Below are positions 1 through 64,000 of a DNA stretch of 64,000 bases, one piece after another. Source of the stretch: a virus. The stretch lies in IMG/VR virus record IMGVR_UViG_3300045988_164075. One strand, written 5' to 3'. The notes beneath the pieces were generated by a model. The model searched no databases, was not told where the DNA came from, and was given only the letters and a program-made list of their open reading frames with translations. The position numbers and the translations under genes were made by a program. Positions within the stretch are counted from its first letter, which is position 1; the number at the start of each line of letters is the position of its first letter.

Positions 1-864
1 TAATAGTATTTCTCTAGCTTTTTCTAATACTGGTATCTTCATTCCTGTTTTTCCTACTAGCATCCTATTTGGATTTAAACCTTGAAAACGTATATAGTTT
101 TGACTAGCTAAATCACTTCCATAAGTGTTTTGTTTTCTTAATTTATTTTCAGTAGATATATCAGTAATTAATTCATTATATCTATTAGCTTGATCAATAA
201 ACCTGTTTGCTTTCCTTTTTCCAAATAAGAAACGTTTATTTCCTAAATTTTGAGCAGCATCGATATCTCCAGTAGATCCACCATATGCTCCTCGCACATC
301 ATCTATCTCCCCAGACTTATACGATTTATGTGTTTTACCTGCCATAAATCCACCGAGTGATCCAACAACAGGAATTGACATAATAGTATTGTTTAATCCT
401 GCACTACTAACTCCTGCTCTAGATGCTGCAACATTATCCATTTTGTCTAATTGTAATCCTGCAATAGAACCTATCATATTTAAACCACTATCTGCGAAAT
501 TAATAGCAGTTCCAATAGGTCCAGCTAGAGATATTAGTGATTTCATAGATGATTTCATTGCTTTTTGACTAGCATCTAGATTATCAGGAACAACACTATC
601 TAAAACTGTAGTAGCAGCAGTTAAGCCAGTTTGTAATCCATTAGACATTTTATAATCTTTGCCAGCTTTTCTTGTAATAGATAATCCTCCGATGTTTCCT
701 AAATTATTCCATTTAGAAGAATTTTCAGGAATAATTAAATTAGAAACTCCTGAAGTAATTGAAGGTAATGATTTTATAGAAGGAGTAACGGAATTAAATT
801 TTAAACTTGGAAGTTGCCCTCCTATTAAAGAAGCAATTGTATTCAATTGTTGTGCGTCATCCAT
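1..864 (-). CDS. virion-associated protein (Gly/Ser/Ala-rich), 3' end cut by window edge
   Basis: ATG at 864-862 lies one nt after the TAA (868-866) of the upstream gene. The frame stays open to position 1. It is missing from the ORF track only because no stop lies inside the window. Confidence 0.6.
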   Translation of the reverse strand, partial: MDDAQQLNTIASLIGGQLPSLKFNSVTPSIKSLPSITSGVSNLIIPENSSKWNNLGNIGGLSITRKAGKDYKMSNGLQTGLTAATTVLDSVVPDNLDASQKAMKSSMKSLISLAGPIGTAINFADSGLNMIGSIAGLQLDKMDNVAASRAGVSSAGLNNTIMSIPVVGSLGGFMAGKTHKSYKSGEIDDVRGAYGGSTGDIDAAQNLGNKRFLFGKRKANRFIDQANRYNELITDISTENKLRKQNTYGSDLASQNYIRFQGLNPNRMLVGKTGMKIPVLEKAREILL

Positions 865-865
865 T

Positions 866-3800
866 TTATGAATAACTTAAAGTCATTAAAGTTTTTAATC
901 CTGTAATAATAGCTAACTGTTTTCCTGAATATTTAACTCTTACTTTTAAAAACTTATCTCTAATTCTAGTTGATTGTATTGTATTGTTATAAATGATGTT
1001 ATTTTCATCTAACTTTCCGTTAATATATTTTGCAATACTTTCTTTATATAAAATAGGTTTAATTACAAGATGCCAAGAATCCTCTCTATATTGAATGTTA
1101 CCTTTAACTCTTCCGTATTTAATTATATTTTTAGCTTCCTGTGGAATGACTAAACTATATTGATTTAATACTGGATCTCAATCAATTTTAATATCTCATT
1201 TAGAATTTTTATGTAACTTAAAATCTTGAGAACGCTTAAATTTTGATCCTTCTTCTACATATTCTCCAACAGGACGCTGAGGATTATCGTTCCCTCAAAT
1301 ATAGCTTTTCTTTTCAGATTCATTATTTGCAAAGGTCTCAGCTTTATATATACCTGCTTTATTAAAACTATAACTATCTCCAATTATTTCAAATTCAAAG
1401 GATTCAGGCTCTGCGTTATTTGAAATAATCACAAGATTATTAAATATTTTATGTAAACCTGTTAAATTATTTACTACAAATTCAAATTCAAACGGATGCT
1501 GTTTATCATATCATTTTGTAGGTAATATCTGATTAGTGATATCCCTATCAAAATAGTTTATATCGTCAAATATACCTGCTCGACCGTGAACAAAAAATGC
1601 ATTATTTAATAATTCATTATATTTTTCTTTATCTAACGCTTTTAAATTATCGGAATCAATAGCAACTGCAATATTTTGTGTAACCGTACTACCTCAAATA
1701 TCAACTTTATTATCTTGATTTAGAGTTACTCCTGGAAACACTGTAATATTTAACAATAAATCATAATATTTAAATTCATAATCATCAAATTGTGTTCCTT
1801 GTTCTTCTTGCTTAATCTTAGTAGTAATTATTTTAGGATCTATTTCAATATAAGAAGTATTAGTCTCTGATATTAAAGGTAATACATATCCCGAATAATC
1901 TGATACATATTCTAATCCAACTATTCCACTATCTTCAACGGGCAGACTGTCATCTCATAATAATACTGGACAATTTTGAGAATCATTCGTTGAAAATGTA
2001 GAAATTGAGTTGATCCTAAATTTATACGTATTAAATAAGTTAGAATTGTATACTATTGCGGCTTTAAAATTATTAATATTATAATGCTTTGCTATCTCTT
2101 GTTCACCGCTTATAATAGGTTCTAAAGAAACATCTCATAAGTATTTTGGACTACTGAAATCATCGATTTTTAATAAATGTATTCCTATATCAGATTTACT
2201 TGCAAATACAGCACCTAAACGTTTTGCTCTTTCTCGATCTAACGAATAAAAAATATTATTAATATTTGCGGAATATAACGGGGTTCAAGTATATTCAGTT
2301 ATCCATTTATCTAGACGCTCATTATAACACAAATTCCAAGTTAAGTTACCGTTATAGAAAGTAAACATAACATCTCCTTTATACATGTTAAAGTGAGTTT
2401 TAACATTTCTAGATCCTATAACAGGGTATTTTTCTAATTCTTTTAAGTTAATATTATCATTTAAAAAACGTTGGACCTTAAAATCGGAAAGTAACTCAAG
2501 ACCTTTATTTTCACTAAAGCGCCATATTTTCTTAGCGTACGTATCTACTCCATAAATTCCTAATGGAGTTCTAACAATTGATTCTTTTCATATACTTCCA
2601 AAATCAGGAGAAATTAAAGTAATTTGATTTTGTAAGACTCCTGCTCCATACATGTGTATAGACTGTCCAGTATTTGTTGATATTAAAGCCTTTTCATTAA
2701 TTGGAATTATTCCTAATCCATGCTCAAATACACAGAAGAGATTAACACCTCAAGGTAACAATTTTACAATTGCACCATACTGTCTATCCAAATCTTTATA
2801 AGATAAACCCTGAAATATTCTATATGCATTTTGAAAACTATCTTCTACTTGTACATTACTAAACATTACTCTAGTATCAAAAAGTTCTTTAACATAAGGA
2901 ACATCTGGAACAATTTGATAACGTTTAGCACTTAAAGAAGTAGAATAACCTTCATTTAAGATAAAACTTTCAGGTACTTTACTTGTTGAAAAAACATTAT
3001 CTCCTTTTAAAGGATAAAACGATCTATTATTTCCCATTAAGGCTGCTTCTTCAGTATGTGTAGTATCCTCTGATCTTAATCCTAAATTATAATTAGATAA
3101 TACTTTAAACGTAATTCAAGAACCAATTGGAACTGTATTAACATCAGCTCTATTAATATTACTTCAGGAATCCTTATTCATACTAGTTAATCCTGAATAA
3201 TTATCTAATCATGTATTTGGATTTACAATTATTTCTGTTACAGGAGCGTCAGAATCAATAAAATTTCTTTGTAATCGTAACGTTATAGTATTAGTAAAAC
3301 AATCTCCTCTATAACCATCAATAACACTATCTGCTATAAAGGTATTTATATCGTATCTATCTGTAATTGTATAATAAGCAGATTGATCATTTGCTCTAAT
3401 TGTAAAATATTGCTTTAAAAATAATGTTGAATAATTAGAAATTCTAATATTATAAATACAGTTATCATCTAATTGTACATTTGTTGCCACAAATGGAACA
3501 TAATTACCTCTCGCTAATTTATAATTGTTTCAGTTATAACTTTTTTCAGATACAAATACAAATTGAGATACATCTTCTGCAGAACCTGCTCTAGTAGTAA
3601 ATCCCTTCTGATCTATAAATTTCAAGGGAGTATCATCAGGAACAAATAATAGTTTAGATTTAAAAATTCCACTATCTAAAGTAGCTTCTTTAAATGTTCA
3701 TTTATATCTCCTAGTAACTTGATTTACCTCTCCTGAAATAAATTTAGATAAAGTATATTCAGCTCCATTAAAAGTAGATTGTAGTGAAGGATTTACACAA

Positions 3801-5425
3801 GCATCTAAACATAATAATGCAGAAGAACCTTTATTGTTTATGTTTATAATTCTATCATTATATGATGTTGTAAGAACTGCTGAAGTTTGGCTTATGAAAC
3901 TTTCTGTTTCATAACGGCTAGTATTATCATTATATATAATCGGAACATAACTAGTAGTGTCAATTCCAATACTTAAACCTTGTGCTAATATAGTTGGGAT
4001 TCTTTTCTGTCTAACAAAGAAAAATCCTTTAACTTTATTTACTTTTAATTCAGAAACAATATCTTTACTTAATGTAAATTTAAAATATAAAGGTTTGGTT
4101 TCACCTTCAGAAAAAATACTAATATTAGGTAATTTAAAAACTCCTTTTGTATTTGATAGATTTTTTTCTTCAATAAATATATCTGCAGGTAAATAATTTA
4201 ATTTTTCACTATCTTTTATATATAGATTATTATATTTACTGTCTGAAGGTATATTCGTAGCTTCAAGTTTTGTAAATTGGCATCCTCTTAGATTATATAC
4301 AGGAGATAAAGAATCATCCTGCATAATATAAACAATGCCTAATCTGTACATCTCATCAGGTCAATATCCTAAATAGAAGTATGTATTTAAAGGATTATAG
4401 TATTCTGTTTGTTCAACACTATCGTTTTGTTGAATTTTATAATCACTGTCTAAATATCCAATCGTTTCATTTTTTTGTGTACAACGTACATCAATATAAT
4501 ACGATATTGTTTGTAAATCTCTATGATTTAATAAAATTCCTTGAGTATTTCCAAAAAATAACATATTTTGGACTTGAGCTTGAGTCTTAACTGCTGTAAC
4601 TAAATTATATTTAATATTTAATTGCTCCTCATCAATTTCTTTTACTTCCTCAAATCCATTTAAAGAAATTGTTATGGTGTTTTCAAGTATATCATAAGGT
4701 TTTATAACTTCATAACTTTTAGAATATTTAATTCCATTTAAATCACTTGAAGTTCTAGTATAATACAAATATACTCTAGAAAAAGTTGTATCAATATTAC
4801 TTAATTTTAATTCAATTGATTTATCTGTTAACTCTTCTAACAAAGCACCATATATTGTCGTAACATCACTAATTGTACCATGATATATAGATACTGTTCC
4901 AGATTCAGCTACAATATCTGTTTTATTGTAATCATTATCTGCTAATTTAATATAAAAAGTATAATTTCCTCCTTTTAATTGTCCATAATTACTAACCTCT
5001 ACTAACTGAATAACTGGTATACTATTTACATTTCTAAATAAACGTGTATCGCGATCAACGTTATTTTTATCGTATAAATTAGTTTGAGTAACTTGATTAC
5101 GACTTATTATTTTATATTTATTGTCTTCTGTAACACTGAAACGAGAATTAATAATTCTTGGAGGATTCTTATCATCATTTATTATTAAATTTACTGTTCC
5201 GTCATAGGAAGGTTGGCATTCTATATCAACAGGATTATTTAAATCTATACCTAATTCTGTACTTGGTACTTCAAAATCTTTAATCTGATCAGAATAACTT
5301 ATATCACTTTCTTGATATTTTACAGTTTCATCAGTACGATCGATAATATTATGTAATGGTTGATACTCATGTGCTAAATCTCCTTCTTGATTAAATTTAA
5401 TACACTGTATACCTATTTTTGTCAT
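866..5425 (-). CDS. very large virion/tail protein, 1519 aa if TGA is read as Trp
   Basis: ORF-track fragments 4361-5425, 3698-4351, 3209-3490 and 2750-3037 share one frame, and each ends in TGA (plus-strand tca at 4361, 3698, 3209, 2750). Spot translations at 1130-1260 and 2700-2750 stay protein-like (KWDIKIDWDP). First TAA in frame is at 866-868. Confidence 0.65.
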
Positions 5426-5426
5426 A

Positions 5427-8400
5427 TTATTTTTTAATTAGTTTAGGAATAATTGGACACGTACTAGTATTTGAATATACTCTTCAACAATTTCTGGTTC
5501 CATTATTGTAAAATCAAGTTTCAGCTAATTCTCCATTATAATCACAATATATAACATCATTATTTTTATCTCATTTTAGCATACTGACTAATCTATTTAT
5601 AGAACTATTATTTACATTTACATAATCATCTCCAATTCACTTAATAGTATTTCAATTTTCAGAAGATGCATTTTTTAAAATATCAGAATAGTCATTTTCA
5701 TGATTTTTTATATATTCGCTTATAGTGTTTTCGTTATCCGATATTCACTCGTTATATTTTGTTTGTATTTTTGAATCAATATTCCAATCTAATGTAATAG
5801 TATCTGGAACTTTCACAGTATATAAACTTTCAATGTTAATTATAGATTCATTTAATTTTCTTAAATTATTTGATTCAACTCCAAATTTACTTAATAAATC
5901 GCTTAAATTACTCGTATCGTTAATTAAATCATACGAACTATCTCCAAATTTATATAAGATTTTATTATATTTATGTGATACATTTAGAGACTTTCAAACA
6001 AATTGCCAATCGCCAGGTTCTACTAAATCACTTTTAACATTTACGTTTGCATAAGTTGTAGTCCCACCTTCTTTAATTAAGATTAGATATTTTCCTAATA
6101 ACTGTACTACTTTATTAATTTCAGTTAATTGTTCTTCTACAGTTCCATTAATATTAAAATTTCAATCATATTGCTTATCAGCTATTTCACACGGAATAAA
6201 TACAAAGGTATTTTGATTACCTTGTTTAGTTCTAACAAGAATAGCGTACCCTCCAGTATATGGTATATTATTATATATTGGATTATATCGCATATTAAAC
6301 TTCATAGGATAAACAGCTTCTATATAAACTACAAATATACAATACTTTTTTCCAATTGTATCACTATTTATTAACATATCTCAATCTTCCGATGCTTTAG
6401 TTCACGTCTCAGCTATGTTTTCTACACTTTCTTTAGTTTCACCAGAACTTACATTTCATCCAGGAGGATTGATTCATGTTTTATCACTATTATATTTCTT
6501 TATTCTATTTAATGAACAACCAATTGTGTCTCCTGTTCCATAAAGTTTTATTCCTAAATCAGAACTAGCTAATTTTTGATCACTACTATTTTCAAATACA
6601 TAATTTCCTGACATATAATGTATTAATGGAACTTCTATTTTTTGTATTATTGGTTCTGATTGATTAATAGCTTCAAAGGTGCACGTTTGAATTTGCGTTC
6701 TACTAAATATTGTTTTATAGGTAAGATTTTCATCAATATTAAAAGTTCTTGATGGATCAGGATAATTTGCAGTTTTATTGTTTACAACAAGATCTGTTAT
6801 TGCTCCAGAACTTTCATTATATTTATATGATAATGTTCTAGAAACTTCAATATTCTTAAATAATCTGCCTCTATTATAATTTGGCAAAAACTTTTCAAAA
6901 TTATCAAGAGTAGCAGTATAGTCACAACTTAATGTTATAGAAGCTGTAAAGTTTTTAATATATGAACTAGAGATATAAGTTGAATATTCTGGAGCAAGAG
7001 TATTTGGAAATTTTGTAGAATCTAGCTGTGTTATCGGATCAAGTTGAAGATTGGTAATCTCAGTCTTAGAAACATTATAACCTGATCCATATGTAGCTAA
7101 ATTTGAAATTCATTCATTTAAATAAATTTCATTAAAATCATCTCTTGTTGAGTAGAACGTATTTAATAACCTTGAAGTTATTAATAGTTTTGATTCAGAA
7201 ATAATTTCTTCACTTGTGTCTTTATTATATAAATATATTGTGAAAGTATATATGTCATTTTCAACGAACTTACTATTCCATTCTATACTAAGCGTATTTT
7301 GTCCATATAGATTTATATCAATAATTTCTTGTTTTTCTTGTTTTTCTTGTTTTTCTTCAAAAACTGAAACTAACTCGCCATCATCGCTAAGTTTTTTAAT
7401 ATCATATTTAGCTATAATGTTACTATTAGAATTAAAAGGTCCAGAAATAAAATAATTTAAAGTAATTCCGTTATCATTAATTAAATATTTATATATGCTT
7501 AATAATGATATTGTATCTTTATTAAAGATATCTTCAGAAGATATATCTATCTTAGTTGTAAATTGATCATAAATAATCTCTTTAAGTTCTATTTCTTCGT
7601 TGACATCTTTATATGGTATATTTGTAACTACAGGAGTTACATATAGAGAAGTTTTTATAATCTCCGCATTTTGTTTAGTTTGTACATTTTTTGTAACAGT
7701 TAAATCTAATTTAATAGTTTTAACTTTTGTTTGAATTTCTGGATATTCTAATGTTGAGTGATTAATATCTGTACTTAAAAGTGCACCATATGTTTTTTCA
7801 GGATCTTCTTGAGTATTATCTTTATGTGTAATATTTTCTGAACCGTATGATATAACTTGACCTGTTGTTTTATAGGCAACCTCATCACCATCATAGAGAA
7901 TTCTGAAATTTATATTCTTTAAAAGGTCTGTAGTATATAAATAGTCATCAGTTCAAACTTCTAAAGTTAATGTACATGTTAATGTTTTTCCTCCAAATTG
8001 ATTATATTTTAAATTTGTTATATAAAAGCTCAATTTAGAGATATTTAATACTCTAGATTTGCAACAAATTCATCCAGGAGTAGTTCAATTAACAACGTTT
8101 CATAATTTTGTATCTGTTGTTGAAATTTTACCTGTTGTAATATCGCTTAAGGATATAGTAATTGGTATAAACTTAGATTCTTCAGTAAAAACGTAATGAG
8201 ATAATTCATATCAATTATTATTCCCAATTAATTGTGCAATATTTTCATTATATAAATGAAATAAATCACCTGAGTATAATTTATAATTGTCATCATTACT
8301 ATATATCCAGGTTTTTAAAGATTTTTCAAATTCTGTATATAATTTATAATTGTATTCAAATGTTGGAAGTATCTCAATATTAGTTTCTTTTCCATCAGAA

Positions 8401-8714
8401 TCATTTTCAGATATAAATATACGTTGAGGAGACGGATATGATCCGATTTGACATAAATCTTTGATAGGATTATAGGAAATAATATATATTATATTTCCAT
8501 ATTCTCTTATTCCAACAGGAATAAAATCAGATCCTAAACTAGCTAATGGGAGTTTATAATTACCCATATCGTTTTGAAGAACAAACTCGTTTCCATTATA
8601 TGTGATTAAAGTTCCATTAATACAATCAGTTAATACTGTATTTGGAGTAGTTAATGGATTCATATCTTTAATCATTCCATCATTAAAAGTATTTGTAGCT
8701 TCTTGTCTAGACAT
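5427..8714 (-). CDS. large tail-associated structural protein, 1095 aa with TGA read through
   Basis: Fragments 8211-8714, 6474-6887 and 6162-6377 are in one frame, each ending in TGA (8211, 6474, 6162). TAA at 5427-5429 sits just before the next ATG (5425). Function is guessed from size and position in the crAss-like tail module. Confidence 0.6.
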
Positions 8715-8725
8715 AATCTATTCTA

Positions 8726-9268
8726 TTATATTTGTTCAAAACCATCTTTTGTTCTTCTATAAATATATTTAATATTTCTAGTTTCATAATTTTTTTGATA
8801 TAAGGTTCATCCTACATCTGTAGGAAAGTATAGCACAAAGAAGTGTTTTCTTCCTCTATCTAACATACACTCTTCTAAGATTTTGTAGGCATATATATAA
8901 TCGAACTTAACTCTTTGTCTTCTTCTTCCGCGAGACTTAAACTGAGCTTTATAATTCTCAAATTCTTTATCAGTTAGTCCGAAATAGTATTCTCCATTAA
9001 ATATTTTTTTAGCTCTTTTATACTTAATACGTAGCTTAATTTTATTCTTAATTCTTCAATAATGATAAAATATTAAATTATCTCTAAAGAATTTACCACA
9101 GTAAAGAGTAAAATAGGGGGATTTGAGTAACACATCTCCCCCATATACGTTATGTGTATAAAAAGATCTTAATCCAAATTTTAAAATATATTCGATTTCC
9201 TTTCTAGTTAATGAAGGGAATTTTTCTCATACTTTATCTACATAATCATCAACATATTTGATTTCCAT
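8726..9268 (-). CDS. hypothetical protein, 180 aa (contains in-frame TGA)
   Basis: ATG 9268-9266 overlaps the TAA of the upstream gene (TAATG coupling). Hand translation MEIKYVDDYVDKVWEKF... stays open to TAA 8726-8728. Confidence 0.55.
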
Positions 9269-9708
9269 TAGTAATACTGTTTACCTTTATTAATATTATC
9301 AATAAATATTTTCTTTAAGGCAGAATTTATATAAATTGGTTTTTCTCTATATCCGCCTTTATATTGATATCGATAGTAAATTTGATATCCTTTAAAATTA
9401 GACATCAAATAATCAATATCATTAAATTTCCCCATATTGTACATATGTCTAAACGTTTCTCCCGTAAATTGCTTTACGTGTATCATTGCTTCTTTATGTA
9501 CAGTTGGTAATACAAATGTAATATTATTATTAATAATATCCAAAATAATCAAATAGAAACAGTATGTTAAAACCTTAGCAACTAAGTCTAGTTTGCTATC
9601 ACCTTTACAATCTTTACCTCAAAATTTCTTTTTAGTAGTTAATCTAGAAATATTAAAATTATCAAATAAATCTTTTGAAGTAAAGCAGTATCCTGTTTTG
9701 TAAAACAT
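9268..9708 (-). CDS. hypothetical protein, 146 aa (one in-frame TGA)
   Basis: ORF 9268-9552 extends upstream through a TGA to ATG 9708 (MFYKTGYCFTSKDLF...). Ends in TAA. Confidence 0.55.
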
Positions 9709-9711
9709 TGA

Positions 9712-10401
9712 TTATAATATTGGTTTGAAAGACTTCATATAACTTTTTCGATCTCATCTAGTTTTAACATCTAATATAGCATCCATATCGTTTTGCGTAA
9801 ATTTAATAGGGATTCTTGCTGCACTACATGCTCGAAGTCATTCTCTTCTCGTTAATTCAGATAATTCAATTAAATTTTTATCTCTTAATGCAATACCTTG
9901 TTTATATAAATCACAATATCCAATATATGCAGCTAACGCAGTTACTTCTTTATCGTTTAGTAATGGTAGTCCTTCGTCATCCACTATTATACCATGATAT
10001 ATAATTATAACTCCTTTATAATCTCTATCAAATCTTAAAGAATTATCTTCTTGATGGTATTTAACTAATTTTCCAGGATGATAATAAGGATTATTTAAGC
10101 ATTTTCAAGCTTCAACATAATTTTCAATAAATAATGTTGTGATTTGATTAAATACTGTTTGATTAGTTGTCATTTGTGCATCTAACAATGGTAGATGAAC
10201 TGATTCAATTATATCGCAATTACAAGGTAATTCTATTTTTTTATCAATAGCATCTGCTTTATAACGGTATAAACGAGTGTGTTTATTTCCAATTTTTTCT
10301 CAACCATTTAAAGCTATATCTTCAAAAGCAGTTGGAGTTAAATTTGTTCCATATAAAGTTTGAGCTAAAGAATAAACTGAATTAAAATTATGTAGTTTCA
10401 T
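9712..10401 (-). CDS. hypothetical structural-module protein, 229 aa (several in-frame TGA)
   Basis: ATG 10401 overlaps the TAA of the upstream gene. Hand translation MKLHNFNSVYSLAQTLYGTNLTPTAFEDIALNGWEKIG... runs to TAA 9712-9714. Confidence 0.6.
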
Positions 10402-11066
10402 TATTTAGGTTCTTGAGTATTTGGAGTTACAGGAGTTAAGAAAGCTTTATAATATCTTAATTTCTTTTCAGTAAGACGTTTTTTAACTTCATTAGAAATA
10501 GAAGATAGATTTAAATAATGTTCTGAATTACAACAACTGTATTGTTCAAGTTGCCTAGGGTCTTTAAATATACCTATAACAGAAATATATTTAACAAAAG
10601 GTACATTAAAAATAAATCCATCATACATCCCATTTTCATTAGGAGTTGTTTCTATATAAACATAAGGCTCATCTGCTCCACGTTTCTTATATTTATGAAA
10701 CTGATAAGATGTATCGGTATATATTACATATTGCTTTTGTCTATCGATACTTCCTACAAATTCAAGAGCTTTTGTTCCTAAATCATTAACGATTTGAGGA
10801 ATTTCAAAGTGTAATGCTTTTTCTCCTGCTGAAAAATTACAACATCTGGCTAAATCTTTACAGTCTACCTCAATACAGTTAATTGCTAGCATCATATCTT
10901 TTAAAGAAATTAAGTTTCTTAGATATAATTCTTTAATTACAACTAAACGTTCTTCAATTACTTCATCTTCTAATTGTTCGATAGACATTGTTGGGGTTGA
11001 AGTAATTCCTCTTAAACCTGAAACGACATCATTATATATTGCACTAGCAATTTCATTTATTGTCAT
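10401..11066 (-). CDS. hypothetical structural-module protein, 221 aa
   Basis: Intact standard-code ORF with a TAA stop, tightly packed in the operon. Confidence 0.7.
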   Translation of the reverse strand: MTINEIASAIYNDVVSGLRGITSTPTMSIEQLEDEVIEERLVVIKELYLRNLISLKDMMLAINCIEVDCKDLARCCNFSAGEKALHFEIPQIVNDLGTKALEFVGSIDRQKQYVIYTDTSYQFHKYKKRGADEPYVYIETTPNENGMYDGFIFNVPFVKYISVIGIFKDPRQLEQYSCCNSEHYLNLSSISNEVKKRLTEKKLRYYKAFLTPVTPNTQEPK

Positions 11067-11087
11067 GTTATAATAATATTAAAAAAT

Positions 11088-11123
11088 AAAGGCAAGACAG
11101 GAAAGAATCCCGTCCTGCCTTTA
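11088..11123 (-). terminator. hairpin downstream of 11148-12287
   Basis: Arms aaaggcaagacagg / ccgtcctgccttt. The two mismatches become G-U pairs only in the minus-strand RNA, which supports the orientation. Confidence 0.55.
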
Positions 11124-11147
11124 AAATAAGTGCATTTATTTTGAAAC

Positions 11148-12287
11148 TTATTCTCCTGTAAGAGTAATAGTTTTGGTTGCTTCTGTAAATCCAGTTGCAG
11201 TAGCTTTAACTTTAACACTGCTTCCTGTAGCTGAAGATTTAACTTCTAACTGATCGCCAGTTAGTACAAGATTTCCACTGTCATTACCGTCAGGTAGAGA
11301 CCATGTAATATCTACGGGAGCAACTTCTCCTCCCTCTACGTTATATGCATTAGCCATCAGAGTAACCGTACTACCTTTAGCAATGCTATCGTTTCCTATG
11401 ATTTCTATAATTTTTTCTTTTGCCATAACATCCTCTCCAAATGCAGTTTTAAGTTTAGCTTCAAATGTTGCTTCTAATGTACTAGGAATATAGAATACAT
11501 GATTAGTAATTGAAACTAATCTTTGTCCTACTGAACCAATACCGCTCAAATTCTTTCTTTCAGCGATATAACGGAAAGAATATTGTGTATAAAGTTGTCC
11601 AGGAACAGGCTTTTCGTCTCCGTTGATAGAATTGTATCGAGTATTTGGATAGCTTGGGAAACGAAGATTTTCAATTAACCAGTCACCAGTTGCAAATGGT
11701 ACTTCATTGTCAGTTTTTGCTATAGTACCAACTACAGTCGATACTACATATTGACCTTCTGATGGAAGTACAGAATTTGGTTCATATTTTTCAATTACAA
11801 CTGATTCAAACATATCAGTAGCATCAGTTGCTGTAATAATTACATCATCGTCATCTACAGTAACTGTAATGTACTTATTATTTTCAGGAAGTGCTAATTT
11901 AATTGCGTTAGCAATTTTTGTAGCCATTAAAGCTGCCGTATTGTCGGTGCTATCTCCAACTACTGTAAATTCAGCATAAATAGGCTTTTGAAACTTCCAA
12001 ACTGCAGTTGCGTAATCGGCATAAAATTTAGAATTATTTTTCATATTAACCGTAACGCGATATTTACCTCCATTTGAACCAGAATTACCAGCTACTGCAG
12101 TAATTGTTGCAGTGGCTTTCGTACCTTCTGTACCTTTAGCTTTATAAACTTTTCCATCAGCAATATTTGTACTCTTGTAGTCTACTTTATATTCACCAAC
12201 ACGGAAAATTCTTAGTAAACCAGTAATTGCTTGTACATTTTTGTCTGTTACGCTATTTAAAATAGTCTCTTTTGTGTAATCAAACAT
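11148..12287 (-). CDS. capsid decoration / head-fibre-like protein with C-terminal Ig-like (Big_2-type) domain, 379 aa
   Basis: Intact ORF with no TGA. The C-terminal ~90 aa (IIGNDSIAKGSTVTLMANAY...VKVKATATGFTEATKTITLTGE) looks like a bacterial Ig-like group 2 domain. Lies just downstream of the MCP region and has its own terminator. Confidence 0.6.
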   Translation of the reverse strand: MFDYTKETILNSVTDKNVQAITGLLRIFRVGEYKVDYKSTNIADGKVYKAKGTEGTKATATITAVAGNSGSNGGKYRVTVNMKNNSKFYADYATAVWKFQKPIYAEFTVVGDSTDNTAALMATKIANAIKLALPENNKYITVTVDDDDVIITATDATDMFESVVIEKYEPNSVLPSEGQYVVSTVVGTIAKTDNEVPFATGDWLIENLRFPSYPNTRYNSINGDEKPVPGQLYTQYSFRYIAERKNLSGIGSVGQRLVSITNHVFYIPSTLEATFEAKLKTAFGEDVMAKEKIIEIIGNDSIAKGSTVTLMANAYNVEGGEVAPVDITWSLPDGNDSGNLVLTGDQLEVKSSATGSSVKVKATATGFTEATKTITLTGE

Positions 12288-12311
12288 AGTTTTAAAAATT
12301 TAAAATGTTAT

Positions 12312-13043
12312 TTACTTAGTTATTGGAACTCCCGTTGCTATTGTTTGATTAATTGGTAAATTAGTTTGTAACCTAGGATCACTAGCGTTTTCTAAAACTA
12401 ACTTCACTGTATCATTAATAATTTCATAGCAAACGTATTCTGGGAATTCTAATTCAGCAGATTCGCTTATACCTTCTATTTCAGTATAAGATAAAGTTAT
12501 ATTTTCAGGTTTTTTAATATAATCTATATGTACATTATTTGGTTCATAATAATCAACTTTATCTCCACATAATATTTCAATAGAAGAATTAGAGTTATTA
12601 GAAAAATTATTAATATAATAATATGGACGTTTAATAGTTGGCTTCATATAAGCATTATTAATAATTTGTCCTAACATATCTGCTGTAGCTCTACGCGCAC
12701 CATAATAAATCGATGTACCTTTTGTAGTACATGGTTTTGTACCTTGTGATTCATATTCTACAACACAATTTAATAAATGTAAATAATTATCAGGAAGATT
12801 TCCTACATAACGTTTACTAAAATTACTTACTGTATTTAGTTGTAATTCAATACTAATATGTCTTGTCAAGACTTTTAAATCATCTGTACTTTGTTGATTA
12901 ATATCATAGTGGTTGTAAACTTTATTTATATATTGTTGGACGGCTTTTTTTACAAAGTAATTATAATCCTCCAACAATAAGCTTGGAGCGCCTAATTTGT
13001 TTATCTCTATAAGCACAGATTCATATACTTGTTTAGCCGTCAT
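12312..13043 (-). CDS. hypothetical head-module protein, 243 aa
   Basis: Intact ORF, TAA stop, no TGA. Confidence 0.7.
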   Translation of the reverse strand: MTAKQVYESVLIEINKLGAPSLLLEDYNYFVKKAVQQYINKVYNHYDINQQSTDDLKVLTRHISIELQLNTVSNFSKRYVGNLPDNYLHLLNCVVEYESQGTKPCTTKGTSIYYGARRATADMLGQIINNAYMKPTIKRPYYYINNFSNNSNSSIEILCGDKVDYYEPNNVHIDYIKKPENITLSYTEIEGISESAELEFPEYVCYEIINDTVKLVLENASDPRLQTNLPINQTIATGVPITK

Positions 13044-13073
13044 ATAATTTTCTATTTTTTAGAACTACTAGGT

Positions 13074-13889
13074 TTATTTAGCAGTTTCTGAGTTATTAAT
13101 TAGTGGTTTATATTCAGGGAATGTTTGAATCTTAATCTCATCTAGTATTTGCTTATTAGCAGGATCTTTAAAGAAGAAGATAACGGCTTCATCATTTACG
13201 CCTAAGCGAACATCTCCATACATAAATATACCACTTACTTTCTTAATTATGTTTTTATCAGTAGCTTCAATGAATAATAAACGTAATTGCTGATCCTGTC
13301 CTGTATACAAATCGATAATTAAGTTAGGATTAGCTTCTGCTTTCTGATATAAGAAATCCTGAATATCTGAATCAGGAGCGTTATACATACGTTTACCTAA
13401 AAGCTTAACTTTAGTTGCGCGACCTTCCGCAGAGTCTTGCTCGATAAAATTATTAGCTTTTGTAATAAGCTGAATTCTTTTAATGCGTCGTGCAGATTCT
13501 TCTCCAGGTTTTTCTACTCAAAATTCTGCTCGACCATAGCGATTTTTATCTCCATCTATAACTAGATTTCCTTTTTCATCTCTAGCGCCTCTCTCTTCAA
13601 CAATTAACTCACTATTTTTAATAGCTTCCCATTTGTGCCTTTCTAGAATATTATCAAGGTTAAATGTAGTTCCATCTTCAACTAAAATTTCCATATCAGC
13701 GGGTATAAAACCAGCACGTTCTGGATCATTAAGGTCTTTTTCACTAAGAATCATTTCAGATTCTCCGTTAGAATTCATACGAACCTCTTTTACAAATGGA
13801 GGATACATTCCATTCTTATCTTTTACTGGATTGAACCATACAGATTTCACCTTACCAAAAGCACTTCTTAGAGTTATTGTATTTGCCAT
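13074..13889 (-). CDS. hypothetical head-module protein, 271 aa
   Basis: ORFs 13518-13889 and 13074-13388 share a frame and are joined through the TGA at 13518-13520 (...RYGRAEF-W-VEKPGEE...). Confidence 0.65.
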
Positions 13890-13953
13890 ATTTATTCTTA
13901 TTAAACTTGTTCTTATTTAAAATTTATCTAAAATAGTCTTAATCTATAAATTA

Positions 13954-13993
13954 ATTGTAACTTCCCCTACACAATTATAGAGGAAGTTACAAT
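13954..13993 (-). terminator. 12-bp hairpin just after the capsid gene stop
   Basis: attgtaacttcc (13954-13965) pairs with ggaagttacaat (13982-13993), 15 nt downstream of TAA 14008-14010. Confidence 0.5.
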
Positions 13994-14007
13994 TTATATT
14001 ATATTAA

Positions 14008-14082
14008 TTAGTCAGAGCTAACTAAAATAAATGAACGATAAGGATTGAATACGCCTACGCCTGCGTCTATGTTATTGTTAAT
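14008..14082 (-). CDS. MCP exon 7 (INNNIDAGVGVFNPYRSFILVSSD, then stop)
   Basis: Open frame directly after the intron 6 P9 hairpin (cattatagtaatataatg, last G at 14083). TAA at 14008-14010. An alternative 3' splice site after G 14067 would need the 5' site at 15200. Confidence 0.5.
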   Translation of the reverse strand: MNNNIDAGVGVFNPYRSFILVSSD

Positions 14083-17000
14083 CATTATATTACTATAATG
14101 TACAGACTATATCTTTAACTTATATATTTAAATATGAAACCTTTAGTTTGTTTTCTGAGTCCTTTAGCAACGTCTCTACATTTTGAAAATTCTTTAGCAC
14201 ACGCTCCTACAGTATCTCATACTTTAATTAGATTATTATTTAAATCGTATTGAGCAATTTTACGGCTTTCTCCAATTTTTAATTTTGGAAGTGATTGATA
14301 CACTTCTTTAGATTTTAAAATGTTATAAATTTCAGAAGGGTCCTTTAAAAAATAGTAACCTTTTGCTGAATTTTTTTTATTTAATGCTGAATATAAATTT
14401 GATTTAGTTATATCAAAAGATTTATATATATCTTCAGTATTTTCTCATTCAGCAATTAAATTTCCTTTTAAATCAAATTGATAAATTGTCGAAAACTTGT
14501 TTATCGTATATTCTTCAATATTTAATTTATCATATCTATTATAAGATCAGAATGAATTTTTGTAACTTCTTTTTTGTTTACAAGCATTATTAAAATTTTG
14601 ATAACTACATCCAAACTTTTCAGCTAAGTCTTTTATTCCAAAATATTCTTCTCAGAATTCGCCATTTAATTTATAACGATATACTGTTTTAAAACAAATC
14701 CCAGGATTAATTCCACCTAAACTAGTATTGTAATTATCTTTTCTTTTAATAAATTCTTTTGTTACAATCTCCTCCTCTTTTTTATATGCATCTAACTCTT
14801 CATTATAAACATATAAAATAGTTCTTCTAAAATTAGAGTATCCATATTTTTTTAGAGCGTATTGAAAAGCTGTTTTTGGATTTTTTAATAAATATCCAAT
14901 TTTAATTCCATTACCAATATATCCGTCAAATATATCTGGATTACTTGTTTTGTGTACCCCAATATAGATTTTTCCGTTAATTAAACACGTTGTACAATAA
15001 ACTATATATTTCATATTATTTAAGTTATCCTCTATTTTCCACTATGTTTAAGTGTACGCTCATTCGAGCTAGTCGTTGAACCTTACTTAGGATTACCTTA
15101 CTAGGCTTATCTTATCTAAGTCTTGGCTGCTGATTGTCCCAAGGGAGTTTCCAGCAATTAAAAGGATTTTTATATTATTATCACTAATAATAGGGACCTA
15201 CGCTGCGTAATTTAAGCCCCAGTTAATATATTTAGAAGCTGCTACAGGAGACGAAACTTGACCGCTTGACGTTCCGTTTTGTCCACCAACACCATTAATC
15301 CAGTTATGAACAATATCACAACCTTTAAATGTAAACATTTGAAGTGCTGGTTTGCCAGTTGCTGCATCTGCCGTTAGATCAAGGAATATACCGTATTTCT
15401 TATCAGGATATTCAAAATCAAACGAACGATCAATCTTAAATGTAATTTGATTCATTTATGTTAACTTATATTTTCATATAAGATCAGACTATATCTTAAT
15501 TTAATATACTATTACCATATATTAAATTCTCCCTATTTCGGAATAAATCCTACTCTACTTGGTTATTTTACAATATCTTTCTTATTGTATATCCTTTCGA
15601 TAGTCGTTGAACGTTTTCTAATAATTAGAACTTCGCTGCTGATTAGCATGTGTAATATTTACATTTAGCCTTCCAGCAATTAAAGGAGTTTTCTTTATAA
15701 TTAAAATATAAAGGAGCAATTATTTACCCGCAAATTCATAAGATTGATATGTTGCACCTAAATCAAGATATCCGTTAGAAGCTTTCGAGAACAAGAATGT
15801 TCCAACAGTCTTCCAATCACGAATCCAAGACGAAAGTGCATTTTGAACTTCATGCCACATCAACGTGTTGCAAATAAAGATATATTTGTTACCCGTTGGT
15901 CTTTCCGATTTAGTAGTCATTTGAGCAAGTACCTTATTAAAGATACGAACATTTAGATGTCCACTAAATACATATTTTCCAGCAAAACGTTCAATTTGGC
16001 TGATGATACCATCGCCAGAAATAATCATATTTGTGTTAACTTATATTTTCATATAAGATCAGACTATATCTTAACTTTATATACTGTTACCGCGTATAAA
16101 GTTCTCCCCGTTTCCATTTGATCAAATGTACTCTACTCATTTATTCATTAAGAGATTTCTTCTTAATTATACTTTCGATAGTCGTTGAACTTCCTTAAAT
16201 AAATTATTTAAGTTTAGCTGCTGATTGTCTTCATCTTTCATGTTCAGAGTTTCCAGCAATTAGAGGAGTTGTTTTAATTAGTTTACTAATTTAGCAGCCC
16301 ATTATTTCTTTAGGTTGCTGTGTTTCGGGATCAAAAATCTTAGGTTTGCCAAATTTATCTACATTAGTTTTACCCCAAAGTAATGCGTTATTACGAGCAA
16401 ACATGTAGGTATCTAAGCAATCTTTTTGTGCAGGATTAAGTTTGTAAACAGGATCGTCTTGCTGACCTTTACCGATTTGGATAAATACATCTTCCATTGC
16501 GGCATATTTAGCAGACCAGCTTACATCTGCACGATGGGTCGAGATAAATGTCCGATGCTTTTCGGTATTCATTATGTTATCTTATAGTTTCCTATAAGTT
16601 CAGACTATATCATTAACTTTCCTTTAATTTAAATATGAAATTTTTACAATGTTTACTTTGGCCTTTTATACAGCGTCGAACGCCTTGTCCATATTGTTGT
16701 ATCGCTTCCGTAATTGAGGAAAATTCTTTAATAAAGTTCCCTTTTAAATCAAATTGTTGTACAATCTGTTTCTGGTTATTTAATTTTAACTGTTTTGCGC
16801 AATCGACTTTTTCTAAATATACCTGAAATCCTTTAAATGTTCTACCTAAACGAATTGCTGAAGATATAGATGAAGAACTTTTAAGTCCAAATTCTCTTGC
16901 ACAAGCTATTGGAGAAGAAAATTCTTTATAAAAAGTTCCATCTAAATTATATAGGTATATTTTACAATTTTTAATTGACTTTGTTTGAGTTAAAGGAAAT

Positions 17001-19020
17001 TTTTCAAAAAATTCTCTAGAATAATATTTACCATTCACAGAATATTTACCTTGTATGGCCCTGTTAATAGTAGTTCTACTTACGGAATACTTTTTTATAA
17101 TATCTGTTACAGAATCATAACTTTTAATAAAATCTAAATTTTCATTAAATTCATAAATACTTCCAGGATTGAAAATATTAAAATCTTGAATGTTTAATTT
17201 AGATGTATAATAGGTTGTTCATAAACTTTTTTGTGAAGTAGATTTAAATTTAACCGCATTTTCAATACTAGTTGTAGAGCAACCAAAACATTCCGCAGCT
17301 TTTTTATACGAACTATAAGAATCAATAAAAGCTCCTTCAAGATCATATTGGTAAATAGTAATAGATTGATCTGGACCTTTTTTTCCTCCAACAATAGCAT
17401 TATATACATACGGTTTTTTTATAAACTCTTCATTTACAATTTTTGATTCTAAAGAAAATGCTTCTTCTGCTGTATCAAATACAGCTAATGTATATCTTCT
17501 AAAAGCGTTAACTCCATACTTATTTATAGCATATTGAAAAGGAGTCTTAGAATTCTTATATGTACTTGGTTGATTAAAATAACAACCGCAACCTAAATAT
17601 CCATCAAATATATCAGGATTTTTTGTTGAGTGAACTCCTATATAGATTTTATTATTTATTGTATTTACTGTAATATATAGAATTGTTTTCATATTTATAC
17701 TTTTATAAAGTTATCTCCCATTTCAGACTGTAGTCTTACTCCCTATTGGGATAGTCGTTGAACCTTATTTAGCATTTCGTCAATGACGCTTATGTAATCT
17801 AAATCTTGGCTGCTGATTACCATATTACTTTTAACTTAGGCTTCCAGCAATTAAAGAGATTATTCGATGTTGCTTACGCAACAAAGGAGCAATACATTTT
17901 TGTTTTACTCTGGTATTTTGTGTAACCTTCCTCCAAGTTACAACTAATTTTCTTACTGTTTCCAATAAGTTTAGACTATATCACCCTCTTTACTTCTATT
18001 ACCGTTATAAAGAGGCTCTCCGTTTCGGTGTTACCCTACTCTACTCACTTCTTCACTTATATATTTCTTATAAGCTATGTTTTCGATAGTCGTTAAGCAC
18101 AATCTCTATATAAGAGATCTTCGCTATGGATTGGCATATCTTATTTATTATAAGACTTAGCTTTCCCATAATTAGAAGAGTTTAATCGAGTAGCTTACGC
18201 TACAAGTGCACAAAGAAGTTTATGCATCTCAGGTTGATAGTTCGTTAAGAAACGCGTATTCATACCAGGCTGACAAGCAGAAAGATCAAGTACTTCACTA
18301 TAATCGTCACCTTGTAATTTACCAACTACTTCCCAATCGTTGTCGCGACGTCTAATCGGACGATTTAGAACAATAACCTGTTGACGAGAACCTTCAATAA
18401 TAAAGGTATCGTTTTTCTGATAGTAGTTTTCAGGGAAATGGAAGATAATATCTGATCCATTTGCGCCATTACCTTCAGGTACAGTTAGGAAGTGTACTCT
18501 TTTAATACGGTTTACATTAATATCCCATTCAACCATGAACGAGTTAATACTTTGAAAAGCATTGGGTCTACCTTTGTCTAGAGTATATACGTTCATTAAT
18601 GCTTCAGTAAGATGCGTAGCAGTATACTGATCATACAATGAAGATACGATACCTAAACGAGCAGGATTTGCCATGCTTGTTGTTATCCTATAAGTTTTTT
18701 ATCTTATAGTTCTTACAATTTACCATCTTGTAAGGTCGGCATACGTTTTCATCTAATAGATGTTGCGTACTCTTGGAGATATTATATTCTTTATAAATAA
18801 AGTTTCAATCTCTATGCTCTACGGTGAATATATATATTATTATATATTTTACCTCGGTGTTGCCGCTGAGAATTAGGACGGTTTCGCCGATTTTACGCAA
18901 TTTTTCAATAAGTATTTCTACCTAAAGGGGCGCTCATCCACCCAAGAACTTCATAAAGTCCTCTGCAGTACGAGTCGAAGCCATTTCGGGACGTACTGTT
19001 GTAAAATTAGATATTCTCAT
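14008..19020 (-). CDS. major capsid protein locus: 7 exons and 6 group I introns, about 494 aa after splicing
   Basis: Five ORF-track fragments (18195-18674, 16291-16572, 15720-16028, 15198-15455 plus small pieces) are separated by non-coding blocks carrying group I P/Q/R/S elements. Exon lengths sum to 1482 nt. The locus lies between an acidic scaffold-like gene and an Ig-domain decoration gene, is TGA-free, and has its own upstream promoter and downstream terminator. The MCP call rests on size, synteny and expression signals. Confidence 0.7.
14083..15209 (-). mobile_element. group I intron 6 of MCP, carrying a homing endonuclease gene
   Basis: Minus-strand P (aattgctggaaac), Q (aatcagcagcc), R (gttcaacgactag, 15070-15081) and S (gatatagtctg, 14103-14113) elements, plus a P9 hairpin with a GTAA loop. 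The 5' boundary is uncertain (15200-15210). Confidence 0.7.
14115..15014 (-). CDS. GIY-YIG homing endonuclease with NUMOD/IENR-type DNA-binding repeats, 299 aa
   Basis: N-terminus KYIVYCTTCLINGKIYIGVH...KYGYSNFRR. Continues through TGA at 14652 and three more. The TAA (14115-14117) abuts the S element. Confidence 0.75.
15210..15452 (-). CDS. MCP exon 6
   Basis: ORF 15198-15455 minus the intron-derived ATG. The frame is closed by TAA immediately upstream of that ATG. Confidence 0.65.
15453..15725 (-). ncRNA. group I intron 5 of MCP (no ORF, 273 nt)
   Basis: P at 15669-15681, Q at 15632-15644, R at 15599-15612 and S at 15482-15495 (all read as reverse complement). P1 pairs gggU-aa with tt-G-ctc. 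P9 is cttatat-GAAA-atataag. The terminal G is the G of the apparent ATG (15453). Confidence 0.75.
15726..16039 (-). CDS. MCP exon 5
   Basis: ORF 15720-16028. The exon ends at ggt (15726-15728) before an in-frame TAA. Its 5' end is either 16039 or 16025. Confidence 0.65.
16040..16292 (-). ncRNA. group I intron 4 of MCP (no ORF, about 255 nt)
   Basis: Same P/Q/R/S family (ccagcaattagagg, gctgctgatt, gatagtcgttgaac, gatcagactatatc on the plus strand). Both boundaries are uncertain (5' site 16293-16312, 3' site 16026 or 16040). Confidence 0.7.
16293..16569 (-). CDS. MCP exon 4
   Basis: ORF 16291-16572 minus the intron-derived ATG. Confidence 0.65.
16570..17906 (-). mobile_element. group I intron 3 of MCP, carrying a homing endonuclease gene
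   Basis: Core elements at 17740-17893 (plus strand gatagtcgttgaac, gctgctgatt, ccagcaattaaag) and S at 16600-16612. P1 pairs gagU-aa with tt-G-ctc, using the same guide sequence as intron 5. Confidence 0.7.
16613..17692 (-). CDS. GIY-YIG homing endonuclease with NUMOD/IENR-type repeats, 359 aa
   Basis: ORFs 17219-17692 (NNKIYIGVH...KYGVNAFRR) and 16613-17038 share a frame and are joined through TGA 17219-17221. The TAA lies next to the S element. Confidence 0.75.
17907..17951 (-). CDS. MCP exon 3, a 15-codon micro-exon (KISCNLEEGYTKYQS)
   Basis: The only open stretch between the end of the intron 2 P9 hairpin (G at 17952) and the intron 3 P1. Keeps exons 2 and 4 in phase. Confidence 0.45.
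17952..18221 (-). ncRNA. group I intron 2 of MCP (no ORF, 270 nt)
   Basis: Variant core (aattatgggaaagc, aatccatagcgaag, cttaacgactatcgaaaac, gatatagtctaaac on the minus strand). P1 pairs tgcaU with Gtgca. P2 is gtagc-GTAA-gctac. P9 is cttattg-GAAA-cagtaag. Confidence 0.65.
18222..18671 (-). CDS. MCP exon 2
   Basis: ORF 18195-18674, trimmed at the proposed splice sites (after cat at 18222, and after the ATG G at 18672). Confidence 0.65.
18672..18939 (-). ncRNA. group I-like intron 1 of MCP (divergent core, 268 nt)
   Basis: GC-richer structured block. P1 pairs gggU with Gccc. Hairpins: cgg-cgaaa-ccg, catc-tatta-gatg flanked by tacg/cgta, cttacaa/ttgtaag, ctataag/cttatag. The tail ends in ...aacaagcATG, like the other introns. 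Confidence 0.5.
18940..19020 (-). CDS. MCP exon 1 (MRISNFTTVRPEMASTRTAEDFMKFLG)
   Basis: ATG at 19020, 45 nt downstream of the scaffold-like gene stop. Runs 27 codons to ggt, followed by the intron P1. Confidence 0.45.
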
Positions 19021-19064
19021 AATTACTTATTAAAAATTTTGTTTAAAAAATATAACTTTTATTC

Positions 19065-20138
19065 TTATCTATAATATTTATCGTATAGATCAGAAAGTGT
19101 TTTAGGTTTTTCAGATTTATCGTTAGCATTAGTTTTATCTACTACTGTTTGACTAGCAGAAGAATTTTTATTACTTTTTGCTGTACGACGTTCCTGTTTT
19201 AAAATATCTTTCCAATATTCGCTAATATTTGAAATAGCATCTTGTCCAAAAAGTCTATACCATGCTAGTTCAACTAAAACTTTTGGATCATTTAAATCTT
19301 TAAAAAACTGACTATATCCATTAGTATCTTGTTCTAGTAAATAAGATAATATTTTAGATTTTTCATCATCTTCAATAACCAAAACATCACTTTCTGGATC
19401 TTTATAATCAAAAGATATTTCTTTAAAATTAGAAACAGATTCAGTTAAAGCAGAACGAAGTTGATTATATTCCTCTTCTTCTCTTCTTTGTGCTTCTAAG
19501 GCAGCTTCTTTCTCTTTTTCCTTATAGTCATTTCGAATAATCTCAACTTTCTTTTTAAATAAATCTTCATTCTCCTTTGCTTTATCTAATTCATACTTTA
19601 ATTCTTCATCTGACATACTAGTATATCTTGCTTTTAAATCTGCAAAGTATAATTCATCATCAGAATATGAATCTACATCGTAGTGTTGTTCTGGAGCATT
19701 ATTATTTAATGAAGCTTTATATTCTTCAACAGCAGTCTGTTTAAAATAATCTATTGCTTGTTCTAGTGTAACTCCATTATTTCTAAGCCACTGTACAGTG
19801 TTTATTTCTGATTCAGATAAATCAGGAGTAGAAAGTTCTTTGAGAATTGTTAACTGTTCTTTTCCGCTTAAAGAATTAAAATCTACTTCTTGAATTTCTC
19901 CATCTTCTGTTTCATATTTAATCTTTGAAACATCTTCAATACCTTTCTCTTTTAAGAATTCTTCAATAGGATTAATATCTACTTCTTCATTTGAATCACT
20001 ATTACTTTGATTCTCTAATTCAGGTTGACTAATCTCTCCTGTCTCAGTTGTACTAGATCCTTCTACCTCAACTTGCTCAGTTGTAGTAGTTTTATTATCT
20101 TCTAGTAAACTATCAAATAAATTTGGTAATTCTGCCAT
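19065..20138 (-). CDS. acidic coiled-coil protein, scaffold-like (357 aa from ATG 20138)
   Basis: ORF 19065-20168 (the track start is a GTG; MAELPNLFDS... from ATG 20138 is more likely). Very Glu/Asp-rich and immediately upstream of the MCP. Confidence 0.7.
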   Translation of the reverse strand: MAELPNLFDSLLEDNKTTTTEQVEVEGSSTTETGEISQPELENQSNSDSNEEVDINPIEEFLKEKGIEDVSKIKYETEDGEIQEVDFNSLSGKEQLTILKELSTPDLSESEINTVQWLRNNGVTLEQAIDYFKQTAVEEYKASLNNNAPEQHYDVDSYSDDELYFADLKARYTSMSDEELKYELDKAKENEDLFKKKVEIIRNDYKEKEKEAALEAQRREEEEYNQLRSALTESVSNFKEISFDYKDPESDVLVIEDDEKSKILSYLLEQDTNGYSQFFKDLNDPKVLVELAWYRLFGQDAISNISEYWKDILKQERRTAKSNKNSSASQTVVDKTNANDKSEKPKTLSDLYDKYYR

Positions 20139-20167
20139 TAACTTATTGTTTCTTATTATTAATTTCA

Positions 20168-20198
20168 CAAAATTAGACTTTTAAAAACTAAAATCAAA
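20168..20198 (-). promoter_or_regulatory. Bacteroidota-type sigma-A promoter (-33 TTTG / -7 TAnnTTTG)
   Basis: The minus strand reads TTTG (20198-20195), a 19-nt spacer, then TAATTTTG (20175-20168), about 30 nt upstream of ATG 20138. Confidence 0.45.
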
Positions 20199-20249
20199 AG
20201 TAAATATTATTGTTTTTTTGACATTAATTTTAAAAAAGATTTTATGAAA

Positions 20250-20858
20250 TTACTTCTTGTTTTTTGTATCTATAATCTCTATAAATTTTGATTCTTTTTG
20301 TGAACTATATATATTGGAATTTACTACTGTAATTTCGCCTACAATATGTTTTCTTTGAAATCACCTTAGCGGTCAACACTTCTTAGGTTTAATTGTTTCT
20401 TTTTTATAATGAGAAATAATATAATTCTCGTTTATAAATTTAGGAGAAACTACTATTTCCGAAGGATACTTTAATTTTAGATTAAGAGAATAATATGGAT
20501 CAATTAAAGTAGTATCAATATTTACTCCTTTTTGAAATACAGTATCAACAAGTCTAATAGTATCAGTTTTTGTTATTTCTACTTTTTGATATGCTAAAAA
20601 TTGAATAGTTTTTGCCTTGATTTTGTTATCTTGAATGACACTATCCATTTTTTTCATAATAGAATCTTGTTGGTATTCAAATTGATCTAAAGTTAATTGT
20701 AAAATTCTATTCTCTCCATTTTTAGCAAGTAACTCAGTTTTATAATTACTTTCAGCAATACTATAAGCTTCTTTATTTTTTTGATTACTATGATATAATC
20801 AAACAATTATAAGAATTAGTATAGTATAAATACCTATATTAATCAGAATTTTTTTCAC
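20250..20858 (-). CDS. membrane-anchored protein, 202 aa (GTG start, in-frame TGA)
   Basis: VKKILINIGIYTILILIIVWLYH... forms an N-terminal TM segment. ORF 20373-20657 extends both ways through TGA (20373). TAA at 20250-20252. Confidence 0.5.
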
Positions 20859-21177
20859 TCAAATCTTTAATTTTAACAATTAATGAGATCATACTTAGTT
20901 CAATCAATTTATTTTCATCATAATAATTGATTGTTTTATTTAATATATCAATTTGTTCTTTAGTGAACGTTATTTCTTTATCGATAGCGGTTTTAGTATT
21001 TCACGATATGTTTCCGTTATCTAGGGTTTTTAACTCAAATTTACTAATCTCATCTTCATCAAAACTCATTTTCTTAATTATATGCTCAACAGACATCATC
21101 TCAATTAAATTACCTTGTTTAATTGCTGTTTTAATCATTTGAGGTAAAAGAATTCTTTCTACTATATTAAATTTCAT
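20839..21177 (-). CDS. hypothetical protein, 112 aa (one in-frame TGA)
   Basis: ATG 21177. Hand translation MKFNIVERILLPQMIKTAIKQGN... runs to TAA 20839-20841. Confidence 0.5.
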
Positions 21178-21193
21178 ATTAGTCCTTATTATT

Positions 21194-24100
21194 TTAAATA
21201 GAGCCGTATATTACAAAATCTAACTCTTGATATATTCTAGCTCCATCTGTTTTATTAATTTGAAATATACATGTATTATTATATTTTTTTACTACCCGAC
21301 AAATCACATCATTAATATCCATACCTCTATTTGGATCAGTAACTCAATACTCATAAGGAACAGGAGTTAAACTAATAGCATAATTAGTATGTCCTATATT
21401 GTGGTATATATATCCAAATCAGTTATTAGTTTGATTAACATCAGGATTTGATGCGTATTGATACTGTACACTCTGTACTTCTATATTAGGAGCTGAACTA
21501 TATTTTGTTAGAGTACAACTAAAAGGATCTGATAATATACTTGTAGGTATAGAAATATGTCCTGAATATAATACAGCACTTGTGTTAGTTTCTCCGTTAC
21601 TTAATGATCATGGACGGGTAGTTAAATTTGCTAATGGATTATATGTATATATTAATAATTGCGCTGTGTTTGCGGGAATAGTTAAAGTAGGAGAATCAAC
21701 AGTAAATATCCCTACATAGATAGATACAGAACCTGTGCTAACTGGTTTATATATAGTAATGTTTTTCCCAATATATTTATCGTTAGCAGCAGGTAATACA
21801 ATATTTAACTCAGAACTAGTAGGTTTTGCAATTAAATTTATTTTTTCATCTATATAATATATTTGAGATGTTTCATCTAATATAGTAATATCCTCAAACA
21901 AAGCAGTTCTCGATTTAATACTGCCAGCGCTATTTCAATATAAATTTCCAAATCCAATTGAACCTACTCCTTCATCATCACTTTGAATACCATAGATATA
22001 ATTACTCGTATAAGTTTTTGTATATACAGTAGATTGGGATGCAGCAGGCCCACTTTTTTTAGTTACTTTTATTTGAACTTCTTGAGCAGGCATATAATCT
22101 AGTACATTTGATTTCCAATCTTTAAATGTCAACCCTCCATCAATACTGTATTGACTTTGATATGTAAAACTATAATAAAGTGTAGAAGGAATACCTGAAT
22201 TTCAAGTAGTTTTACTATATATTTCTACTCCATATATTGGAATTACTTCCATTTCGTTCCCAATAGCATAACATAAATCTGAAGCTCCTACTGTAGGAAA
22301 TCGATCAGATCAATTATTTCGATCTTTAGAAAATAGTCATGCTGATCTATTTCCTATATGCATAGATATATCTGAAATAACAGCTCCAGACATTGTTCAT
22401 GTAATATGCCCATTTGCTAATGAACCTCCTCCATCTTCATAAAATTTGGTCGATCCGTTTCCAAATTTAGCAGAACCAATATTATTTAGTTCAATTCTAT
22501 ATGAACCGTCGCTGTTTGGGCCAAGTTTAATATCTCCGTTAAGAATAATTAAACCTTCATTACTTCCTCCATCTAAATAAAGTGTACCTTCTTTATTTCA
22601 ATAAATATGTCCTTGCGCTAAGTATCCAGATCCATCATTATTTAATAATATTCCAACTTTTCTATTAGAATTTGCATATGAACCAAGAGCAATACACCCA
22701 TCCTTAATATATAAACCGCCACTATTATTTTGAGCAAACTCCTCGATTTGACCTAATATTGTTGTAGCTTCTGAAACATAATCTGGATTATAATCTCCTT
22801 TAATAAAAATTCCCATTCCAGACATTCTACCAAATACCTCATCATAAGCTAACCCATCTAATCTACCTAAACGTATTTTTATATTAGAATTATTTACATA
22901 GGGTTCATCAGTAATATCTTCGTTATAATCGTTTTTACTATAAGAATAATTAGTATTATCAATTACATCAATGTAAGGAGCCTTATAATCTGCTGAAGTC
23001 ATATAAACTGCTCCACGCCGATCAGGATGAATAACATTATCAATTCGAACAAAAGTATCTCCTTCTTCAATTACTCCATTACTTTTACTAGATAATTTAA
23101 TAAATACAGTTTTATTCTCTACACGAGTAACGACTCCTTCGATATTATAAATATTATATCCTACAGTTTTTTGTAATCTAATAACATCGTTAACTCAAAA
23201 TACAGTTAAATTTGAAGAAGTCTCATCTTTCATAGTACATCTAACAATGTTATCATCAAAGTTTTCAATTACTCCATCAATATTGTAAAAACTATTATAC
23301 AATGTATCTAAAAAATTAAGTATACTTAATTCTCCATATTGCGTAGGATATAATTCTTTAGTTTTGTTTCATAAAATTTCATTTGTAATAATTCCTTCAG
23401 GAGTTCTTCCTGTTAATAATGTTGTAGCATTATCAACCTGTGTTTTATTGTTAATATCAATTGGTATATATGGCTGATTTGAATAATCAGGTATAAATAT
23501 ATTATATCATTCTTCTAATGTATGTCACTCATTATCTAATGTTCCAAAGTTATAATCATTTTGTATAGAATCAACAATTGTATAGGATCAAGTGTTTGCA
23601 TCATCGCCTGAATTAATTGTAGGAGAAAATTTATATTCTACTATAGCACTGTCTGAGACTCAAAAAGATCCATTAGTACATTTAATTCGATTAATAATAT
23701 ACTCATAAACACGCATTGCTTTACGTACGTTGATATAATCAATATCTAATGTACTATTAGCAAAATCTAATATTGTATCATTTAAAGTATTTTTATTATT
23801 TGTACTCTTTAAAACATTATCAATAAATAAGATATTTTTAATAGTTCAATTTCCAGAGATAGATTCGTTTTCTGCTTTTTTAGCAAATTTATCATCAGTA
23901 TATCCATTTAAATACTGCGCATTTAAATTCTCTACTAATTGTTTAGAGTTAATAATAAATGGAGGTTCAGTAGTAGTTAGAATTTTAATTGAATTTTTTA
24001 CAGTTAAATCTTCAATTTCTCAAGAACTACCAGTTTGTTTTACGGTATAAGGTCTATACTCTCCATTGACTGTAATATAGAATCCCCCATCTAGTGTAAG

Positions 24101-24337
24101 TATCACTTTACTATCTCCAGGATATGTTATAGAAGTAAGATCATCGCTACTTTCTAAAATAATAATATCAGGATCATTTTTTGAATCATTTGATGTATTG
24201 TCTAATCCAGTATTATCGTAGTTTAATTCATAATATTTATCTCTAACTCTTATATAAATTCGGCCAAAAGTATTTAATACTAAATCTTTACTTATTGAAC
24301 CTACTGTTTCTGCATTTTTATGTAAAGCATCTGCCAT
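21194..24337 (-). CDS. tail spike/fibre-type structural protein, 1047 aa
   Basis: Fragments 24020-24373, 22598-23002, 21935-22132 and 21608-21901 are in one frame, linked by TGA (24020, 21608 and others). TAA at 21194. The likely start is ATG 24337 (MADALHKNAETVG), because 24373 sits in the terminator T-run. Confidence 0.6.
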
Positions 24338-24385
24338 AGAATTTTTATTTATAAATTTTGTACAAAAATACAAAATATTTAAATA

Positions 24386-24421
24386 AAAAAAAAGTTAAGA
24401 ACGAATTCTTAACTTTTCAAA
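24386..24421 (-). terminator. rho-independent terminator
   Basis: A stem of 12 bp or more centred on gaattc, followed on the minus strand by a run of nine T. Confidence 0.7.
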
Positions 24422-24424
24422 TAA

Positions 24425-24724
24425 TTATTCTTTAGGCTGTTCCTTTTCTTTTAACTGCTCTTCCAGTTCTGCTATTCTAGCTATTAATTCTTTATATTTC
24501 TCTTCTGTAACATTTTCTTGGGAGTTTCCTTTTACAGATTGAAATAAATCGTTGTATTTTTCATACAATTGTTTCTGTTTGTTTACTGATTCAAACATTA
24601 TTCGATAAGAATCTACTTGAGATTTTAATTTAGTTTCTAAATCATCTCGTCTTAAATATATTTCTGTATCTCCGTCTTTTACAGATGTAGGAACATAGTG
24701 TTTTTCAATCACATTTTCCATCAT
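24425..24724 (-). CDS. coiled-coil protein, 99 aa
   Basis: Intact ORF with a TAA stop and a terminator directly downstream. Confidence 0.7.
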   Translation of the reverse strand: MMENVIEKHYVPTSVKDGDTEIYLRRDDLETKLKSQVDSYRIMFESVNKQKQLYEKYNDLFQSVKGNSQENVTEEKYKELIARIAELEEQLKEKEQPKE

Positions 24725-24845
24725 AATATAAAAAGTTAAAAGGTTAATAAATATTATTACATATATGTAATGTTACAATTGCACTACAAATATAGAAATA
24801 ATTTTATCAACCCTTTTGCTTAAGTCAAAAAATATATTATGTTTT

Positions 24846-25175
24846 TTATAATTTTTTTATATAAAAATCTAATTCAGTCGAAAACACATCATAATCATTT
24901 CGAAAATTAGGATCATTAAAGTATAATTCTTTTGCTTTATTACATCAATATACTACACTCGAATGTCCACAGTTAAACTCTTTAGAAATTAAATTAACTA
25001 AATTATCCTTATCATGTTGTTTTAAACTATAAAATTTATATACTATTAATTTTTTTATATCTACAATATTACGTTTAGAACTCTTACTTAATATTTTATC
25101 TTCCGAAATTTCAAATAATTTACTACAGATACTAACTGCTTTTTTAAAAACTTGAGGAAAATATTTTTGATCCAT
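24846..25175 (-). CDS. small HTH protein resembling DnaA domain IV, 109 aa
   Basis: ORF 24945-25175 extends through TGA 24945 to TAA 24846. The stretch ...ISKEFNCGHSSVVYWCNKAKELYFNDPNF resembles the DnaA C-terminal HTH signature. Confidence 0.45.
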
Positions 25176-25204
25176 TAATACATGCTTATATATTAATAAT
25201 ACTT

Positions 25205-26935
25205 TTAGATTATTCTAGTATATCACATAGTTACTCTACTACCATTTCCTGAAATCATACTTCTAATCTCATAAATATTACCTGTACTTATTTGTCGAAT
25301 CATTAATGTTCCAGATTCATTAGTTTTCATATAAACTTCTGCATCTATCGTAACTCCCGTTGTAGTTAAAGTAGCATTGTCCCCAGATTCATTGGTAGAT
25401 TCTATTCCTGATGTTCCTCAGATAGACCATCGTCTATAATCAACTAATTCTGTTCCCGAAATCGAGTATAGCATTAAAGAAGGATTAGCATTGGCATTTT
25501 TTATCAAAGCAACTTTAATATTAGCCTCAGTAATACTTAACGAAATATTTCCAGCAGCAGAAGTAAAAGTTCCTTTTACACTAGTTGGTTTTATATTTGA
25601 TAAAAGTTTTCACGGAGCTCAAGATTCATCTATTTTTTGTCTATTCCAAATATTATCGTTTGAATCTCAAGCTAATTGATTAACTACATTAGTTTTTGTA
25701 AATACAATTAATGTCCCTGAAAGATTATTAGGAGAATTACTAGTAGATTCCTCATAAGAGAAAGTTCCAGAAGATATTTTTTCATTGAGATCAGTTGTTG
25801 TATTTCCATTTATTGGAAAATATATACTAGAAAGCTCAAGTATATTTCGGATATTTGTTTTTTCATCATCCGTTAAAGTTGAGATAGATGCGTTATATAA
25901 TGATAATTTGTCTATTTCGTAACTTTTTTCAGATTTAAATATTCCTGTTGTATTATCAAAACTATCTATTTTTATAGAATTATTTATAACATAATATACT
26001 AAAATATCATCAGTTTTATATAGATTAGCTAATACTGTTCCATTTAATGTAATATATTTAATAGCTAATGTTTCTTCGGAACTAATACTATCAAATAATG
26101 ATTTATTTGCAGTAGCATTAGTTCCTGTAGTTGTAGTATAAGTAATAACAGATAAGTTATTTTCTTTTAATTCATCTTTTGTAGCAAGATTTGAAATATC
26201 AGGTAATTCAGATTTATCTGCTTTACTTGCTAACGCATTAGTTAATTCAGAATTAGTAACCAAATCTGTTATATTAGGGATATCAGTTGTATCCGCTTTG
26301 TTATCTAATATATTTTGTAAATTTGTTATATCACTAATGACATGACTATGAATCTTATTAGCTTTATTATTTAATTCTTCTTTAGTCGCTAAATTTGTTA
26401 TGTTTGGAATTTCTGACTTATCTGCTTTAACATCTAATGTAGTTTGTAAATCAATTACATCAGAAATAGAATGTGTATGTATTTTAGAAGCTTTGCCATT
26501 CAATCTATCTACTAACTCTGTTTTAGTAGCTAAATTAGTTATATCAGGAATTTCTTCTTTAGTAACAAAATTAGTTTTATCTATAGTATAAGTTGATTTG
26601 TCTAATTTATTATCATTTAATATCTTTCCTTGATTAGCAGATAGTGCTTTACTTGCATTTTCTGTAGTTAAGTTATCTACTACTTCAACAGATTTTATAT
26701 TACTATCTACGTAATTTTTTACTGCTTTAGAACTTGGATAATGTACATCATCTGCACTATTTGTAATTTCTACTTCTTTTCTTAATATTGTTTCAAAATT
26801 AGCTATTTGAGCATTAAATTCTTCTTCAGTTCCTTTATATCCTCCTTCTTGTGCAGCTTCATAAGCAGATATTCCTGCAGTGCCAGGAAATATCTCTCAT
26901 TTTTGAGTTTGTTTATTAAAATACTTTACTGCCAT
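25205..26935 (-). CDS. tail fibre protein with internal ~36-aa repeats, 576 aa
   Basis: ATG 26935. ORF 25667-26503 is in the same frame and reads through TGA 25667. The motif IP(D/N)ITNLATK(E/T)EL...KIH(T/S)H.ISD recurs 3-4 times. Confidence 0.6.
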
Positions 26936-26943
26936 TTTGTTAT

Positions 26944-29900
26944 TTAAATTATCCCCCCTCCATTTTGATTTCAGGCGTATCCTTGAGTTTTTTCTACTCC
27001 ACTCATATCGTGTCATACAAAAGAAAAGTTAAGAGTTCTACCTGGACCTAAACTAGCATAATAAACAAATGAATTATTACCAGGTCCAGTTCCCTGAACA
27101 GTAGCTCAAGCAACATTAACAGAAAAGAACAAATAATCCTGTACATAAGTACCTGAGTATATAGTATATCCAGATTTCATTTTAGAAGTTCCTGTAGTCA
27201 TTACTGTCATAGAACAAGTACCTCCATTTCTATCTCCTCTCACAGGATTAAAAAATCCTGAATTAAAGGATGGCATCATAAGATAATTTTCTTCTTGATA
27301 AACTTTTATAGTAGCTACCTGTTGTTTTCCATTCATAATTACAGACACATTACTTGTAGTTAATAATGTATCTCCATTTGTAGCATTAGCTCCTAAACTA
27401 GGAGCAGTAACAGTGCCAGTTCTAGCATCAACATTTGTACCAGAATATGTAATCGATGCTCCTGACGTTATTGTACCACCTCCAGTAGTAGCTCCGTTAT
27501 ATCCATAAGTTTGAGAATATGATAAGTTTGGAGATACTGAACCACCTCCAGCAGGTGCATTTGGATAAGTAAAGTTAGTAATTGTTATAGGACCATAAGT
27601 TTTAGTTCCTGCACTCTGTTGAATTGTTAAATTAACGGTTTTAGTTTTTCCTTGATGATTTGCTGTAAATTTAACAGTACGTGTTTTTACCGTAGACGTA
27701 TTATTAGCAGAAACAGTAAGAATTGAACCGTTTATAGTTCATCCTGAAACATTTGTAGTATAAGTACATATTGCAGAATCAAGTATATTTTCATTTCCAG
27801 CACTATATCCTGAAGTATAAGTTACTTTTTGCGTTATACCAGTTATATAATTTGATAAATATACTTGCCCACCGCCGCCAGCTACAGAAATAGCAGATAT
27901 TTGATATGTTATATCTATATCTCCATAAGACTTACTATTAGCTTGTTGTTGAACTTTACCTGTAGTCGTTGAATTAATAGTTAATGTATTTCCTGAATAT
28001 GGACTCTTAGGAGTTCATGTATATTTAAGAGTTTTCGTAATTACAGGCGATGTTGTTACACCCGAAACTGTAGCACCTTTTGAATTTGCAGTTACTACTC
28101 CAGTAGAAGTATTAAGCGTCGCAAATGTTCCTGAAGATCCAGGTCAAGAATATGTTCTTGCCATACTGCCTGCTCCGTATGTTGCAGCAGGAGTTGTAGT
28201 TGTTGTTCCTCCTGATGTAAATGTAAAAGTTATAACATTATCACTATTCGTAGATGGACTAGAATTTCCTCCACCTGCTCCAATCTGAGTATATGTTAAG
28301 TTTTCTGTTTTATTAAATGCTACTTTTGTTACATAATTCGCTTGTTGATATATATCTACAGATTTAGTATCAGATGATACTCCATTCATTGTTATTACTA
28401 AATTTGCCTTAAGTACTACTCTCCTTGTAGTATACGTTGTACCACAAGAATTTGCTGTAACTACTCCCGTTGAAGCATTAATAGCACCCCCATTAACTGA
28501 ATTTGTACCAGTTCATTTAGCTGTAGCTCCTGATGTTAAATTAGATAGCGCTTCGGTGTAACCAGATGTATAATTTTGTGTTCTACTCTGTGTATAAGAT
28601 AATGTAGGACTTACTCCTGTTCCTGCTGCATTTATATCACTATAAGTTAAAGTATTAATAGTAGGTTTACCATAAGTAATAGATGTTTTAGCATTAGCTG
28701 CAGTATAAAACGTTGCCTGAGCTATAACTGTACCAGTTGCAGAACTCTGTCTTAAATATATTGTATAACTTTTTCGATCTCTAATTACATTATTGTAAGA
28801 AGTTTTATTTAATGTACTAGTAGTTGTACTAGAACTATTTGTATAGTTACTTTTACTTAATGATAAATAATCTGTTCCACTTAAAGTTAAATATGCAGTT
28901 CCAGTTCAATACTCTGTAGTTGCTGTTCCAACATCACCTGTACTATATACAGGAGTTTTTGTTCTTCTAATAGAACCTCAAGTAATTGTTTTAGATCCAG
29001 CTCCAGCGGGTAAATCTCCAGATGGAACAGTTAACGTTCCAGTTCAATTTCCATAATTATAACTTACTATTTCGTTAGCAGCTTGAGTTAAAGTTAGTGT
29101 AGCATTGGCAGAAATACTAGAATTTGAATATCTTAATGTAGCAGTTCTAGCTGCTCCAGCTACTGTAGTTCTATCTGCTGCAGTAACTTTTACTGCATAA
29201 TTATGATAAGAAGACTGAGCTATACTAAATCCAGTTCCAGATATTGTTCATATATTACCTGGTGCAACAGTTGTATCAAAATTAGTACTTTCAGATGTAT
29301 AAGTTAGATGAGCATAATACCCATCAATAGTTTGTCCTCCAACTGCAAACGTTGTTGTTTGATTTGTAGAATTTGCGTTAGTAATACTAGTTGCAGTTAC
29401 GGCATTAGCTTGTTGATAAACTACTATTGTATCTGTGTCTGTACTTGTAAGAGTATCTCCTCCAACTGAACTTGGATTAGTAAATTTTAAAGTTAAACTA
29501 GCGTTTACGCTAATACTTCTACGTGCCCCAATCACTGTAGTTCTGTTATCTCCAGTAACTATACCGCTAGAATTTACAGACATTCCTGTTGCAGAACCAC
29601 TATACGTTCTACTCACTACTGTTTGTGCTCAGAGACTATTAACTTCTGAATCAGCAGAGGTTTTTACAGTTTCCGATGAAAATACATATTTACATGCTCC
29701 TCTACCTTCAGGATTCTTAGTACCACCTTTAGCTGGAATATCACCTGCAGGATATGTTAAATTCGTTGTATAACCTGATTGTGGTTGAGCTGTAATTGAT
29801 TCTACTTTATTTAGTGCTTGAGTTGCTTTAATATCACTTCTACTATATGACCCTGTTTTAGTACCACCTAGCGTATAATTAGCAGAATGTGTTCAAGTAA

Positions 29901-32900
29901 GAGTAAACGTTCGAGTTATAGGATTTGACTGAGTTGCAGCAGATATTGTATAGCCCTTAGATGATACAACTACTTGACTACCAGCCATACCTGTAAAAGT
30001 ACCTGTCGGAGTCATTGAATAAACAGCATTTCCGTTTAATGTACCATATGTAGAAGCTGGAGTTGCAGAAGATGTAGATCCAGATGTAAATGTAAAAGTT
30101 TGAGCATATTGTCCTCCTCCCTGTGCAGCGTACGTGCCACCTTTAGCTGGAATTGTAGGATAGGTAATTGTTTCAGTACCTTGAGCTACTGCTATATTTG
30201 TTACATAATTAGCTGCTTGTGGTGGTTGAGCAAATACTTTAACTGTTTTCCCATTTAAAGTAAGATTTATTTCTGTTACTCTTCCTCTATGATCTGCAGT
30301 ACTAAGAGCACATAAATTATCTATATTAATAGTCATATTAGGAAGTGTTCAAGCCCCCGTAGAAGTATTAAGTCCAGTACTACTAATGCCTGCTTCTAAT
30401 ACTGTCATATAAGCTAAATCAACTGTGAGTGGATTTACTTCTGTTCCTGGGTTTCCATCACGTAAACTAAAAAAGAATACAGAACTTACAGTTCCTGTAC
30501 CATAAGTAACTTTTGCAGTATAATTCTGTCAATCTCCAGTACCCTGTGAGGATGTTAATCATTCAATAGTGCCTCCTGTACCTAAAGAATTATAACCTAA
30601 TTGAAATCTATAACCTTTAGGTACTTTTGCAACAAATGTACAATAATAGGTGTTGCTGGCAAGTCCAGTATAAGACATACCAAATCCTCCTAAATTAGGA
30701 TTTGTTCCAGAACCTTTGTTTTGCCAACGCATTATATATCCTCCGTTTACTGAAACGGGATTTGTTGCAGCAACTCTCGTTAAAGTACACTTGCCAGAAT
30801 TAGCATTATCATATACGAATACATTTTTTACATCTACTGTAAATGCAGGATTAGCTAATCACGGTTGAGATAACCTAGCAACAGGCGAAACAACTAAAGA
30901 CTGTTTATATGTAATAGTTGCTCCAGATGTAATATTATTAGTTGCTCCAGATGTATATGTAGTAGATTGCGAATAACTAACTGTTGGTACTCCAGAATCT
31001 CCACCATTAGCAGGAACAACTTTAGTATATCGAGCAAATACACTAGGTGTAGAATACGTAGCATTATTGGCTTGTTGTTGAATTGAATAAGCTAAACTTG
31101 CATTTCCATAAGAAGCAGTTCCTGTAGCAGTTAAAATGGTTCCTACTGTAGTTCCTCTAGAAGGAGCAGTAATCTTATTACCAGATAATGTTCATCCGTT
31201 TGGAGTAGAAGTAGCAGATAATATAGGAGTAACAGAAATACTACTTGTTGCTGTAGAAGATCCGTTTCAATAGGTATTATAAGTACCGCCTATTGTAACA
31301 CTTCCGCCAGAAGCAGGAATTGTTGTAATTCCACTTAATACTAATTCGTATCGAACTGTTCCAGCAGATTGAGTTATAGTAACTTGAGCTTCTTTTCCAT
31401 CATAACTAACTTTATATATTCCAGATCTAGTTGTTGTAGTTTTATTCTCATCAAAAGTTATAACTCTTTCAGATAATGAACCAGTTCCACTTATTTTACT
31501 AAATGTAGCTAATGAATTAATGTCTATTGTTTGAGTTTCACTAGAAGAATTTGTTTGATATCAATCACTACAAGTTCCATTAGAAAAAATAGCTCTTTTA
31601 TATGTAATACTTCCTTTAGTTTGAGTAGCAGTAGCAGATAAAGCTACAGTACCTCCTGTATTAGCTATATTTGTTGTAGGTGATTTAGTAATATTTATAG
31701 AAGTAGTAACTCAATCTTCACTAGTTTCTGTTTTTTCTTCTTCTGATATTTTATAATAAAATCCGTTTCATGCAGCTAAATCAAATAATGGAGATATATC
31801 TCCTTCACAAATTCCGCAAGAATAAAATTGTACTGTACCTAAAATGCTATTAATTCCAGCTGCATAATTATCTTTGAATACACGATCGTTTCTGACATTA
31901 TAATACAAATATCATCCGTTTCCTAAATCAATTTTCTTATCGTTAATTGTAGGAGATAGTGTAGCATTTGTAGCTGTTCACTGACTAAATATTCAATTAT
32001 TTCCGTTATCTTTTACAACTATCCACATTGAAGTGGTTTTATCATTTAAACTAGCTAAATTAGTATATACACCTTCGCTAATACTTCATTGATAATTTCC
32101 TGTGCCATTAATACGTTCGTATTGTACAACTTTACCCATAGAGTCATCGTCCACAATAGATCAGTTACCTTGAGTGCCACTTTTTCAATTAGTATTAAAT
32201 TCTTCAGACATTAATTGAGCACAACCATCTGGTTTATATACTAAACTTGATCCACAAAAATAAGGAATATTTCTACATAAACCTTGTAAATTTACAAAAT
32301 TATCTGTAAACGGCAAAACATTTTGAGCAGTTCCTGTTCAATTTAAAAAATATCTATGATCACCTTCAACTCACTTAGCATTTCTTAAATAATAAAATGT
32401 ATTCCGATTATTTACATAAAAAGTTATATTACCTCTAGAAGAATGCTGGCAAACAGCTCAATATTTAACTCAACGATTTAAACGATCCTCACTAACTGTA
32501 AGATCACCTGCTAACATTGTAGAGTTTTCCATTGGAACTTTAAAACTAGTTGTTCCATTACTCTCAGGTACATATGCTTCTCAACAAATAGTATATGGTG
32601 TATTAGGTTTAAATTCTAATCCATTAAGTTCTAAAGCATCTCTAGCATTCATTCATGCACCATTAGTTTTAATACATGAAATTTCAAACGTGGTAGTATC
32701 AAGTTCTAATATATCATTAGCAACACCTATACTAGCTCAATATTCTACATTACCGCCCCGAGATTGATTTCTAAGTATATTAAAACCTGGTCCATTTAAT
32801 CCGTATGCATCATAAATATCAAAATCATATTCTCCCTCAACTACTTTATATCAAAGTAAAGTTACATTTTGAGCTGGGCCTCCATTAGTTTCACTAGGAA

Positions 32901-33192
32901 AAGAGTATGCTGTTATTCAAGTATCTAAATTAGAAGGATCTGGAATAAATGTACCTTGTTTTACAACAGGCGTTGTAGAATTAAAATACAATTCACACTG
33001 TTTAGATTGATTTGAAGAATACATAGATATCATTAACTGACCATACCCATCTAATTGTTCTTGACTACAATATCCACATGCTATAAACGTATATGTTTGA
33101 CCTTCCTTTAGCTTTCCTAAAACTTGTCCTCCAAATCCATATTGAGCAGAAGTTATTTGGGTTCTATAATCTACAATTAAATCTCCTGTCAT
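26944..33192 (-). CDS. giant repeat-rich tail fibre/adhesin, 2082 aa with TGA read through
   Basis: Fragments 32917-33192, 29893-30336, 29248-29616, 28144-28389 and 27106-27348 all share one frame (ends are 0 mod 3). Every checked break is TGA. TAA at 26944-26946. Confidence 0.6.
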
Positions 33193-33209
33193 ATTTTATA
33201 TGTATTAGA

Positions 33210-33239
33210 ATTGTAGTGGGCATAATTACCCACTACAAT
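33210..33239 (-). other. 11-bp intergenic hairpin between two fibre genes
   Basis: attgtagtggg pairs with cccactacaat. No T-run follows on the minus strand, so it is not clearly a terminator. Confidence 0.4.
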
Positions 33240-33240
33240 A

Positions 33241-35598
33241 TTATTGTCATTCAAATTTCTCATTAGTCAGTTCATTTAACTTAGTAGTTAACTGTTGAAC
33301 TTTTAAATTAAGAGCTTCAACTTCTAATTCTAATAAGGATTCTTTATCAATATATAATAATCCATTTTTCTTAGTTACTAGCTCAGGAAATACTTTTTGA
33401 ACATCTTGGGCAATTCTACCTATTGCAAAAGTCCCATCTTTCTTATAATTTCAAGAACGAAGTGGACTTATATTAAGTGATTTATATATATAATTACGTT
33501 GTACGTCTTTAATGTTTGTTTTTAATCGAATGTCAGATGTTGTAAAATTAACTCCCTTATATATTTGATTCGCAGTAAAATTACCTTTATTATCAATAGA
33601 TGCTATACATCCAACTTCACTATTTTTGAATATGAAACCTCTGCCTGCATTATTATTAATGCTAAAATATATAGCGTGATCTCCAGTTACTGTTCCGTGA
33701 GTACCATATGTTGCAGTTGGCCCAAAGTACATTCCGTAAGTAGGAGCTAAAGGAGCACTATTTTCTATTAAACTAATACCGTATCCTTCAGGAGAAATTT
33801 GAGAAACGCAAAATCCTTGGCTAGCTTTCATTCTAGCAGTAGTAGTTAAAGCACTTGCAGAAGTTATGGCACTTCCATCTCATAATAAATAATTATTAGT
33901 AGTAAATGAACTGCCTTTGCTAAAATAAATAGTAGGATTATCAGTAGTACAATGTATACTAATACTATTTCCTGTAACAGCTATTCCTTGATCACTAGAA
34001 TTTCATGCGGTTTTATTTCCAGTAAATAATTGTTTAGAATATATTAAATTAAATCTTAGACTTGAACTTCCAATATTAAGTGTACTAGTAGTTGAAGGAA
34101 TAATATTACCTACATCTGAGAGATTTCCACTGACATTATTTGAACCATCAAAAGATTGTCCTCAAAGTGTTTTAGCAGAAGATAATTTAGTTGCACTACT
34201 AGCATTTCCACTGAAAGAAGTAGCGGTTACGCTTCCTACAAAAGTTATATTTCCTGTAGAATCTAGTACCGCTAATTGTGATCCATCAGCATCCTTAATA
34301 TAGAAATTAAAATTATCAGCAAACTCTATTGATCCAAGATTTCCCTTACTAATATTACTAAATTTTATTCCAGCAGATGCTGCGGTATCTCTATTAATAG
34401 TTAATCCATTAGTTTGAGTACTATTAATAGTTATATCTCTTGAACGAATTTCAAAATTAGTATTTAAGTATGCAATATTATCTTCCTGTGTATAATTTCA
34501 AAATCAATCAACTCCATTTTCAACTCTATCAGATTTATAAAAATTTAATCCAATATTATTATTTGTGCCTCCAAAAACAGCAGTATTACCATTAGCTAAT
34601 TTTATTCCAAATAAACTAGTATAATTAGATTCTGTTAACGGAGCTACTAGAGCAATAGTATAATGATCCCTTCCATTTATAAGAGTACTAATATTGCCAG
34701 TTAAAGTAATTGCTTTATCACCTGTTGAAAACGTTTTCTTACCCGAAATTGTTTGCTCTGTAGCTAGAGTTACATAAGTATTGTTATGATTATGATCTGA
34801 TCTAGATGCAGTAGATGCGGTATCATTTCCAGTTACTGTATTAGCTAGAGCAATCGATGCAGAAATTTCTACATATTGCGTTCCTCCTCACCGATAAGTT
34901 TTATTAGTATCTTTTGCAACATATATTTTTCCCGATTCTCCTGTAGGTGGAAAATCGCTAAACGAATCATATTCTAATACATCATCAACAAAAGATGGTA
35001 GCTGGCTAGAAGGAACTAAACCACTACTATCTAATGATGCTACTCCATTAGCTACTCCAATTTTATTATTTGGAATAAAATCTAAATTTAAATCGTTTTC
35101 TAATTGTGATAAGCTTGTTAAATTTTCTGTATCATATACAATTGCGTTACTAGTACTATATGGACGTGATACTTCTAATCCTGCATCTGCAACATTGATT
35201 ACAGTTCCGTTTATATTATCAGTATTTTGACCTACATGTACCTTAGAATCAATAATATTTAATAAATTTTTTTCTCCATTTATTGTCGAAATGGTTATTA
35301 TATTGTTTATATCTTTTACAAAATTAAGAGTTCCTGTCATAGTTCCGCCAGCTAGCGGTAAATAATCCGCTAGCTGTGAAACTGTGGCATGTCCTGCAGA
35401 ATTAATCAGTTCTTCTACTAAGTTTTGATCTACACTACATTTATATTCTTTACCTCTAGTACAAATAGTTGGACCTTCGTCAATAAATGAAATACAACTT
35501 TCGAATTCTTCTAAAGTTCCGTCTGTTTCATTACGACTCTTTTCAGCATCATAAGAGGCTTTAGTTGTAAAATGTAAAAAACTTATATCTAATGCCAT
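33241..35598 (-). CDS. tail fibre/spike with C-terminal intramolecular chaperone (peptidase S74-type) domain, 785 aa
   Basis: ORFs 34888-35598 and 33451-33831 share a frame, linked by TGA (34888, 33451). The C-terminus TSDIRLKTNIKDV...W-NYKKDGTFAIGRIAQDVQKVFPELV...LLELEVEALNLKVQQL matches the S74 chaperone signature. Confidence 0.65.
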
Positions 35599-35615
35599 TT
35601 ATTTATATTTTAATT

Positions 35616-37295
35616 TTATACAAAATCAACTCACTGAAACATTGAAGTTACATATTCTTTCACATCATTAGCTTCAACTAATCCGTTTTGTTCAGAACTA
35701 GCTGTAGTTATACTTTGTATAGTAATTGATCCAGTTAGATTTTGAGTTGTTCCACTTTTACTATTAGCAGTTAATGTTAAATAATTAGAACCACTTGCAG
35801 TAACACTTTGTAAAGCAGTATCTGCTTTGTTTCCTTGTGCTGTAGTAGCTACTCCAATAACATCAGCACGTAGTTCTTTTTCTGCAATCGTTAAATTAAC
35901 TGCTGGAGACGTTGCAGCTTGTCTATTACGTAATGTAATTACTCCTACTGCTCCACCAATAGACTGGACACCTGTACTTGCAGCAACATCAATTTTATTT
36001 TCTAGTTTAGATATAGCTTTATTAATTGTATCTGTTGCAACAATAGAACTACTCTCAGTTCCTTTTTCATATCCAGTTAGAGCTATATCACTTCCTTTTA
36101 AAGTTATATTTTGATTTAGAGATAATCCATTTACCTTTCTTGTAGTTGGAACTTTATTATTAAGTTCAGATTGCAGATTATTAATTTTACTAATTGAAAG
36201 ATTTGGAATATCTGTCTCAAGTATAGGTAACTTTGTTACTTCAATTAACCCGTTTGTTTGTGTAACAGACCTTACAAATCCACTATCTTTATCTGCTACC
36301 GTTAATTCAGCTAATTTAACATCTATTTGATTATCAACTTCTGATACTGTAGTTGCTGCTTCAGCAGTTGTTTTAACTGCTGCTAATTGTTGAGATACTG
36401 TTGATTCTGAACTAAATCCACTTCCAAGTTTAGTATCAATATCTGTAACAGATTGCTTAGTAGCAATTGTAGAGGTGTCAACTGAAATTACGTTTTTACT
36501 AATGGTAATGCCTGAGCCAGCAGTATAAGCATCTACCAATGATGCAAGATCTACTTCAATATTTTCTATACCTGCATCAGTATTAAATGCAATTGTAAGA
36601 ACTTTAGTTTCAGGATCAAATGATACATTTTGTACCATTCCATCTTTAACAAACTGGGTAGCATCTATACTTGCAATTTCTACACTATCTTGCCCAGATA
36701 ATATAATCTTTTTTGTTTCAGTACTATAAGATAAAGATAATTCTGAACTTAATGTACCACCACTTAACTTTAATATTTTATCTTTAGAAGCTACACCAGT
36801 TACAGTTACTGTGGGGACTGTAATATTAACGTCTTTATTACTTCCAGGAGATACAGGTTCTCCATTAACCTTAATAGTTTCAATAACGTTTACTTGTGCA
36901 CCAGCCGCAATACCACTGAGTTTTGTTTTCTCAGTAGTAGTATAATCTTCTGTAGATAATCGTTTACCAACAACTTTATCTACTTTTTTATTTAACTCTG
37001 TATTAACGTAAGACGTATCTGCTTTTTGACTAAGAGCAGAGGCAACTTCTGTTGCAGAAGCTACATCTGATAAATCTAAATCAATAACTGTACCGTTAGC
37101 GTTAGTAATAGTTAGATGTTTTGTTTCTTCATTTCAATGAGCATCTCTAACTCCACCAAAAACATCAGTTGCGGTTTCACTTTTTGCTATTTTAATTAAT
37201 CCAGTCGAAGTTTCAAAATAAATACGTCCAGGTATTAAATTTAGTGAAGGTACCGTTGTTAACTTAGAAAAACTTAAATTAGTTGTATTTGCCAT
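35616..37295 (-). CDS. tail fibre protein, 559 aa
   Basis: ATG 37295 (MANTTNLSFSKLTTVPSLN...). ORF 35631-36638 is in frame. TGA at 35631 is followed by four more codons and then TAA 35616. Confidence 0.6.
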
Positions 37296-37311
37296 TTTAA
37301 TAAAAAATTAC

Positions 37312-38472
37312 TTATGAAATTTCATTTCAAAATATATCTAACTTTCCATCCGTTCCTACTTGAATTGCAGAATTAGCAGAAACAATTTTTGCTACATTCA
37401 CTACTAAACTTCTAGAAGTACCAGAACCACTTATAGTTAATGTTTCATCAGGACTAGTTAGAGATGTAATACCTCCTGATACTGCTGTTTGAATACTATT
37501 ACTAAGAGCTTGCATTCCAGCTACAATTGTTTGATCTGCTCCAACATCAACTCCACCAGTAATAGCAGTACCAATCTTAATTGTTGAACCTTTTAAACCT
37601 GTTAAATCAAGTTTTAAACCATCTGCTGATTTAGATAATGCTGAATCTGTAGCAGCGTCAAGTTTAAGATCGATTGTATTTTCTTCTGAAATTGTAATCG
37701 CCTCACCTGCAGTAAGTGAATCTTGTTTATCTTCAACAGAAGTTTGTAAAGATTCAATATTAGACTTATTAGTTCTAATTTGATTAAGATCTGTATCAGA
37801 AATTAAACCAGAACCTTCTACTTTATCAACTTTATTATTAAGTTGATTAGTAACTGTAGTAATCTGTTCTTGTAAATCTGTATCAGTAGCTTCAAGTTCT
37901 GTTTTAACTTCAGAAATAGCACCATCAACTTGAGATTTTGTATAATAACCTGAAAGATCAATAGTTCCACCTAGCGGATCCCATTGAGTTCCATCCCAAG
38001 CATAATTAGTTCCAGCAGGAGTAGTTTCATGAGCTGCAACTACATTCCATACATCTCCTTTTTTATTTCCTTCAGAAGGAAGTTCTTCATAAGTATCTTT
38101 TGTACCTTTATAATCTAAAGCTGAAGTGACAGAAGATCTTAACTCATCTACAAGCGTTTTTAAAGCTTTACCTTGAGCAGCAGATAAAGCAGCATCTGTT
38201 CTATCGCTTTCAAGAGAATTGATAATTTCTACAACAGTTCCAGTTGCAAGAGTTTCCCAAACTCTATTAGAACCATCTTCATCAAAACTCTTTAATATAT
38301 ATGCGGTTTTATTTTCTTTTACATAAACAATAAGACCTTCTACTAACTGAATCGTAGGCATTGCGTCACGATCAGCAATAGATGCTTGGATTGTTCTATT
38401 GTCGAGTGGTAGATTCGCACCTAAATCAAACCCAGAACCTACCGAAATGCCTTTACCAAAATATTCTGCCAT
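37312..38472 (-). CDS. tail fibre protein, 386 aa
   Basis: ORF 37327-38472 ends in TGA. Four more codons follow before TAA 37312-37314. Confidence 0.7.
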
Positions 38473-38474
38473 GA

Positions 38475-39572
38475 TTAGTTAAAGTTTACATAGTAAGTAC
38501 TAGGTTGAGTCATTTTACCCGATAGATATACGGTATAGTTAACCGATTGTCCATCTAAACAAGTAACCTGAACGGTACTAGTGGTATAAGTTCCAGTTAC
38601 ATCAAAGTTGTTACTATCTTTAATATTTGATACGTTCCATCCTGTTGGAGCAGCAAAACAAATATATTGTTCAGTAATTGGTCCAGAAACTTTAACAGTT
38701 TTCTTTGCAGATACAGTTTTAGTCATTCCTTTAATTACTTCTTGAGTAATATTATTTGTTGAAACTAATCCTGAGTAAGCTGGGCGATAACCTGTTACGG
38801 TTACTTTACTAGAATCTACGGATCCCGCAGGAAGTGGTGTTTGATAATTATTTCCTTTTGAATCTTTTGGTTGAGGACCTTGTGCATACACCGCACGATA
38901 ATAATAATCCATTGCTCCAGCCACTACTGTTTCTGGAAGATCCTCTATTTTACTTGAACCATATAAAATTTTAGAAGCTTCAGTGTCTTGTGCACCAGCT
39001 CTATTATTTTGTTTTGTACCTGCTAAATTAATTGCGCCAGCATTAAAACTAACGTTAAAATTAGCAGTAGTTGGAGCAACTGCTCCAATTTCTTGAATAT
39101 TAGAATAGCTTTTTAAAGAAATACTAGCACTAGGATTAGTGAATGTAGGATTAACCGTAGGGAAAATGAGTGTATCAAAAATTTCATTATAACTTTTACC
39201 AGTTAATTGAGCTACTGTTGTACCAGCAGCAATTCCTCCTAGTTTTTCTACAGTAGATACTGTTGAGGACAAACTAGACGAATAATTTCCACTCAAACTA
39301 TCTAATTTAGCTTTATCTTCTTTAGACATCAAACCGTCTAATACTTCTGACGCTTTCGCTAAAGCTACATCAGTAGTATCTCCACTAGTATAGTGTATAG
39401 TTAAACAATTATTTGTAGAATTTAATGTAATGTCTTGTACCTTACCTCCCCCATATGAATGGTTGTTCATAAATATTTCATAAGTATCGGTACAAAAGTA
39501 TATCCCATTGCCATGTTGACTAGCGTCATACGAGCTTTTTGGGCCTCTGTAAAATAATACTGGAACTGCCAT
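38475..39572 (-). CDS. tail fibre protein, 365 aa
   Basis: Intact ORF, TAA stop, no TGA. Confidence 0.75.
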   Translation of the reverse strand: MAVPVLFYRGPKSSYDASQHGNGIYFCTDTYEIFMNNHSYGGGKVQDITLNSTNNCLTIHYTSGDTTDVALAKASEVLDGLMSKEDKAKLDSLSGNYSSSLSSTVSTVEKLGGIAAGTTVAQLTGKSYNEIFDTLIFPTVNPTFTNPSASISLKSYSNIQEIGAVAPTTANFNVSFNAGAINLAGTKQNNRAGAQDTEASKILYGSSKIEDLPETVVAGAMDYYYRAVYAQGPQPKDSKGNNYQTPLPAGSVDSSKVTVTGYRPAYSGLVSTNNITQEVIKGMTKTVSAKKTVKVSGPITEQYICFAAPTGWNVSNIKDSNNFDVTGTYTTSTVQVTCLDGQSVNYTVYLSGKMTQPSTYYVNFN

Positions 39573-39585
39573 TTAATTATTGTTT

Positions 39586-41409
39586 TTAATTAATATCGAT
39601 TCATGTAAGTGTTCCTGCAGCAATAATTTTTTGTTCTAAAACATCAACTTGCTGATCTATTTCGGTTTTAGTATAATAATTAGTTAAATCTGCTACGGTT
39701 TTGCCTGATCCTCATAGTTCTCATCTATGTGTACCTTGCCCGTTATCTATTCAAACATATTCATCAAACAAATCATTTCCACTTGAAAGATGATTAGGAA
39801 CTAAATATATAACATTAGTTTCTCCAGATTCAGGTAAAGATTGAACTATTTTAAAACTAACATTATCTCATGTAGCAATTTGTCCTAAAGTTTCAATAAA
39901 TTGTTCTTCTGTCAAAGTTCCTCCACCTTGAACATATTGTTCATAAGCTGAATAACCTCTCGGCCCTCTATATTGCTCATCATCAGCATTCGTTGGATCA
40001 TATCAGATCATATTCTGACAATCATCATAGGCAGGATTTTCAGGATGCATTTCCTTATATTCACAAGGTGATTCTGGTCCAACATGAATGTTTTGATCTC
40101 CAGGAGCTCCTTGGGGAATATAAAAATCAAATACTGCATTAGTAGGGTCAGAACTAATATTTTTTACATTAGCAGGTTCAGTATATTCTACTGTAGTAGT
40201 TTTATTAACAGTAACAGTAGCATTATCTCCCTTTTCTCCATATACTCTACCCGCGTCTTGTATTTCGTTATTAGTTAGAGTAACTATTAAATGAGCATTT
40301 TCATTAATTAGTAAAGTTTTAATTCCAACTCCTCTAATTTCTTCAAGACTACAAATATTCGTTCATCCTCCCTCAGAACCATAATATTTCCATTGTATGT
40401 GTCCATCTGCTCTTCGTAATAATACTTCTCTGCCATCTTTGCCACCATTTCCTTGAGGACCTCTTACATTTCCTAAATCTCTAGCTTGGTTTTCAGAAGA
40501 TAATCGAACTCATAAATGAAAACGTTCATCGATAAAAACATCTTCTATTGTATCTCCTTTAGGACCAATTAGTTCACTTAATGGAACTAATGAATACCAA
40601 TCGTCTAAATTTTCATATTTTCATTGAAGTTCTATTCCATTGTTTCTAATTATTACAGGAACTCCATTTTTTCCAGTAATGTCTGACAATGGAAGTAGAT
40701 TGTATCAATAAACAGAGTCATAAGAAAACTGTATATAATTACTAGCAACTCTTAAATTTACATTATCTCCTTTCTCTCCTTTAGGACCAGGATCTCCTTT
40801 TTGTCCAGGATCTCCTTTTTGTCCAGGATCTCCTTTTTGTCCAGGATCTCCTTTAGGTCCTATTAGATTTACGTAGATTCACGTTTCCTCATTTTCTCTT
40901 TTAACTCCTAAATTTGTCCCATCCCATTTAAATTGCAATCCAATTCCGTCTTCTCCGTCTTCTCCTTTTTGCCCTGGATCTCCTTTATCTCCTTTGATTA
41001 GAGCAGGATCTGGATTAGGTAAGTTTCCGTTATTCTCTCAACTTAACATTCCTGAACTAGGATCAAAGTGAGGAATAAAAACAGCACCTTTTTCGCCTTG
41101 TGCTCCAGGTTGACCTTGCATTACTAGAGTTCAATATTCATTATTTACTTTACTAACTAATGGTTCAGAGTCAATACTAACATCATTAGATCAATGTGTT
41201 TTTTTACAAGCAAAAAGAGCATTATCGTGAGAAACAAAATCGACAGTATATTCATCATTAAAGTAATGACTGTTTGGATTTCACTCCTCATATCTAAACG
41301 ATAATCCACGATAGAAATCAATAGTATTATTGTAAGCAAATGTTTGACGTGAAATATTATTTTCGATATTAGAAGTATTTAAATTTCCTGAACTAATTGT
41401 TCTCTTCAT
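39586..41409 (-). CDS. collagen-like tail fibre protein, 607 aa
   Basis: ATG 41409. Hand translation with about 14 in-frame TGA codons. Several G-X-Y runs, including GPKGDPGQKGDPGQKGDPGQKGDPGPKGEKGD. TAA at 39586-39588. Confidence 0.6.
40787..40854 (-). repeat. perfect 18-nt tandem repeat, 3.8 copies (encodes GDPGQK units)
   Basis: The plus strand reads ccaggatctcctttttgt three times, followed by a partial copy. Confidence 0.9.
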
Positions 41410-41593
41410 AATATTGAATTATTTTAAAATAATCGTTTCTAGATATATCTCCGTTTTCTATATAATCTATTGTGTTCATAAGATCATCTAGAAATTTTAA
41501 AGTTTGTTTATCATATGTATATCCGAATTTTAATTTTTCTAATTCTGATAGATACACATTTAAAAAGATATTATATAGTTGCTCCACAATCAC
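41393..41593 (-). CDS. possible small protein, 66 aa (GTG start, overlaps both neighbours)
   Basis: ORF-track entry only. TAG stop. No independent support. Confidence 0.3.
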   Translation of the reverse strand: MIVEQLYNIFLNVYLSELEKLKFGYTYDKQTLKFLDDLMNTIDYIENGDISRNDYFKIIQYYEENN

Positions 41594-42380
41594 ATTTATT
41601 ATAATTTGTCTCTCCTAATATATCTTTACATATATAATTACACGAAGTCAAGTCTTCAATTATACGTTGTGCTTCTAAATAACTTCCTTGTTCAATTAAA
41701 CAACTTAAGATATATACAGAATCAAATAGAAAATTTCGCATATTTCTTATAGATTCATCAGATGAGCAATTATCATATGTACACTTACTATTAAGATTAT
41801 CATAAATCATCTTCTTTTGTAACGAAATTAAACATTTATTTAAATAACAAATAGATACAATTTGTTTATTCGTTCAATATTCAATTTCATCGGTTATTAA
41901 ACTAGATAATTCAGAATAATCTTCAACTTTCTTTGCAGATTCTACGGTTAACGTTTCATTTTGTCCATCGGTTGTTCCTATATAAATATCTCAAGTGTTT
42001 CCATTACTATAATAAAACAATTTCCCATTCGCATTATATGTATCCGTACCTGAAGATTTAAGATGTTTTAATTTTTCAATACAATATTTGTTATATATAT
42101 ATAAACCATCTTTAGGTAACTTATACATATAAGGAGTTCGAATATCATTTGTTTCTAAATCTAAACATCTTATAGAGTCTTCGAGAACAGTTAAATCATC
42201 TGTACTATAGGAATTATTTTCTAGGAAATCAATAAATACATGCTGTTTTCAATCACTATTTTCTTCTTGTCATTTTTCATAACTATGCTCAAAATTAGAC
42301 GTTCCTGTAATATCTGTTACCTGTAAATAACATCCAGACGTCATAGTTATTTCTACTTCAATTGGACGTGATGCACTCAT
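41571..42380 (-). CDS. hypothetical protein downstream of portal, 269 aa
   Basis: ATG 42380 (MSASRPIEVEITMTSGCYLQV...) reads through several TGA into ORF 41571-41810. TAA stop. Confidence 0.55.
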
Positions 42381-42384
42381 CTGT

Positions 42385-43419
42385 TTAAATATTTGTTTTT
42401 ATTTTATTGTTATATGGATTTGAGTCATATAGCTGCATTTGTTCAACTTGGATTTGTTTTTCCTTTGTATCAATTACTCTATCATTATAATCCTTATTAT
42501 CTCGGATTTTTTGCTCTTCTAAAGAAATACGTTTACGCTCTAGATCAAGTTTTTCTTTACTATTTTTATCAATCTGATTTAACAGTTTTTTGTTTTCTGA
42601 ACTAAGTTGTTCTAGCTGTCTTTGATTTTCTTGAATTTGAGCTTCATATTGTTGTATACGTTGTTGTAATTGCATTAATTGATCGTTTTCAAGCTTTTTA
42701 GATTTCATTGAACGTGTTATATAACGTTCTAAGTCATTCATATTTTTAGCTTTGAAGATATTAACTACTAACTCAGAATCAGCCAATCCCGCTTTAATTA
42801 ATTCAGGACTAACAGATTTTAAAGCCTCCATATCTCTATATGTTCGAGTACTATCTTCGATATGAATATCAAAATCAGTTATAGTATAGTGTTCAGGCAA
42901 TGCAGTAAACAATTTAGCATATTTATCTCCTAAAATTATTGCACCTTTTAATCCCTTTTTAAATACTATTTTAGCTAGATTTAACATATCATAGTTAACT
43001 TCTTTATACATTAAATCCATTGCATCAAAGTACTGTTTAGTTAATAGAGTAGATTGTTTAATTCCAACTTGTACGTTTGAAACAGCGTCTCGTTGCTCTA
43101 TTTGACCTAGTTTTTCTTGGAATACTCCTGTAATAGATGATGCTTGTTGTTCAACAGATTGAATTGCAAGTTGTATTGCTTGTATTGCTTGAACTTTCAC
43201 TGTATCGTCAAATCCGTTAAAAATAGTATTTAACGATTGCCCTTCTTGAGAACTATCTAAAATAGCTACTCCATTCTTTTTTCAAGCTAATCACTTTTGA
43301 ATTCTTTCAGGCATTTCAACTCCTAATGCTTCAGGAACGTTAGCTAAGTCTAACCATTCGCCAACAGTTCCACTAGAAGCAATTAAGTTGTCTCTATAGA
43401 ACAATAGCATATCGTATTT
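42385..43419 (-). CDS. portal protein exon 2
   Basis: The frame of ORF 42385-43200 extends upstream through TGA codons to KYDMLLFYRDNLIASSGTVGEW..., directly after an intron tail that ends ...gaacacaaATG. Confidence 0.6.
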
Positions 43420-44551
43420 CATTTGTGTTCACATAAGTTCGTTACTCTTATGCCGTCTATTTAGACTGCTACATATTTCTATGTAGATCAGACTATATCA
43501 TATATAAATTAATGTTTTGTAATATAATTGTTAATAAATCTTCTTGAAAACATTCAGTAGATGTTTTATTTGGCCAATTTTGAGGAACATACAAATTATT
43601 TTTAATAATCTTTTTTAATTCCGCTTCAAAATTTACACATGCTTCAAATTCATTAAATTCAATAATTTTAAGAACATCGATGTTATAATTTAACTTTTTG
43701 TAGTCATCAAATCTTCTTAAGTTTCCATCAGTTTTCTTATATGTGATTCCTAATTTATAAAATTTTTCTGTTGAATTTGATAATTTAATTAGATAAAACA
43801 CATTACTTTTTGTTCAATTGGTATTACATTTTATACAACCACAGCCCGAAAATATATAATCATTATCTATTTTAACTTCTCCATGAATAGGACAAATTAA
43901 TATACATTTTCCATTATGCCGATTTGTAGATTCAATTTTAAAATCATAAACATTATTATACAAATAACGTAACTGTTTATAAAAATAATCTTTTCTATTA
44001 ACCGCACTACGAATATTTGGAGTGTGACCAGCTAATAATGCATCAGGAGAAATAGAAACTATTCCATATCGTGTATCAAATAGCATTTTATCCTTCATTT
44101 TTGTATACTCAGATAAAGGATGAATTTGATTATATATCTTAGGTTCTTTGTCTTTTAACATATTCATAAAATACTCAGTTCTATTAACCGCTAGTAATAT
44201 TCCTGGACGATTATTAAATAACTGTTTAGCCTGAGTTAATTTTATAATACCGTATCTATCTTTAACAATAATTGGTTGTGATAAACCTTTAAAGTGCCCA
44301 ATGACTTCAAGCTCCCCATTATATAGTTGCTTTACTTTTTGTTTATAATTTTCTTCGTTATATTTCATAACTACTTATTAATTTATTAACAATTATCTTT
44401 AATTTATACTTCCGCGCTTCGGATCACTTGATCCTACATAATAGTCGTTGAACCTTCCATTTTTATATGGCTTGGCTGCTGATTGCCCTCGACTTTACGT
44501 TAGGGGTTTCCAGCAATTCACGGAATTTAGACAGGACTCATACTAATGTTA
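43420..44551 (-). mobile_element. group I intron in the portal gene, carrying a homing endonuclease gene
   Basis: Same core family as the MCP introns: plus strand aatagtcgttgaac (about 44440), ggctgctgatt, ccagcaattc (about 44510) and gatcagactatatc (43487-43499). P9 is ctacata-GAAA-tatgtag. Confidence 0.7.
43493..44368 (-). CDS. homing endonuclease, 291 aa: Zn-ribbon N-terminal part plus T5orf172/GIY-YIG-superfamily C-terminal domain
   Basis: ORFs 43814-44368 (CPIHG...CGCIKC) and 43493-43801 (FYLIKLSNSTEKFYKLGIT...) share a frame, joined by TGA 43814. The TAG stop lies inside the S element. Confidence 0.65.
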
Positions 44552-45739
44552 ATCCTGTAGATCAGAAGTAGCTAAAATAAGAGAGAACGGTTGCCCGTTT
44601 TTATCTAAAAAGAATGTTCCGTTAACTGATAATGTACATTTACTTGGATAATCAGAAGAGCGCACTACATATTTAGATTCACCTCTAGTAATATAAATAT
44701 CATTTCCAATTTTTACACCTTCGTGTCTAGTTAAATACCCTGTTTTTTTATTAACTTCAAGTCATTCAACTTCATAAACTGGAATTGTATTAAGCAATCT
44801 ATGTCCATTTATTGTTTCATCAAATGGCAACATTGGAGTTACTTCTAATCCTCCTAATATACCTGTACTTGTTCCTTCTAAGATAGTTCCTGTATCAGTT
44901 CTAATTTCTGTATTAGCTGCTGGAACTCTTACAAATACACTATTAAAATATGCTTGATTCTTATGAAAATCATTATCTAAAGATTCTAGAGCTTCTGAAG
45001 TTAATTCATCGTGATACCGATTAATTATTTCCTCTTTAGTCATGTACTTACGAATAACTGCTCGATAAGAATCTTTTAAATAATAAGAATTAGTATTACG
45101 TTCAATAAAGGTATTTAGAGGATTTAATATTTCTAATGATACATTTTCTCCATTTTCAGTTGGAATCACTCGATAATAACATGTTCCTGTAATCAAGAGA
45201 TCTAAAAATAACTCTCGCATCTTATTTTTTAAATCTATGTTGCGAGATTGACGTAAATATATTAGTATATTTTGTGCTGCAATTTCATATTCAGAAGTGA
45301 AAGATTCTTCTGTATCTGCAATTAATTTATCTAATTCTGCCTGAATAAATGGATCATTATTTGCAAGTTCTCTGTTATCTAATAGTATCGGAATAATAGA
45401 ATTTTGTAAATATGATTTTAAATACTTATAGACAGTTTCGTTAATTTTTAATTGCTTTTCTCGCATAATATTAGAAACAGTTTTAGAATCTTTACAAGAT
45501 ATTTTTAAATCAGGTTCTAATCCTAAATACTCTCCAATTAATACATCAATATGTTTTTTAATTAAAGGAGTAAAATTAATAGAGGTAGGAGTACCTATTC
45601 CAAAATTATCTTCTAAATGTCTAAACTGTTCTGCATCTCTAGTACAATGATAATAGTTATATGCTTTTCTAAGCTTAACTTTATCGTAGACCAGTTCAGC
45701 AATTGTCTTTTTAATTTTTTCAATATCTGTATTATTCAT
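44552..45739 (-). CDS. portal protein exon 1
   Basis: ORF 44762-45739 continues through TGA 44762 to ...FSLILATSDLQD, then TAA inside the intron. The spliced product is 740 aa, and the DLQD/KYDMLLFYRDNLIASSG junction looks portal-like. Confidence 0.65.
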
Positions 45740-46041
45740 TATAATATATCGTTATTACAATAATCGTCTGTATCGATACATTGTGACTCATATCATTCGT
45801 GTTTAATTGCTCGGAAATGATGTGCTCGTTCTATTTGGCGTTTACGTAAGTCCTTAGCAATAAACTTTAGAAATGATTCTTTATCTCCTTGATAATTAAT
45901 AACCATAGGAGACATTTCTTGGTTTAGATATAAGTTTAATGTAAAATCATCTTCACTTTCGATTACTTTTAAGTGTCCAATATACTTACAACATGTAACT
46001 TTTTCAATAATATCTAAAACCTCTTTTTCTAATTGTGTCAT
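45739..46041 (-). CDS. hypothetical protein, 100 aa
   Basis: ORF 45793-46041 reads through TGA 45793 to a TAA that overlaps the portal ATG (TAATG). Confidence 0.55.
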
Positions 46042-47610
46042 GTTGTTGGAATTATACCATATCGTTTATATCCTCTGTCGTCAATATATCATCCAATATC
46101 TTTTCAAGTTTTAGTAACTTCGTTTTTAACTTTAGGATTAATTCCAGTTAATTCTTCATCCGCCATTTCACACATCCCAAGAGCAGCTACAATATCAAAT
46201 TTTCTTTTATTTTCGTATGAATAGTTTAGTAACTGTTCAAGCATTTCATCAGAATCAATTCCATAACAGTAATCATTTACAAAGTTATTAATCAATTCTA
46301 ATCCATGTTTAATAATAGTTTCTGTTGCAGGTACCCCTATCATGGCCGAATTTCCTTTTTTTATATCTCCTAAACTAGATTTTGGACGTCGCATAAATAG
46401 AGAATCTTTCTTTTTTTCTCTAAAGTAAGTTAATATACTGATTTTTGTATGTTCAAGTAACGCCTTACAATTGTACCATACTAAAATCTTCATTGCGTTT
46501 TCATAAGCTTCTCGTATGTCTCTTGGGCGATCTTTATAAATACAAACATATTTAGGTTCGTTTAAACCAAATACTCTTCTTTTTACAACAATACAAAAAT
46601 CTGATACATCGTATTGTGTTGCAGAATCCCCAGTACCCTGATCGATAGAGTCTATTCCTGCAACATATAAATTATTATATATATTACCTTCGCTATCTCG
46701 TTTTGGTTCTTCGTAAACTAATATTTTACTATTAGGACTAGATACTGCTTTAACTTTATTTCGAGAATTATCGTTATCTTCTCTATCTCATAATAACGCT
46801 ATATGTTGAGGAGAAGTTCCCATTTTATGTACTCGAATCTGAGTAATTCTATCTGCAATTAATACGGAATCAAATATATTTTCACCTTGTCGTAATAATG
46901 CTTCTTTAGGAGTAAAACAATATTCTGAACAATACTCTAATAACCGTTCTCCTGATTTTAATTTGCGTTGTTCTTCATAAAAAGCTTTAGCTCGTTTAGT
47001 ATCGGTTACTCCTCGATTATCAACATATCCAGGACGCATCATAAATTCATATGCTGGAATAAAGAACCCAGTATACTGTGCAGTACCATCATCTGAATAG
47101 AAGTTTTTATATGGAAGTACTCCTGCGCTTAATGGATCTTCAAACATTTTAGCTAAACCAGCTAGAGCAGGCCCCATATCACCTCCCGTCCCTCATGCGA
47201 TCTTAATCCCGACTCTAGCTCCTCCTAGTTCAACTAGAGCAGTACCTTGCGTTCACGATGTTGAAAGTATTGGATTAGATCCAGCCTCTTCAAATAAGAG
47301 TCTATCTACACGTTCACCTCTAATTTTTCTTGGGTGATCTGCTGTTATTCCTTCTATATCAGCCATTCGCCCAAATTCTATGCCTTCACTATCAACAAGA
47401 GATGCACGTTTGTGTTTTATATTATCAATTTTCTGACGAAGTCGTTTCATACCTCCGTCAGTATTTTGATTTAATCAGTTTAATTGTACTCAGCATTTAC
47501 CTAATACAGTATCAACATAACTCTCAGTATATGCTGTATAAATAGTAGTAAAACCTTTAGTAGTAATAAAAGGACGAACACCTAAACAAGCTCCAATTTC
47601 TGAAAAACCT
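46029..47610 (-). CDS. terL: terminase large subunit exon 2
   Basis: Fragments 47253-47450 (ADHPRKIRGERVDRLLFEEAGS), 46788-47177 and 46104-46493 are in one frame, linked by TGA (47253, 46104 and others). TAG at 46029-46031. Confidence 0.7.
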
Positions 47611-47877
47611 CAATTTTTGTTATCTCTAAGGCTTTTTATCCCTAGACTCTTATAATTTCTTATAAGTTCAGCATATATTTTCATCCTTAACTAAATATTA
47701 GGATGTTTCGCTCTCGTGGAAAGTTTATCTCTGTGATTCCTTTCTATGCGTTACGATGGTCAGTGATTAATTGACTTATCTCGCTGTTAACATAGTGATT
47801 TTAATCACCTTAGTCTTCTGCGATATAGCGAAATTTATTACTTTTATATTACTATAAAAGAGGGCAGGTATTAGTTT
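47611..47877 (-). ncRNA. group I-like intron in terL (no ORF, 267 nt, core unlike the MCP family)
   Basis: Non-coding structured block. P1 pairs ggggU with Gccct. P2 is cttttata-GTAA-tataaaag. Further helices are tcgct/agcga and gtgatt/aatcac. It ends in G (47611). Splicing gives LKSRGV-GFSEIGA. Confidence 0.6.
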
Positions 47878-48512
47878 ACCCCACGAGATTTTAATGCAAC
47901 ACAATCTTTATAAAGATATTCGCACATTTCTAGATAGTGAAAATATTCATATTGTTTTGCAAAAAAAGTTGGAAATGCTTCGGTACGTCCAGCACCAGCT
48001 TTTTTCTCTCCATCAACAGTTTTCATTCGATAGAAATTCAAAAAGAAATAATGATCTCCAGTTATCCTATATTTTCCAACAGTATAACCATCTACACAAC
48101 GTTTATACTGTTCTGTTCAATAATCACGATAAGGTTTACTATTTTTAGGATATTCTGTATAATGTCCTCTTTCCATAAACAATCTACCTGCCTCAGTAAA
48201 TGGAGTTGGATCAAAATCTAAACCTTGAGTTTCATTTATAGGTCTATAACCAGTTAATTCATAAGATAATTCTGGATCAAAATATAATATTTCTTCATCA
48301 AGAGGAACATCTCACGCACCATTGCGTTTTCTATGTCCTTCCTTAGGAAACTCATAATATGGACTTTCCTCTTCGTCTTCTGTTTTTGATACAGTTACAT
48401 CTTGAAATAATTTCTTTTTTAATTCTTCTTCATACCTGTCTGCAAATGTGGGTAAAGTTGCAGGAGGATTTTTTCTTGGTCTACCTCGTTTTCGTTTTAC
48501 TTCTTGTTCCAT
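47878..48512 (-). CDS. terL: terminase large subunit exon 1
   Basis: ORF 48312-48512 reads through TGA 48312. It continues ...FPTFFAKQYEYFHYLEMCEYLYKDCVALKSRG and is closed by TAA two codons into the intron. Confidence 0.65.
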
Positions 48513-48523
48513 TATTTATATTT

Positions 48524-49120
48524 TTATCTTTGGAGTTGATCCATATCTCCAAAACCTGGCTCGTTATCTGCTCTTAATTTGGATTGTGCTTTTAAACCTT
48601 TCTTATATGTAAGTTCAAGCTCCTTTAAATAAGCATCCATTTTTCCAATTTGAGTTAAACTTTCCATAATTTTTTTAGGATCGTTAATATATTTACCTCC
48701 ATTTAATTCATCTCTTTCGTTAAAATCGATTGAATCTAAAAATACTCTCATCTTTTCTAAAGTTCTAAATGCAGTTTTAATCAAACTTAGAATTCTTGAT
48801 GAATCTTTAAGTTCTATATATTTTCTACAAGCAGCTCTAAAAGTTTCATCATTAAACTCTTTTTCAGTAAGTCCGCTATCTTCCATAGCTGCTTGATGTT
48901 TCTCTTGTTCTAAGTATTCAAAATATGGAGATTTATAGTCTAAAGCTAAATAAATATATGCAAATTCTCTGTAAGCACGTAAACGTTTAATACCTTTAGG
49001 ATCTTCTTTACATTTATTTCTGTCTTCGTTTCATAGAGCTGCAAATTCTTTAATTAGCAAAATAGAATATTCATTAATCTCTAATCTCTGTAAATCATTA
49101 TTAAATATAAATAAATCCAT
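48524..49120 (-). CDS. hypothetical protein upstream of terL, 198 aa (small-terminase position)
   Basis: ATG 49120 (MDLFIFNNDLQRLEINEY...) reads through one TGA into ORF 48524-48886. Confidence 0.55.
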
Positions 49121-49139
49121 ATTATTCCTTATAAAACAA

Positions 49140-49160
49140 AGAGATGTATACTACATCTCT
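49140..49160 (-). terminator. 9-bp hairpin followed by a T-rich tract
   Basis: agagatgta-tac-tacatctct sits directly after TAA 49160-49162. Confidence 0.45.
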
Positions 49161-49903
49161 TATTTAACTCCATATTCTTCCCATCTTTGTTGATAAAAAT
49201 CATATTCGGGCGATCCTTTTTTATACAAATGTGGCTTAACTGCAATGTCAGTAGGATCTGCAATTCTCTTAAAAGATGTATCAGGAACTATAACTTGTCT
49301 TTCAACATATCCCTCATTTGGAGTTATAATTCGATCTTTAAAATTTATAGGAGAATAAACAACTCTTTTATATGTTCTAGTAGGACCACTAACAAGTTTT
49401 GGAAGTTTTGTTTCTTTAGCTCGATTAAAGCCTCAATCAAATCCTAGTCAATCTAGAAAAGTTCCTATAAGTCCAGGTTGATAAGGAATATAACTAGTTT
49501 TATTTTTGTTTTCTTTAACTTCTGTTCCTTTTTCAGCTTTTACAATTTTCTTAGTATCACATCCGCAGGCACATTTTTCAACAACTCCTCCATTCTCTAA
49601 TACTTTGTGCATTTCACATCCACAGGAACATTTCTTAGTTTTTAGTTTGCCACCTTTTTTATGCAAAGAAACAATGTAATCTAATTTACTTGTAGGAAGA
49701 ATTCCTCCATTAGCAAATTTAGAAGGGTCTTTATCTTGTTCTTCTAAGAACGTATTCATTAGAGTCTGAATAGTTTGTTTACCTTCGTCTGTTTCATATA
49801 ATCGATTTAAATCTTCTGCAACTTCTTCTAAAGATTTGCCTTTAAATTCTTCAAATTTTGTTGGAAGTCATTCTAAAAATTTTTGTATTTTCTTTTCGTC
49901 CAT
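49160..49903 (-). CDS. hypothetical Cys-cluster protein, 247 aa
   Basis: ATG 49903. ORF 49448-49759 is in frame and extends through TGA 49448 to TAA 49160. Contains CSCGCEMH...CACGCD. Confidence 0.55.
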
Positions 49904-49908
49904 TTTAT

Positions 49909-50076
49909 TTAACAAATAGTCGTGTTATATTTATAATATGGTTCTATAGGAATATTTTTAATATAAGGAACATATGTATTAGAATTGTCAAGAAAGTCTT
50001 TAATTTTCTCAAATTCATCTACACTACATTCTATATATTTAATATAAAGATTATTCAGATAAATCTTCATTTTCAT
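49909..50076 (-). CDS. possible small protein, 55 aa
   Basis: Hand-translated ATG 50076 to TAA 49909. Packing is the only support. Confidence 0.3.
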   Translation of the reverse strand: MKMKIYLNNLYIKYIECSVDEFEKIKDFLDNSNTYVPYIKNIPIEPYYKYNTTIC

Positions 50077-50296
50077 AAAACTTTAAATCTTTAGTAGAAA
50101 AGATTGCTTCCTGTAAAGTAGCATTATTATCATATCATCTACATCTAATTCCTTTAAATAAGGATTCAAGATTCGCTCCTTTCTTTATCGTTTGCATTAC
50201 TCTTCCTACTACATACATAACTGGACGATTTGGAATAGGATGTCTTAGTATTACCAAATCTCCAGGATTAAAAAATATTTTATCTTCTAGCATCAT
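50051..50296 (-). CDS. hypothetical protein, 81 aa (one in-frame TGA)
   Basis: The ATGATG start overlaps the upstream TAA (TAATGATG). TAA at 50051. Confidence 0.45.
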
Positions 50297-50802
50297 TAAT
50301 TTTTATTTACAATTCTACATATAATATTTTGTTCCGTAATAGCATAATATCCTCGATTATCAAAAGGTATTGGTGCAGGAATATTTCTACAATATACATC
50401 CTCTCCAACTTTTACATTTTTACATTCAGGTCCAATAGCAATTACTTCTGCACAAATAATTTCCTGATGAGATTCTTCCATTTCTCCAGATTCGTGACTA
50501 AAATACATTTCATGTCCATCTAAACCATAGATAATCCCTGAAGCACTAGTCTTAATACTACGATAGGGATTTCTATCATAAAGTTTAATGATTACATTAC
50601 TATTACAAGCTACAATTTCTTTGTTAGCTGCAGATTTAACTCCTTCATTTTGTTTACATAAATTATCTGCCATTTCAAGTTGAGCTTGTTCTTGCAATTT
50701 TTTCATCACTTCTTTATCTGTTGTAGTTAAATCTTCTGATTGATCGAGTCCTGGCATATAATGTATGCCTGTTAATTCCATTTTTCTATTTCCTAAATCC
50801 AT
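50296..50802 (-). CDS. GroES-like co-chaperonin, 168 aa
   Basis: The C-terminal 100 aa fit the Cpn10 pattern: VIIKLYD...SGIIYGL...AEVIAIGPECKNVKVGEDVY...YYAITEQNIICRI. Confidence 0.5.
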   Translation of the reverse strand: MDLGNRKMELTGIHYMPGLDQSEDLTTTDKEVMKKLQEQAQLEMADNLCKQNEGVKSAANKEIVACNSNVIIKLYDRNPYRSIKTSASGIIYGLDGHEMYFSHESGEMEESHQEIICAEVIAIGPECKNVKVGEDVYCRNIPAPIPFDNRGYYAITEQNIICRIVNKN

Positions 50803-50803
50803 T

Positions 50804-51013
50804 TTATCACTTATTTTTTAAACATTTTTCTTCTCTTACTCGGACTTTAGCATCTAATATACATCCACATAAATCACAACTATCTTGACCTAAAAATTTT
50901 ACATTATGCTGACAGTGCTTACAAATATCTAATCGATAATTTGCTAAATCTTGTTCTTTTAAAAAGATTTTATTGTATCAACCTATTAATATATGTTTTA
51001 TATTAATCTGCAT
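50804..51013 (-). CDS. Cys-rich zinc-ribbon protein, 69 aa
   Basis: MQINIKHILIG-W-YNK...CKHCQHN...CDLCGCILDAKVRVREEKC...KW, then TAA. Confidence 0.5.
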
Positions 51014-51014
51014 A

Positions 51015-51284
51015 TTATCATTTTCTTATAATACATTTTGCATTTGATAGACGGACTTTTTTACTTAAATTACAACCGCACCCTTTAACGTATCCTTCTT
51101 TTCCGTAATTTACCACATCTTTTCCATCTTTACTAATATATAAAGAACTATTACAAATAGGACCTACTGGAGTCTTTTTATATAATGGACACTTCATGCA
51201 TATCTTTAAACGTTTATTACTTAAATTCTCATTAGCTCCAAATAATTCTTTAATATGCCCATCTAATATATCTATAAATCCCAT
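51015..51284 (-). CDS. Cys-rich zinc-ribbon protein, paralogue of 50804-51013, 89 aa
   Basis: ORF 51018-51284 ends at TGA and then TAA (...CIIRKW). It has the same C..C...CGC.L..K.R....C layout. Confidence 0.6.
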
Positions 51285-51351
51285 AATATTTTATTTAAAA
51301 AAGATACTCCAATTATATTTATAACCTTTTAACTTGCAATTGTAACGATTA

Positions 51352-52290
51352 CTAATATACGATTGGAGTATCTTTTGATAATTCTTCTTTTATAAGTAGT
51401 TGTTTTTTGTAGTGTTTAAGAAGTACTTCTACTTCTTTTTTCATATATTCTACTTCAATTTCTTCAACTTTATTTGAATGATCAATGTGAATTAACTTTA
51501 ACATTTTAATATTTAAATCTGGATTAATTTGTTGAAGCAAATAAGCATACATTGATAATTGAAGTGTATAGTGCATTAAATTACAATCCTGAATTGTATT
51601 TAAAGGATATTTTAGACATTCGTATCGTTTTGTTGATTTATTATAATAAGATTTGCGATCGATTTTTTTATTAGTTTTAAAATCTATAATTATTATATCG
51701 TTCCCATCTTTAATTAATAAATCAATTTGTCCTGCAACTCTCAATACGCCATCTCTTGATTTTACACTAATAAGAAATTCTGGATATACTGCTTTTTCTG
51801 TATCAAGTCGATAATATCCTTTTTTAACACTAAATTTTCCACCTAATCCGTATCTTTTTAGTTCTTTTTCTGGATTTTGATACATTGAGTTTTCAAACTC
51901 AGCATGTATTTTAGTGCCACGTTCACAGGATTTATTTTTTTCATCTTCGTAACTTTGTAAGATTTCTTCTCGTTTAGTATTAAATTGAGATTCATCAATA
52001 CTAAGTTTATGTAAAATAGATGGATCAAATTTTTTAGTTGCAAGTAACACTTTCTTTAAAGCTGCAAACGTTACATCGTCTGTTAATGATTCTAATGCTT
52101 TATATGCTGATCAAAAAGCAGAATCAAATATATTAGTATAATTGTGAATTAGTGTCGTAACAGATATATAATAGGATCCATCTGTTTTATCTATATAAAC
52201 ATGTTGCTGATCATTATAAATTACATTGTCATTTTCTTTATCAATAGATAAGTCATTATAAAACTTATCTTTTTCTAAAACCATTGTCAT
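51352..52290 (-). CDS. PD-(D/E)XK (Cas4/RecB-like) nuclease, 312 aa
   Basis: ATG 52290 reads through one TGA into ORF 51352-52050. Motifs: GQIDLLIKDGNDIIIIDFKT and YTLQLSMYAYLL. TAG stop. Confidence 0.6.
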
Positions 52291-52296
52291 AAATCA

Positions 52297-52995
52297 CTAG
52301 TATTTTAATACATCTCTAATAACGTGTCCTTGTCCCATTAAATCGTGTACTACATTTGGACTAGTTGGAACTTCGTCATCACAACTAAAACACCACAATG
52401 CAGCTAATGGAGATTTATCTGTATTACGTATAAGAATTACAATATATCCCTTAATATTTTCATTCAAACATCTAGTATAGGAATTTTTATCAATTGTTTC
52501 TAAAGATTTTAGAGTTCTTATTACTTGGCCATGTTTTAATAATTCTGCATTTAAATCTGAGTACATAGATGATGGAACATTTTGCATTTCAGTTTTTTTA
52601 GCAGTTACTTTCATTTTTATTTCTCTTATTCTTTCATGAGAAATAGACATTCTTAAATACGGCATCCCATTAGTCATTGTGATATTATCATGATAAATCA
52701 TTAGAGATGTACGATTAAATCCATAGGTAATATTTAAATTATCTAAAATAGAATTAATAACTCTATCTACTTCGGGAGATTTTTCAATAACATGATTTAA
52801 TATACTATCGTGTCTTTGGTTTATTTCATTTACTACTTCTGTTTTAGAATTTATAACCAAACATTCGGTATATTCTTTAGTAATTATATTTAATGCAAAG
52901 ACAATTAACAGTATAAACAATGTTCTTCAAACATCCTTCCAGTTTTTAATTTTATCAACTATAAATGAGAATCAATCTAGAAAAGTATTTCACAT
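52297..52995 (-). CDS. membrane-anchored protein, first gene of the late operon, 232 aa
   Basis: ATG 52995 is followed at once by TGA (M-W-NTFLD-W-FSF...). An N-terminal TM segment follows. ORF 52297-52920 is in frame. TAG stop. Confidence 0.55.
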
Positions 52996-53096
52996 TTTAT
53001 TACTTAGTTTTAAATTTTTTATTTTTACTTTGCAAATTTATTTATTATTTTTGTGAAATACAAAATAAAAATATTTAAACTAATAACTTACTAAAT

Positions 53097-53387
53097 ATGT
53101 TTAATATGAATGATCTTAATTTAGATTTTAAAACTTTACAAAAACAAATACAAAAGTTATCTAACTCAAGCACAATAGATTTACCTAATTTGTTTATCGA
53201 TATGATTGAACATTTAAAGAAGGGTGGGAAAATCTATATAAAGAAGGCTAATCGTGGTAAGTTTACAGCTAGTGCTAAAAGAGCTGGACAAACTGTACAA
53301 GAACATGCTAGATCTGTACTTAATGATCCTAATGCAACTCCGCTACAAAAGAAGAGAGCTAATTTTGCTAGAAATGCTGCTAAATGA
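53097..53387 (+). CDS. hypothetical basic protein, 96 aa (101 aa, ending 53402, if the terminal TGA is read as Trp)
   Basis: ORF-track entry. A TAA lies five codons after the TGA. Confidence 0.6.
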   Translation: MFNMNDLNLDFKTLQKQIQKLSNSSTIDLPNLFIDMIEHLKKGGKIYIKKANRGKFTASAKRAGQTVQEHARSVLNDPNATPLQKKRANFARNAAK

Positions 53388-53404
53388 CATCATAATAAAT
53401 AATT

Positions 53405-54145
53405 ATGACTTCAGAAGATCAAAAAATCTTATTTGAGAAACTTGGAAAACAAATGAATTATACATTAGGTTTACCTAATTTTAAATTAATTAATGATGTT
53501 ATTTATAAACTTTGTACTAAGTGTAAGAAATATAAACCAATGACATCTAAATTTTTTCCTAGACGCAATAATGTAAAGTGTGGATACGGATCTCATTGTA
53601 AAGAATGTGAAAAGGAAAAAGAATCTAAGCGTATAAGAATTCCAAGTTTTAATGAAAATGGAGAACTATATTGTCATGTTTGTAAAACTTATAAAGATGT
53701 TTCAGAATTTTATAAAGGAGAGAAATATATTTGCCGACAAGGATATTCTAGAGAATGCAAAGATTGTGAAAAAGAAAGGAAGAAAATTAAAAGAGCTACT
53801 CAGGAAATTAACGATCGAGATCGATTTTTATCACGATTGTTATCTGGATGTAAAACTAGAGCTTTAAAAAACAATATTCCTTTCGATTTAACAAAAGAGC
53901 AATTAATCGAATTGTTTGAAAAACAAAATGGAAAGTGCGCATTATCTAATTTAGAGATGCAAACTGTTATTAAAGCAGGCAAAAATCCTTTTAATGTTTC
54001 TATCGATAGAATTAAACCAGGGAGAGCATATTCTTTATCTAACATTCGTTTAGTATGTAATAGTATAAATACAATGCGTTCTAATCTATCAGATGAAGAA
54101 TTCCTAAGTTTTTGTAAAGCAGTAGTTGACTATTTATCTATATAA
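53405..54145 (+). CDS. free-standing HNH-family nuclease-like protein with N-terminal Cys clusters, 246 aa
   Basis: GKCALSNLEM...VSIDRIKPGRAYSLSNIRLVCNSINTMRSN resembles the HNH_3-type signature. There are several CxxC pairs upstream. Confidence 0.5.
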   Translation: MTSEDQKILFEKLGKQMNYTLGLPNFKLINDVIYKLCTKCKKYKPMTSKFFPRRNNVKCGYGSHCKECEKEKESKRIRIPSFNENGELYCHVCKTYKDVSEFYKGEKYICRQGYSRECKDCEKERKKIKRATQEINDRDRFLSRLLSGCKTRALKNNIPFDLTKEQLIELFEKQNGKCALSNLEMQTVIKAGKNPFNVSIDRIKPGRAYSLSNIRLVCNSINTMRSNLSDEEFLSFCKAVVDYLSI

Positions 54146-54152
54146 TAAAATA

Positions 54153-54392
54153 ATGAAAGATTTCTTTATTAGATTATTCACTGCACAAAGTGGTTTAAGT
54201 AGTAAACGAGTTTGTGGAGTTTTAGGATGAGTGGCATGTCTTATTATATGTTTATGATGTACTTTTCACGGGATACAAGCTCCAGTTATTGTAGATACTC
54301 TATTTATATGTAGTACTACTCTATTAGGTGCAGATTCTGTAGTAAAAATATTTAATAGAAAGAAAAATGAAAACAATTATCAAAATTCGTAG
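54153..54392 (+). CDS. holin-like small membrane protein, 79 aa (two in-frame TGA)
   Basis: MKDFFIRLFTAQSGLSSKRVCGVLG-W-VACLIICL-W-CTFHG... contains hydrophobic helices. Lies directly upstream of the endolysin. TAG stop. Confidence 0.5.
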
Positions 54393-54804
54393 ATGAACTT
54401 GAGAATTTCCTCAATCGTTACTAGGAGCAATACTTCTTCCGTTTTATAATAGAACTAGATTAAAAACGTTTACATATAAAGATCAGGAGGTTTATATTTA
54501 TGATAAATTTCCTGGAGGAATTTCTTTAGGTTATTATGTATTATTAGATTATAATAGATACGATTGGGACAACAATAATATACGAATTAGTTTAAAAAAT
54601 TCTATTAAACATGAGGCTGGACATGGTATTCAATCTAAATGATTAGGTCCTTTATATTTACCTTTTGTAGGGCTATTAAGTGGATTACATAATTTAAATT
54701 GTAGGCGAAAGCGTAAAAAAGGTATTCCTTATGATTATTACAAATTTTTTGTTGAAGCCTGAGCAGATAAATTAGGAGGAGTTAAAAGAAATGAAAGCAA
54801 ATAA
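54367..54804 (+). CDS. HExxH-motif protein (putative metallopeptidase), 145 aa
   Basis: Hand translation with four in-frame TGA codons. Contains NSIKHEAGHGIQSK-W-LGPLY. Confidence 0.45.
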
Positions 54805-55225
54805 ATATTTTGATATAAAAGAACTAGTTCCAAAAGAGGTATATGAAGAATTAGGAGAGGAAAAATCATTAGCTTTACTTGACTCTAGAGCTTTAAAAGC
54901 ATTAGAAGAAGTTAGAGAAATATTAGGAATTCCTTTAATATGTAATAATTGAGCATCTGGAGGTAGTAGAAATTATTGTGGATACAGACAGCCAGATTGT
55001 AAAATCGGAGCTAAAAATTCGCAACATAAAAAAGGTAATGCTTTTGATTTAATTAGCAATAAGATGTCAGCATCTAATATGAGATACGAATTAGAAAAAC
55101 ATAAATTAGAATTAACTATTCCAATTCGTATTGAAAAATGAGATCAAAATGGTAGAGAGACTACTTGATTACATATAGATACAAATAATTATAAAAATAA
55201 TAATATTTACTTTTTTAAAGCTTAA
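54791..55225 (+). CDS. peptidase M15-type endolysin, 144 aa
   Basis: Motifs SGGSRNYCGYR, SQHKKGNAFDL and TT-W-LHID, with the TGA at 55166-55168 at the Trp position. Confidence 0.65.
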
Positions 55226-55231
55226 TGTATT

Positions 55232-55396
55232 ATGGAACTAATGGCAGATATTATTTTAGGTATTGTGGTAATTACATTGATTTTAGGAATGTTATCTATT
55301 ATTCCTATGGCTATTCCTGTGGGATTAATATTAATAGACGCTTTATTATATGGAATAGATGCTTTTACAACAAAAGAAAATGAAGAATTGACTTAG
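55232..55396 (+). CDS. small membrane protein, 54 aa
   Basis: MELMADIILGIVVITLILGMLSIIPMAIPVGLILIDALLYG... TAG stop. Confidence 0.45.
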   Translation: MELMADIILGIVVITLILGMLSIIPMAIPVGLILIDALLYGIDAFTTKENEELT

Positions 55397-55526
55397 AGCA
55401 TTAGGTTGAATATTTGTAATATTATTTACATTAATAACAACGTTTATAACACATAGTCCATGTTGTGTATTTATATTCATAGCTGGAGTTATATGTTTAG
55501 CAATAGATCATGTCAGACAAGGATAA
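55380..55526 (+). CDS. small membrane protein, 48 aa (two in-frame TGA)
   Basis: MKN-W-LRALG-W-IFVILFTLITTFITHSPCCVFIFIAGVICLAIDH... Confidence 0.4.
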
Positions 55527-55788
55527 ATACTATATAGACGGATATGGAACAAAACGTCCTAAAGACGTTCCGTTTTGAGATTCAGCAAAAGGACAATTAG
55601 TTAAGAAAGCTGGTAATGATTTACTAACAACTGGTTCTTTTGCGTTAGGATTATTACTTCCATTTGGGAAATTAAAGATATTAAAGACTCTTTCTAGAGT
55701 ACTAAACGGTGCGGCAATTGCAGATTTTGTAACTAGTGATCGAGTAACTACAGTAGATGATGATATTAAAAAATGGAGAATATGGTAA
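55510..55788 (+). CDS. hypothetical protein with a central hydrophobic segment, 92 aa
   Basis: ATG 55510, one in-frame TGA, TAA at 55786. Confidence 0.45.
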
Positions 55789-56371
55789 AGCTGCTGTAAC
55801 TGGACTTGAAGCATTATTAACTGCTGGAGCAATAGGCAGCGGATTTAGTAAACTTCCAGGAGTTCAGAAAAGAGCGGCAATGTTTGCAAGAGATGGATTA
55901 GTAAAAGATAAGATGGTTGTACACAGAGCTATTGCTTTACCTAAAGGAAAGAATAAACCTGATTTACAATATAAACGTACAGGTGAGAACGTTTACGAAA
56001 TTCCTGAAACTGAAAAGTATGTAGGAAGTTATGATACAGCAGTTAGCTCAGTTAATCCAAAAGATTTAAAAAGAACAGTAGTAGAACATTATAAATTACC
56101 AGCTAAGAAAGTTAGAGTTCTTGAACACGATGTTTATCCAGATGGACAAGTAGATTTAGTAGCATCTATATCAAATGATATATTACCTACAAGTTATTCA
56201 TTTATTAATAGAGCACATCCATATAAATTATCTGAAGATGTTTTAAAGAATATACCTATGTACAATTGAGAATCTGTAGCTAATAGAACACGTAATTCAT
56301 TCGGAATTAGTGGAGGATTAGGTGCAACAGGAACTTACATATATTTAAGAAATGAAAAAGGCAGCCGTTAA
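55757..56371 (+). CDS. hypothetical protein, 204 aa
   Basis: ORF 55757-56269 reads through TGA 56267 to TAA 56369. A terminator follows. Confidence 0.55.
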
Positions 56372-56385
56372 TTCGACTGCCTTTT
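56356..56385. terminator. bidirectional hairpin between convergent genes
   Basis: aaaaggcag pairs with ctgcctttt, followed by gttgtttt. Confidence 0.55.
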
Positions 56386-56391
56386 GTTGTT

Positions 56392-56568
56392 TTAAGACTT
56401 TACAAAATATTTATCTTTAATTCTTTTAAGGAACCAACCAATTCCAAATACATACGTTACTAACGCAACAATTGTTACATAAAATGGAAGCAATTTGATT
56501 GCTGCTAAGATTGCTACTATTACAACTATTATAATAGCAGCTAAAATTCATTTTTCTTTAGTTGTCAT
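56392..56568 (-). CDS. small two-TM membrane protein, 58 aa
   Basis: MTTKEK-W-ILAAIIIVVIVAILAAIKLLPFYVTIVALVTYVFGIGWFLKR... Confidence 0.45.
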
Positions 56569-57785
56569 TTTAAATCATTGTGTGTTTGTGTTCTTTCTCT
56601 AATCTCTTTTTCAATATTTGCTGGACGTACATAACCTGAAATCAATCCATTATTAACATCTAAAGGAGTTTGTCCAGAATGAAATAATTTATGATTTGTT
56701 TTAGTTTTAACTCAATCCATGTAAGTATCTTTTCCTTTAACTGTATTAATTAGATAATCGGCTTGTCTTTTTAACATACTATCTGTTGGAATTGTAGTAT
56801 CTAACATATCTTGATATCGTTCAGGAGATCAATGAATTAAGCCGTTATATTTCCCGCTAGAAGAGGGATTATTAACTTCTCCTCCACTTTCATGAATAAT
56901 ATTGCTAATTAAACTAAGAACTTGTTCTTCAGGTAATTGATTCGAAATAAAATAATTATATAATCAATTTATATTTTCAGGATTATATGATCTTTTGATT
57001 GTTTTCTGAGCATTGATTAATTTTTGCAATCGATCTTGTTCTATTTTTAAATTTTGAATTTTTTCAAATAAACCTATAAACTCATTATTATATGTTTCAG
57101 GAATAGTATTTTTAAATTTTGTAGGATCATATGGAGGATATTTTGGAACTTTCATTCCAAATTTAGCACTAGCTATCATTTTATTTAAAATATTTTTGTA
57201 TCTAGGATCAGTAGCATATCCGCCTTTAGCTACTTTATCTGCAAATTCATTTACTGTACCTGAAAATGCTTTATATCTATTATTGTTTAATAGATTTACA
57301 TGATAATTAGCATAATCTTCTAAAGAGTTAAAATCTCTAAAACTGTCATATATATATTGATCTTTCCCATTTATAACTTCTCTTGTGCGTCTTTTTGTTC
57401 CTTTTCCTTTAATTCCTCCTAAATTAAATTTGCCAGATTGTGATTTACCTCAGTTTGATTCTAATCCAGATTGTTGTACTAACGCTTTAGCAAAAGAAGT
57501 ATCAATACCTTTAGAAGCTAATATCTTTTCATATAAAGGAGTCATAACTTTGATAAATTCCGATTTATTTTGAAAAACTTTTGGATACTTTGTTTCTTCT
57601 TGAGGTATTTCTATGATTACTTTTTCTTGAGGTTCTTTTAATAAAGTTGGAGTATAACCTTCTAATGAGGTAGTCTTTATTTTCTTTTTAGGTAAGATTA
57701 TTGTTTCCTGTTCGGGAATTATATTGATTTTAGATTCTCTAATGACAGGTTGATATATTAACTGTTGTTTTAATCAATTATTCAT
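56541..57785 (-). CDS. peptidoglycan hydrolase with GH73 glucosaminidase domain, 414 aa
   Basis: ATG 57785. ORF 56964-57179 is in frame. Motifs: LVQQSGLESN-W-GKSQSGKFNLGGIK (TGA at 57451-57453) and GGYATDPRYKNIL. TAG at 56541. Confidence 0.65.
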
Positions 57786-57952
57786 AAATTTTAGCTTTTT
57801 GCAAAAATAAAATAAATTATTGATTTTACAAAATGTTGAGCGGTATTATATAGTGTATAGTGTATGCAATATAATATATGTGATGTATGCGATGGGACAC
57901 ATCATAAAAAGTCCCCCTGGCCTAATAAAATGGAAAATCAAATTAAAATTCA

Positions 57953-58004
57953 CTAAGACCAAAAATTTTTCTCAGTTTGAATTTGAACCTCGCACTCCTT
58001 AGGT
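57953..58004 (+). promoter_or_regulatory. early-gene control motif set 1 (CTAAGAC ... TTGAACCT ... CTTAGGT)
   Basis: CTAAGAC at 57953-57959, TTGAACCT at 57983-57990, CTTAGGT at 57998-58004. The last lies exactly 23 nt before ATG 58021. Confidence 0.45.
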
Positions 58005-58020
58005 AAAGTGCTATAGTATC

Positions 58021-58272
58021 ATGTGCGCCACTACAAATTTATATCGAGAAGCTGCTGACTTCTTAGCCCTCTGGCAAGAGTGTCCTCGACTTCGCAGTGC
58101 AATTCGTTTCGGTAATGAGTCGTGTGACAATTCTTACACTATTATCGAAGCGAATGTAACAATTACGAGAGTAAACTTTTCTCATCGTAAAGTTACTCGT
58201 AAGGAACTGCGCATCGCACGTAAACAATTCATTAAAGACTTTGAACAAGATCATGAATACAAAACCTTTTGA
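58021..58272 (+). CDS. early hypothetical protein, 83 aa
   Basis: Intact standard-code ORF. Trp is encoded by TGG. Ends in TGA, overlapping the next start. Confidence 0.65.
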   Translation: MCATTNLYREAADFLALWQECPRLRSAIRFGNESCDNSYTIIEANVTITRVNFSHRKVTRKELRIARKQFIKDFEQDHEYKTF

Positions 58273-58573
58273 TCGTTCTGTCGGAACGGTTATCAAAATT
58301 CTTAATGAACCTATTGTTATTAAGAATAACAAGTTATTGATGTCTTGTATCGTTAATGATTGTTTAATCGATCGAATACCTTTACGGTATTTTCGAAGAC
58401 TCAGTAACTATCGTGAACTATCTGATTTTAACAGCTTCACGAAGAGAGTCTATCGTACACAAAACTTTATTGAATTGCATCAGTTGTTACAAGGCAAAAC
58501 AGTTAAAGTTGTTGCGAAAACAATTTTATCAAACGGAGCAACAGCTCCAATCTTTGAACTCATCAAAGGATGA
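58253..58573 (+). CDS. early hypothetical protein, 106 aa
   Basis: ATG 58253 (the track starts it at TTG 58241). Ends in an ATGA overlap with the next gene. Confidence 0.6.
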   Translation: MNTKPFDRSVGTVIKILNEPIVIKNNKLLMSCIVNDCLIDRIPLRYFRRLSNYRELSDFNSFTKRVYRTQNFIELHQLLQGKTVKVVAKTILSNGATAPIFELIKG

Positions 58574-58752
58574 AACTATTTTGCAAAAAAGTAATGTTCT
58601 ACATTACAATGACAATAGTTCTACTCTTCTTGATGAGTGTTGATAGTTTAAATGAAAACGGGTATCTTACAATATCCGTTTTCATTGTTATTATCACTAT
58701 TGTAATATGCACTACGTGTATTACAAAGGAAGATTGGGATCAAATGTTCTAA
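58570..58752 (+). CDS. early small membrane protein, 60 aa
   Basis: Two hydrophobic helices. TAA stop. Confidence 0.55.
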   Translation: MKLFCKKVMFYITMTIVLLFLMSVDSLNENGYLTISVFIVIITIVICTTCITKEDWDQMF

Positions 58753-58794
58753 GACAGAAATACTTCTGTAACTTGAACCTTTCGGTGCTTAGGT
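58749..58794 (+). promoter_or_regulatory. early-gene control motif set 2
   Basis: CTAAGAC at 58749-58755, TTGAACCT at 58773-58780, CTTAGGT at 58788-58794. The last is again exactly 23 nt before an ATG (58811). Confidence 0.45.
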
Positions 58795-58810
58795 GAACCG
58801 TCATAACGTT

Positions 58811-59251
58811 ATGATATCACAAACAGAAATTAATGCAGTATTAGAAGTACTACAAACTATTCACGCATGGTCTGATTCTCGAATCGCTCAGAGTATCGAC
58901 AAACCTAGATCTTTCGGAGGTTTATGCCGAGATTGTGGAGTTAAAGTAGCTCCTACATATCTGAAGCGAGTTCTATTGAAACACGGACTTTTACATTCCG
59001 TAAAAGATCGTCTTATATGGAATGCATGTAAGACAGCTCCAAATCATAAATTAGCGGAATTTATGATCAAAGAAGCTCGGGTACTTCAAGCAGAAGCTAC
59101 ACGTGAATCTCCTTCACATAAAAAGCTTATCAAGAAGCTAGAATTGCTTGAGAAAGTTACGGACAATGTTCTCGATAAGCATTCAGATAAGGAGTTGGTT
59201 GAAGAGTTGCGACGACGTGGTTACACTGTAACTACAACTATCAGTTTATAG
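58811..59251 (+). CDS. early hypothetical protein, 146 aa
   Basis: ORF 58793-59251 in the track (GTG). ATG 58811 is favoured by the conserved motif spacing. TAG stop. Confidence 0.65.
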   Translation: MISQTEINAVLEVLQTIHAWSDSRIAQSIDKPRSFGGLCRDCGVKVAPTYLKRVLLKHGLLHSVKDRLIWNACKTAPNHKLAEFMIKEARVLQAEATRESPSHKKLIKKLELLEKVTDNVLDKHSDKELVEELRRRGYTVTTTISL

Positions 59252-59257
59252 CATATA

Positions 59258-59283
59258 AGAGAATGTGCTTCGGTACATTCTCT
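59258..59283 (+). terminator. 11-bp hairpin with a UUCG loop
   Basis: agagaatgtgc-ttcg-gtacattctct, then ttaatt. Confidence 0.6.
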
Positions 59284-59299
59284 TTAATTGTATATATTA

Positions 59300-59339
59300 C
59301 TAAGACTAAATGTATTATGTAATTACAAACTTTAAACCT
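59300..59339 (+). promoter_or_regulatory. early-gene control motif set 3
   Basis: CTAAGAC at 59300-59306 and TTAAACCT at 59332-59339, upstream of ATG 59349. Confidence 0.35.
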
Positions 59340-59843
59340 TTAGCGATTATGAAAACTAGTGAATTGAAAACAGCTACGGCTGTAAATGTTGTTGCTAATG
59401 CAACGTCATTTAAAAGTATCGACGACTTGAAAGAAACAGGCAAGTCGTTTGGTGGTATCAACTTTATTGTTGGTGATGTTATTACACTCCCAAGCGAATT
59501 TTGTGACGAGTGCTTTCAAAAGAGTACATATAACAACAAGCCTGTTCCGTATATGAAAATCGGGATCAACGGCAAACCGACTTGGGTACCTGTTCGAATC
59601 TTTGCCAGACAAATGGCAGAAGAGTGGCGAGAGGTATACAAGAATCATAAGCTCAATTATGAGCTTATGGAAGTAGGCGATGACTGTGAACGAGTTAAAC
59701 TGTTGATGTCACTTGGCGAAATCAAAGTCGTCGAAACAGTAGCTGTCGACACTACTGCTTTTATAGGTGGAAAAGTTGCCTATACTGACAATGGGCAGCC
59801 GATACTACGTAAGAGACCTTTTGCGATTTTTGAACGTATCTAA
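59310..59843 (+). CDS. early hypothetical protein, 177 aa (164 aa from ATG 59349)
   Basis: Intact ORF with a TAA stop. Weakly resembles the next gene (KPTWVPVRIFARQ versus KPSWISLGSLQRT). Confidence 0.65.
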   Translation: MYYVITNFKPLAIMKTSELKTATAVNVVANATSFKSIDDLKETGKSFGGINFIVGDVITLPSEFCDECFQKSTYNNKPVPYMKIGINGKPTWVPVRIFARQMAEEWREVYKNHKLNYELMEVGDDCERVKLLMSLGEIKVVETVAVDTTAFIGGKVAYTDNGQPILRKRPFAIFERI

Positions 59844-59850
59844 ACGTTAT

Positions 59851-59885
59851 AGGAGTGCAGGGATTCGTCCTTGCACTCTTTTTAC
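59851..59885 (+). terminator. hairpin plus T-run
   Basis: aggagtgcagg pairs with ccttgcactct (one bulge), followed by ttttac. Confidence 0.6.
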
Positions 59886-59892
59886 TTCTTGC

Positions 59893-59930
59893 AACTAAGA
59901 CTTACATAGATAACTAAGACTTACATAGAT
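59893..59930 (+). promoter_or_regulatory. 19-nt direct repeat, two copies, each containing CTAAGAC
   Basis: aactaagacttacatagat occurs at 59893-59911 and again at 59912-59930, upstream of ATG 59982. Confidence 0.5.
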
Positions 59931-59981
59931 ATGTAGTAACAAATTTATGGTACATTAACCAATTTTAAAAAGATTTTTAAT

Positions 59982-60503
59982 ATGAAAGCATTTGATGCAC
60001 AGAATCAACCTGTGTTGCCTCTTCGTGGAGAGCAGACACTCGTTCCCGTAACCGCTGATAAGCTGAAGAACAGTGGTCTGCCGTTTATCGGCGTTTTCGG
60101 TCTGTCCGAAAAAGGTGAAGTAGTAGAATTCTACGACTTCGAAACCTATAAAGCAAACATGGACACAATGGTGAAAGCAATCAAGATTCGGAAGAATGCT
60201 GATGCTGAAGCATATTACGTAGCCTGTCTGCGAAACAACAAACCATCATGGATCTCTCTCGGTTCTTTGCAGAGGACTTATCGTGAGTCTCCTGAAAGTC
60301 AACCGAGACGTGCCTGCGAGCTGTCTGAAAAGCTCAACAACATGGATAACAACTATACGAAACTGGAATGTCTCGCAAACAAAGCGATTCGAGTGGCCGA
60401 TATCATCAGCGGTAAAGTAAACCAGTTTACTCCAGATGGTGTTCGTGTTGCAGATCAGTATCGCGACATTCGAGTTCCTGTCATCGAAATCGCAAATGCG
60501 TAA
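59982..60503 (+). CDS. early hypothetical protein, 173 aa (most GC-rich gene in the window)
   Basis: Intact ORF with a TAA stop. Confidence 0.7.
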   Translation: MKAFDAQNQPVLPLRGEQTLVPVTADKLKNSGLPFIGVFGLSEKGEVVEFYDFETYKANMDTMVKAIKIRKNADAEAYYVACLRNNKPSWISLGSLQRTYRESPESQPRRACELSEKLNNMDNNYTKLECLANKAIRVADIISGKVNQFTPDGVRVADQYRDIRVPVIEIANA

Positions 60504-60552
60504 TTCAACACTTACTATAAGGGGTAAGTTTAAATGAGCAGTAAACATTCTT

Positions 60553-60598
60553 GAAACCAACTGTGGTAATTATCTAATATGTAATTATCGCAGTTGGT
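60553..60598 (+). terminator. 20-bp hairpin
   Basis: aaaccaactgtggtaattat pairs with gtaattatcgcagttggttt (three G-U pairs); loop ctaata. Confidence 0.6.
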
Positions 60599-60674
60599 TT
60601 ACATATAAAGAAAGGTATTATGTAGTATTACCTATGGATGAAAGTAAACAAGAATGGTGAATTATTGCTGCTTA

Positions 60675-60753
60675 CGACGTATAGCGCTGATGAGAGTCGT
60701 TAAACAAAACATCGAAACTCTACTTCGTGTAAGTAGAGTCCGCTAAAGGTGTC
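60675..60753 (+). ncRNA. candidate type I hammerhead ribozyme
   Basis: CUGAUGA at 60687-60693. Stem II closes G60694-C60713. GAAA at 60714-60717. Perfect 8-bp stem III (60718-60725 with 60731-60738). GUC triplet with the predicted cut after C60740. Stem I pairs tagcg (60682-60686) with cgcta (60741-60745), plus interrupted extension. Confidence 0.55.
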
Positions 60754-60827
60754 AGAGATTCTACTGTTGTGAAATAGAGGAATACTGATTTTTTTCATTT
60801 TATTGTTTTTAAATAGTCTAAAAATTA

Positions 60828-60855
60828 AAAAGGAAGGTGTAAAAGCCTTCCTTTT
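60828..60855. terminator. bidirectional hairpin
   Basis: aaaaggaagg-tgtaaaag-ccttcctttt lies between convergent transcription units. Confidence 0.55.
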
Positions 60856-61598
60856 TAATTAAATTCAAATTCGTTAATTATTTCTTTTTTATCAAATAGT
60901 TGTTTTTCAAGTTCAGTTTTTTCTTGCATTAACTTTGAAACCATTTTTTCAAGAATTGTTATTCGATCTTCTTGAGCATTTAATCTAGTTTCGTGTACAT
61001 CAACTCGTTCGTTTACATATAAAACGGCTTGACATACTTTGGCTAAATCAATTGCTTTAACTGTTCGATTATAACCCGCAGAATCAAGAATAGCGGTTTT
61101 CATTTCAACAAGGATTTGTTTTTCTTTTAAAGATTTATTATATTGTTGAACTGATCTAGTGCTCATATTTAGAGCTTCTGCTATTTCTTCATTGCTTTTT
61201 GAAGTCATAGCAAAACCCCCATCTTTATATGTTTGAGATTGTAATCCAATTAAATAAGCTTTTTCTTCAGGTGTTACGTCTTTTTGATCTAAAAATTCGT
61301 TAGTAAACATTTCAAAATTCTTAGAAAGTTTATTAAATTTATACACATTGGAACGACCTACACGTTGTATTTTTATTATATCACCTGCTTCAATAAGTCG
61401 TTTAATAGAGTTAGTAATTCTTTTCTCTGTGCATCCGCATTCTGATGCAATTCTTCGTATAGTAGGAAAACATTCGTATGTATCTTTATCCATATGTCTT
61501 CTCAGATTTGCATAGACTAATTTATCAAATGGTTTTAATTTAGTCTTTTTTACAGGATCGGGTACTTGAACATGTTGTTTATTTTCGTTTATTTCCAT
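60855..61598 (-). CDS. replication-initiator-like protein with two winged-helix/HTH modules, 247 aa
   Basis: Intact ORF. HTH-like stretches are TIRRIASECGCTEKRITNSIKRLIEAG and NEEIAEALNMSTRSVQQYNKSLKEKQIL. Iterons lie 115 nt upstream. Confidence 0.55.
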   Translation of the reverse strand: MEINENKQHVQVPDPVKKTKLKPFDKLVYANLRRHMDKDTYECFPTIRRIASECGCTEKRITNSIKRLIEAGDIIKIQRVGRSNVYKFNKLSKNFEMFTNEFLDQKDVTPEEKAYLIGLQSQTYKDGGFAMTSKSNEEIAEALNMSTRSVQQYNKSLKEKQILVEMKTAILDSAGYNRTVKAIDLAKVCQAVLYVNERVDVHETRLNAQEDRITILEKMVSKLMQEKTELEKQLFDKKEIINEFEFN

Positions 61599-61695
61599 AA
61601 TTTGTAATTATTACGTTAAATATAAGATTTATTTATATAATACAAATATAGGAATTTTTTTTAAAAAGAACAAGTGTTTAAGAAAAAAATTCCCC

Positions 61696-61780
61696 ATGCA
61701 AAAATTGGGGGGGGTTTCGCGCAAAATCTGCTACAGGTTCGCGCAAAAATTGACCCCAGTTCGCGCAAAAATCGACCCTC
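61696..61780. repeat. iteron array (putative replication origin)
   Basis: TTCGCGCAAAA occurs at 61716, 61738 and 61760, an exact 22-nt phasing. A degenerate fourth copy (GCAAAAATTG) lies at about 61700. Confidence 0.6.
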
Positions 61781-62021
61781 TATCTATATAACTATATAAC
61801 TCGCTCCTTGGGTCGCGAGGATCTATATAATAGCCCGACCACCCTTTGGGTGGACCGTGCCATCGGTTCGAGTCTTAAATGACATCTTTACTGTCTATTT
61901 TCAACATAAGTTTAAATCTACATGCTGTTGGACACAAATCCTACAGTTTAACTATTTGATTATCAATAAGGTAGTAATTAACATCCTGATTATCAATTAA
62001 GTACACATAAATAATAAGATC

Positions 62022-62444
62022 GTGAAAAAATTCATTTTATTTTTGATGGTATTATTGGGGGCAGTAACATGTAATGCTCAAATTCGAGCTTTTGTTTCTC
62101 CTATTACTCGAACTACAGCATATAATTGGGAGAATAAAACTGTTATTGCAAATGATGTAAAACAAGATTCTCTTGCTATTTTGTGGGATGTGGATAGTAA
62201 AATATTTTATGTTCGAGAACTTGATCGATCTTTTAAATGGCATACTTGTGAAGCAACAAGTATTAATGATCTATCTGCTACAAGATTTTTCTGTGATGAT
62301 TGGGTTTCATTTGTATATACCCAAGAAGTAGTTGGAGGTAGAGTCAAAAGAATACATCTAATTATGGAGAAAGCTTTTGAAGATGGTCATGCGCTATGGA
62401 TTAGTGGAGAATGGGAGGAAATTGTAGTAGATAATGGCTATTAA
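62022..62444 (+). CDS. secreted protein or lipoprotein, 140 aa
   Basis: Signal peptide KKFILFLMVLLGAVTC-NAQ. The track start is a GTG; ATG 62046 is an alternative. Confidence 0.6.
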   Translation: MKKFILFLMVLLGAVTCNAQIRAFVSPITRTTAYNWENKTVIANDVKQDSLAILWDVDSKIFYVRELDRSFKWHTCEATSINDLSATRFFCDDWVSFVYTQEVVGGRVKRIHLIMEKAFEDGHALWISGEWEEIVVDNGY

Positions 62445-62508
62445 TTTTAATAAATTCCAGTAGAAAATTTATTCATTTTTATTTGGAAAATTAAATAATT
62501 TGTCATAT

Positions 62509-62522
62509 ATTATCGCGCGATA
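62509..62522. promoter_or_regulatory. perfect 14-bp palindrome TTATCGCGCGATAA
   Basis: Lies 43 nt upstream of the 62565 micro-ORF. Shares a CGCG core with the iterons. Confidence 0.35.
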
Positions 62523-62564
62523 ACAAAATTTTGCATAAAAACAAATAAAAATACACTTTCAATC

Positions 62565-62690
62565 ATGTTACCATTAGCTCGAATAGGTGAAACACTTGGT
62601 GAAGATATTGCGAATTATTTCATCATTCTTGGTCTTATGTTATTCGCAATGTTTGTTTATGCGCTATTCTCTAAGAAAGATGAGAAATAA
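62565..62690 (+). CDS. small membrane peptide, 41 aa (MLPL...)
   Basis: ATG 62565. One hydrophobic helix. TAA stop, followed by a long hairpin. Confidence 0.4.
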   Translation: MLPLARIGETLGEDIANYFIILGLMLFAMFVYALFSKKDEK

Positions 62691-62701
62691 CATCAATTAA
62701 A

Positions 62702-62770
62702 GCTCATATTCATTCTTAATTTTAATAAATTTTGTTTTTCGTTCTGTTTGTTTTGTGAATGAATATGAGC
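62702..62770 (+). terminator. 14-bp stem with a 41-nt loop, then T-run
   Basis: gctcatattcattc pairs with gaatgaatatgagc, followed by aattttt. Confidence 0.4.
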
Positions 62771-62816
62771 AATTTTTGATACTAAACAAATTTTTAAACA
62801 TCTAAAAATACTTACT

Positions 62817-62924
62817 ATGTTACCTTTAAGTGTAATTTCTTTACAAGGTGTTATCCTTATCATGATCGCGATCGTTGCGGTTATCTGGGCTTGGAACTTC
62901 TTTGAAGGTGATACGAAAAAATGA
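62817..62924 (+). CDS. small membrane peptide, 35 aa (MLPL...), paralogue-like
   Basis: ATG 62817. Trp is encoded by TGG twice. Ends in TGA at 62922. Confidence 0.4.
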   Translation: MLPLSVISLQGVILIMIAIVAVIWAWNFFEGDTKK

Positions 62925-62970
62925 AAGTTGAGGTCGTAGTTTGGTAATGATTAGGTTTTAAGGAGGTTGA

Positions 62971-63020
62971 AAAATGATTGAGAGTGGATTGATCATCCCT
63001 ATCCCACTCTCAATCATTTT
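62971..63020 (+). terminator. 17-bp hairpin
   Basis: aaaatgattgagagtgg pairs with ccactctcaatcatttt. Confidence 0.45.
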
Positions 63021-63156
63021 TCCCAATCTCTCAATTTTCATTCTAAACTCACAAATATTACTCTTTATTTTTTCTTCTTATACCTAACTTTTTCTCTCTT
63101 TTCATTGCAATTATTTTATTTCTCACCTAGTTATTAATAATTTAACTTTAAAAATT

Positions 63157-63393
63157 ATGAATCTCGAACTTGATCTCTATCCTATAATTTCTAATAAAAT
63201 CATTCGTCAGAAAGATTGGAAATCAATTAAAGAACATAAACCTGGTTTCTGGTCTAGAAAAGACATCGAAGGAAATCGTCTTGTTCGCACACAAAGAGGT
63301 TATTTCCTCAATAATAAAAACATTTCAGTAACTTCAGCACAACCTTTCATCCTTTCTCATGGTATTCAAGATGTGCCTCAAAACATATTCTAG
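63157..63393 (+). CDS. hypothetical protein, 78 aa
   Basis: Intact ORF with a TAG stop. Confidence 0.55.
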   Translation: MNLELDLYPIISNKIIRQKDWKSIKEHKPGFWSRKDIEGNRLVRTQRGYFLNNKNISVTSAQPFILSHGIQDVPQNIF

Positions 63394-63397
63394 TACC

Positions 63398-64000
63398 ATG
63401 TTAAAATCACTGAAAAACTGTGAAACAGAACAAATCTATCATGTAACAGATCCTTGGGACTTATCCTTTATTCCTGAGAATAGAGATACTGATCAGAAAC
63501 TCGTTTCACAGATTATGAATGCTATGCGTCAAAATGAATATATTTTTCCTATCTATATTACCGAATCTGGTGCAGTTATAGATGGACAACATCGACTCAA
63601 AGCATTCAGAAATCTTGCTGAAGAAGAACCAGGAAAGTATTTTCTCAGAACAATTGTTATAAACTCCAACAAAAGTCCTATAGAACTCGCAATAATTTTT
63701 AATGCGTTTCGAAAGAATTGGACTATTAAGGATTACCTGAGATCATATGTTCGACAAAAACTGCCTTCATATATAGTATTAAATGAATTTTTAAAAAAAT
63801 ATCCTTTATTGGATATTAAAGCTGGAATTCAATTGATCAAAGGTTCTCATTCTGTAGAAACATTTCAAAGAGGTGCTTTATCAATCACTATTGAAGAAGA
63901 AGAAATGGCTATCGATAAAGCAGAACTTCTCAATCAAGTATACGATATTGTCAAAGACAAACGTGTTTTTAGACGAGATTGTATACTTGGTTTCTATAGA
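63398..64000 (+). CDS. ParB-like nuclease domain protein, 3' end cut by window edge
   Basis: ATG 63398. Open to the window end. Contains IYITESGAVIDGQHRLKAF (ParB/Srx DGQHR signature). Confidence 0.6.
   Translation, partial: MLKSLKNCETEQIYHVTDPWDLSFIPENRDTDQKLVSQIMNAMRQNEYIFPIYITESGAVIDGQHRLKAFRNLAEEEPGKYFLRTIVINSNKSPIELAIIFNAFRKNWTIKDYLRSYVRQKLPSYIVLNEFLKKYPLLDIKAGIQLIKGSHSVETFQRGALSITIEEEEMAIDKAELLNQVYDIVKDKRVFRRDCILGFYR

What the first reader, a model, noticed from the sequence alone, without database searches (positions are those of the whole stretch)
1..57785. TGA is a sense codon (Trp) throughout the late and lysis modules
Every break I checked between same-frame ORF-track fragments is TGA. 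Examples: 2750, 3209, 3698 and 4361 within one 1519-codon frame; 6162, 6474 and 8211; 13518; 21608; 24020; 25667; 27106; 33451; 34888; 44762 (portal); 46104, 47253 and 48312 (TerL). Every gene end I could trace is TAA or TAG, often coupled to the next start as TAATG. TGA also falls on invariant Trp positions of recognisable enzymes. In the GH73 motif E-S-N-[TGA]-G-K-S it is at 57451-57453, and in the M15 motif T-[TGA]-L-H-I-D it is at 55166-55168. Read with code 4, the fragments fuse into proteins of 1519, 1095, 1047 and 2082 aa. TGA-to-Trp recoding is known in some crAss-like phages, but it changes every gene call here.
Basis: partly seen in the sequence, partly recalled or inferred. Interest (0 to 1): 0.8.

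Follow-up and report, generated by a model that had tools for sequence, protein, structure and literature searches.

The report
Gut phage reads TGA as tryptophan

Summary
All 20 cited positions are in-frame TGA codons; only the GH73 site is off by one base (57450-57452). With TGA as sense, coding density in 1-57785 rises from 0.54 to 0.92. The fragments fuse into the stated 1519, 1095, 1047 and 2082 aa proteins. All 52 late genes end in TAA or TAG.

TGA means Trp. In alignments with TGA masked as X, window TGA codons match TGA or TGG in 155 related loci, then Tyr. In relatives that never use TGA, 10 of 19 covered sites are Trp, against a 0.8% background. Gly, Cys and Arg are excluded.

Two refinements apply. 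First, recoding is not uniform. The head-gene island at 10401-20138, which includes the major capsid gene, has 1 TGA and 17 TGG, and relatives show the same bias. Second, TerL, portal and the capsid gene are broken by introns and homing endonucleases as well as by TGA.

The phage belongs to the Zeta group of crAss-like phages. It is very probably subgroup zeta_13, which Yutin et al. 2021 list as 'TGA|w'. The finding is therefore already known.

One question stays open. Neither the published scan of zeta_13 genomes nor my scan of about 122 of 162 kb found a tRNA that reads UGA.

The parts
1..53037 (-). Leftward block of virion and packaging genes plus a few nuclease genes, readable only if TGA is a sense codon. 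Excluding the head island and the homing endonucleases, the late genes have 183 TGA and 32 TGG; that count also includes the lysis genes at 53097-57785.
866..5425 (-). 1519-aa virion structural protein with 16 in-frame TGA, including the cited 2750, 3209, 3698 and 4361.
   Evidence: (phrog_15100)
5427..8714 (-). 1095-aa protein with 18 in-frame TGA, including the cited 6162, 6474 and 8211.
10401..20138 (-). Head-gene island that avoids TGA: 9 genes with 1 TGA and 17 TGG. It holds a scaffold-like acidic protein (19065-20138), the major capsid gene and neighbouring genes. The two GIY-YIG homing-endonuclease ORFs inside it (14115-15014, 16613-17692) do carry TGA.
   Evidence: Fisher p = 4e-12 against the other late genes
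15216..19020 (-). Major capsid protein gene split into at least 5 mapped exons: 19020-18940, 18668-18219, 16569-16312, 16025-15726 and 15452-15216. Four Rfam group I introns lie between them: 17952-18231, 17690-17916, 16040-16323 and 15465-15735. The exons contain no TGA.
   Evidence: (homologues hit PF23898 Crass_capsid)
21194..24337 (-). 1047-aa protein with 17 in-frame TGA, including the cited 21608 and 24020.
25205..27016 (-). 603-aa tail-fibre-like protein with 6 in-frame TGA, including the cited 25667.
26944..33192 (-). 2082-aa Thr/Ser-rich protein with 37 in-frame TGA and 2 TGG, including the cited 27106.
33241..35598 (-). 785-aa protein with 8 in-frame TGA, including the cited 33451 and 34888.
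39586..41409 (-). 607-aa collagen-repeat tail protein with 15 in-frame TGA. Several sites are TGA or TGG only across relatives.
42385..45739 (-). Portal gene in two pieces (44549-45739 and 42385-43434), separated by an insertion that carries an HNH endonuclease ORF (43493-44368). The TGA at 44762 is codon 326, which is TGA in 50 relatives and TGG in 28.
46029..48512 (-). Large terminase gene. Exon 1 is 48512-47878 and exon 2 is 47610-46032 plus the stop codon. A 267-nt intervening sequence lies at 47611-47877. There are 10 exonic TGA, including the cited 46104, 47253 and 48312.
   Evidence: 99.5-100% identical to the uninterrupted 738-aa P0011
53097..56371 (+). Rightward cassette of small genes with in-frame TGA. 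It includes an M15-type peptidase (54791-55225; TGA at 55166-55168) and an endonuclease VII gene without Trp codons (53405-54145).
56541..57785 (-). 414-aa lysin with GH73 glucosaminidase and phage tail lysozyme domains and 6 in-frame TGA. The catalytic-motif TGA is at 57450-57452.
57786..64000 (.). Start of the other gene block (GC 0.31-0.36). Trp is written TGG and code 4 gives no real gain in coding density. Two ORFs end in TGA and have a TAA or TAG 6-10 codons downstream (58021-58272, 58241-58573). The second TGA overlaps the next ATG as ATGA.

Best explanation
The window is about 40% of the roughly 162-kb genome of a Zeta-group crAss-like phage, most probably subgroup zeta_13.

In its virion, packaging and lysis genes UGA is not a terminator. 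It is the main codon for tryptophan (190 TGA against 50 TGG), and every one of these genes ends in UAA or UAG.

The adjacent block at 57786-64000 avoids in-frame TGA, as does the first 18 kb or so of the forward block in near-identical relatives. That block can therefore be translated by an unmodified standard-code host. Genes carrying many TGA codons can yield full-length protein only once UGA is read as Trp in the infected cell. This ties virion assembly and lysis to a late switch of the code, which is the published model for recoded phages.

Within the late block, the major capsid gene and its neighbours keep TGG. This bias is conserved across the clade. I infer that it protects the most abundant virion proteins from dependence on, or inefficiency of, UGA decoding.

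Shown: the in-frame TGA codons, their equivalence to Trp, the choice of terminators, and the gene-by-gene distribution.
Inferred from published work: the temporal logic.
Unknown: the molecule that reads UGA. No UCA-anticodon tRNA was found in the window or in the sampled parts of relatives' genomes.
For: Sites and frames.
Coding density 0.92 against 0.54.
Codon comparison with 155 related loci, with TGA masked.
Likelihood test favouring W.
FlgJ alignment.
Trp frequency and stop-codon use.
Lineage: TerL and portal PHROGs; crAss TerL hits; relatives on contigs of 145-204 kb; a hit to OLWB01000021.1.
Literature: Yutin 2021 describes TGA to Trp mostly in late genes of Zeta phages, an intron-split capsid gene without recoded codons, and zeta_13 listed as 'TGA|w'. 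Borges et al. give the late-gene and lysis regulation model. Babkin 2025 describes the opal-recoded Zeta phage Lera.
TGA-poor forward block in a contig 95-97% identical over the 7.7 kb it shares with the window.
Head-gene TGA avoidance conserved in relatives.
Against: No suppressor tRNA(UCA) and no tRNA-Trp were found in the window. None was found in about 58 kb of flanking sequence from near-identical contigs.

No Trp-tRNA synthetase, release factor or deaminase was found among the 10 forward-block ORFs scanned.

In relatives, some forward-block genes more than 18 kb into the block also contain TGA. The early/late split is therefore not clean.

There is no protein-level evidence. The published proteomic validation covers TAG to Gln only.
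Confidence: 0.92

Rival explanations
1. The host itself uses genetic code 4, as Mollicutes do. The phage simply matches its host, so no code switch and no phage suppressor are needed.
For: No suppressor tRNA was found in the window or in flanking sequence of relatives, nor in the published scan of zeta_13 genomes. GC is low, 29.7%. Some opal-recoded Zeta phages have predicted Firmicutes hosts (Holdemanella, Faecalibacillus).
Against: TGA use is strongly gene-specific inside one genome. The first 18 kb or so of the forward block and the capsid genes write Trp as TGG almost exclusively, although they are equally AT-rich. A host-matched code 4 predicts TGA everywhere. The predicted hosts of Zeta phages use the standard code. 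Sister clades of the same phage group use TAG recoding or no recoding.
Confidence: 0.05
2. TGA is read as Trp, but not by a conventional phage-encoded UCA suppressor tRNA. Candidates are a highly divergent or interrupted phage tRNA, a phage enzyme that edits or modifies host tRNA-Trp(CCA), or a change to host release factor 2. This is a rival for the mechanism only.
For: Yutin's table lists zeta_13 genomes with 9 tRNAs and no suppressor anticodon. My ARAGORN and Rfam scans of about 122 of 162 kb found 17-19 tRNAs, none with UCA and no tRNA-Trp. The array holds aberrant tRNAs, one with a 6-nt anticodon loop and one 58-nt gene without a D arm. Only 35% of code-4 phages have a detectable TGA suppressor.
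Against: About 40 kb of the genome was not scanned here. The published scan found only about half of the tRNAs that ARAGORN finds, so it is not exhaustive. Other Zeta opal phages (Lera, ct1yV3, c815351) do carry tRNA-Sup-TCA. No deaminase, synthetase or release factor turned up in the 10 ORFs checked.
Confidence: 0.35
3. TGA encodes glycine (code 25, as in Gracilibacteria and Absconditabacteria and their phages), or selenocysteine or cysteine.
For: TGA is reassigned to Gly in some CPR bacteria of the human microbiome.
Against: At window TGA sites in diverged relatives, W is the commonest non-TGA residue at 46 of 125 such sites, Gly at 3 and Cys at 1. The log-likelihood for Gly is 213 nats below W, and for Cys 186 nats below. 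In TGA-free relatives no covered site is Gly or Cys. With 190 sites, site-specific selenocysteine insertion is implausible.
Confidence: 0.01
4. The in-frame TGAs are real stops. The region would then be a decayed or misassembled genome with fragmented pseudogenes.
For: Standard pipelines do call fragments here, for example 129-aa and 119-aa 'TerL' entries in JGI and NCBI.
Against: Only TGA interrupts the frames, never TAA or TAG. TGA codons sit at conserved Trp positions. The same TGA codons recur in many independent near-identical contigs and in abundant protein clusters of 330 or more members. Coding density under code 4 is 0.92.
Confidence: 0.005

Closest known systems
Zeta-group crAss-like phages, subgroup zeta_13 (e.g. 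cMAG OLWB01000021, 162,190 nt), Yutin et al. 2021, Nat Commun 12:1044
   Same: TGA is reassigned to Trp, mostly in late genes. Genomes are about 162 kb. The capsid gene is split by group I introns and has no recoded stops, and TerL and other core genes carry introns or inteins. There is a tRNA block and no suppressor tRNA is listed. A contig 95-97% identical over the 7.7 kb it shares with the window encodes a protein 98% identical to one encoded in OLWB01000021.
   Different: Nothing substantive. Direct overlap between the window and OLWB01000021 could not be fetched, so the subgroup assignment is indirect.
Phage Lera / ct1yV3 (proposed genus Echekvirus, Zeta crAss-like), Babkin et al. 2025, Int J Mol Sci 26:7694
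   Same: TGA interrupts TerL and structural and lysis genes. Code 4 restores them, and Trp is found at the aligned positions of homologues. The genome has a forward replication and tRNA block and a reverse virion block, with homing endonucleases.
   Different: Lera carries tRNA-Sup-TCA and tRNA-Sup-CTA; none was found for this lineage. Lera is 180 kb and has a diversity-generating retroelement. It belongs to a different Zeta clade.
TGA-recoded Agate and Jade phages, Borges et al. 2021/2022
   Same: Code 4 is used in structural and lysis genes while early genes stay compatible with the standard code. A suppressor tRNA is detectable in only 35% of such genomes.
   Different: These are unrelated phage clades. 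Jade phages carry an explicit code-change operon (tRNA-Sup, TrpRS, RF1) upstream of the lysis cassette. No counterpart was found next to the lysis cassette here.
Code 15 (TAG to Gln) crAss-like phages, Ivanova 2014 and Peters 2022
   Same: The logic is the same: a stop codon is reassigned in late genes of crAss-like phages that infect standard-code hosts.
   Different: The codon and amino acid differ. Only code 15 has proteomic validation.

Membership tests
Phage with stop-codon recoding, genetic code 4 (TGA = Trp) | Conserved genes (TerL, portal, lysins) are interrupted by in-frame TGA only, and are restored by reading TGA as sense. | tested here: met
   40 of 52 late genes carry TGA, 190 sites in all. 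Coding density is 0.92 against 0.54.
Phage with stop-codon recoding, genetic code 4 (TGA = Trp) | TGA positions align with Trp in homologues. | tested here: met
   TGA-masked alignments. TGA-free relatives show W at 10 of 19 sites against a 0.78% background. FlgJ alignment.
Phage with stop-codon recoding, genetic code 4 (TGA = Trp) | Recoded genes do not terminate with TGA. | tested here: met
   TAA 44, TAG 8, TGA 0.
Phage with stop-codon recoding, genetic code 4 (TGA = Trp) | Early genes are compatible with the host's standard code. | tested here: met
   In 57786-64000 Trp is written TGG, and ORFs that end in TGA have a TAA or TAG 6-10 codons downstream. In a near-identical contig the first 18 kb or so of the forward block lacks convincing in-frame TGA, but later forward genes do have some.
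Phage with stop-codon recoding, genetic code 4 (TGA = Trp) | Phage-encoded suppressor tRNA with a UCA anticodon. This is frequent but not universal. | tested here: not met
   None in the window. None in about 58 kb of flanking sequence of near-identical relatives. None listed for zeta_13 by Yutin. About 40 kb was not scanned here.
Phage with stop-codon recoding, genetic code 4 (TGA = Trp) | Peptides spanning TGA positions carry Trp. | not testable with these tools
   No proteomic data. The published validation covers code 15 only.
Zeta-group crAss-like phages (Crassvirales; proposed Echekviridae) | crAss-type TerL, portal and major capsid protein. | tested here: met
   phrog_6681 and phrog_6547. 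tblastn to crAss TerL at 26-29% identity. Capsid homologues hit PF23898 Crass_capsid above its cut-off.
Zeta-group crAss-like phages (Crassvirales; proposed Echekviridae) | Genome of 145-192 kb with a large tRNA block. | tested here: met
   Near-identical proteins lie on contigs of 156-164 kb. An array of 17-19 tRNAs begins about 2 kb to the right of the window in relatives.
Zeta-group crAss-like phages (Crassvirales; proposed Echekviridae) | [quoted passage not shown] | tested here: met
   Four Rfam group I introns in the capsid gene. TerL and portal are interrupted. Three homing-endonuclease ORFs.
Zeta-group crAss-like phages (Crassvirales; proposed Echekviridae) | Membership of subgroup zeta_13 (OLWB01000021-like). 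| tested here: inconclusive
   The link is indirect. The window is 95-97% identical over 7.7 kb to an IMG/VR contig. A protein of that contig is 98% identical to one encoded in OLWB01000021. No overlapping DNA could be compared.
Code 25 (TGA = Gly) phages of Gracilibacteria and Absconditabacteria | TGA aligns with Gly. | tested here: not met
   Gly is the commonest non-TGA residue at 3 of 125 sites, and its likelihood is 213 nats below W.
Phage matching a code-4 host (Mollicutes type) | TGA is the preferred Trp codon genome-wide, early genes included. | tested here: not met
   The right-hand block and the head genes use TGG.

The most novel reading that the evidence does not exclude
In this lineage (zeta_13), UGA may be decoded as Trp without any conventional phage-encoded UCA suppressor tRNA. 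Candidates are an unrecognisably divergent or interrupted tRNA, a change to the anticodon of host tRNA-Trp, or interference with release factor 2.

A second point is that the phage keeps its major capsid and neighbouring head genes free of TGA. This bias is conserved across diverged relatives. It suggests that UGA decoding is costly or comes late, even within the late programme.
Probability: 0.35. Interest if true: 0.7.

Novelty: already known. Interest (0 to 1): 0.2.

Why it matters
Practical. Standard-code gene callers shred this abundant gut phage into fragments. Public entries for its TerL are 119-129 aa instead of 738 aa. Any annotation of this window must use code 4 and must also model the introns.

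Biological. The window adds nothing new to the published picture of late-gene TGA recoding in Zeta crAss-like phages.

Two points may deserve follow-up. The agent that decodes UGA in zeta_13 is still unidentified. The major capsid and neighbouring head genes avoid TGA across the clade, which Yutin 2021 mentioned only for a single genome.

Tried and rejected
- Pfam did not recognise TerL; PHROGs did.
- A PDB sequence search gave nothing for the M15 peptidase or for the concatenated capsid exons.
- Rfam at a permissive threshold found no family in the TerL or portal insertions, nor in 12800-15500.
- The suppressor tRNA hunt used ARAGORN on the window and on loci reached by walking about 10 kb left and 48 kb right through near-identical contigs. 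It also used Rfam tRNA models and a home-made stem-loop and T-arm scan for UCA anticodons. The strict scan gave 0 hits. The relaxed scan gave only poor matches inside coding sequence. A positive control recovered 9 of 17 known tRNAs.
- Ten forward-block ORFs were scanned against Pfam for synthetase, release-factor or deaminase domains. None was found.
- Code 15, code 25, selenocysteine, pseudogenes and a code-4 host were considered and rejected (see the rival explanations).


Full report
**Observation**

The window has 29.7% GC and most genes lie on the minus strand. All 18 'break' coordinates read TCA on the + strand, which is TGA on the - strand. Each is in frame with a long ORF bounded only by TAA or TAG. 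The M15 site (55166-55168, + strand) is correct. The GH73 site is at 57450-57452, one base lower than written.

Reading TGA as sense fuses the fragments into the stated proteins of 1519, 1095, 1047 and 2082 aa. In 1-57785, non-overlapping ORF coverage is 0.541 (mean 144 aa) under code 11. It is 0.918 (mean 316 aa) under code 4 and 0.639 under code 15. Shuffled sequence read with code 4 gives 0.18-0.24 and no ORF above 141 aa.

The 52 late genes contain 190 in-frame TGA and 50 TGG. They end in TAA (44) or TAG (8), never TGA. 'TAATG coupling' exists but is rare, at 4 of 43 junctions.

**Which amino acid**

To avoid circularity I translated TGA as X in both the window and the relatives. I fetched 155 related loci around TerL and the 1519-aa protein, spanning 47-98% protein identity. 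I then read the codon aligned to each window TGA.

- In close relatives, window TGA aligns to TGA (605) or TGG (16).
- At middle distance it aligns to TGA 418, TGG 176 and TAT 61.
- At far distance it aligns to TGG 363, TGA 334 and TAT 118.
- The window's own TGG codons show the same profile.

Twelve related loci have no in-frame TGA at all. They cover 19 window TGA sites, which align to W at 10, Y at 5 and F at 1. The background rate of W is 0.78% (p = 7e-17). A BLOSUM62 likelihood ranks W first by 91 nats over 125 sites. Gly, Cys and Arg are 186-213 nats worse.

Some sites are strictly TGA or TGG across the clade. Portal codon 326 is 50 TGA and 28 TGG. Codon 65 of the TerL exon 2 ORF is 53 and 34. 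TerL exon 1 codons 67 and 132 are 55 and 31, and 57 and 30.

Independently, LESNxGKSQ of the GH73 lysin aligns with LETGWGKSQ of solved FlgJ structures. Trp content of the late proteins is 1.36% with TGA = W and 0.28% otherwise.

**What the element is**

PHROGs identify the large terminase, the portal, tail proteins, a virion structural protein, an exonuclease and endonuclease VII. Pfam identifies the GH73 lysin, which also has a phage tail lysozyme domain, and the M15 peptidase.

TerL matches crAss-like phages at 26-29% identity and two unannotated gut phage records at 41-48%. Near-identical proteins lie on contigs of 156-164 kb.

A contig that is 95-97% identical to window 56315-64000 encodes a protein 98% identical to one encoded in OLWB01000021.1, which is 162,190 nt. 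That cMAG is in subgroup zeta_13 of Yutin et al. 2021. It is listed there with translation 'TGA|w', 9 tRNAs and no suppressor anticodon. It is the paper's own example of intron-split, TGA-containing genes.

The same paper states that recoding is mostly in late genes. It also describes a Zeta capsid gene split into five pieces by group I introns with no recoded stops. Babkin et al. 2025 describe the same features in the Zeta phage Lera. Borges et al. give the general model.

1. TGA use is gene-specific. The head island at 10401-20138 has 1 TGA and 17 TGG in 9 genes, excluding two homing endonucleases. The other late genes have 183 and 32 (Fisher p = 4e-12).

   This bias is conserved in diverged relatives that do use TGA:
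   - Orthologues of 11148-12287 have 1 TGA and 117 TGG.
   - Orthologues of 13074-13889 have 0 and 66.
   - Three capsid exons (15198-15455, 15720-16028, 16291-16572) have 0 and 118 between them.
   - Orthologues of 37312-39572 have 11 and 101.

   The split gene is the major capsid gene. Its exons align colinearly with single ORFs in two phage records. Homologues 69-77% identical to it hit PF23898 'Crassvirus major capsid protein'.

2. Not all breaks are TGA. TerL has a 267-nt insertion at 47611-47877. Its two exons are 99.5-100% identical to an uninterrupted 738-aa TerL. The first 25 codons of the 551-aa ORF, including one TGA, lie in that insertion. The portal is split by an insertion that carries an HNH endonuclease. 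The capsid gene has four Rfam group I introns and probably more.

3. The right-hand 6 kb belongs to the other gene block. There Trp is TGG and code 4 brings no gain. Two ORFs end in TGA with a TAA or TAG 6-10 codons further on, and one of these TGAs forms an ATGA overlap with the next start. In the near-identical contig the first 18 kb or so of this block lacks convincing in-frame TGA. Several later forward genes do contain TGA, so the split is early versus the rest, not replication versus structure.

**Mechanism**

The coding facts are shown. The regulatory reading is inferred from the literature and fits the codon distribution here. Under that reading, standard-code-compatible genes are expressed first, and TGA-rich virion and lysis genes are translatable only once UGA is read as Trp.

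The decoder is not identified. The window has no tRNA. An array of 17-19 tRNAs starts about 2 kb to the right in relatives, but it holds no UCA anticodon and no tRNA-Trp. A further 20 kb or so to the right and 10 kb to the left hold none either.

A home-made scan found nothing convincing. Ten forward-block ORFs show no synthetase, release factor or deaminase. About 40 kb of the genome was out of reach. This gap matches the published table for zeta_13 and the general statistic that only 35% of code-4 phages have a detectable suppressor.

**Verdict**

The phenomenon and this very lineage are already published. Interest is low, apart from the open question of the decoder and the conserved avoidance of TGA in head genes.

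Noticed in passing
window 15216-19020 (-): The major capsid gene is split into at least 5 mapped exons. Four group I introns pass the Rfam threshold (15465-15735, 16040-16323, 17690-17916, 17952-18231). Two further gaps have no Rfam hit: 18669-18939, and the stretch after 15216 that holds the GIY-YIG ORF 14115-15014. About 19 C-terminal residues seen in the homologue P0150 were not located.
   Followed up: partly
window 47611-47877 (-): A 267-nt insertion splits TerL exactly between ...SRGV and GFSEIG.... The last exon-1 base is U and the last base of the insertion is G, as in group I introns, yet Rfam finds nothing at E <= 0.1. Its 3' 70-100 nt match unannotated or unrelated spots in Clostridioides, Staphylococcus, Arcanobacterium and crAss phages at 77-87% identity. 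Many relatives have an uninterrupted 738-aa TerL, and one cluster (P0010) has an intein instead.
   Followed up: partly
window 43435-44548 (-): The portal gene is interrupted by about 1.1 kb that carries an HNH-type endonuclease ORF (43493-44368). The element has no Rfam match, so its class is undetermined.
   Followed up: partly
L088 1410-1480 (-) = L091 7402-7472 (+), about 6 kb to the right of the window end in a 95-97% identical contig: A tRNA gene (Rfam 45 bits) has a 5-bp anticodon stem that closes a 6-nt loop (AUUUUA). ARAGORN reports a 2-nt anticodon. It is conserved in a second relative (L093).
   Followed up: no
L091 9742-9799 (+) = L098 65-122: A 58-nt tRNA-like gene (Rfam tRNA model, 40.8 bits) was missed by ARAGORN. 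It seems to lack a D arm and has the anticodon loop UUUACGU (anticodon UAC, Val).
   Followed up: no
window 62013-62514: A 0.5-kb segment is absent from the otherwise 95-97% identical contig. It encodes a 132-140 aa protein with a signal peptide (MKKFILFLMVLLGAVTCNAQ...) and 6 TGG codons. It looks like a variable accessory gene.
   Followed up: no
L156 17601-19891 (+), about 45 kb to the right of the window in relatives: A tandem family of at least six small paralogous ORFs (100-180 aa) share an N-terminal motif IQS[FIY].DI[IV]TNSS.E.F. Their function is unknown.
   Followed up: no
window 46029-48512; protein clusters: Public annotations of this TerL are fragments: a 129-aa JGI 'hypothetical protein', and for a 63%-identical relative 61-aa and 348-aa JGI fragments and the 119-aa NCBI TPA entry DAM45641.1. 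This shows that standard-code calls persist in databases.
   Followed up: yes
loci L063-L066, L069-L073, L075, L080, L082 (TerL about 49-50% identical): A sister clade of 120-185 kb contigs has no in-frame TGA in the TerL neighbourhood. The genetic code therefore switches within the Zeta group at this phylogenetic distance, as published. I did not check whether these contigs use TAG recoding.
   Followed up: partly

What the first reader, a model, noticed from the sequence alone, without database searches (positions are those of the whole stretch)
14008..19020. Major capsid protein gene apparently shattered into seven exons by six group I introns
A coding sequence of about 1.5 kb is spread over 5 kb. 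Coding pieces of 27, 150, 15, about 92, about 105, 81 and 24 codons alternate with non-coding blocks of 255-273 nt, or about 1.1-1.3 kb where an endonuclease ORF is inserted. Five blocks carry near-consensus group I elements on the minus strand: P AATTGCTGGAA, Q AATCAGCAGC, R GTTCAACGACTATC and S GATATAGTCTGA. They also have GNRA-capped P2 and P9 hairpins and plausible P1 pairings with a G-U at the cut. The exons sum to 1482 nt (494 aa), and none makes a complete protein alone. I do not know of capsid genes with this intron density. The virion cannot assemble unless all six introns splice.
Basis: partly seen in the sequence, partly recalled or inferred. Interest (0 to 1): 0.9.

Follow-up and report, generated by a model that had tools for sequence, protein, structure and literature searches.

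The report
Capsid gene split by six introns
The major capsid protein gene of a very common, TGA-recoded crAss-like gut phage really is cut into seven exons by six self-splicing-type (group I) introns, an extreme example of an intron overload already described for this phage group.

Summary
On the minus strand, 19020-14008, a 1413-nt coding sequence (470 aa) is spread over 5013 nt in seven exons separated by six inserts of 268, 288, 1337, 286, 273 and 1148 nt. The joined exons align end to end with more than 100 uninterrupted 469-480-aa proteins. Those proteins belong to the Crassvirus capsid family, and a model of the closest one matches the phicrAss001 capsid. Five inserts match Rfam's group I intron model; the two that carry endonuclease genes match it in pieces. 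The first insert matches only weakly, but compensatory base changes across four related copies support a group I fold. Near-identical phage genomes lack individual introns, and their exon-exon joints fall exactly at four of the six predicted junctions. Sister strains carry 5-7 introns at nine or more sites, leaving exons as short as 9 nt. Splicing itself is inferred, not shown. The kind is known: Yutin et al. 2021 described a Zeta-group crAss-like capsid gene in five fragments. This case is denser, not different in kind.

The parts
18940..19020 (-). MCP exon 1 (81 nt, 27 codons, MRISNFTTVRPEMASTRTAEDFMKFLG)
   Evidence: Aligns without gaps to the N-termini of intact homologues. Its last base, T18940, is the splice-site U of the RF00028 alignment.
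18672..18939 (-). Intron 1 (268 nt, no ORF): a group I intron of a divergent subtype
   Evidence: RF00028 gives only 20.1 bits (E 0.0047 in a 341-nt search). The minimum-energy fold gives P1-P6, P7.1, P8, P9 and P9.1 in group I order. On four related copies, a structure with the P3/P7 pseudoknot has 95% of cells paired and 24 of 50 pairs with compensatory changes; slid controls give 32-46% and 2-7 pairs. It is 99.6-100% identical in the 15 fetched loci of this phage that hold it, two of them cut off by a contig end.
18222..18671 (-). MCP exon 2 (450 nt, 150 codons)
   Evidence: Colinear with homologues. The ORF that includes its read-through into intron 2 occurs verbatim in 1553 blocks of the assembly collection.
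17934..18221 (-). Intron 2 (288 nt, no ORF), group I
   Evidence: RF00028 gives 74.2 bits, E 5e-17, over the full model. The 3' end is set at G17934 because all homologues lack the six residues KISCNL, and because all six introns carry an 11-18-nt tail after the last hairpin (P9, or P9.1 in intron 1). A proximal G at 17952 would also stay in frame, so this junction is the least certain.
17907..17933 (-). MCP exon 3, a 27-nt micro-exon (EEGYTKYQS)
   Evidence: Matches the conserved homologue motif H|EEGYTKYQS|N exactly. T17907 is the splice-site U of the RF00028 alignment of intron 3.
16570..17906 (-). Intron 3 (1337 nt), group I, with an endonuclease ORF inserted in its 3' part
   Evidence: RF00028 gives 54 bits for the 5' part (17916-17690) and 27 bits for the 3' end (16739-16581). 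It is identical in L087 and L088. Six other strains have a different 308-nt ORF-less intron at the same site, which scores 60 bits in L086.
16613..17692 (-). Homing endonuclease gene inside intron 3 (359 aa, one in-frame TGA)
   Evidence: PHROG 314 'homing endonuclease', E 1e-22. Pfam NUMOD1 at 71 bits and I-HmuI_NUMOD-like at 33 bits. GIY-YIG is below the cut-off at 16 bits. The ORF is continuous only if TGA is read as sense.
16312..16569 (-). MCP exon 4 (258 nt, 86 codons)
   Evidence: Colinear with homologues. It is contiguous with exon 5 in strain L081.
16026..16311 (-). Intron 4 (286 nt, no ORF), group I
   Evidence: RF00028 gives 71.8 bits. It is absent from L081, where exon 4 joins exon 5 directly at this position.
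15726..16025 (-). MCP exon 5 (300 nt, 100 codons)
   Evidence: Colinear with homologues. It is contiguous with exon 6 in L081, L084 and L085.
15453..15725 (-). Intron 5 (273 nt, no ORF), group I
   Evidence: RF00028 gives 70.6 bits. It is absent from L081, L084 and L085 with an exact joint. L083 and L087 have a ~1.2-kb ORF-bearing insert at this site instead.
15215..15452 (-). MCP exon 6 (238 nt; ends after the first base of a codon)
   Evidence: Its end, T15215, is the splice-site U of the RF00028 alignment. Joined to exon 7 it gives ...INWG-Y-AGVGV..., exactly as in homologues. It is contiguous with exon 7 in L082, L084 and L085.
14067..15214 (-). Intron 6 (1148 nt), group I, with an endonuclease ORF
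   Evidence: RF00028 gives 45.6 bits for the 5' part, and the S element GATATAGTCT lies at 14113. A 279-nt ORF-less intron at the same site in sister strains scores 79.5 bits. The site is empty in L082, L084 and L085.
14115..15014 (-). Homing endonuclease gene inside intron 6 (299 aa, four in-frame TGA)
   Evidence: PHROG 314, E 1e-23. NUMOD1 at 39 bits. SegE_GIY-YIG at 17.9 bits, below the cut-off. TGA count.
14008..14066 (-). MCP exon 7 (59 nt including the TAA stop)
   Evidence: Completes the Y codon and gives AGVGVFNPYRSFILVSSD*, colinear with homologue C-termini.

Best explanation
The locus is the single major capsid protein gene of a ~160-kb crAss-like phage of the human gut that reads TGA as a sense codon. 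It most resembles the 'Zeta' group. Six mobile group I introns interrupt the gene.

Proposed mechanism:
1. The gene is transcribed as one roughly 5-kb late pre-mRNA.
2. Each intron folds into its own ribozyme. Its internal guide sequence pairs with the last bases of the upstream exon (helix P1), with a U-G pair at the cut.
3. A free guanosine attacks the 5' splice site. The freed exon end then attacks after the intron's terminal G.
4. Six such events join the seven exons into a 1413-nt mRNA for a 470-aa HK97-fold capsid protein.
5. In-frame TAA or TAG stops 2-11 codons into every intron would release ribosomes that read into unspliced RNA.
6. Introns 3 and 6 carry endonuclease genes (NUMOD1 DNA-binding modules and a probable GIY-YIG catalytic domain). 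These need TGA read-through to be translated. They would cut intron-less alleles during co-infection and copy the intron in (homing). This would account for the presence/absence mosaic seen among strains.

Shown here: exon colinearity, RNA family matches, covariation, and exact intron-less alleles. Inferred: self-splicing, the order of splicing, endonuclease activity and homing.
For: - RNA family: RF00028 gives 74, 72 and 71 bits for the three ORF-less introns I2, I4 and I5. It gives 54+27 bits for I3 and 45.6 bits for I6. ORF-less introns at the I3 and I6 sites in sister strains score 60 and 79.5 bits.
- Intron 1: the weak RF00028 alignment puts its splice-site U at the exon-1 end. A group I fold with the P3/P7 pseudoknot is supported by 24 of 50 compensatory pairs.
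- Ends: the U...G rule is met at 6 of 6 introns.
- Colinearity: the joined exons give 470 aa and hit intact proteins at 58-76% identity over 80-100% of the query, 100% for most. After junction correction there are no gaps at the junctions.
- Natural intron-less alleles at 98-100% exon identity show exact joints: E4|E5 (L081); E5|E6 (L081, L084, L085); E6|E7 (L082, L084, L085). In L227 and L159 the exon 3/4 joint (site D) is unoccupied, so the coding sequence runs straight across it.
- Capsid identity: Pfam Crass_capsid matches the homologues at 40 and 34 bits against a cut-off of 27. The top seven Foldseek hits are phicrAss001 capsid chains, E 5e-14 to 3e-12.
- The phage is clearly viable and common: the exon-2 ORF occurs in 1553 assembly blocks, on contigs of up to ~164 kb.
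- TGA recoding: long-ORF coverage is 55.6 kb under code 4 against 26 kb under code 11.
- Every intron has an early in-frame TAA or TAG.
- Literature: the same phenomenon is reported in Zeta-group crAss-like phages (PMC7886860). Splicing of predicted group I introns in gut jumbo phages has been confirmed by metatranscriptomes (PMC12880540).
Against: - There are no RNA data, so splicing is inferred.
- Intron 1 scores far below Rfam's gathering score (20 against 50 bits). Its covariation test rests on only four sequences, and the structure was derived from one of them.
- Intron 6 is below the gathering score in the window itself.
- The 3' splice site of intron 2 is set by homology and by analogy with the other introns. 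A proximal G at 17952 would also keep the frame and add six residues.
- The spliced product itself does not reach Pfam's Crass_capsid threshold. The structural test had to use a 76-78%-identical homologue, and that model has low confidence (pLDDT 57).
- The GIY-YIG assignment is below the cut-off.
- Tandem related introns around a 27-nt exon could cause exon skipping, as in phage Twort, so not every transcript need give full-length protein.
Confidence: 0.88

Rival explanations
1. One or more of the six inserts are dead intron relics that no longer splice. In that case this strain's capsid gene would be a pseudogene, and the genome would be defective or dependent on a helper.
For: Intron 1 scores only 20 bits against RF00028. 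Intron 6 is below the gathering score. No RNA evidence is available.
Against: - Exons are 98-100% identical across many independent assemblies and keep intact frames.
- Intron 1 is 99.6-100% conserved, and its relatives keep every helix through compensatory changes.
- The same six-site configuration recurs in other near-complete genomes of ~157-161 kb (L087, L088), with other intron alleles at sites G and/or H.
- The exon-2 ORF occurs in 1553 assembly blocks.
- No second capsid gene was seen in the window.
Confidence: 0.04
2. The capsid protein is made as separate polypeptides from the exon-sized ORFs, which then assemble without covalent joining. Four of these ORFs begin at an ATG formed by the last three bases of an intron.
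For: Introns 1, 3, 4 and 5 end in ATG, so exons 2, 4, 5 and 6 look like ATG-initiated ORFs. Gene callers predict them as separate genes.
Against: - Exon 3 (9 codons) and exon 7 have no start codon.
- Exon 6 ends in mid-codon.
- Sister strains encode the same segments fused.
- The intervening RNA has conserved ribozyme structure, which a spacer between separate genes would not need.
- Every relative retrieved, other than this phage's own strains, is a single chain.
Confidence: 0.02
3. Intron 1 is not a group I intron. It would be another kind of intervening element that is removed by a different route.
For: There was no RF00028 hit in the window-scale searches. Its relatives in L092 also gave no RF00028 hit. 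It lacks the P/Q/R/S consensus motifs.
Against: - RF00028 aligns it over the full model, with the splice-site U at the correct base.
- The helix order P1 to P9.1, with a P3/P7 pseudoknot, is supported by covariation.
- The exon ends in U and the intron ends in G.
- A sister copy in this window's TerL restores the reading frame under the same rule.
- At 268 nt with no ORF, it is far too small for a group II intron.
Confidence: 0.05
4. The pattern is an assembly or chimera artefact.
For: The window is metagenomic, AT-rich sequence with repeated intron cores.
Against: The same architecture appears in independent assemblies from different studies and assemblers (ENA, Logan, IMG/VR). Flanks are conserved and the variation is orderly, site by site.
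Confidence: 0.01

Closest known systems
Intron-rich capsid gene of Zeta-group crAss-like phages (cMAG OLRF01000054; Yutin et al. 2021, PMC7886860)
   Same: Both are large (145-192 kb) crAss-like gut phages with stop-codon recoding. In both, the MCP gene is broken by several group I introns, some of which carry endonuclease genes. The published group has up to 14 introns per genome.
   Different: - The published example has five fragments and four inserts, and its introns were found mainly through endonuclease domains.
- Here there are seven exons and six introns, four of them without an ORF, plus a 27-nt exon.
- Sister strains reach seven introns, with 9-18-nt exons and nine or more polymorphic sites.
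- Group membership of this window was not tested by phylogeny.
Staphylococcus phage Twort orf142 (three group I introns, with exon skipping; Landthaler & Shub 1999, as cited in PMC10136302 and PMC11878797)
   Same: Several related IA-type group I introns lie in tandem in one phage structural gene, around a very short exon (23 nt).
   Different: Twort has three introns, against six here. Splicing and exon skipping were shown experimentally for Twort; here nothing is shown at the RNA level.
T4 td / nrdB / sunY introns with I-TevI-type GIY-YIG endonucleases
   Same: Group I introns with extra helices between P7 and P3, an endonuclease ORF looped out of the ribozyme core, early in-frame stops, and strain-to-strain presence/absence. 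This comparison rests on established knowledge, not on tests made here.
   Different: T4 has one intron per gene and uses the standard genetic code. The endonuclease ORFs here contain 1-4 TGA codons that must be read through.
Jug (jumbo gut) phages (PMC12880540) and Bastillevirinae (PMC11878797)
   Same: Many small group I introns split essential phage genes. Splicing was confirmed by (meta)transcriptomes.
   Different: Genes there are split into two or three fragments (Bastillevirinae: by up to three introns per gene). No recoding is reported for Jug phages.
Capsid-gene introns in mycobacteriophage LittleE and lactococcal phage Tuc2009 (PMC3706429)
   Same: A capsid gene is interrupted by a probable group I intron that splices efficiently in late infection.
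   Different: Each has a single intron.

Membership tests
Group I intron (Rfam RF00028) | Conserved core of helices P3-P9, scored by the covariance model at or above the gathering score (50 bits) | tested here: met
   I2 scores 74.2, I4 71.8, I5 70.6, and the 5' part of I3 54.0 bits. I6 scores 45.6 bits and I1 20.1 bits, both below the cut-off. An ORF-less intron at the I6 site in sister strains scores 79.5 bits.
Group I intron (Rfam RF00028) | P3/P7 pseudoknot topology, supported by covariation (tested for intron 1, which Rfam misses) | tested here: met
   On alignment A5 of four copies, 95.4% of cells are paired. 24 of 50 pairs have changes on both sides, including P3 (4 of 6 pairs) and P7 (1 of 5). 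Slid controls give 2-7 such pairs. Caveat: there are only four sequences, and the structure was derived from one of them.
Group I intron (Rfam RF00028) | The 5' exon ends in U, paired with G in P1, and the intron ends in G | tested here: met
   Both rules hold at 6 of 6 introns. The model's splice-site U falls on the exon end for I1, I2, I3, I5 and I6. For I4, a U-G pair lies two columns away.
Group I intron (Rfam RF00028) | Exact removal restores a continuous reading frame | tested here: met
   The 470-aa product is colinear with intact homologues. Intron-less alleles in sister strains give exact joints at four junctions.
Group I intron (Rfam RF00028) | Guanosine-dependent self-splicing | not testable with these tools
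   This needs in-vitro transcription and splicing, or RNA sequencing.
Group I subgroup IA (phage type) | Extra helices P7.1/P7.2 between P7 and the 3' strand of P3 | tested here: inconclusive
   RF00028 alignments show a 50-65-nt insertion at exactly this place in I2-I5 (33 nt in I6). I1 has a covarying hairpin there. No subgroup-specific models were available.
Crassvirus major capsid protein (Pfam PF23898 Crass_capsid) | Match to the family profile at or above the cut-off (27 bits) | tested here: inconclusive
   The spliced product gives no reported match. Its intact homologues P0001 (76-78% identical) and P0003 score 40.2 and 34.1 bits. A weak colinear match to PHROG 11589 'major head protein' has E 9e-4.
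Crassvirus major capsid protein (Pfam PF23898 Crass_capsid) | HK97-type fold closest to the phicrAss001 capsid protein | tested here: met
   This was tested on the proxy P0001. The top seven Foldseek hits are chains of 7QOH, 7QOI and 7QOF, E 5e-14 to 3e-12, over 455-498 columns. Other HK97-fold capsids follow. The model has low confidence (pLDDT 57) and TM-scores are only ~0.3.
Zeta-group crAss-like phages (Yutin et al. 2021) | Genome of 145-192 kb, stop-codon reassignment in late genes, and many introns or inteins | tested here: met
   Contigs that carry this gene reach 157-164 kb. TGA recoding is clear. The 64-kb window holds at least eight group I introns.
Zeta-group crAss-like phages (Yutin et al. 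2021) | Phylogenetic placement of TerL, MCP or portal within the Zeta clade | not tested
   No reference Zeta sequences were at hand. The nearest annotated TerL relatives are crAss-like phages at 27-29% identity.
GIY-YIG homing endonucleases | GIY-YIG catalytic domain | tested here: inconclusive
   PF01541 gives 16.2 and 10.2 bits against a cut-off of 22.6. SegE_GIY-YIG gives 17.9 bits against 25. A motif of the IYIG...DGY(I/L)G type is visible. PHROG 314 'homing endonuclease' matches at E 1e-22 to 1e-23.
GIY-YIG homing endonucleases | NUMOD-type DNA-binding modules, and a location inside an intron | tested here: met
   NUMOD1 scores 71 and 39 bits against a cut-off of 22.8. I-HmuI_NUMOD-like scores 33 bits against 27. 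Both ORFs lie between the 5' ribozyme core and the 3' P7 strand/P9.

The most novel reading that the evidence does not exclude
This capsid gene may be the most intron-dense protein-coding gene yet seen in a phage. One species has nine or more polymorphic group I insertion sites, with up to seven occupied at once. Its exons of 9, 15, 18 and 27 nt are mostly shorter than the 23-nt Twort exon that is known to be skipped.

If so, producing a very abundant late protein faithfully would need some way to stop neighbouring related ribozymes from cooperating, for example distinct guide sequences or an order of splicing. Alternatively, in-frame exon skipping could produce capsid isoforms, since every micro-exon is a multiple of 3 nt.
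Probability: 0.2. Interest if true: 0.7.

Novelty: new member of a known kind. Interest (0 to 1): 0.48.

Why it matters
- Annotation: gene callers see eight or more small 'hypothetical' ORFs here instead of one capsid gene. The same holds for TerL and portal in this window, so standard annotation of a very common gut phage is wrong at its most important genes.
- Undercounting: introns without an endonuclease ORF, and a subtype that Rfam barely detects, are missed by protein-domain-based surveys. Published intron counts for these phages are therefore probably too low.
- A natural test system: the strain-to-strain mosaic of 5-7 introns at nine or more sites, with exons as short as 9 nt, could be used to study homing competition. 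It could also show how tandem ribozymes avoid or exploit exon skipping in a gene that must be expressed at very high levels.

Tried and rejected
- Sequence searches of the spliced product, and of a 14-sequence profile, against PDB found nothing.
- Pfam gave no direct hit for the spliced product.
- A megablast of the locus against GenBank phages found only a 36-nt match. tblastn found two unannotated gut contigs at 49-54% identity, both with uninterrupted genes.
- I tested whether the introns sit in unusually conserved protein motifs. This is only a trend: mean conservation 0.80 against 0.75, P about 0.08. I did not use it.
- I first thought sites E (after CDS nt 801) and F (after nt 816) were mutually exclusive between two haplotypes. 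L227 and L159 carry both, so I dropped the idea.
- Rfam found nothing in L092, even where copies related to intron 1 lie. This shows that RF00028 is blind to that subtype.
- No tRNA genes are present in the window, so the TGA suppressor could not be located.
They add KISCNL and replace Y with LNINNNID, which no homologue has.


Full report
**What is in the sequence**

The window has 29.7% G+C and is clearly read with TGA as a sense codon. Stop-to-stop ORFs of at least 150 codons cover 55.6 kb under code 4, against 26.0 kb under code 11. Even under code 4, the stretch 19020-14008 on the minus strand stays fragmented into short coding pieces with stop-rich blocks between them.

**The protein**

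Joining the pieces gives a protein that finds 392 relatives. The best 120 are mostly intact proteins of 440-481 aa, at 58-76% identity and 94-100% coverage. They come from contigs of up to 176 kb. The alignment is colinear through every junction (alignment A1).

- All homologues read ...PEMH-EEGYTKYQSN... So intron 2 ends 18 nt further downstream, at G17934, and exon 3 is only 27 nt.
- All homologues read ...INWG-Y-AGVGVFNPYRS... So exon 6 ends at T15215, one base into a codon, and exon 7 starts at 14066.

The corrected exons are 19020-18940, 18671-18222, 17933-17907, 16569-16312, 16025-15726, 15452-15215 and 14066-14008. They total 1413 nt and encode 470 aa, with a TAA stop and no in-frame TGA. 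Introns make up 3600 of the 5013 nt.

**Is it the capsid protein?**

- The spliced product gives only a weak colinear match to a 'major head protein' PHROG (E 9e-4), and no Pfam or PDB sequence match.
- Its intact homologues P0001 and P0003 pass Pfam's Crass_capsid cut-off, at 40 and 34 bits against 27.
- An AlphaFold model of P0001 has low confidence (pLDDT 57). Even so, its seven best PDB matches are phicrAss001 capsid chains over 455-498 columns (E 5e-14 to 3e-12), followed by other HK97-fold capsids.

**Are the inserts group I introns?**

Rfam's RF00028 matches the minus strand at 74, 72 and 71 bits for the three ORF-less introns I2, I4 and I5. It gives 54 bits for the 5' part of I3 and 27 bits for its 3' end. 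It gives 45.6 bits for the 5' part of I6. The model's splice-site U falls on the exon end deduced from the protein alignment for I1, I2, I3, I5 and I6. For I4, a U-G pair lies two columns away. All six 5' exons end in T and all six introns end in G.

Intron 1 is the weak point. It gave no hit at window scale, and only 20 bits (E 0.0047) in a 341-nt search, though there too the U is in the right place. Three further lines support it:
- Its minimum-energy fold gives P1-P6, P7.1, P8, P9 and P9.1 in group I order. The two P7 strands lie where the pseudoknot needs them.
- I found relatives of it: one in this window's TerL gene and two in the TerL of an unrelated IMG/VR contig, L092.
- On the four-sequence alignment, the hand-drawn structure has 95.4% of cells paired and 24 of 50 pairs with changes on both sides. 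With the 3' partners slid by 1-3 columns, the figures are 32-46% and 2-7 pairs.

The sample is small, and the structure was derived from one of the sequences. But the signal covers P3, P4, P6, P7, P7.1, P8, P9 and P9.1.

**Natural intron-less alleles**

The exon-2 ORF, including its read-through into intron 2, occurs verbatim in 1553 blocks of the assembly collection. The contigs are from human gut samples and reach ~164 kb. I aligned the window's coding sequence to eight such loci and to five from IMG/VR.

Exons are 98-100% identical, but intron content varies:
- L081 lacks I4 and I5.
- L084 and L085 lack I5 and I6.
- L082 lacks I6.

In each case the exons abut exactly at my junctions, including the mid-codon E6|E7 joint.

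Other strains carry introns at sites that are empty in the window:
- After CDS nt 540, which leaves a 9-nt exon (or 27 nt if intron 2 used its proximal 3' site).
- After about nt 580.
- After nt 801, which leaves a 15-nt exon when site 816 is also occupied.

Different intron alleles, with or without an endonuclease gene, also occupy the same sites. In all there are nine or more sites and 5-7 introns per gene. L086 gives seven RF00028 matches within its capsid gene, six of them at 53-93 bits. L227 and L159 also have seven introns. Introns 1 and 2 were present in every genome examined, but most were retrieved through sequence that includes parts of these introns. No near-identical uninterrupted version of this protein appeared in the database; the best intact hit is 76% identical.

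**Endonucleases**

Both long introns contain an ORF that matches PHROG 314 'homing endonuclease' (E about 1e-23) and Pfam NUMOD1, above its cut-off. GIY-YIG matches are below the cut-off. The ORFs hold one and four in-frame TGA codons, so they can only be translated in the recoded state.

**Context**

The window's TerL finds only crAss-like phages among annotated records, at 27-29% identity. A neighbouring gene has a weak CrAss_Ring_1 Pfam hit.

TerL and portal are also split:
- The portal insert matches RF00028 at 56 bits and carries an endonuclease ORF.
- The TerL insert (47877-47611) is an intron-1-type element. Removing it under the U...G rule restores the frame and gives a 739-aa TerL.

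So this 64-kb window holds at least eight group I introns.

**Mechanism**

The shown and inferred steps are set out in the best explanation. Every intron has an in-frame TAA or TAG within 2-11 codons of the 5' splice site. This would release ribosomes that enter unspliced RNA. In intron 1 the first stop is a TGA, followed by a TAG, which fits recoding.

**Comparison with what is known**

- Yutin et al. 2021 (PMC7886860) described the Zeta group of crAss-like phages. Its genomes are 145-192 kb, use TAG or TGA reassignment, and hold up to 14 introns and 3 inteins. One MCP gene there is split into five fragments. TGA codons inside intron ORFs were also reported. Their introns were found mainly through endonuclease domains, so ORF-less introns like four of the six here would be undercounted.
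- A 2025 paper characterises further TGA-recoded Zeta phages (PMC12386605).
- Twort orf142 has three introns and a 23-nt exon that can be skipped (PMC10136302, PMC11878797).
- Bastillevirinae genes have up to three introns.
- Jug phages average 18.5 introns per genome, with metatranscriptome support for splicing (PMC12880540).

The kind is therefore known. What is added here:
- exact junctions;
- six introns in one gene, and up to seven in sister strains;
- very short exons;
- the population mosaic;
- an intron subtype that Rfam barely sees.

**Caveats**

- There is no RNA evidence.
- The 3' site of intron 2 rests on homology and analogy.
- Zeta-group membership rests on shared features, not on a phylogeny.
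- The structural test used a proxy protein and a low-confidence model.

Noticed in passing
whole window (1-64000): TGA is read as a sense codon. Long-ORF coverage doubles under code 4 (55.6 kb against 26 kb), and many structural genes only become continuous that way. No tRNA gene, and so no suppressor, lies in the window.
   Followed up: partly
window 47611-47877 (-), between ORFs 47871-48515 and 46029-47690: TerL is split by a 267-nt ORF-less intron of the same divergent subtype as MCP intron 1. Cutting after T47878 and after G47611 restores the frame (..ALKSRGV|GFSEIGA..) and gives a 739-aa TerL. The first ~26 residues of the apparent 551-aa ORF are intron sequence read in frame.
   Followed up: partly
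window about 43471-44612 (-), between portal ORFs 44549-45751 and 42385-43530: The portal gene is split by a group I intron. RF00028 gives 56 bits for the 5' part and 23 bits for the 3' end, and the P/Q/R/S motifs are exact. The intron carries an endonuclease ORF (43493-44374, PHROG 681). The match was missed in the window-wide gathering scan. Exact splice sites were not determined.
   Followed up: partly
window 18672, 16570, 16026, 15453 (3' ends of introns 1, 3, 4, 5): Four of the six introns end in ...ATG, so the downstream exon looks like an ATG-initiated ORF and is called as a separate gene. In all six, the terminal G lies 11-18 nt beyond the last hairpin (P9, or P9.1 in intron 1), after a UAAC-containing tail. 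This is not where the Rfam consensus places it. The reason is unexplained.
   Followed up: no
L081-L086 10742-10750 and 11020-11037; L227 5226-5241: Sister strains have micro-exons of 9, 18 and 15 nt between group I introns. Three introns lie within 27 nt of coding sequence around PEMH|EEG|YTKYQS|N. All micro-exons are multiples of 3 nt, so skipping one would keep the frame.
   Followed up: partly
L092 6545-6840 and 7270-7570: An unrelated IMG/VR crAss-like contig has its TerL split by two elements of the intron-1 type. Rfam RF00028 finds neither, which shows a blind spot of the model for this subtype.
   Followed up: partly
window 13074-13916 (-): Two code-11 ORFs just downstream of the capsid gene merge into one 271-aa ORF when TGA is read through. 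It has no family match. The 357-aa acidic, coiled-coil-like ORF upstream (19065-20168) may be a scaffold protein, but it also has no match.
   Followed up: no
window 15725-15700 and 17906-17880 (guide sequences of introns 5 and 3): Introns 3 and 5 appear to use the same 4-nt exon-binding sequence, GCUC. It pairs with GAGU and GGGU respectively, and exon 1 also ends in GGGU. In principle this allows cross-pairing and exon skipping.
   Followed up: no

What the first reader, a model, noticed from the sequence alone, without database searches (positions are those of the whole stretch)
47611..47877. ORF-less intron splits the TerL ATPase P-loop region
The TerL N-terminal frame ends ...DCVALKSRG and then hits TAA two codons later. 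The frame carrying GFSEIGACLGVRPF... resumes 267 nt downstream. Cutting after ggggU (47878) and after G 47611 gives VALKSRGV-GFSEIGA, a K-x-R-x-x-G-x-S arrangement expected in this terminase family. P1 (ggggU with Gccct) and a GTAA-capped P2 are present, but the core differs from the capsid/portal family. All three morphogenesis genes that homing elements typically target (MCP, portal, TerL) are therefore intron-bearing here.
Basis: inference. Interest (0 to 1): 0.65.

Follow-up and report, generated by a model that had tools for sequence, protein, structure and literature searches.

The report
ORF-less group I intron in terminase
A 267-base self-splicing (group I) intron without any gene of its own sits inside the ATP-binding loop of the DNA-packaging enzyme of a gut crAss-like phage. 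It is real and precisely bounded, but it is one more member of a known kind of phage intron, from a widespread family that the standard RNA database model does not detect.

Summary
TerL lies on the minus strand (48512..46029, TGA read as Trp). It is interrupted by 267 nt (47877..47611) carrying several stop codons. Near-identical phages in public metagenomes have an intron-less allele reading ...GGGGT|AGGTTT..., which encodes exactly the predicted 738-aa protein (KSRGV|GFSEIG).

The insert has the group I anatomy:
- P1 with a U·G pair at the 5' splice site.
- P10 formed by the contiguous guide sequence ACCU|GCCCU.
- A terminal G.
- P2–P9 with the P3/P7 pseudoknot and an extra P7.1 hairpin.

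Rfam RF00028 does not match it. A covariance model built only from 17 unrelated viral contigs hits it full-length (131.6 bits, E 2e-33). Across 112 distinct relatives, 95% of pair cells are paired and 50 of 54 pairs show compensatory changes.

The same family includes the Lactobacillus phage JCL1032 TerL intron, reported as self-splicing, which also splits Walker A. It also includes a LAGLIDADG-carrying intron at the identical TerL site in another gut phage, and a second copy in this window (18939..18672).

Verdict: new member of a known kind, of moderate interest.

The parts
47878..48512 (-). TerL exon 1 (635 nt, codons 1-211 plus the first 2 nt of Val212). It ends ...AAA UCU CGU GGG GU.
   Evidence: Translation with TGA=Trp. 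Identical to the 5' part of the intron-less alleles. PHROG 6681 terminase large subunit, E 2.3e-75 for the spliced protein.
47611..47877 (-). ORF-less group I intron, 267 nt. First base A 47877, last base G 47611 (omega-G).
   Evidence: Absent from intron-less alleles L003-L006 and present in L007/L036/L097 with 0 differences. CM R1 hit at 131.6 bits, E 1.8e-33. MFE fold z = -3.0. Covariation in the family.
46029..47610 (-). TerL exon 2 (1582 nt including the stop). It starts A|GGU UUU UCA GAA, which completes Val212 (GUA) and continues GFSEIG...
47601..47891 (-). Walker A (P-loop) codons K208-S215 (KSRGVGFS), split by the intron after the 2nd base of Val212. The exon parts are 47891..47878 and 47610..47601.
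   Evidence: K208, R210, G213 and S215 are invariant in alignment A2. In the AF2 model the motif lies between strand 203-208 and helix 214-228. Lambda TerL Walker A is KSA-R79-VGYS (PMC6379665).
47861..47882 (-). P1: exon GGGGU (47882..47878) pairs with intron GCCCU (47865..47861). U 47878 pairs with G 47865 as the wobble pair at the 5' splice site.
   Evidence: Direct reading and the MFE fold. L008, with an intron at the same TerL site, has a covarying P1, CGAU/GUCG.
47866..47869 (-). P10 guide: intron ACCU, directly 5' of the P1 guide, is complementary to the first four bases of exon 2 (AGGU, 47610..47607).
   Evidence: Direct reading. L008 has the equivalent AUCUU/AGGAU.
47841..47860 (-). 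P2 hairpin CUUUUAUA-GUAA-UAUAAAAG.
   Evidence: L008 has UCUAUA-GUAA-UAUAGA at the same place.
47706..47833 (-). P3: UUUCGCU (47833..47827) pairs with AGCGAAA (47712..47706). It encloses P4-P6 and P7.1.
   Evidence: 98% of cells paired, with all 7 pairs showing compensatory changes in A1. 90% paired in A5.
47755..47823 (-). P4-P5-P5a-P6-P6a domain (intron 55-123).
   Evidence: The P5a hairpin corresponds to the place where the relative MT835539 carries its LAGLIDADG ORF.
47671..47749 (-). P7: GCAUA (47749..47745) pairs with UAUGC (47675..47671). It forms a pseudoknot with P3, and G129-C207 is the putative guanosine-binding pair.
   Evidence: Family variants are GCAUA/UAUGC in 103 sequences, GCGUA/UACGC in 7, GACUA/UAGUC in 1 and GAGUG/UACUC in 1. 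98.8% paired.
47719..47744 (-). P7.1 hairpin (GAAAG...CUUUC) inserted between P7 and the 3' strand of P3. It is followed by the conserved CCACGAG.
   Evidence: 99% paired in A1 and 98% in A5, with 4-5 of 5 pairs compensatory.
47682..47705 (-). P8 hairpin CAUCCU...AGGAUG, followed by J8/7 AAAAUA.
47625..47666 (-). P9 (CUUAUAA-GAAA-UUAUAAG) and a second 3' hairpin (UCUAGGG-AUAAAAAG-CCUUAGA), followed by the tail GAUAACAAAAAUUG.
   Evidence: 97-99% paired, with most pairs compensatory.

Best explanation
[quoted passage not shown] It has no reading frame of its own. It is inserted after the second base of the Val212 codon, inside the deviant Walker A motif (K-S-R-G-V|G-F-S) of the large terminase of a TGA-recoded, crAss-like (most likely Zeta-group) gut phage.

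Inferred mechanism:
1. The TerL pre-mRNA folds.
2. The guide sequence ACCU|GCCCU pairs with the end of exon 1 (GGGGU, with U·G at the cleavage site) and with the start of exon 2 (AGGU).
3. An external guanosine bound at P7 attacks after U 47878.
4. The terminal G 47611 replaces it in the P7 site, and the freed exon-1 3'-OH attacks after G 47611.
5. The exons are joined to GGGGU-AGGU, which restores GUA (Val) and a 738-aa TerL.

Shown: the boundaries, the restored ORF, the fold and its covariation, membership of a family that contains an intron reported as self-splicing, and presence/absence polymorphism among phages whose TerL exons are 99.6% identical.

Inferred: catalysis in this phage, and the origin of the element as an ORF-deleted relative of a LAGLIDADG-encoding intron that occupies the same site in other phages.
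For: - Precise excision is implied by intron-less alleles. L003-L006 read GGGGT|AGGTTT and differ from the window's exons at only 9 of 2217 nt. P0001-P0017 are the exact 738-aa product.
- Homologues need no residues from the insert: 25 sequences read LKARGxGFSEI contiguously.
- The single-sequence MFE fold reproduces P1-P9 (z = -3.0).
- CM R1, built from 17 IMG/VR sequences and no window sequence, hits 47617-47840(-) over model positions 1-215 at 131.6 bits, E 1.8e-33.
- Covariation on 21 sequences: 88.3% of cells paired against 33-42% when slid, and 49 of 66 pairs compensatory.
- Covariation on 112 distinct sequences: 95.4% paired against 34-44% when slid, and 50 of 54 pairs compensatory, including P7.
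- P1 and P10 covary with the exons in L008, whose TerL is 38-47% identical and whose intron has the same site and phase.
- R1 hits the TerL intron of Lactobacillus phage JCL1032 (162.5 bits). There the CDS is annotated as a join, and the introns are cited as proven self-splicing. That intron splits Walker A too (GRKNG|KTT).
- MT835539 carries a 1066-nt same-family intron with a LAGLIDADG ORF at the identical site. Removing the 769 nt between two TTTAATCAC repeats leaves 297 nt that share 197 identical positions with the window's intron.
- The 3' core is nearly the same as that of an RF00028-positive intron in the same window (AAAAUAUAUGCUGAACUU... against AAGAUAUAGUCUGAUCUU..., third hit).
Against:
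- Rfam RF00028 gives no match, even at E<=10 on 600 nt.
- P7 is almost invariant, partly because relatives were collected with a pattern that spans it.
- Subgroup assignment (IA1, IA2 or IA3) was not made.
- The relative MT835539 has C, not U, at -1, so the U·G rule is not universal in the family.
Confidence: 0.9

Rival explanations
1. Split gene: the insert is never removed. TerL is made as two polypeptides, an N-terminal fragment ending ...KSRGVN and a C-terminal fragment starting at the ATG inside the insert (MKIYAELIRNYK...NW-GFSEIG), and these assemble into an active enzyme.
For: Gene callers do predict a 551-aa product from that ATG in intron-bearing contigs (P0020-P0028). The insert is a multiple of three bases.
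Against: - The break falls inside the P-loop, between the conserved R210 and G213/S215. Neither fragment would have a complete nucleotide-binding loop.
- The 'start codon' lies in the most conserved RNA element, J8/7-P7 (AUGAAAAUAUAUGC). That element is conserved in introns of unrelated genes such as tape measure and terminase genes of other phages, so its conservation is at the RNA level.
- The covariation pattern is that of helices, not codons.
Confidence: 0.04
2. Dead insertion: the 267 nt are a decayed, no longer splicing remnant. Genomes that carry it have a broken TerL, being defective phages or assembly chimeras.
For: There is no endonuclease ORF and no RNA data. P4 has one A·A mismatch. 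Rfam is silent.
Against: - The same intron, with 0 differences in 267 nt, occurs on several independent long contigs whose exons stay open and differ at 6-16 silent or near-silent sites. It also occurs in nine 551-aa protein clusters on about 17 contigs.
- All core helices are intact, and the full model matches at 131.6 bits.
- TerL is essential, so a broken allele would not persist at this frequency.
Confidence: 0.04
3. Translational bypass or another non-splicing recoding event carries ribosomes across the gap, in the manner of T4 gene 60.
For: The exons are in the same frame, and this genome already uses unusual decoding (TGA=Trp).
Against: The gap is 267 nt, against 50 nt in the known case (own knowledge). 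No matched take-off and landing codons are evident. The structure is a complete group I fold with guide-sequence pairing to both exons, which bypassing does not need.
Confidence: 0.01

Closest known systems
TerL group I intron of Lactobacillus delbrueckii phage JCL1032 (Riipinen & Alatossava 2004, as cited in PMC6669764)
   Same: It belongs to the same RNA family by the covariance model built here (162.5 bits, full length). It is ORF-less, of similar size, and interrupts the Walker A motif of TerL (GRKNG|KTT). It is likewise invisible to Rfam.
   Different: Its host is a Firmicutes siphophage with a classical GKT Walker A. Its insertion point is 4 nt away in motif register and in phase 0 rather than phase 2. 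Its P1 guide is GCCGUU rather than GCCCU.
LAGLIDADG-encoding group I intron in the TerL of gut phage contig MT835539.1
   Same: Identical insertion site and phase (KARGA|GYSEIEA). It has the same core, and its P5/P5a region is nearly identical.
   Different: It is 1066 nt long, with a LAGLIDADG ORF (PF14528) in the P5 region flanked by TTTAATCAC repeats. Its P7 is GCGUA/UACGC and it has C at -1. The host phage recodes TAG, not TGA.
Rfam RF00028 (Intron_gpI), i.e. T4 td-like IA introns, including the four copies in this window at 15465-18231
   Same: It has the same order of helices, with the P3/P7 pseudoknot and extra helices between P7 and P3'. J8/7-P7-P9 are nearly identical in sequence (third hit; alignments).
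   Different: P7 is GCAUA/UAUGC instead of GACUA/UAGUC. P4-P6 are different, with a single P7.1 carrying a conserved UGAA...AAUAUAAU interior. The RF00028 score is below any reportable level.
Intron- and intein-rich Zeta group of crAss-like phages (Yutin et al. 2021, PMC7886860)
   Same: The setting matches: related contigs of 156-172 kb, TGA-to-Trp recoding in late genes, many introns and inteins in TerL, MCP and portal, and a TerL 28-30% identical to Crassvirales TerL.
   Different: That survey found introns through endonuclease domains. This one has no ORF and would not be found that way. The window's assignment to the Zeta group is inferred, not tested phylogenetically.

Membership tests
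Group I intron | 5' splice site follows a U that forms a wobble pair with G in P1, made with an internal guide sequence near the intron's 5' end | tested here: met
   Exon GGGGU (47882..47878) pairs with intron GCCCU (47865..47861), with U47878·G47865. P1 covaries in L008 (CGAU/GUCG) and in JCL1032 (AACGGU/GCCGUU).
Group I intron | Last intron nucleotide is G (omega-G) | tested here: met
   G 47611. The boundary is fixed by the intron-less alleles. Family members end ...GAUAACA(N)nUG.
Group I intron | P10: the guide sequence also pairs with the start of the 3' exon | tested here: met
   Intron ACCU (47869..47866) pairs with exon AGGU (47610..47607), contiguous with the P1 guide. L008 has AUCUU/AGGAU.
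Group I intron | Conserved core of P3-P9 in canonical order, with P3 and P7 forming a pseudoknot, supported by covariation | tested here: met
   88.3% of cells paired and 49 of 66 pairs compensatory; 95.4% paired and 50 of 54 pairs compensatory, with slid controls at 34-44% and 0 of 500 shuffles as high.
Group I intron | Guanosine-binding site in P7 (a conserved G-C pair) | tested here: inconclusive
   G129-C207 is invariant (96 of 98 cells) and occupies the position of the G-C pair in GACUA/UAGUC introns. Binding itself cannot be tested here.
Group I intron | Match to the curated model Rfam RF00028 at the gathering score | tested here: not met
   No hit at gathering, nor at E<=10. The same holds for 20 relatives and for the JCL1032 intron reported as self-splicing. 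This is read as a limit of the model, not of the element.
Group I intron | Accurate self-splicing of the RNA (ligated exons, excised intron with an added G) | not testable with these tools
The only indirect support is a family member reported as self-splicing.
Subgroup IA group I introns | Extra helices (P7.1/P7.2) between the 5' strand of P7 and the 3' strand of P3 | tested here: met
   One hairpin (P7.1, 47744..47719) lies at that place, with 98-99% of cells paired and compensatory changes. Assignment to IA1, IA2 or IA3 was not made.
Mobile (homing) group I intron | Encodes a homing endonuclease | tested here: not met
   267 nt with stops in the exon frame. No LAGLIDADG motif ORF anywhere in the window by a simple regex scan. 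A relative at the same site does encode LAGLIDADG.
Large terminase (TerL) | ASCE ATPase domain with Walker A, plus a C-terminal nuclease domain | tested here: met
   PHROG 6681, E 2.3e-75. Foldseek matches T4 gp17 (3cpe, E 1.9e-13), D6E, and the P74-26 ATPase and RB49 nuclease domains. Strand-loop-helix at residues 203-228.

The most novel reading that the evidence does not exclude
The ORF-less intron may be more than a passive passenger. It could be kept as a protected allele. By disrupting the 20-30 bp Walker A target it would make TerL immune to the LAGLIDADG endonuclease carried by same-site introns of co-infecting relatives. The presence/absence polymorphism seen among phages with 99.6%-identical TerL exons would then reflect ongoing phage-phage interference.

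In addition, the family it belongs to (130 copies in 0.9 Mb of sampled viral contigs, none seen by Rfam) may be a distinct, uncatalogued and very abundant subclass of phage group I introns.
Probability: 0.2. Interest if true: 0.55.

Novelty: new member of a known kind. Interest (0 to 1): 0.4.

Why it matters
For annotation:
- Without recognising this intron and the TGA recoding, TerL of this abundant gut-phage lineage is called as fragments.
- Public protein collections already hold artefactual 551-aa 'proteins' that begin with intron-encoded MKIYAEL... That peptide is simply the J8/7-P7 ribozyme core read as codons.

For surveys:
- The standard Rfam group I model misses this whole family, including a member reported as self-splicing.
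- Intron counts in phage genomes based on Rfam or on endonuclease domains are therefore underestimates.

For biology:
- The same codon position in the Walker A loop is occupied by same-family introns in three TerL lineages that are only 38-51% identical.
- A second motif (WG|TGGD) is hit by both introns and inteins.
- This gives a clean natural system for studying how homing elements converge on the most conserved bases of essential phage genes, with intron-plus and intron-minus alleles co-circulating.

Tried and rejected
- Rfam at gathering threshold on the whole window found four RF00028 introns elsewhere and none at TerL.
- Rfam at E<=10 on 47450-48050 gave only noise: rimP, snoRNAs and an RNase P fragment.
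- Rfam on 20 related loci and on JCL1032 found no intron, as did Rfam on the MissB1 and phiCD211 loci at E<=1. Rfam therefore cannot adjudicate.
- Pfam on the spliced TerL gave no family.
- Sequence searches of PDB with the protein and with a 25-sequence profile found no terminase. The fold search was needed.
A P3-to-tail model was used instead, so P1 and P2 are supported only by direct reading, by the MFE fold and by L008/JCL1032 covariation. In the MAFFT alignment A1 they are misaligned (40-50% paired).
- PHROGs on the exons of the multi-intron gene at 19018-15200 gave no hit, so its capsid identity stays unverified.
- A motif scan for a free-standing LAGLIDADG gene in the window that could mobilise the intron in trans found none.
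- Co-conversion tracts were sought by comparing intron-plus and intron-minus alleles. No difference lies within 100 nt of the junction, so nothing can be said.
- A translational-bypass reading and a two-polypeptide reading were considered and rejected, as set out under the rival explanations.

Full report
**Setting.** The window is 29.7% G+C, and the genes around the finding run on the minus strand. Translating that strand shows long frames broken only by TGA at positions where homologues have invariant Trp (W67, W132, W252, W331, W486, W714). TGA is therefore read as Trp. ARAGORN finds no tRNA in the window. The spliced protein matches PHROG 6681 'terminase large subunit' in one stretch across the junction (E 2.3e-75). 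It is 28-30% identical to Crassvirales TerL proteins. Its AlphaFold model (mean pLDDT 70.7) is most similar to T4 gp17, T7, D6E, P74-26 and HK97 terminases. Near-identical relatives sit on contigs of 156-172 kb. Together with the TGA recoding and the load of introns and inteins, this fits the Zeta group of crAss-like phages described by Yutin et al. 2021 (PMC7886860). That assignment is an inference.

**The observation.** TerL starts at 48512 and reads ...YKDCVALKSRGVN*. After 89 codons containing several TAA and one TAG, the same frame continues ...NKNW GFSEIGACLGVRPF... to a stop at 46029.

This is exactly what nature shows. Seventeen protein clusters of 738 aa (P0001-P0017, about 60 contigs) are about 100% identical to the predicted product. 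Their DNA (L003-L006) reads TCTCGTGGGGT|AGGTTTTTCAG with nothing in between. Those intron-less genes differ from the window's exons at only 9 of 2217 positions. Other contigs (L007, L036, L097) carry the same 267 nt with no difference at all. Nine clusters of 551-aa 'proteins' (P0020-P0028) are gene-caller products that start at an ATG inside the insert. The element is therefore polymorphic for presence within what is effectively one phage species.

**Where it sits in the protein.** In 25 homologues (59-92% identical), L207, K208, R210, G213, S215 and E216 are invariant, with consensus LKARGxGFSEI. In the model, residues 203-208 form a strand, 209-213 a loop and 214-228 a helix, which is the P-loop arrangement. 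The motif K-S-R-G-V-G-F-S has the form of the deviant Walker A of lambda TerL, KSA-R79-VGYS (Table 1 of PMC6379665). The intron lies after the second base of the Val212 codon, in the middle of this loop. The title of the finding is correct.

**What the insert is.** Rfam release 15 reports four group I introns in the window (15465-15735, 16040-16323, 17690-17916 and 17952-18231, all minus strand). It reports nothing at TerL, even at E<=10 on a 600-nt slice. The sequence nevertheless reads as a group I intron. In intron coordinates (window position = 47878 minus the intron position):
- P1: exon GGGGU with intron 13-17 GCCCU, and U(-1)·G13 at the cleavage site.
- P10: intron 9-12 ACCU with exon-2 AGGU. 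The guide ACCU|GCCCU therefore lines up the ligated exons GGGGU|AGGU.
- P2: 18-37, with a GUAA loop.
- P3: 45-51 with 166-172.
- P4, P5, P5a, P6 and P6a: within 55-123.
- P7: 129-133 GCAUA with 203-207 UAUGC, knotted with P3.
- P7.1: a hairpin at 134-159, between P7 and P3'.
- P8: 173-196, followed by J8/7 AAAAUA.
- P9: 212-229, with a GAAA loop.
- A further hairpin at 232-253.
- The tail GAUAACAAAAAUUG, ending in G267.

A plain MFE fold of the single sequence recovers every nested helix of this list (-59.5 kcal/mol, z = -3.0, 0 of 200 shuffles as stable).

**Evidence from relatives.** BLASTN with the intron alone finds its 3' half in 70 phage records, usually in unannotated gaps inside tape-measure or terminase genes. 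These include Streptococcus phage MissB1, C. difficile phiCD211, 6ec-like Staphylococcus phages, C. perfringens phiCP39-O, Lactobacillus phage JCL1032 and crAss-like cr111_1. The 19-nt core GAAAATATATGCYGAACTT occurs in at least 97 IMG/VR contigs.

On a MAFFT alignment of 21 ORF-less members, my structure gives 88.3% paired cells against 33-42% when the partners are slid. Compensatory changes occur in 49 of 66 pairs. P1 and P2 are misaligned there and score poorly.

I then built a covariance model (R1: P3 to tail, 215 positions, 49 pairs) from 17 IMG/VR sequences, deliberately leaving out the window. It matches the TerL insert over its full length (47617-47840, 131.6 bits, E 1.8e-33). It also matches a second place in the window (18680-18907, 160.7 bits). 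In 914 kb of fetched viral loci it finds 130 copies. On that alignment, 95.4% of cells pair, against 34-44% when slid. Fifty of 54 pairs show compensatory changes, and P7 also varies coherently: GCAUA/UAUGC in 103 sequences, GCGUA/UACGC in 7, GACUA/UAGUC in 1 and GAGUG/UACUC in 1. This alignment is fitted to the model, which favours the structure. The unfitted MAFFT result points the same way.

**Link to a characterised intron.** R1 hits the TerL gene of Lactobacillus phage JCL1032 at 162.5 bits. In the record that CDS is a join of two pieces. The phage's two introns are cited as proven self-splicing group I introns (Riipinen & Alatossava 2004, cited in PMC6669764). Reading the sequence, that intron has P1 AACGGU/GCCGUU and splits GRKNG|KTT, again the Walker A loop, four bases away in motif register. 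Rfam misses it too. The RF00028 negative is therefore a blind spot of the model rather than evidence against a group I identity. R1's weak third hit in the window (16040-16072, E 0.035) is the J8/7-P7-P9 end of an RF00028-positive intron. This shows how close the two cores are there.

**Same site in other phages, and the missing ORF.** L008 (IMG/VR; TerL 38-47% identical) has a same-family intron at exactly 212|213, in the same codon phase. Its P1 (CGAU/GUCG), P10 (AGGAU/AUCUU) and P3 (UUCCGAA/UUCGGAA) have changed to fit.

MT835539.1 (TerL 39-51% identical, TAG-recoded) also has one at that site (KARGA|GYSEIEA). It is 1066 nt long and contains a LAGLIDADG ORF (PF14528, 38.7 bits). The ORF-bearing 769 nt lie between two copies of TTTAATCAC in the P5 region. 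Without them, the remaining 297 nt align with the window's intron at 197 identical positions, and P5/P5a are nearly identical. The window's intron is thus most simply an ORF-less relative, by loss or by never having gained the ORF, of a homing intron that targets this Walker A sequence.

No LAGLIDADG-motif ORF is present elsewhere in the window. How the ORF-less copy spreads is open: by recombination in co-infection, by an endonuclease supplied in trans, or not at all.

**Rivals.** A two-polypeptide TerL would split the P-loop. Its supposed start codon is the most conserved RNA element of the family, found in introns of unrelated genes. A dead insertion is hard to reconcile with an intact core, identical copies on independent long contigs and open exons. 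Translational bypass has nothing in its favour beyond the shared frame. None of these is excluded by direct RNA data, because the tool for sequencing runs was not available. I put the self-splicing reading at 0.9.

**Novelty.** Group I introns in phage terminase genes, in Walker A, and a high intron load in Zeta crAss-like phages are all on record. This is a new member of a known kind. The modestly new points are these:
- The element is ORF-less and so escapes endonuclease-based surveys.
- Its whole family escapes Rfam.
- Intron-plus and intron-minus alleles co-circulate.
- The same nucleotide position is occupied across TerL lineages that are only about 40-50% identical.

Noticed in passing
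window 18672-18939 (- strand): A second member of the same intron family (268 nt, ORF-less) is the first intervening sequence of the multi-intron gene that starts at about 19018. CM R1 scores it at 160.7 bits, E 3e-41. The predicted junction KFLG|ANPARLG aligns without gaps to the uninterrupted homologues in MT835492 and MT835470. Rfam does not report it.
   Followed up: partly
window 15465-15735, 16040-16323, 17690-17916, 17952-18231 (- strand): Four RF00028 group I introns (54-74 bits) lie in the same gene, so with the one above it has at least five introns. Two ORFs with GIY-YIG-like N-termini (…KIYIGVH…) lie at about 17650 and about 14972. PHROGs gave no hit for the exons, so the 'capsid' identity is unverified.
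   Followed up: partly
window about 43420-44515 (- strand); portal exons about 45739-44516 and about 43400-42390: The portal gene (phrog_6547) is split by an insert of about 1.1 kb. The insert carries an endonuclease ORF (43814-44368 and beyond, phrog_681). Read by eye, its start contains the canonical P/Q/R elements of td-like group I introns (…AAUUGCUGGAAAC…, …AAUCAGCAGC…, …GUUCAACGACUAU…). Rfam reported nothing there at gathering threshold.
   Followed up: partly
whole window; e.g. TerL codons 67, 132, 252, 331, 486, 714: TGA is used as a sense codon at positions where homologues have invariant Trp. No tRNA gene, suppressor or otherwise, is found in the 64 kb.
   Followed up: partly
TerL residues about 343-356 (WG|TGGD); P0058, P0073, P0101; L008:7330-7547; L105:3035-3246: There is a second hot spot in TerL. 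A 98%-identical relative (P0058) carries both the Walker A intron and an intein (PF14528 and PF14890) between G352 and T353. L008 and MT835539 carry same-family group I introns at essentially the same motif.
   Followed up: partly
window 47683-47697 (- strand), and proteins P0020-P0028, P0058: The conserved ribozyme core AUGAAAAUAUAUGCUGAACUU translates as MKIYAEL. Gene callers use this ATG, so public collections contain artefactual 551-aa 'TerL' proteins with a 25-residue intron-encoded N-terminus.
   Followed up: yes
window 47713-47719 and 47881-47887 (- strand): The family-conserved single-stranded CCACGAG (between P7.1 and P3') is perfectly complementary to CUCGUGG in exon 1. That exon stretch overlaps the P1 strand by two bases. 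L008 and MT835539 lack the exon complement, so this is probably coincidence with the Ser-Arg-Gly codons. An alternative pairing that competes with P1 is not excluded.
   Followed up: partly
L002 (C. difficile phage phiCD211, NC_029048.2) 2369-2619 and 2647-2912; L001 (Streptococcus phage MissB1) 2359-2618: The tape-measure gene of phiCD211 has two adjacent introns. The record annotates only the second as Intron_gpI. The first, unannotated, belongs to the TerL-intron family (174 bits). MissB1's tape-measure gene is likewise split by an unannotated family member, and its two halves are annotated as separate proteins.
   Followed up: partly
IMG/VR loci L034, L051, L058, L040, L067: Several viral contigs carry three to five copies of this intron family within a few kilobases, so multi-copy infestation is common for the family.
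   Followed up: no

What the first reader, a model, noticed from the sequence alone, without database searches (positions are those of the whole stretch)
60675..60753. Complete hammerhead ribozyme core in the convergent intergenic region
All invariant hammerhead nucleotides occur in the right order on the + strand. They are C3-A9 CUGAUGA (60687-60693), G12-A14 plus A15.1 as GAAA (60714-60717), a perfect 8-bp stem III with U16.1 (60739), and C17 (60740) giving a canonical GUC cleavage triplet. Stem I forms from tagcg (60682-60686) and cgcta (60741-60745), then continues with internal loops, as in natural type I motifs. The weak point is stem II: G-C and A-U, a bulged A, then G-C and U-A, closing an 11-nt loop. 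The motif sits after the strong early-operon hairpin (60553-60598) and about 90 nt before a bidirectional terminator. Cleavage would release a short, defined RNA or trim read-through transcripts. Ribozymes next to recoding-related RNAs have been noted in gut phages, so the flanks deserve a look.
Basis: partly seen in the sequence, partly recalled or inferred. Interest (0 to 1): 0.8.

Follow-up and report, generated by a model that had tools for sequence, protein, structure and literature searches.

The report
Genuine hammerhead ribozyme in gut phage
A small self-cutting RNA (a type I hammerhead ribozyme) sits directly after the last gene of an operon in a human-gut phage that reads TGA as tryptophan; it is almost certainly real, but it is a new example of a well-known kind of phage element.

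Summary
It is not chance: a relaxed hammerhead descriptor finds one hit in the window and none in 200 shuffled windows.

Three diverged clades of related gut-phage contigs keep every core nucleotide. They carry 7 double compensatory changes, 2 in stem I and 5 in stem III. The cleavage-site base changes from C to A, which is still allowed. Conservation stops right after stem I.

Rfam does not call it. The best match is the RAGATH-1 hammerhead at 26 bits, against a cut-off of 56.

The region is not purely intergenic. With TGA read as Trp, 60496-60684 is a conserved 62-codon ORF. Its stop codon (UAG or UAA) is the 5' strand of stem I.

Stem II is two pairs plus an invariant 16-nt loop. GUCGU in that loop can pair with ACGAC just 5' of stem I. 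Covarying pseudoknots use the same stem II positions in RAGATH-1 hammerheads of related phages.

The likely role is self-cleavage 56 nt after the stop codon, which cuts the operon mRNA from its 3' trailer. This role is inferred, not shown.

Verdict: a new member of a known kind, of moderate interest.

The parts
60496..60684 (+). 62-codon ORF (p62), readable only with TGA as Trp. In-frame TGA at 60535-60537 and 60658-60660. Its start overlaps the stop of the 173-aa gene (ATGcgTAA). Its stop codon UAG 60682-60684 lies in stem I.
   Evidence: the frame is open in all clades; 35 differences fall 14/5/16 by codon position; synonymous changes AGG>CGC, TTA>CTT, TGG>TGA; called as a 62-aa protein (P0005) in an ENA contig; a distant homologue in L092.
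60674..60678 (+). ACGAC, the proposed pseudoknot partner of stem II nucleotides 10.3-10.7. It lies in the last sense codons of p62 (Tyr-Asp).
   Evidence: exact reverse complement of 60696-60700; duplex -4.6 kcal/mol; P=0.01 of finding ACGAC in the shuffled 32-nt flank. Invariant in all clades, so there is no covariation test.
60682..60686 (+). Stem I, 5' strand (UAGCG); it includes the p62 stop codon.
   Evidence: 5 bp, with 2 pairs changed on both sides in different clades.
60687..60693 (+). Catalytic core C3-A9 (CUGAUGA).
   Evidence: invariant in all clades.
60694..60713 (+). Stem II region. G10.1-C11.1 and A10.2-U11.2 close an invariant 16-nt A-rich loop (GUCGUUAAAYAAAACA). GUCGU 60696-60700 is the candidate pseudoknot strand.
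   Evidence: 19-20 of 20 identical between clades; pairs never vary; the analogous positions form a covarying pseudoknot in RAGATH-1 hammerheads.
60714..60717 (+). Core G12 A13 A14 plus A15.1.
   Evidence: invariant.
60717..60739 (+). Stem III hairpin: A15.1-U16.1 plus 8 bp, with a variable 5-6 nt loop.
   Evidence: 5 of 9 pairs changed on both sides; loop variants CGUGU, UGAAU, AUUUUA, CGAGU.
60740..60740 (+). C17. The predicted cleavage is between 60740 and 60741. Clade C has A here (GUA).
   Evidence: The position follows the NUH rule (established hammerhead knowledge).
60741..60745 (+). Stem I, 3' strand (CGCUA).
   Evidence: Conservation collapses immediately after it: the spacer is about 30% identical.
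60752..60798 (+). Conserved hairpin in the 3' trailer. The inner part CUGUU-GUGA-AAYAG is invariant and the outer stem varies. In the window it is followed by U7, so it looks like a terminator.
   Evidence: fold; alignment, inner stem kept.
60824..60859 (.). Strong bidirectional terminator hairpin shared with the convergent replication-initiator gene (60855-61598, minus strand).
   Evidence: 3 compensatory pairs; Rep annotation.

Best explanation
This is a functional type I hammerhead self-cleaving ribozyme, transcribed as the 3' end of the plus-strand operon of a roughly 160-kb TGA-recoded human-gut phage.

- Fold: the RNA forms a three-way junction of stem I (5 bp), a minimal stem II (2 bp plus a conserved 16-nt loop) and stem III (9 bp).
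- Stabilisation (inferred): a 5-bp pseudoknot between loop II (GUCGU 60696-60700) and ACGAC (60674-60678), just 5' of stem I, holds stems I and II side by side.
- Cleavage: it cuts itself after C60740, 56 nt past the stop codon of the last ORF (p62).
- Products: the coding mRNA ends in a 2',3'-cyclic phosphate capped by the ribozyme hairpins. A non-coding trailer with a 5'-OH end (conserved hairpin plus terminator) is released.

Shown here: the motif, its non-random occurrence, its conservation and covariation, and its position relative to the ORF and the terminators.

Inferred: catalysis itself, the pseudoknot, and the consequence. The consequence I favour is 3'-end processing, meaning the operon mRNA is uncoupled from its trailer and from read-through into the convergent Rep gene.
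For: - Sequence matches all hammerhead core positions.
- Chance: 1 descriptor hit in the window, 0 in 200 shuffles.
- Rfam: the best hit in the local scan that lines up with the motif is a hammerhead model, RF03152, whose alignment covers the core, stem I and stem III.
- Covariation: three clades found through flanking proteins keep the core. There are 2 compensatory pairs in stem I and 5 in stem III, with no one-sided changes and 100% pairing. Slid controls pair 32-41%.
- Cleavage site: C17 changes to A17, which is still allowed.
- Conservation by region, clade A against clade C: p62 ORF 73%, core 100%, stem II/loop II 95%, spacer after stem I about 30%.
- Literature: natural hammerheads commonly have a 2-bp stem II, about 40% use a stem I/II pseudoknot, and prophage hammerheads flank genes (PMC3088659).
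- Relatives: Rep-related phages carry RAGATH-1 hammerheads, ordinary type I hammerheads and pistol ribozymes at gene boundaries near the same Rep gene.
Against: - No Rfam family reaches its gathering score.
- Stem II is weak and never varies, so neither its pairing nor the pseudoknot is tested by covariation.
- The nearest-neighbour MFE of the isolated 64-mer is not the hammerhead fold. It is a competing hairpin between the stem I 5' strand and CGUUA of loop II: -14.7 against -10.5 kcal/mol without the pseudoknot.
- Only three haplotype clades exist in the data, so the covariation counts rest on few independent events.
- There is no transcript or cleavage data.
Confidence: 0.82

Rival explanations
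1. Translation-gated or code-state-gated ribozyme, a refinement of the main explanation. The p62 stop codon is the stem I 5' strand, and the pseudoknot strand lies in its last codons. A ribosome terminating at UAG 60682-60684 would therefore unfold the ribozyme. A ribosome that stops at the conserved in-frame UGA 60658-60660, as in the standard-code state before UGA suppression, would leave it free. Cleavage would then depend on whether UGA is being read as Trp.
For: - ORF/ribozyme overlap.
- UGA at codon 55 is kept in all three clades, as UGG-UGA or UGA-UGA.
- In L017 a 52-aa ORF likewise ends inside a hammerhead; its stop is the UGA of CUGAUGA.
- A competing OFF hairpin is predicted.
- Temporal use of recoded stops has been proposed for such phages (bioRxiv 10.1101/2021.08.26.457843).
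Against: - Entirely inferential.
- Trp-Trp may be conserved for protein reasons.
- The host's genetic code is unknown, and no suppressor tRNA lies in the window.
- A ribosome terminates and leaves in both states, so any difference is kinetic at most.
Confidence: 0.1
2. Inactive hammerhead relic, or merely a structured 3' UTR. The hairpins would be kept as a 3' stabiliser or as a protein-binding or terminator element, and the RNA would no longer cleave because stem II is too weak.
For: - Stem II has only two contiguous pairs.
- Rfam scores are below threshold.
- On the minus strand the stem III hairpin followed by a U-rich tail scores as terminator-like.
Against: - A relic or a plain hairpin would not keep all 11 unpaired core nucleotides and the 20-nt stem II segment invariant while stem III arms change at 10 of 16 positions and the adjacent ORF is 27% diverged.
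- Stem I covaries across 55 nt, which a terminator does not need.
- Position 17 changes only to an allowed base.
- Two-base-pair stem II hammerheads are active (PMC3088659).
Confidence: 0.06
3. Chance resemblance with no function.
For: The Rfam E-value rescaled to the whole window and all families would be about 4.
Against: 0 hits in 200 shuffled windows. Covariation and the conservation pattern across three clades.
Confidence: 0.02

Closest known systems
Type I hammerhead ribozymes of bacteria and (pro)phages (Perreault et al. 2011, PMC3088659; Rfam clan of RF00163, RF00008, RF02275-7)
   Same: - Identical catalytic core, NUH cleavage site and three-way junction with stem I open.
- Short stem II, a likely stem I/II pseudoknot, and a location at a gene boundary in a phage transcript.
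   Different: - Not detected by the Rfam models at gathering score.
- Loop II is unusually long (16 nt) and invariant.
- The stem I 5' strand is the stop codon of a TGA-recoded ORF.
- It sits at the 3' end of an operon before terminators, not between two genes.
RAGATH-1 hammerhead (Rfam RF03152)
   Same: - Best-scoring Rfam family for the motif (26.2 bits).
- Same CUGAUGA-GA...C-GAAAC frame.
- Nucleotides 10.3-10.7 are complementary to an upstream segment. In RAGATH-1 examples from related phages this pairing covaries.
   Different: - There is no conserved 5' hairpin; the complementary ACGAC is a linear segment 3 nt from stem I.
- The stem II segment is 20 nt rather than 9.
- The score is far below the gathering threshold.
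- The RAGATH-1 copies in relatives lie 19-25 nt upstream of a start codon, not after the last ORF.
Pistol ribozymes in Rep-related phages (RF02679; L020, L022, L026, L028)
   Same: Small self-cleaving ribozymes within about 2 kb of the homologous Rep gene. They start 8 nt after a stop codon, so they have the same kind of placement at the end of an ORF.
   Different: A different ribozyme class and fold, on the other side of Rep.
Theta (HDV-like) ribozymes of recoded gut phages (PMC10879173)
   Same: Self-cleaving ribozymes in human-gut phages that use alternative genetic codes.
   Different: They are HDV-like, lie next to tRNAs (mostly UAG suppressors, code 15), and are thought to process tRNA. 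Here ARAGORN finds no tRNA in the window and the phage uses TGA as Trp.

Membership tests
Hammerhead ribozyme | Conserved core: C3 U4 G5 A6 N7 G8 A9, G12 A13 A14, A15.1-U16.1, and H (not G) at position 17 | tested here: met
   All are present and invariant in three clades, except position 17, which changes C to A and is still H.
Hammerhead ribozyme | Stems I and III flank the core and are supported by base pairing | tested here: met
   stem I has 5 bp (2 pairs changed on both sides), stem III has 9 bp (5 pairs changed on both sides), and 100% of cells pair.
Hammerhead ribozyme | Stem II closed by G10.1-C11.1 | tested here: inconclusive
   G10.1-C11.1 and A10.2-U11.2 are present. All positions are invariant, so covariation says nothing. 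A 2-bp stem II is common in natural hammerheads (PMC3088659).
Hammerhead ribozyme | [quoted passage not shown] | tested here: inconclusive
   ACGAC 60674-60678 and GUCGU 60696-60700 are complementary. P is about 0.01 for that pentamer in the shuffled flank. A generic loop-shuffle test is not significant (P=0.58). There is no covariation.
Hammerhead ribozyme | Score at or above the Rfam gathering threshold for a hammerhead model | tested here: not met
   only RF03152 matches, at 26.2 bits (gathering score 56.3). Other hammerhead models give no match at E<=10.
Hammerhead ribozyme | Mg2+-dependent site-specific self-cleavage | not testable with these tools
   Needs in vitro transcription and a cleavage assay.
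RAGATH-1 hammerhead (RF03152) | 5' hairpin whose loop pairs with the short stem II segment | tested here: not met
   The hairpin placed by cmscan (60642-60645 with 60670-60673) is not kept in clade C. The complement of 10.3-10.7 is not in a hairpin loop.
RAGATH-1 hammerhead (RF03152) | Nine-nucleotide stem II segment (G-R-NNNNN-R-C) | tested here: not met
   The segment is 20 nt here. True members in L064, L068, L081 and L084 have 9 nt.

The most novel reading that the evidence does not exclude
The ribozyme reports translation or genetic-code state.
- Its stem I 5' strand is the stop codon of a small ORF that contains a conserved in-frame UGA 22 nt upstream.
- Its putative pseudoknot strand lies in the last sense codons of that ORF.
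- Ribosomes that read UGA as Trp would run on to the UAG inside stem I and unfold the ribozyme.
- Ribosomes that stop at UGA would leave it free to cleave.

Self-cleavage of the operon's 3' end would then be coupled to the switch from the standard code to code 4 during infection.
Probability: 0.1. Interest if true: 0.8.

Novelty: new member of a known kind. Interest (0 to 1): 0.38.

Why it matters
- It adds a hammerhead lineage, validated by covariation, that the curated covariance models miss. This shows that phage ribozyme censuses based on Rfam thresholds undercount.
- It shows that an apparently intergenic ribozyme can abut, and overlap, a gene that is visible only in the phage's alternative genetic code.
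- Hammerhead, RAGATH-1 hammerhead and pistol ribozymes all occur near the homologous replication gene in related phages. That makes this phage group a compact system for asking what small self-cleaving ribozymes do in phage transcripts, which is still an open question.

Tried and rejected
- blastn of the region against INPHARED phages: no match.
- IMG/VR relatives found through the upstream 173-aa protein were 98-99% identical and uninformative.
- An IMG/VR pattern scan for the core plus the stem II ends gave only the same clade and unrelated type III hammerheads.
- A metagenome scan returned 24 human-gut contigs, almost all of the window haplotype. The genome-contig scan gave no hit, so no host could be identified.
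- I first read 60504-60680 as a conserved structured RNA released by the ribozyme. I rejected this: the conservation follows codon positions and fits a code-4 ORF.
- p62 has no credible Pfam match and no PHROG match, and no similarity to the 52-aa ORF that overlaps the L017 hammerhead.
- Extension of stem I beyond 5 bp: rejected, because there is no conservation.
- The RAGATH-1-style 5' hairpin: rejected, because it is not conserved.
- A second ribozyme in 52000-64000: none. My own covariance model finds no credible second copy in the window (one weak match, 13.1 bits, E=4.8, at 31399-31473 minus).
- tRNA or suppressor tRNA nearby: none.
- I could not retrieve the primary description of RAGATH-1.

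Full report
**Observation.** The sequence at 60682-60745 (+) reads UAGCG-CUGAUGA-GAGUCGUUAAACAAAACAUC-GAAA-CUCUACUU-CGUGU-AAGUAGAG-U-C-CGCUA.
- Stem I is 60682-60686 with 60741-60745.
- C3-A9 is 60687-60693.
- G12-A15.1 is 60714-60717.
- Stem III is 60717-60725 with 60731-60739.
- C17 is 60740.

I wrote a deliberately relaxed hammerhead descriptor (CUGANGA, stem II >=2 bp, GAAA, stem III >=5 bp, H17, stem I >=4 bp). It finds this site and nothing else on either strand of the window. It finds nothing in 200 first-order Markov shuffles of the window. The motif is therefore not a chance event.

**Covariance models.**
- At Rfam gathering scores the window yields only four group I introns, at 15465-18231 on the minus strand.
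- With permissive settings on 451 nt, the hit that lines up with the motif is RF03152, the RAGATH-1 hammerhead: 26.2 bits against a gathering score of 56.3, E=0.028. Its alignment covers stem I, CUGAUGAGA, CGAAAC and stem III.
- Other hammerhead models do not appear in that scan. In a 12-kb scan the hit is lost altogether.
- By the curated thresholds this is not a member of any Rfam hammerhead family. The score is depressed by a 16-nt insertion in stem II and by the missing RAGATH-1 5' hairpin.

**Genome context.**
- The window is about 29% G+C. Its open reading frames roughly double in coverage, with the longest frame reaching 2082 codons, when TGA is read as sense.
- Related contigs are 75-165 kb and come from human-gut metagenomes.
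- This resembles the TGA-recoded 'Agate'-type gut phages described by Borges et al. (bioRxiv 10.1101/2021.08.26.457843). I did not test that assignment.
- The minus-strand gene 60855-61598 is a replication initiator with HTH_36 and DnaD_N domains.

**A hidden ORF.**
- The stretch between the 173-aa gene (59982-60503) and the ribozyme is not intergenic. With TGA as Trp, 60496-60684 encodes a 62-aa protein, p62. Its start overlaps the upstream stop (ATGcgTAA).
- Between clades, 35 differences fall 14/5/16 on codon positions 1/2/3. They include AGG>CGC, TTA>CTT and TGG>TGA, the last synonymous only in code 4.
- The same ORF was called at 62 aa in an ENA assembly. It has a distant homologue in another TGA-using phage, where no ribozyme follows it.
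- Its stop codon, UAG at 60682-60684, forms the first three bases of the stem I 5' strand.
- p62 has no credible Pfam match and no PHROG match.

**Comparative test.** Close IMG/VR relatives are 98% identical and uninformative. Two diverged clades came from ENA and Logan assemblies through the flanking proteins.
- Clade B (L009-L014) has an upstream protein 63% identical to the window's.
- Clade C (L111, L113-L116) has a Rep protein 86-87% identical.
- In both clades the core and the whole 20-nt stem II segment are unchanged, apart from one C/U in the loop.
- Clade B changes G60684:C60743 to A:U. This also turns UAG into UAA.
- Clade C changes G60686:C60741 to A:U. It rewrites stem III from CUCUACUU/AAGUAGAG to CCUUAUAA/UUAUAAGG. 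It changes C17 to A17, which the NUH rule allows.
- Loop III has four variants.

On six distinct sequences, all 108 pair cells are standard pairs. Seven pairs have changes on both sides and none has a one-sided change. Slid-register controls pair only 32-41%.

Identity between clades A and C, region by region:

| Region | Identity |
|---|---|
| p62 ORF | 73% |
| Core | 100% |
| Stem II / loop II | 95% |
| Stem III arms | 6 of 16 (all changes compensatory) |
| Spacer after stem I | about 30% |

This is the expected signature of a functional hammerhead. The caveat is that it rests on three haplotype clades. A metagenome scan added 24 loci, but these were almost all the window haplotype.

**Stem II and a possible pseudoknot.**
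- Only G10.1-C11.1 and A10.2-U11.2 are contiguous.
- According to Perreault et al. (PMC3088659), natural hammerheads commonly have two-pair stem II. About 40% use a pseudoknot between stems I and II. Disrupting it abolishes fast cleavage.
- Four RAGATH-1-type hammerheads from Rep-related phages are informative: L068 and L081 pass the Rfam gathering score, and L064 and L084 were found by my descriptor. In each, nucleotides 10.3-10.7 pair with the loop of a 5' hairpin, and the pairing covaries: CUAAG/CUUAG, CCAAG/CUUGG, CCAGG/CCUGG and UUCUGG/CCAGAA.
- In the window the same positions are GUCGU (60696-60700). Their exact complement ACGAC lies at 60674-60678, three nucleotides 5' of stem I.
- The chance of that pentamer occurring in the shuffled 32-nt flank is about 0.01, and the duplex is worth -4.6 kcal/mol. 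A generic test with a shuffled loop against both flanks is not significant (P=0.58).
- I therefore propose, but have not shown, a pseudoknot that serves as an extended stem II. The A-rich segment 60701-60711 would be the return strand.
- The isolated 64-mer has a competing predicted fold in which UAGCG pairs with CGUUA (60698-60702). It scores -14.7 kcal/mol, against -10.5 for the hammerhead fold without the pseudoknot. This could be an OFF state or just a limitation of the energy model.

**What it probably does.**
- Cleavage after 60740 would leave the operon mRNA ending 56 nt past the p62 stop codon with a 2',3'-cyclic phosphate.
- It would release a trailer with a 5'-OH end. The trailer contains a conserved hairpin: the inner part CUGUU-GUGA-AAYAG is invariant and the outer stem varies. 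In the window a U7 run follows.
- The trailer ends at the strong bidirectional terminator 60824-60859, which is shared with the convergent Rep gene.
- No ORF follows on the plus strand.
- I infer 3'-end processing: the translated mRNA is separated from its trailer and from any read-through that would be antisense to Rep.

This fits the proposal that prophage hammerheads cut long phage transcripts at gene boundaries (PMC3088659). It also fits what I see in relatives.
- Pistol ribozymes start 8 nt after a stop codon in L020, L022, L026 and L028.
- RAGATH-1 hammerheads lie 19-25 nt before a start codon.
- A type I hammerhead in L017 is overlapped by a 52-aa ORF whose stop is the UGA of CUGAUGA, and the next ORF starts 3 nt after it.

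At least 11 of the 77 Rep-related IMG/VR loci carry a small self-cleaving ribozyme within 2.5 kb of Rep. Only 20 of them were scanned with Rfam; most of the 77 were also searched with my own model R1.

**Speculative extension.** The stop codon is inside stem I and the pseudoknot strand lies in the last sense codons. A terminating ribosome at 60682-60684 would therefore unfold the ribozyme. A ribosome that stops at the conserved in-frame UGA 60658-60660 (codon 55, kept in all clades) would not reach it. Cleavage could then depend on whether UGA is being decoded. Nothing here tests this. The host's genetic code is unknown, and no suppressor tRNA lies in the window.

**Rivals.**
- Chance is excluded.
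- A minus-strand terminator reading of the stem III hairpin does not explain the stem I covariation or the core invariance.
- An inactive relic is unlikely, because the unpaired core and loop II are more conserved than the neighbouring coding sequence.

**Verdict.** This is a real hammerhead ribozyme, supported by covariation and missed by the curated models. It has a probable pseudoknotted stem II and an unusual overlap with a recoded ORF. It is a new member of a known kind and of moderate interest. Catalysis and biological role remain to be shown.

Noticed in passing
window 15465-18231 (minus strand): Four group I introns above the Rfam gathering score (54-74 bits), packed into less than 3 kb. 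They presumably interrupt one or two genes, and ORFs lie between or inside them.
   Followed up: no
whole window: TGA is used as a sense codon. ORF coverage rises from 42 kb to 75 kb and the longest ORF from 500 to 2082 codons when TGA is read through. No tRNA gene lies in the 64 kb.
   Followed up: partly
window 60554-60600 (+), inside the p62 ORF: A 20-bp hairpin within coding sequence is kept in all three clades. U60562:A60592 becomes A:U, and several positions shift between wobble and Watson-Crick pairs. Its function is unknown.
   Followed up: partly
window 60752-60798 (+): A conserved hairpin lies in the trailer after the cleavage site. The inner part ACUGUU-GUGA-AAYAGA, with a GNRA-type loop, is invariant and the outer stem differs between clades. 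A U7 run follows in the window but not in clade B.
   Followed up: partly
L020 447-517, L022 681-751, L026 466-536, L028 46-116 (minus strand of loci): Pistol ribozymes (70-73 bits, gathering score 34.5) occur in phages whose Rep protein is about 40% identical. Each starts 8 nt after the stop codon of a 146-codon ORF.
   Followed up: partly
L048 901-977 (minus strand): A RAGATH-1-like hammerhead has a 5' hairpin and a pseudoknot (GCCAG/CUGGC) but reads C-AAAA-C where C-GAAA-C is expected. It has A at the position of the catalytic G12.
   Followed up: no
L017 345-443 and ORF 420-578 (minus strand): A canonical type I hammerhead has its stem I 5' strand and the UGA of CUGAUGA as the last codons and stop of a 52-aa ORF. 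The next ORF starts 3 nt after the ribozyme.
   Followed up: partly
window 60682-60702 (+): A predicted competing hairpin pairs the stem I 5' strand (UAGCG) with CGUUA of loop II. In clade B (UAACG) the match is perfect. It may be an inactive conformer.
   Followed up: no
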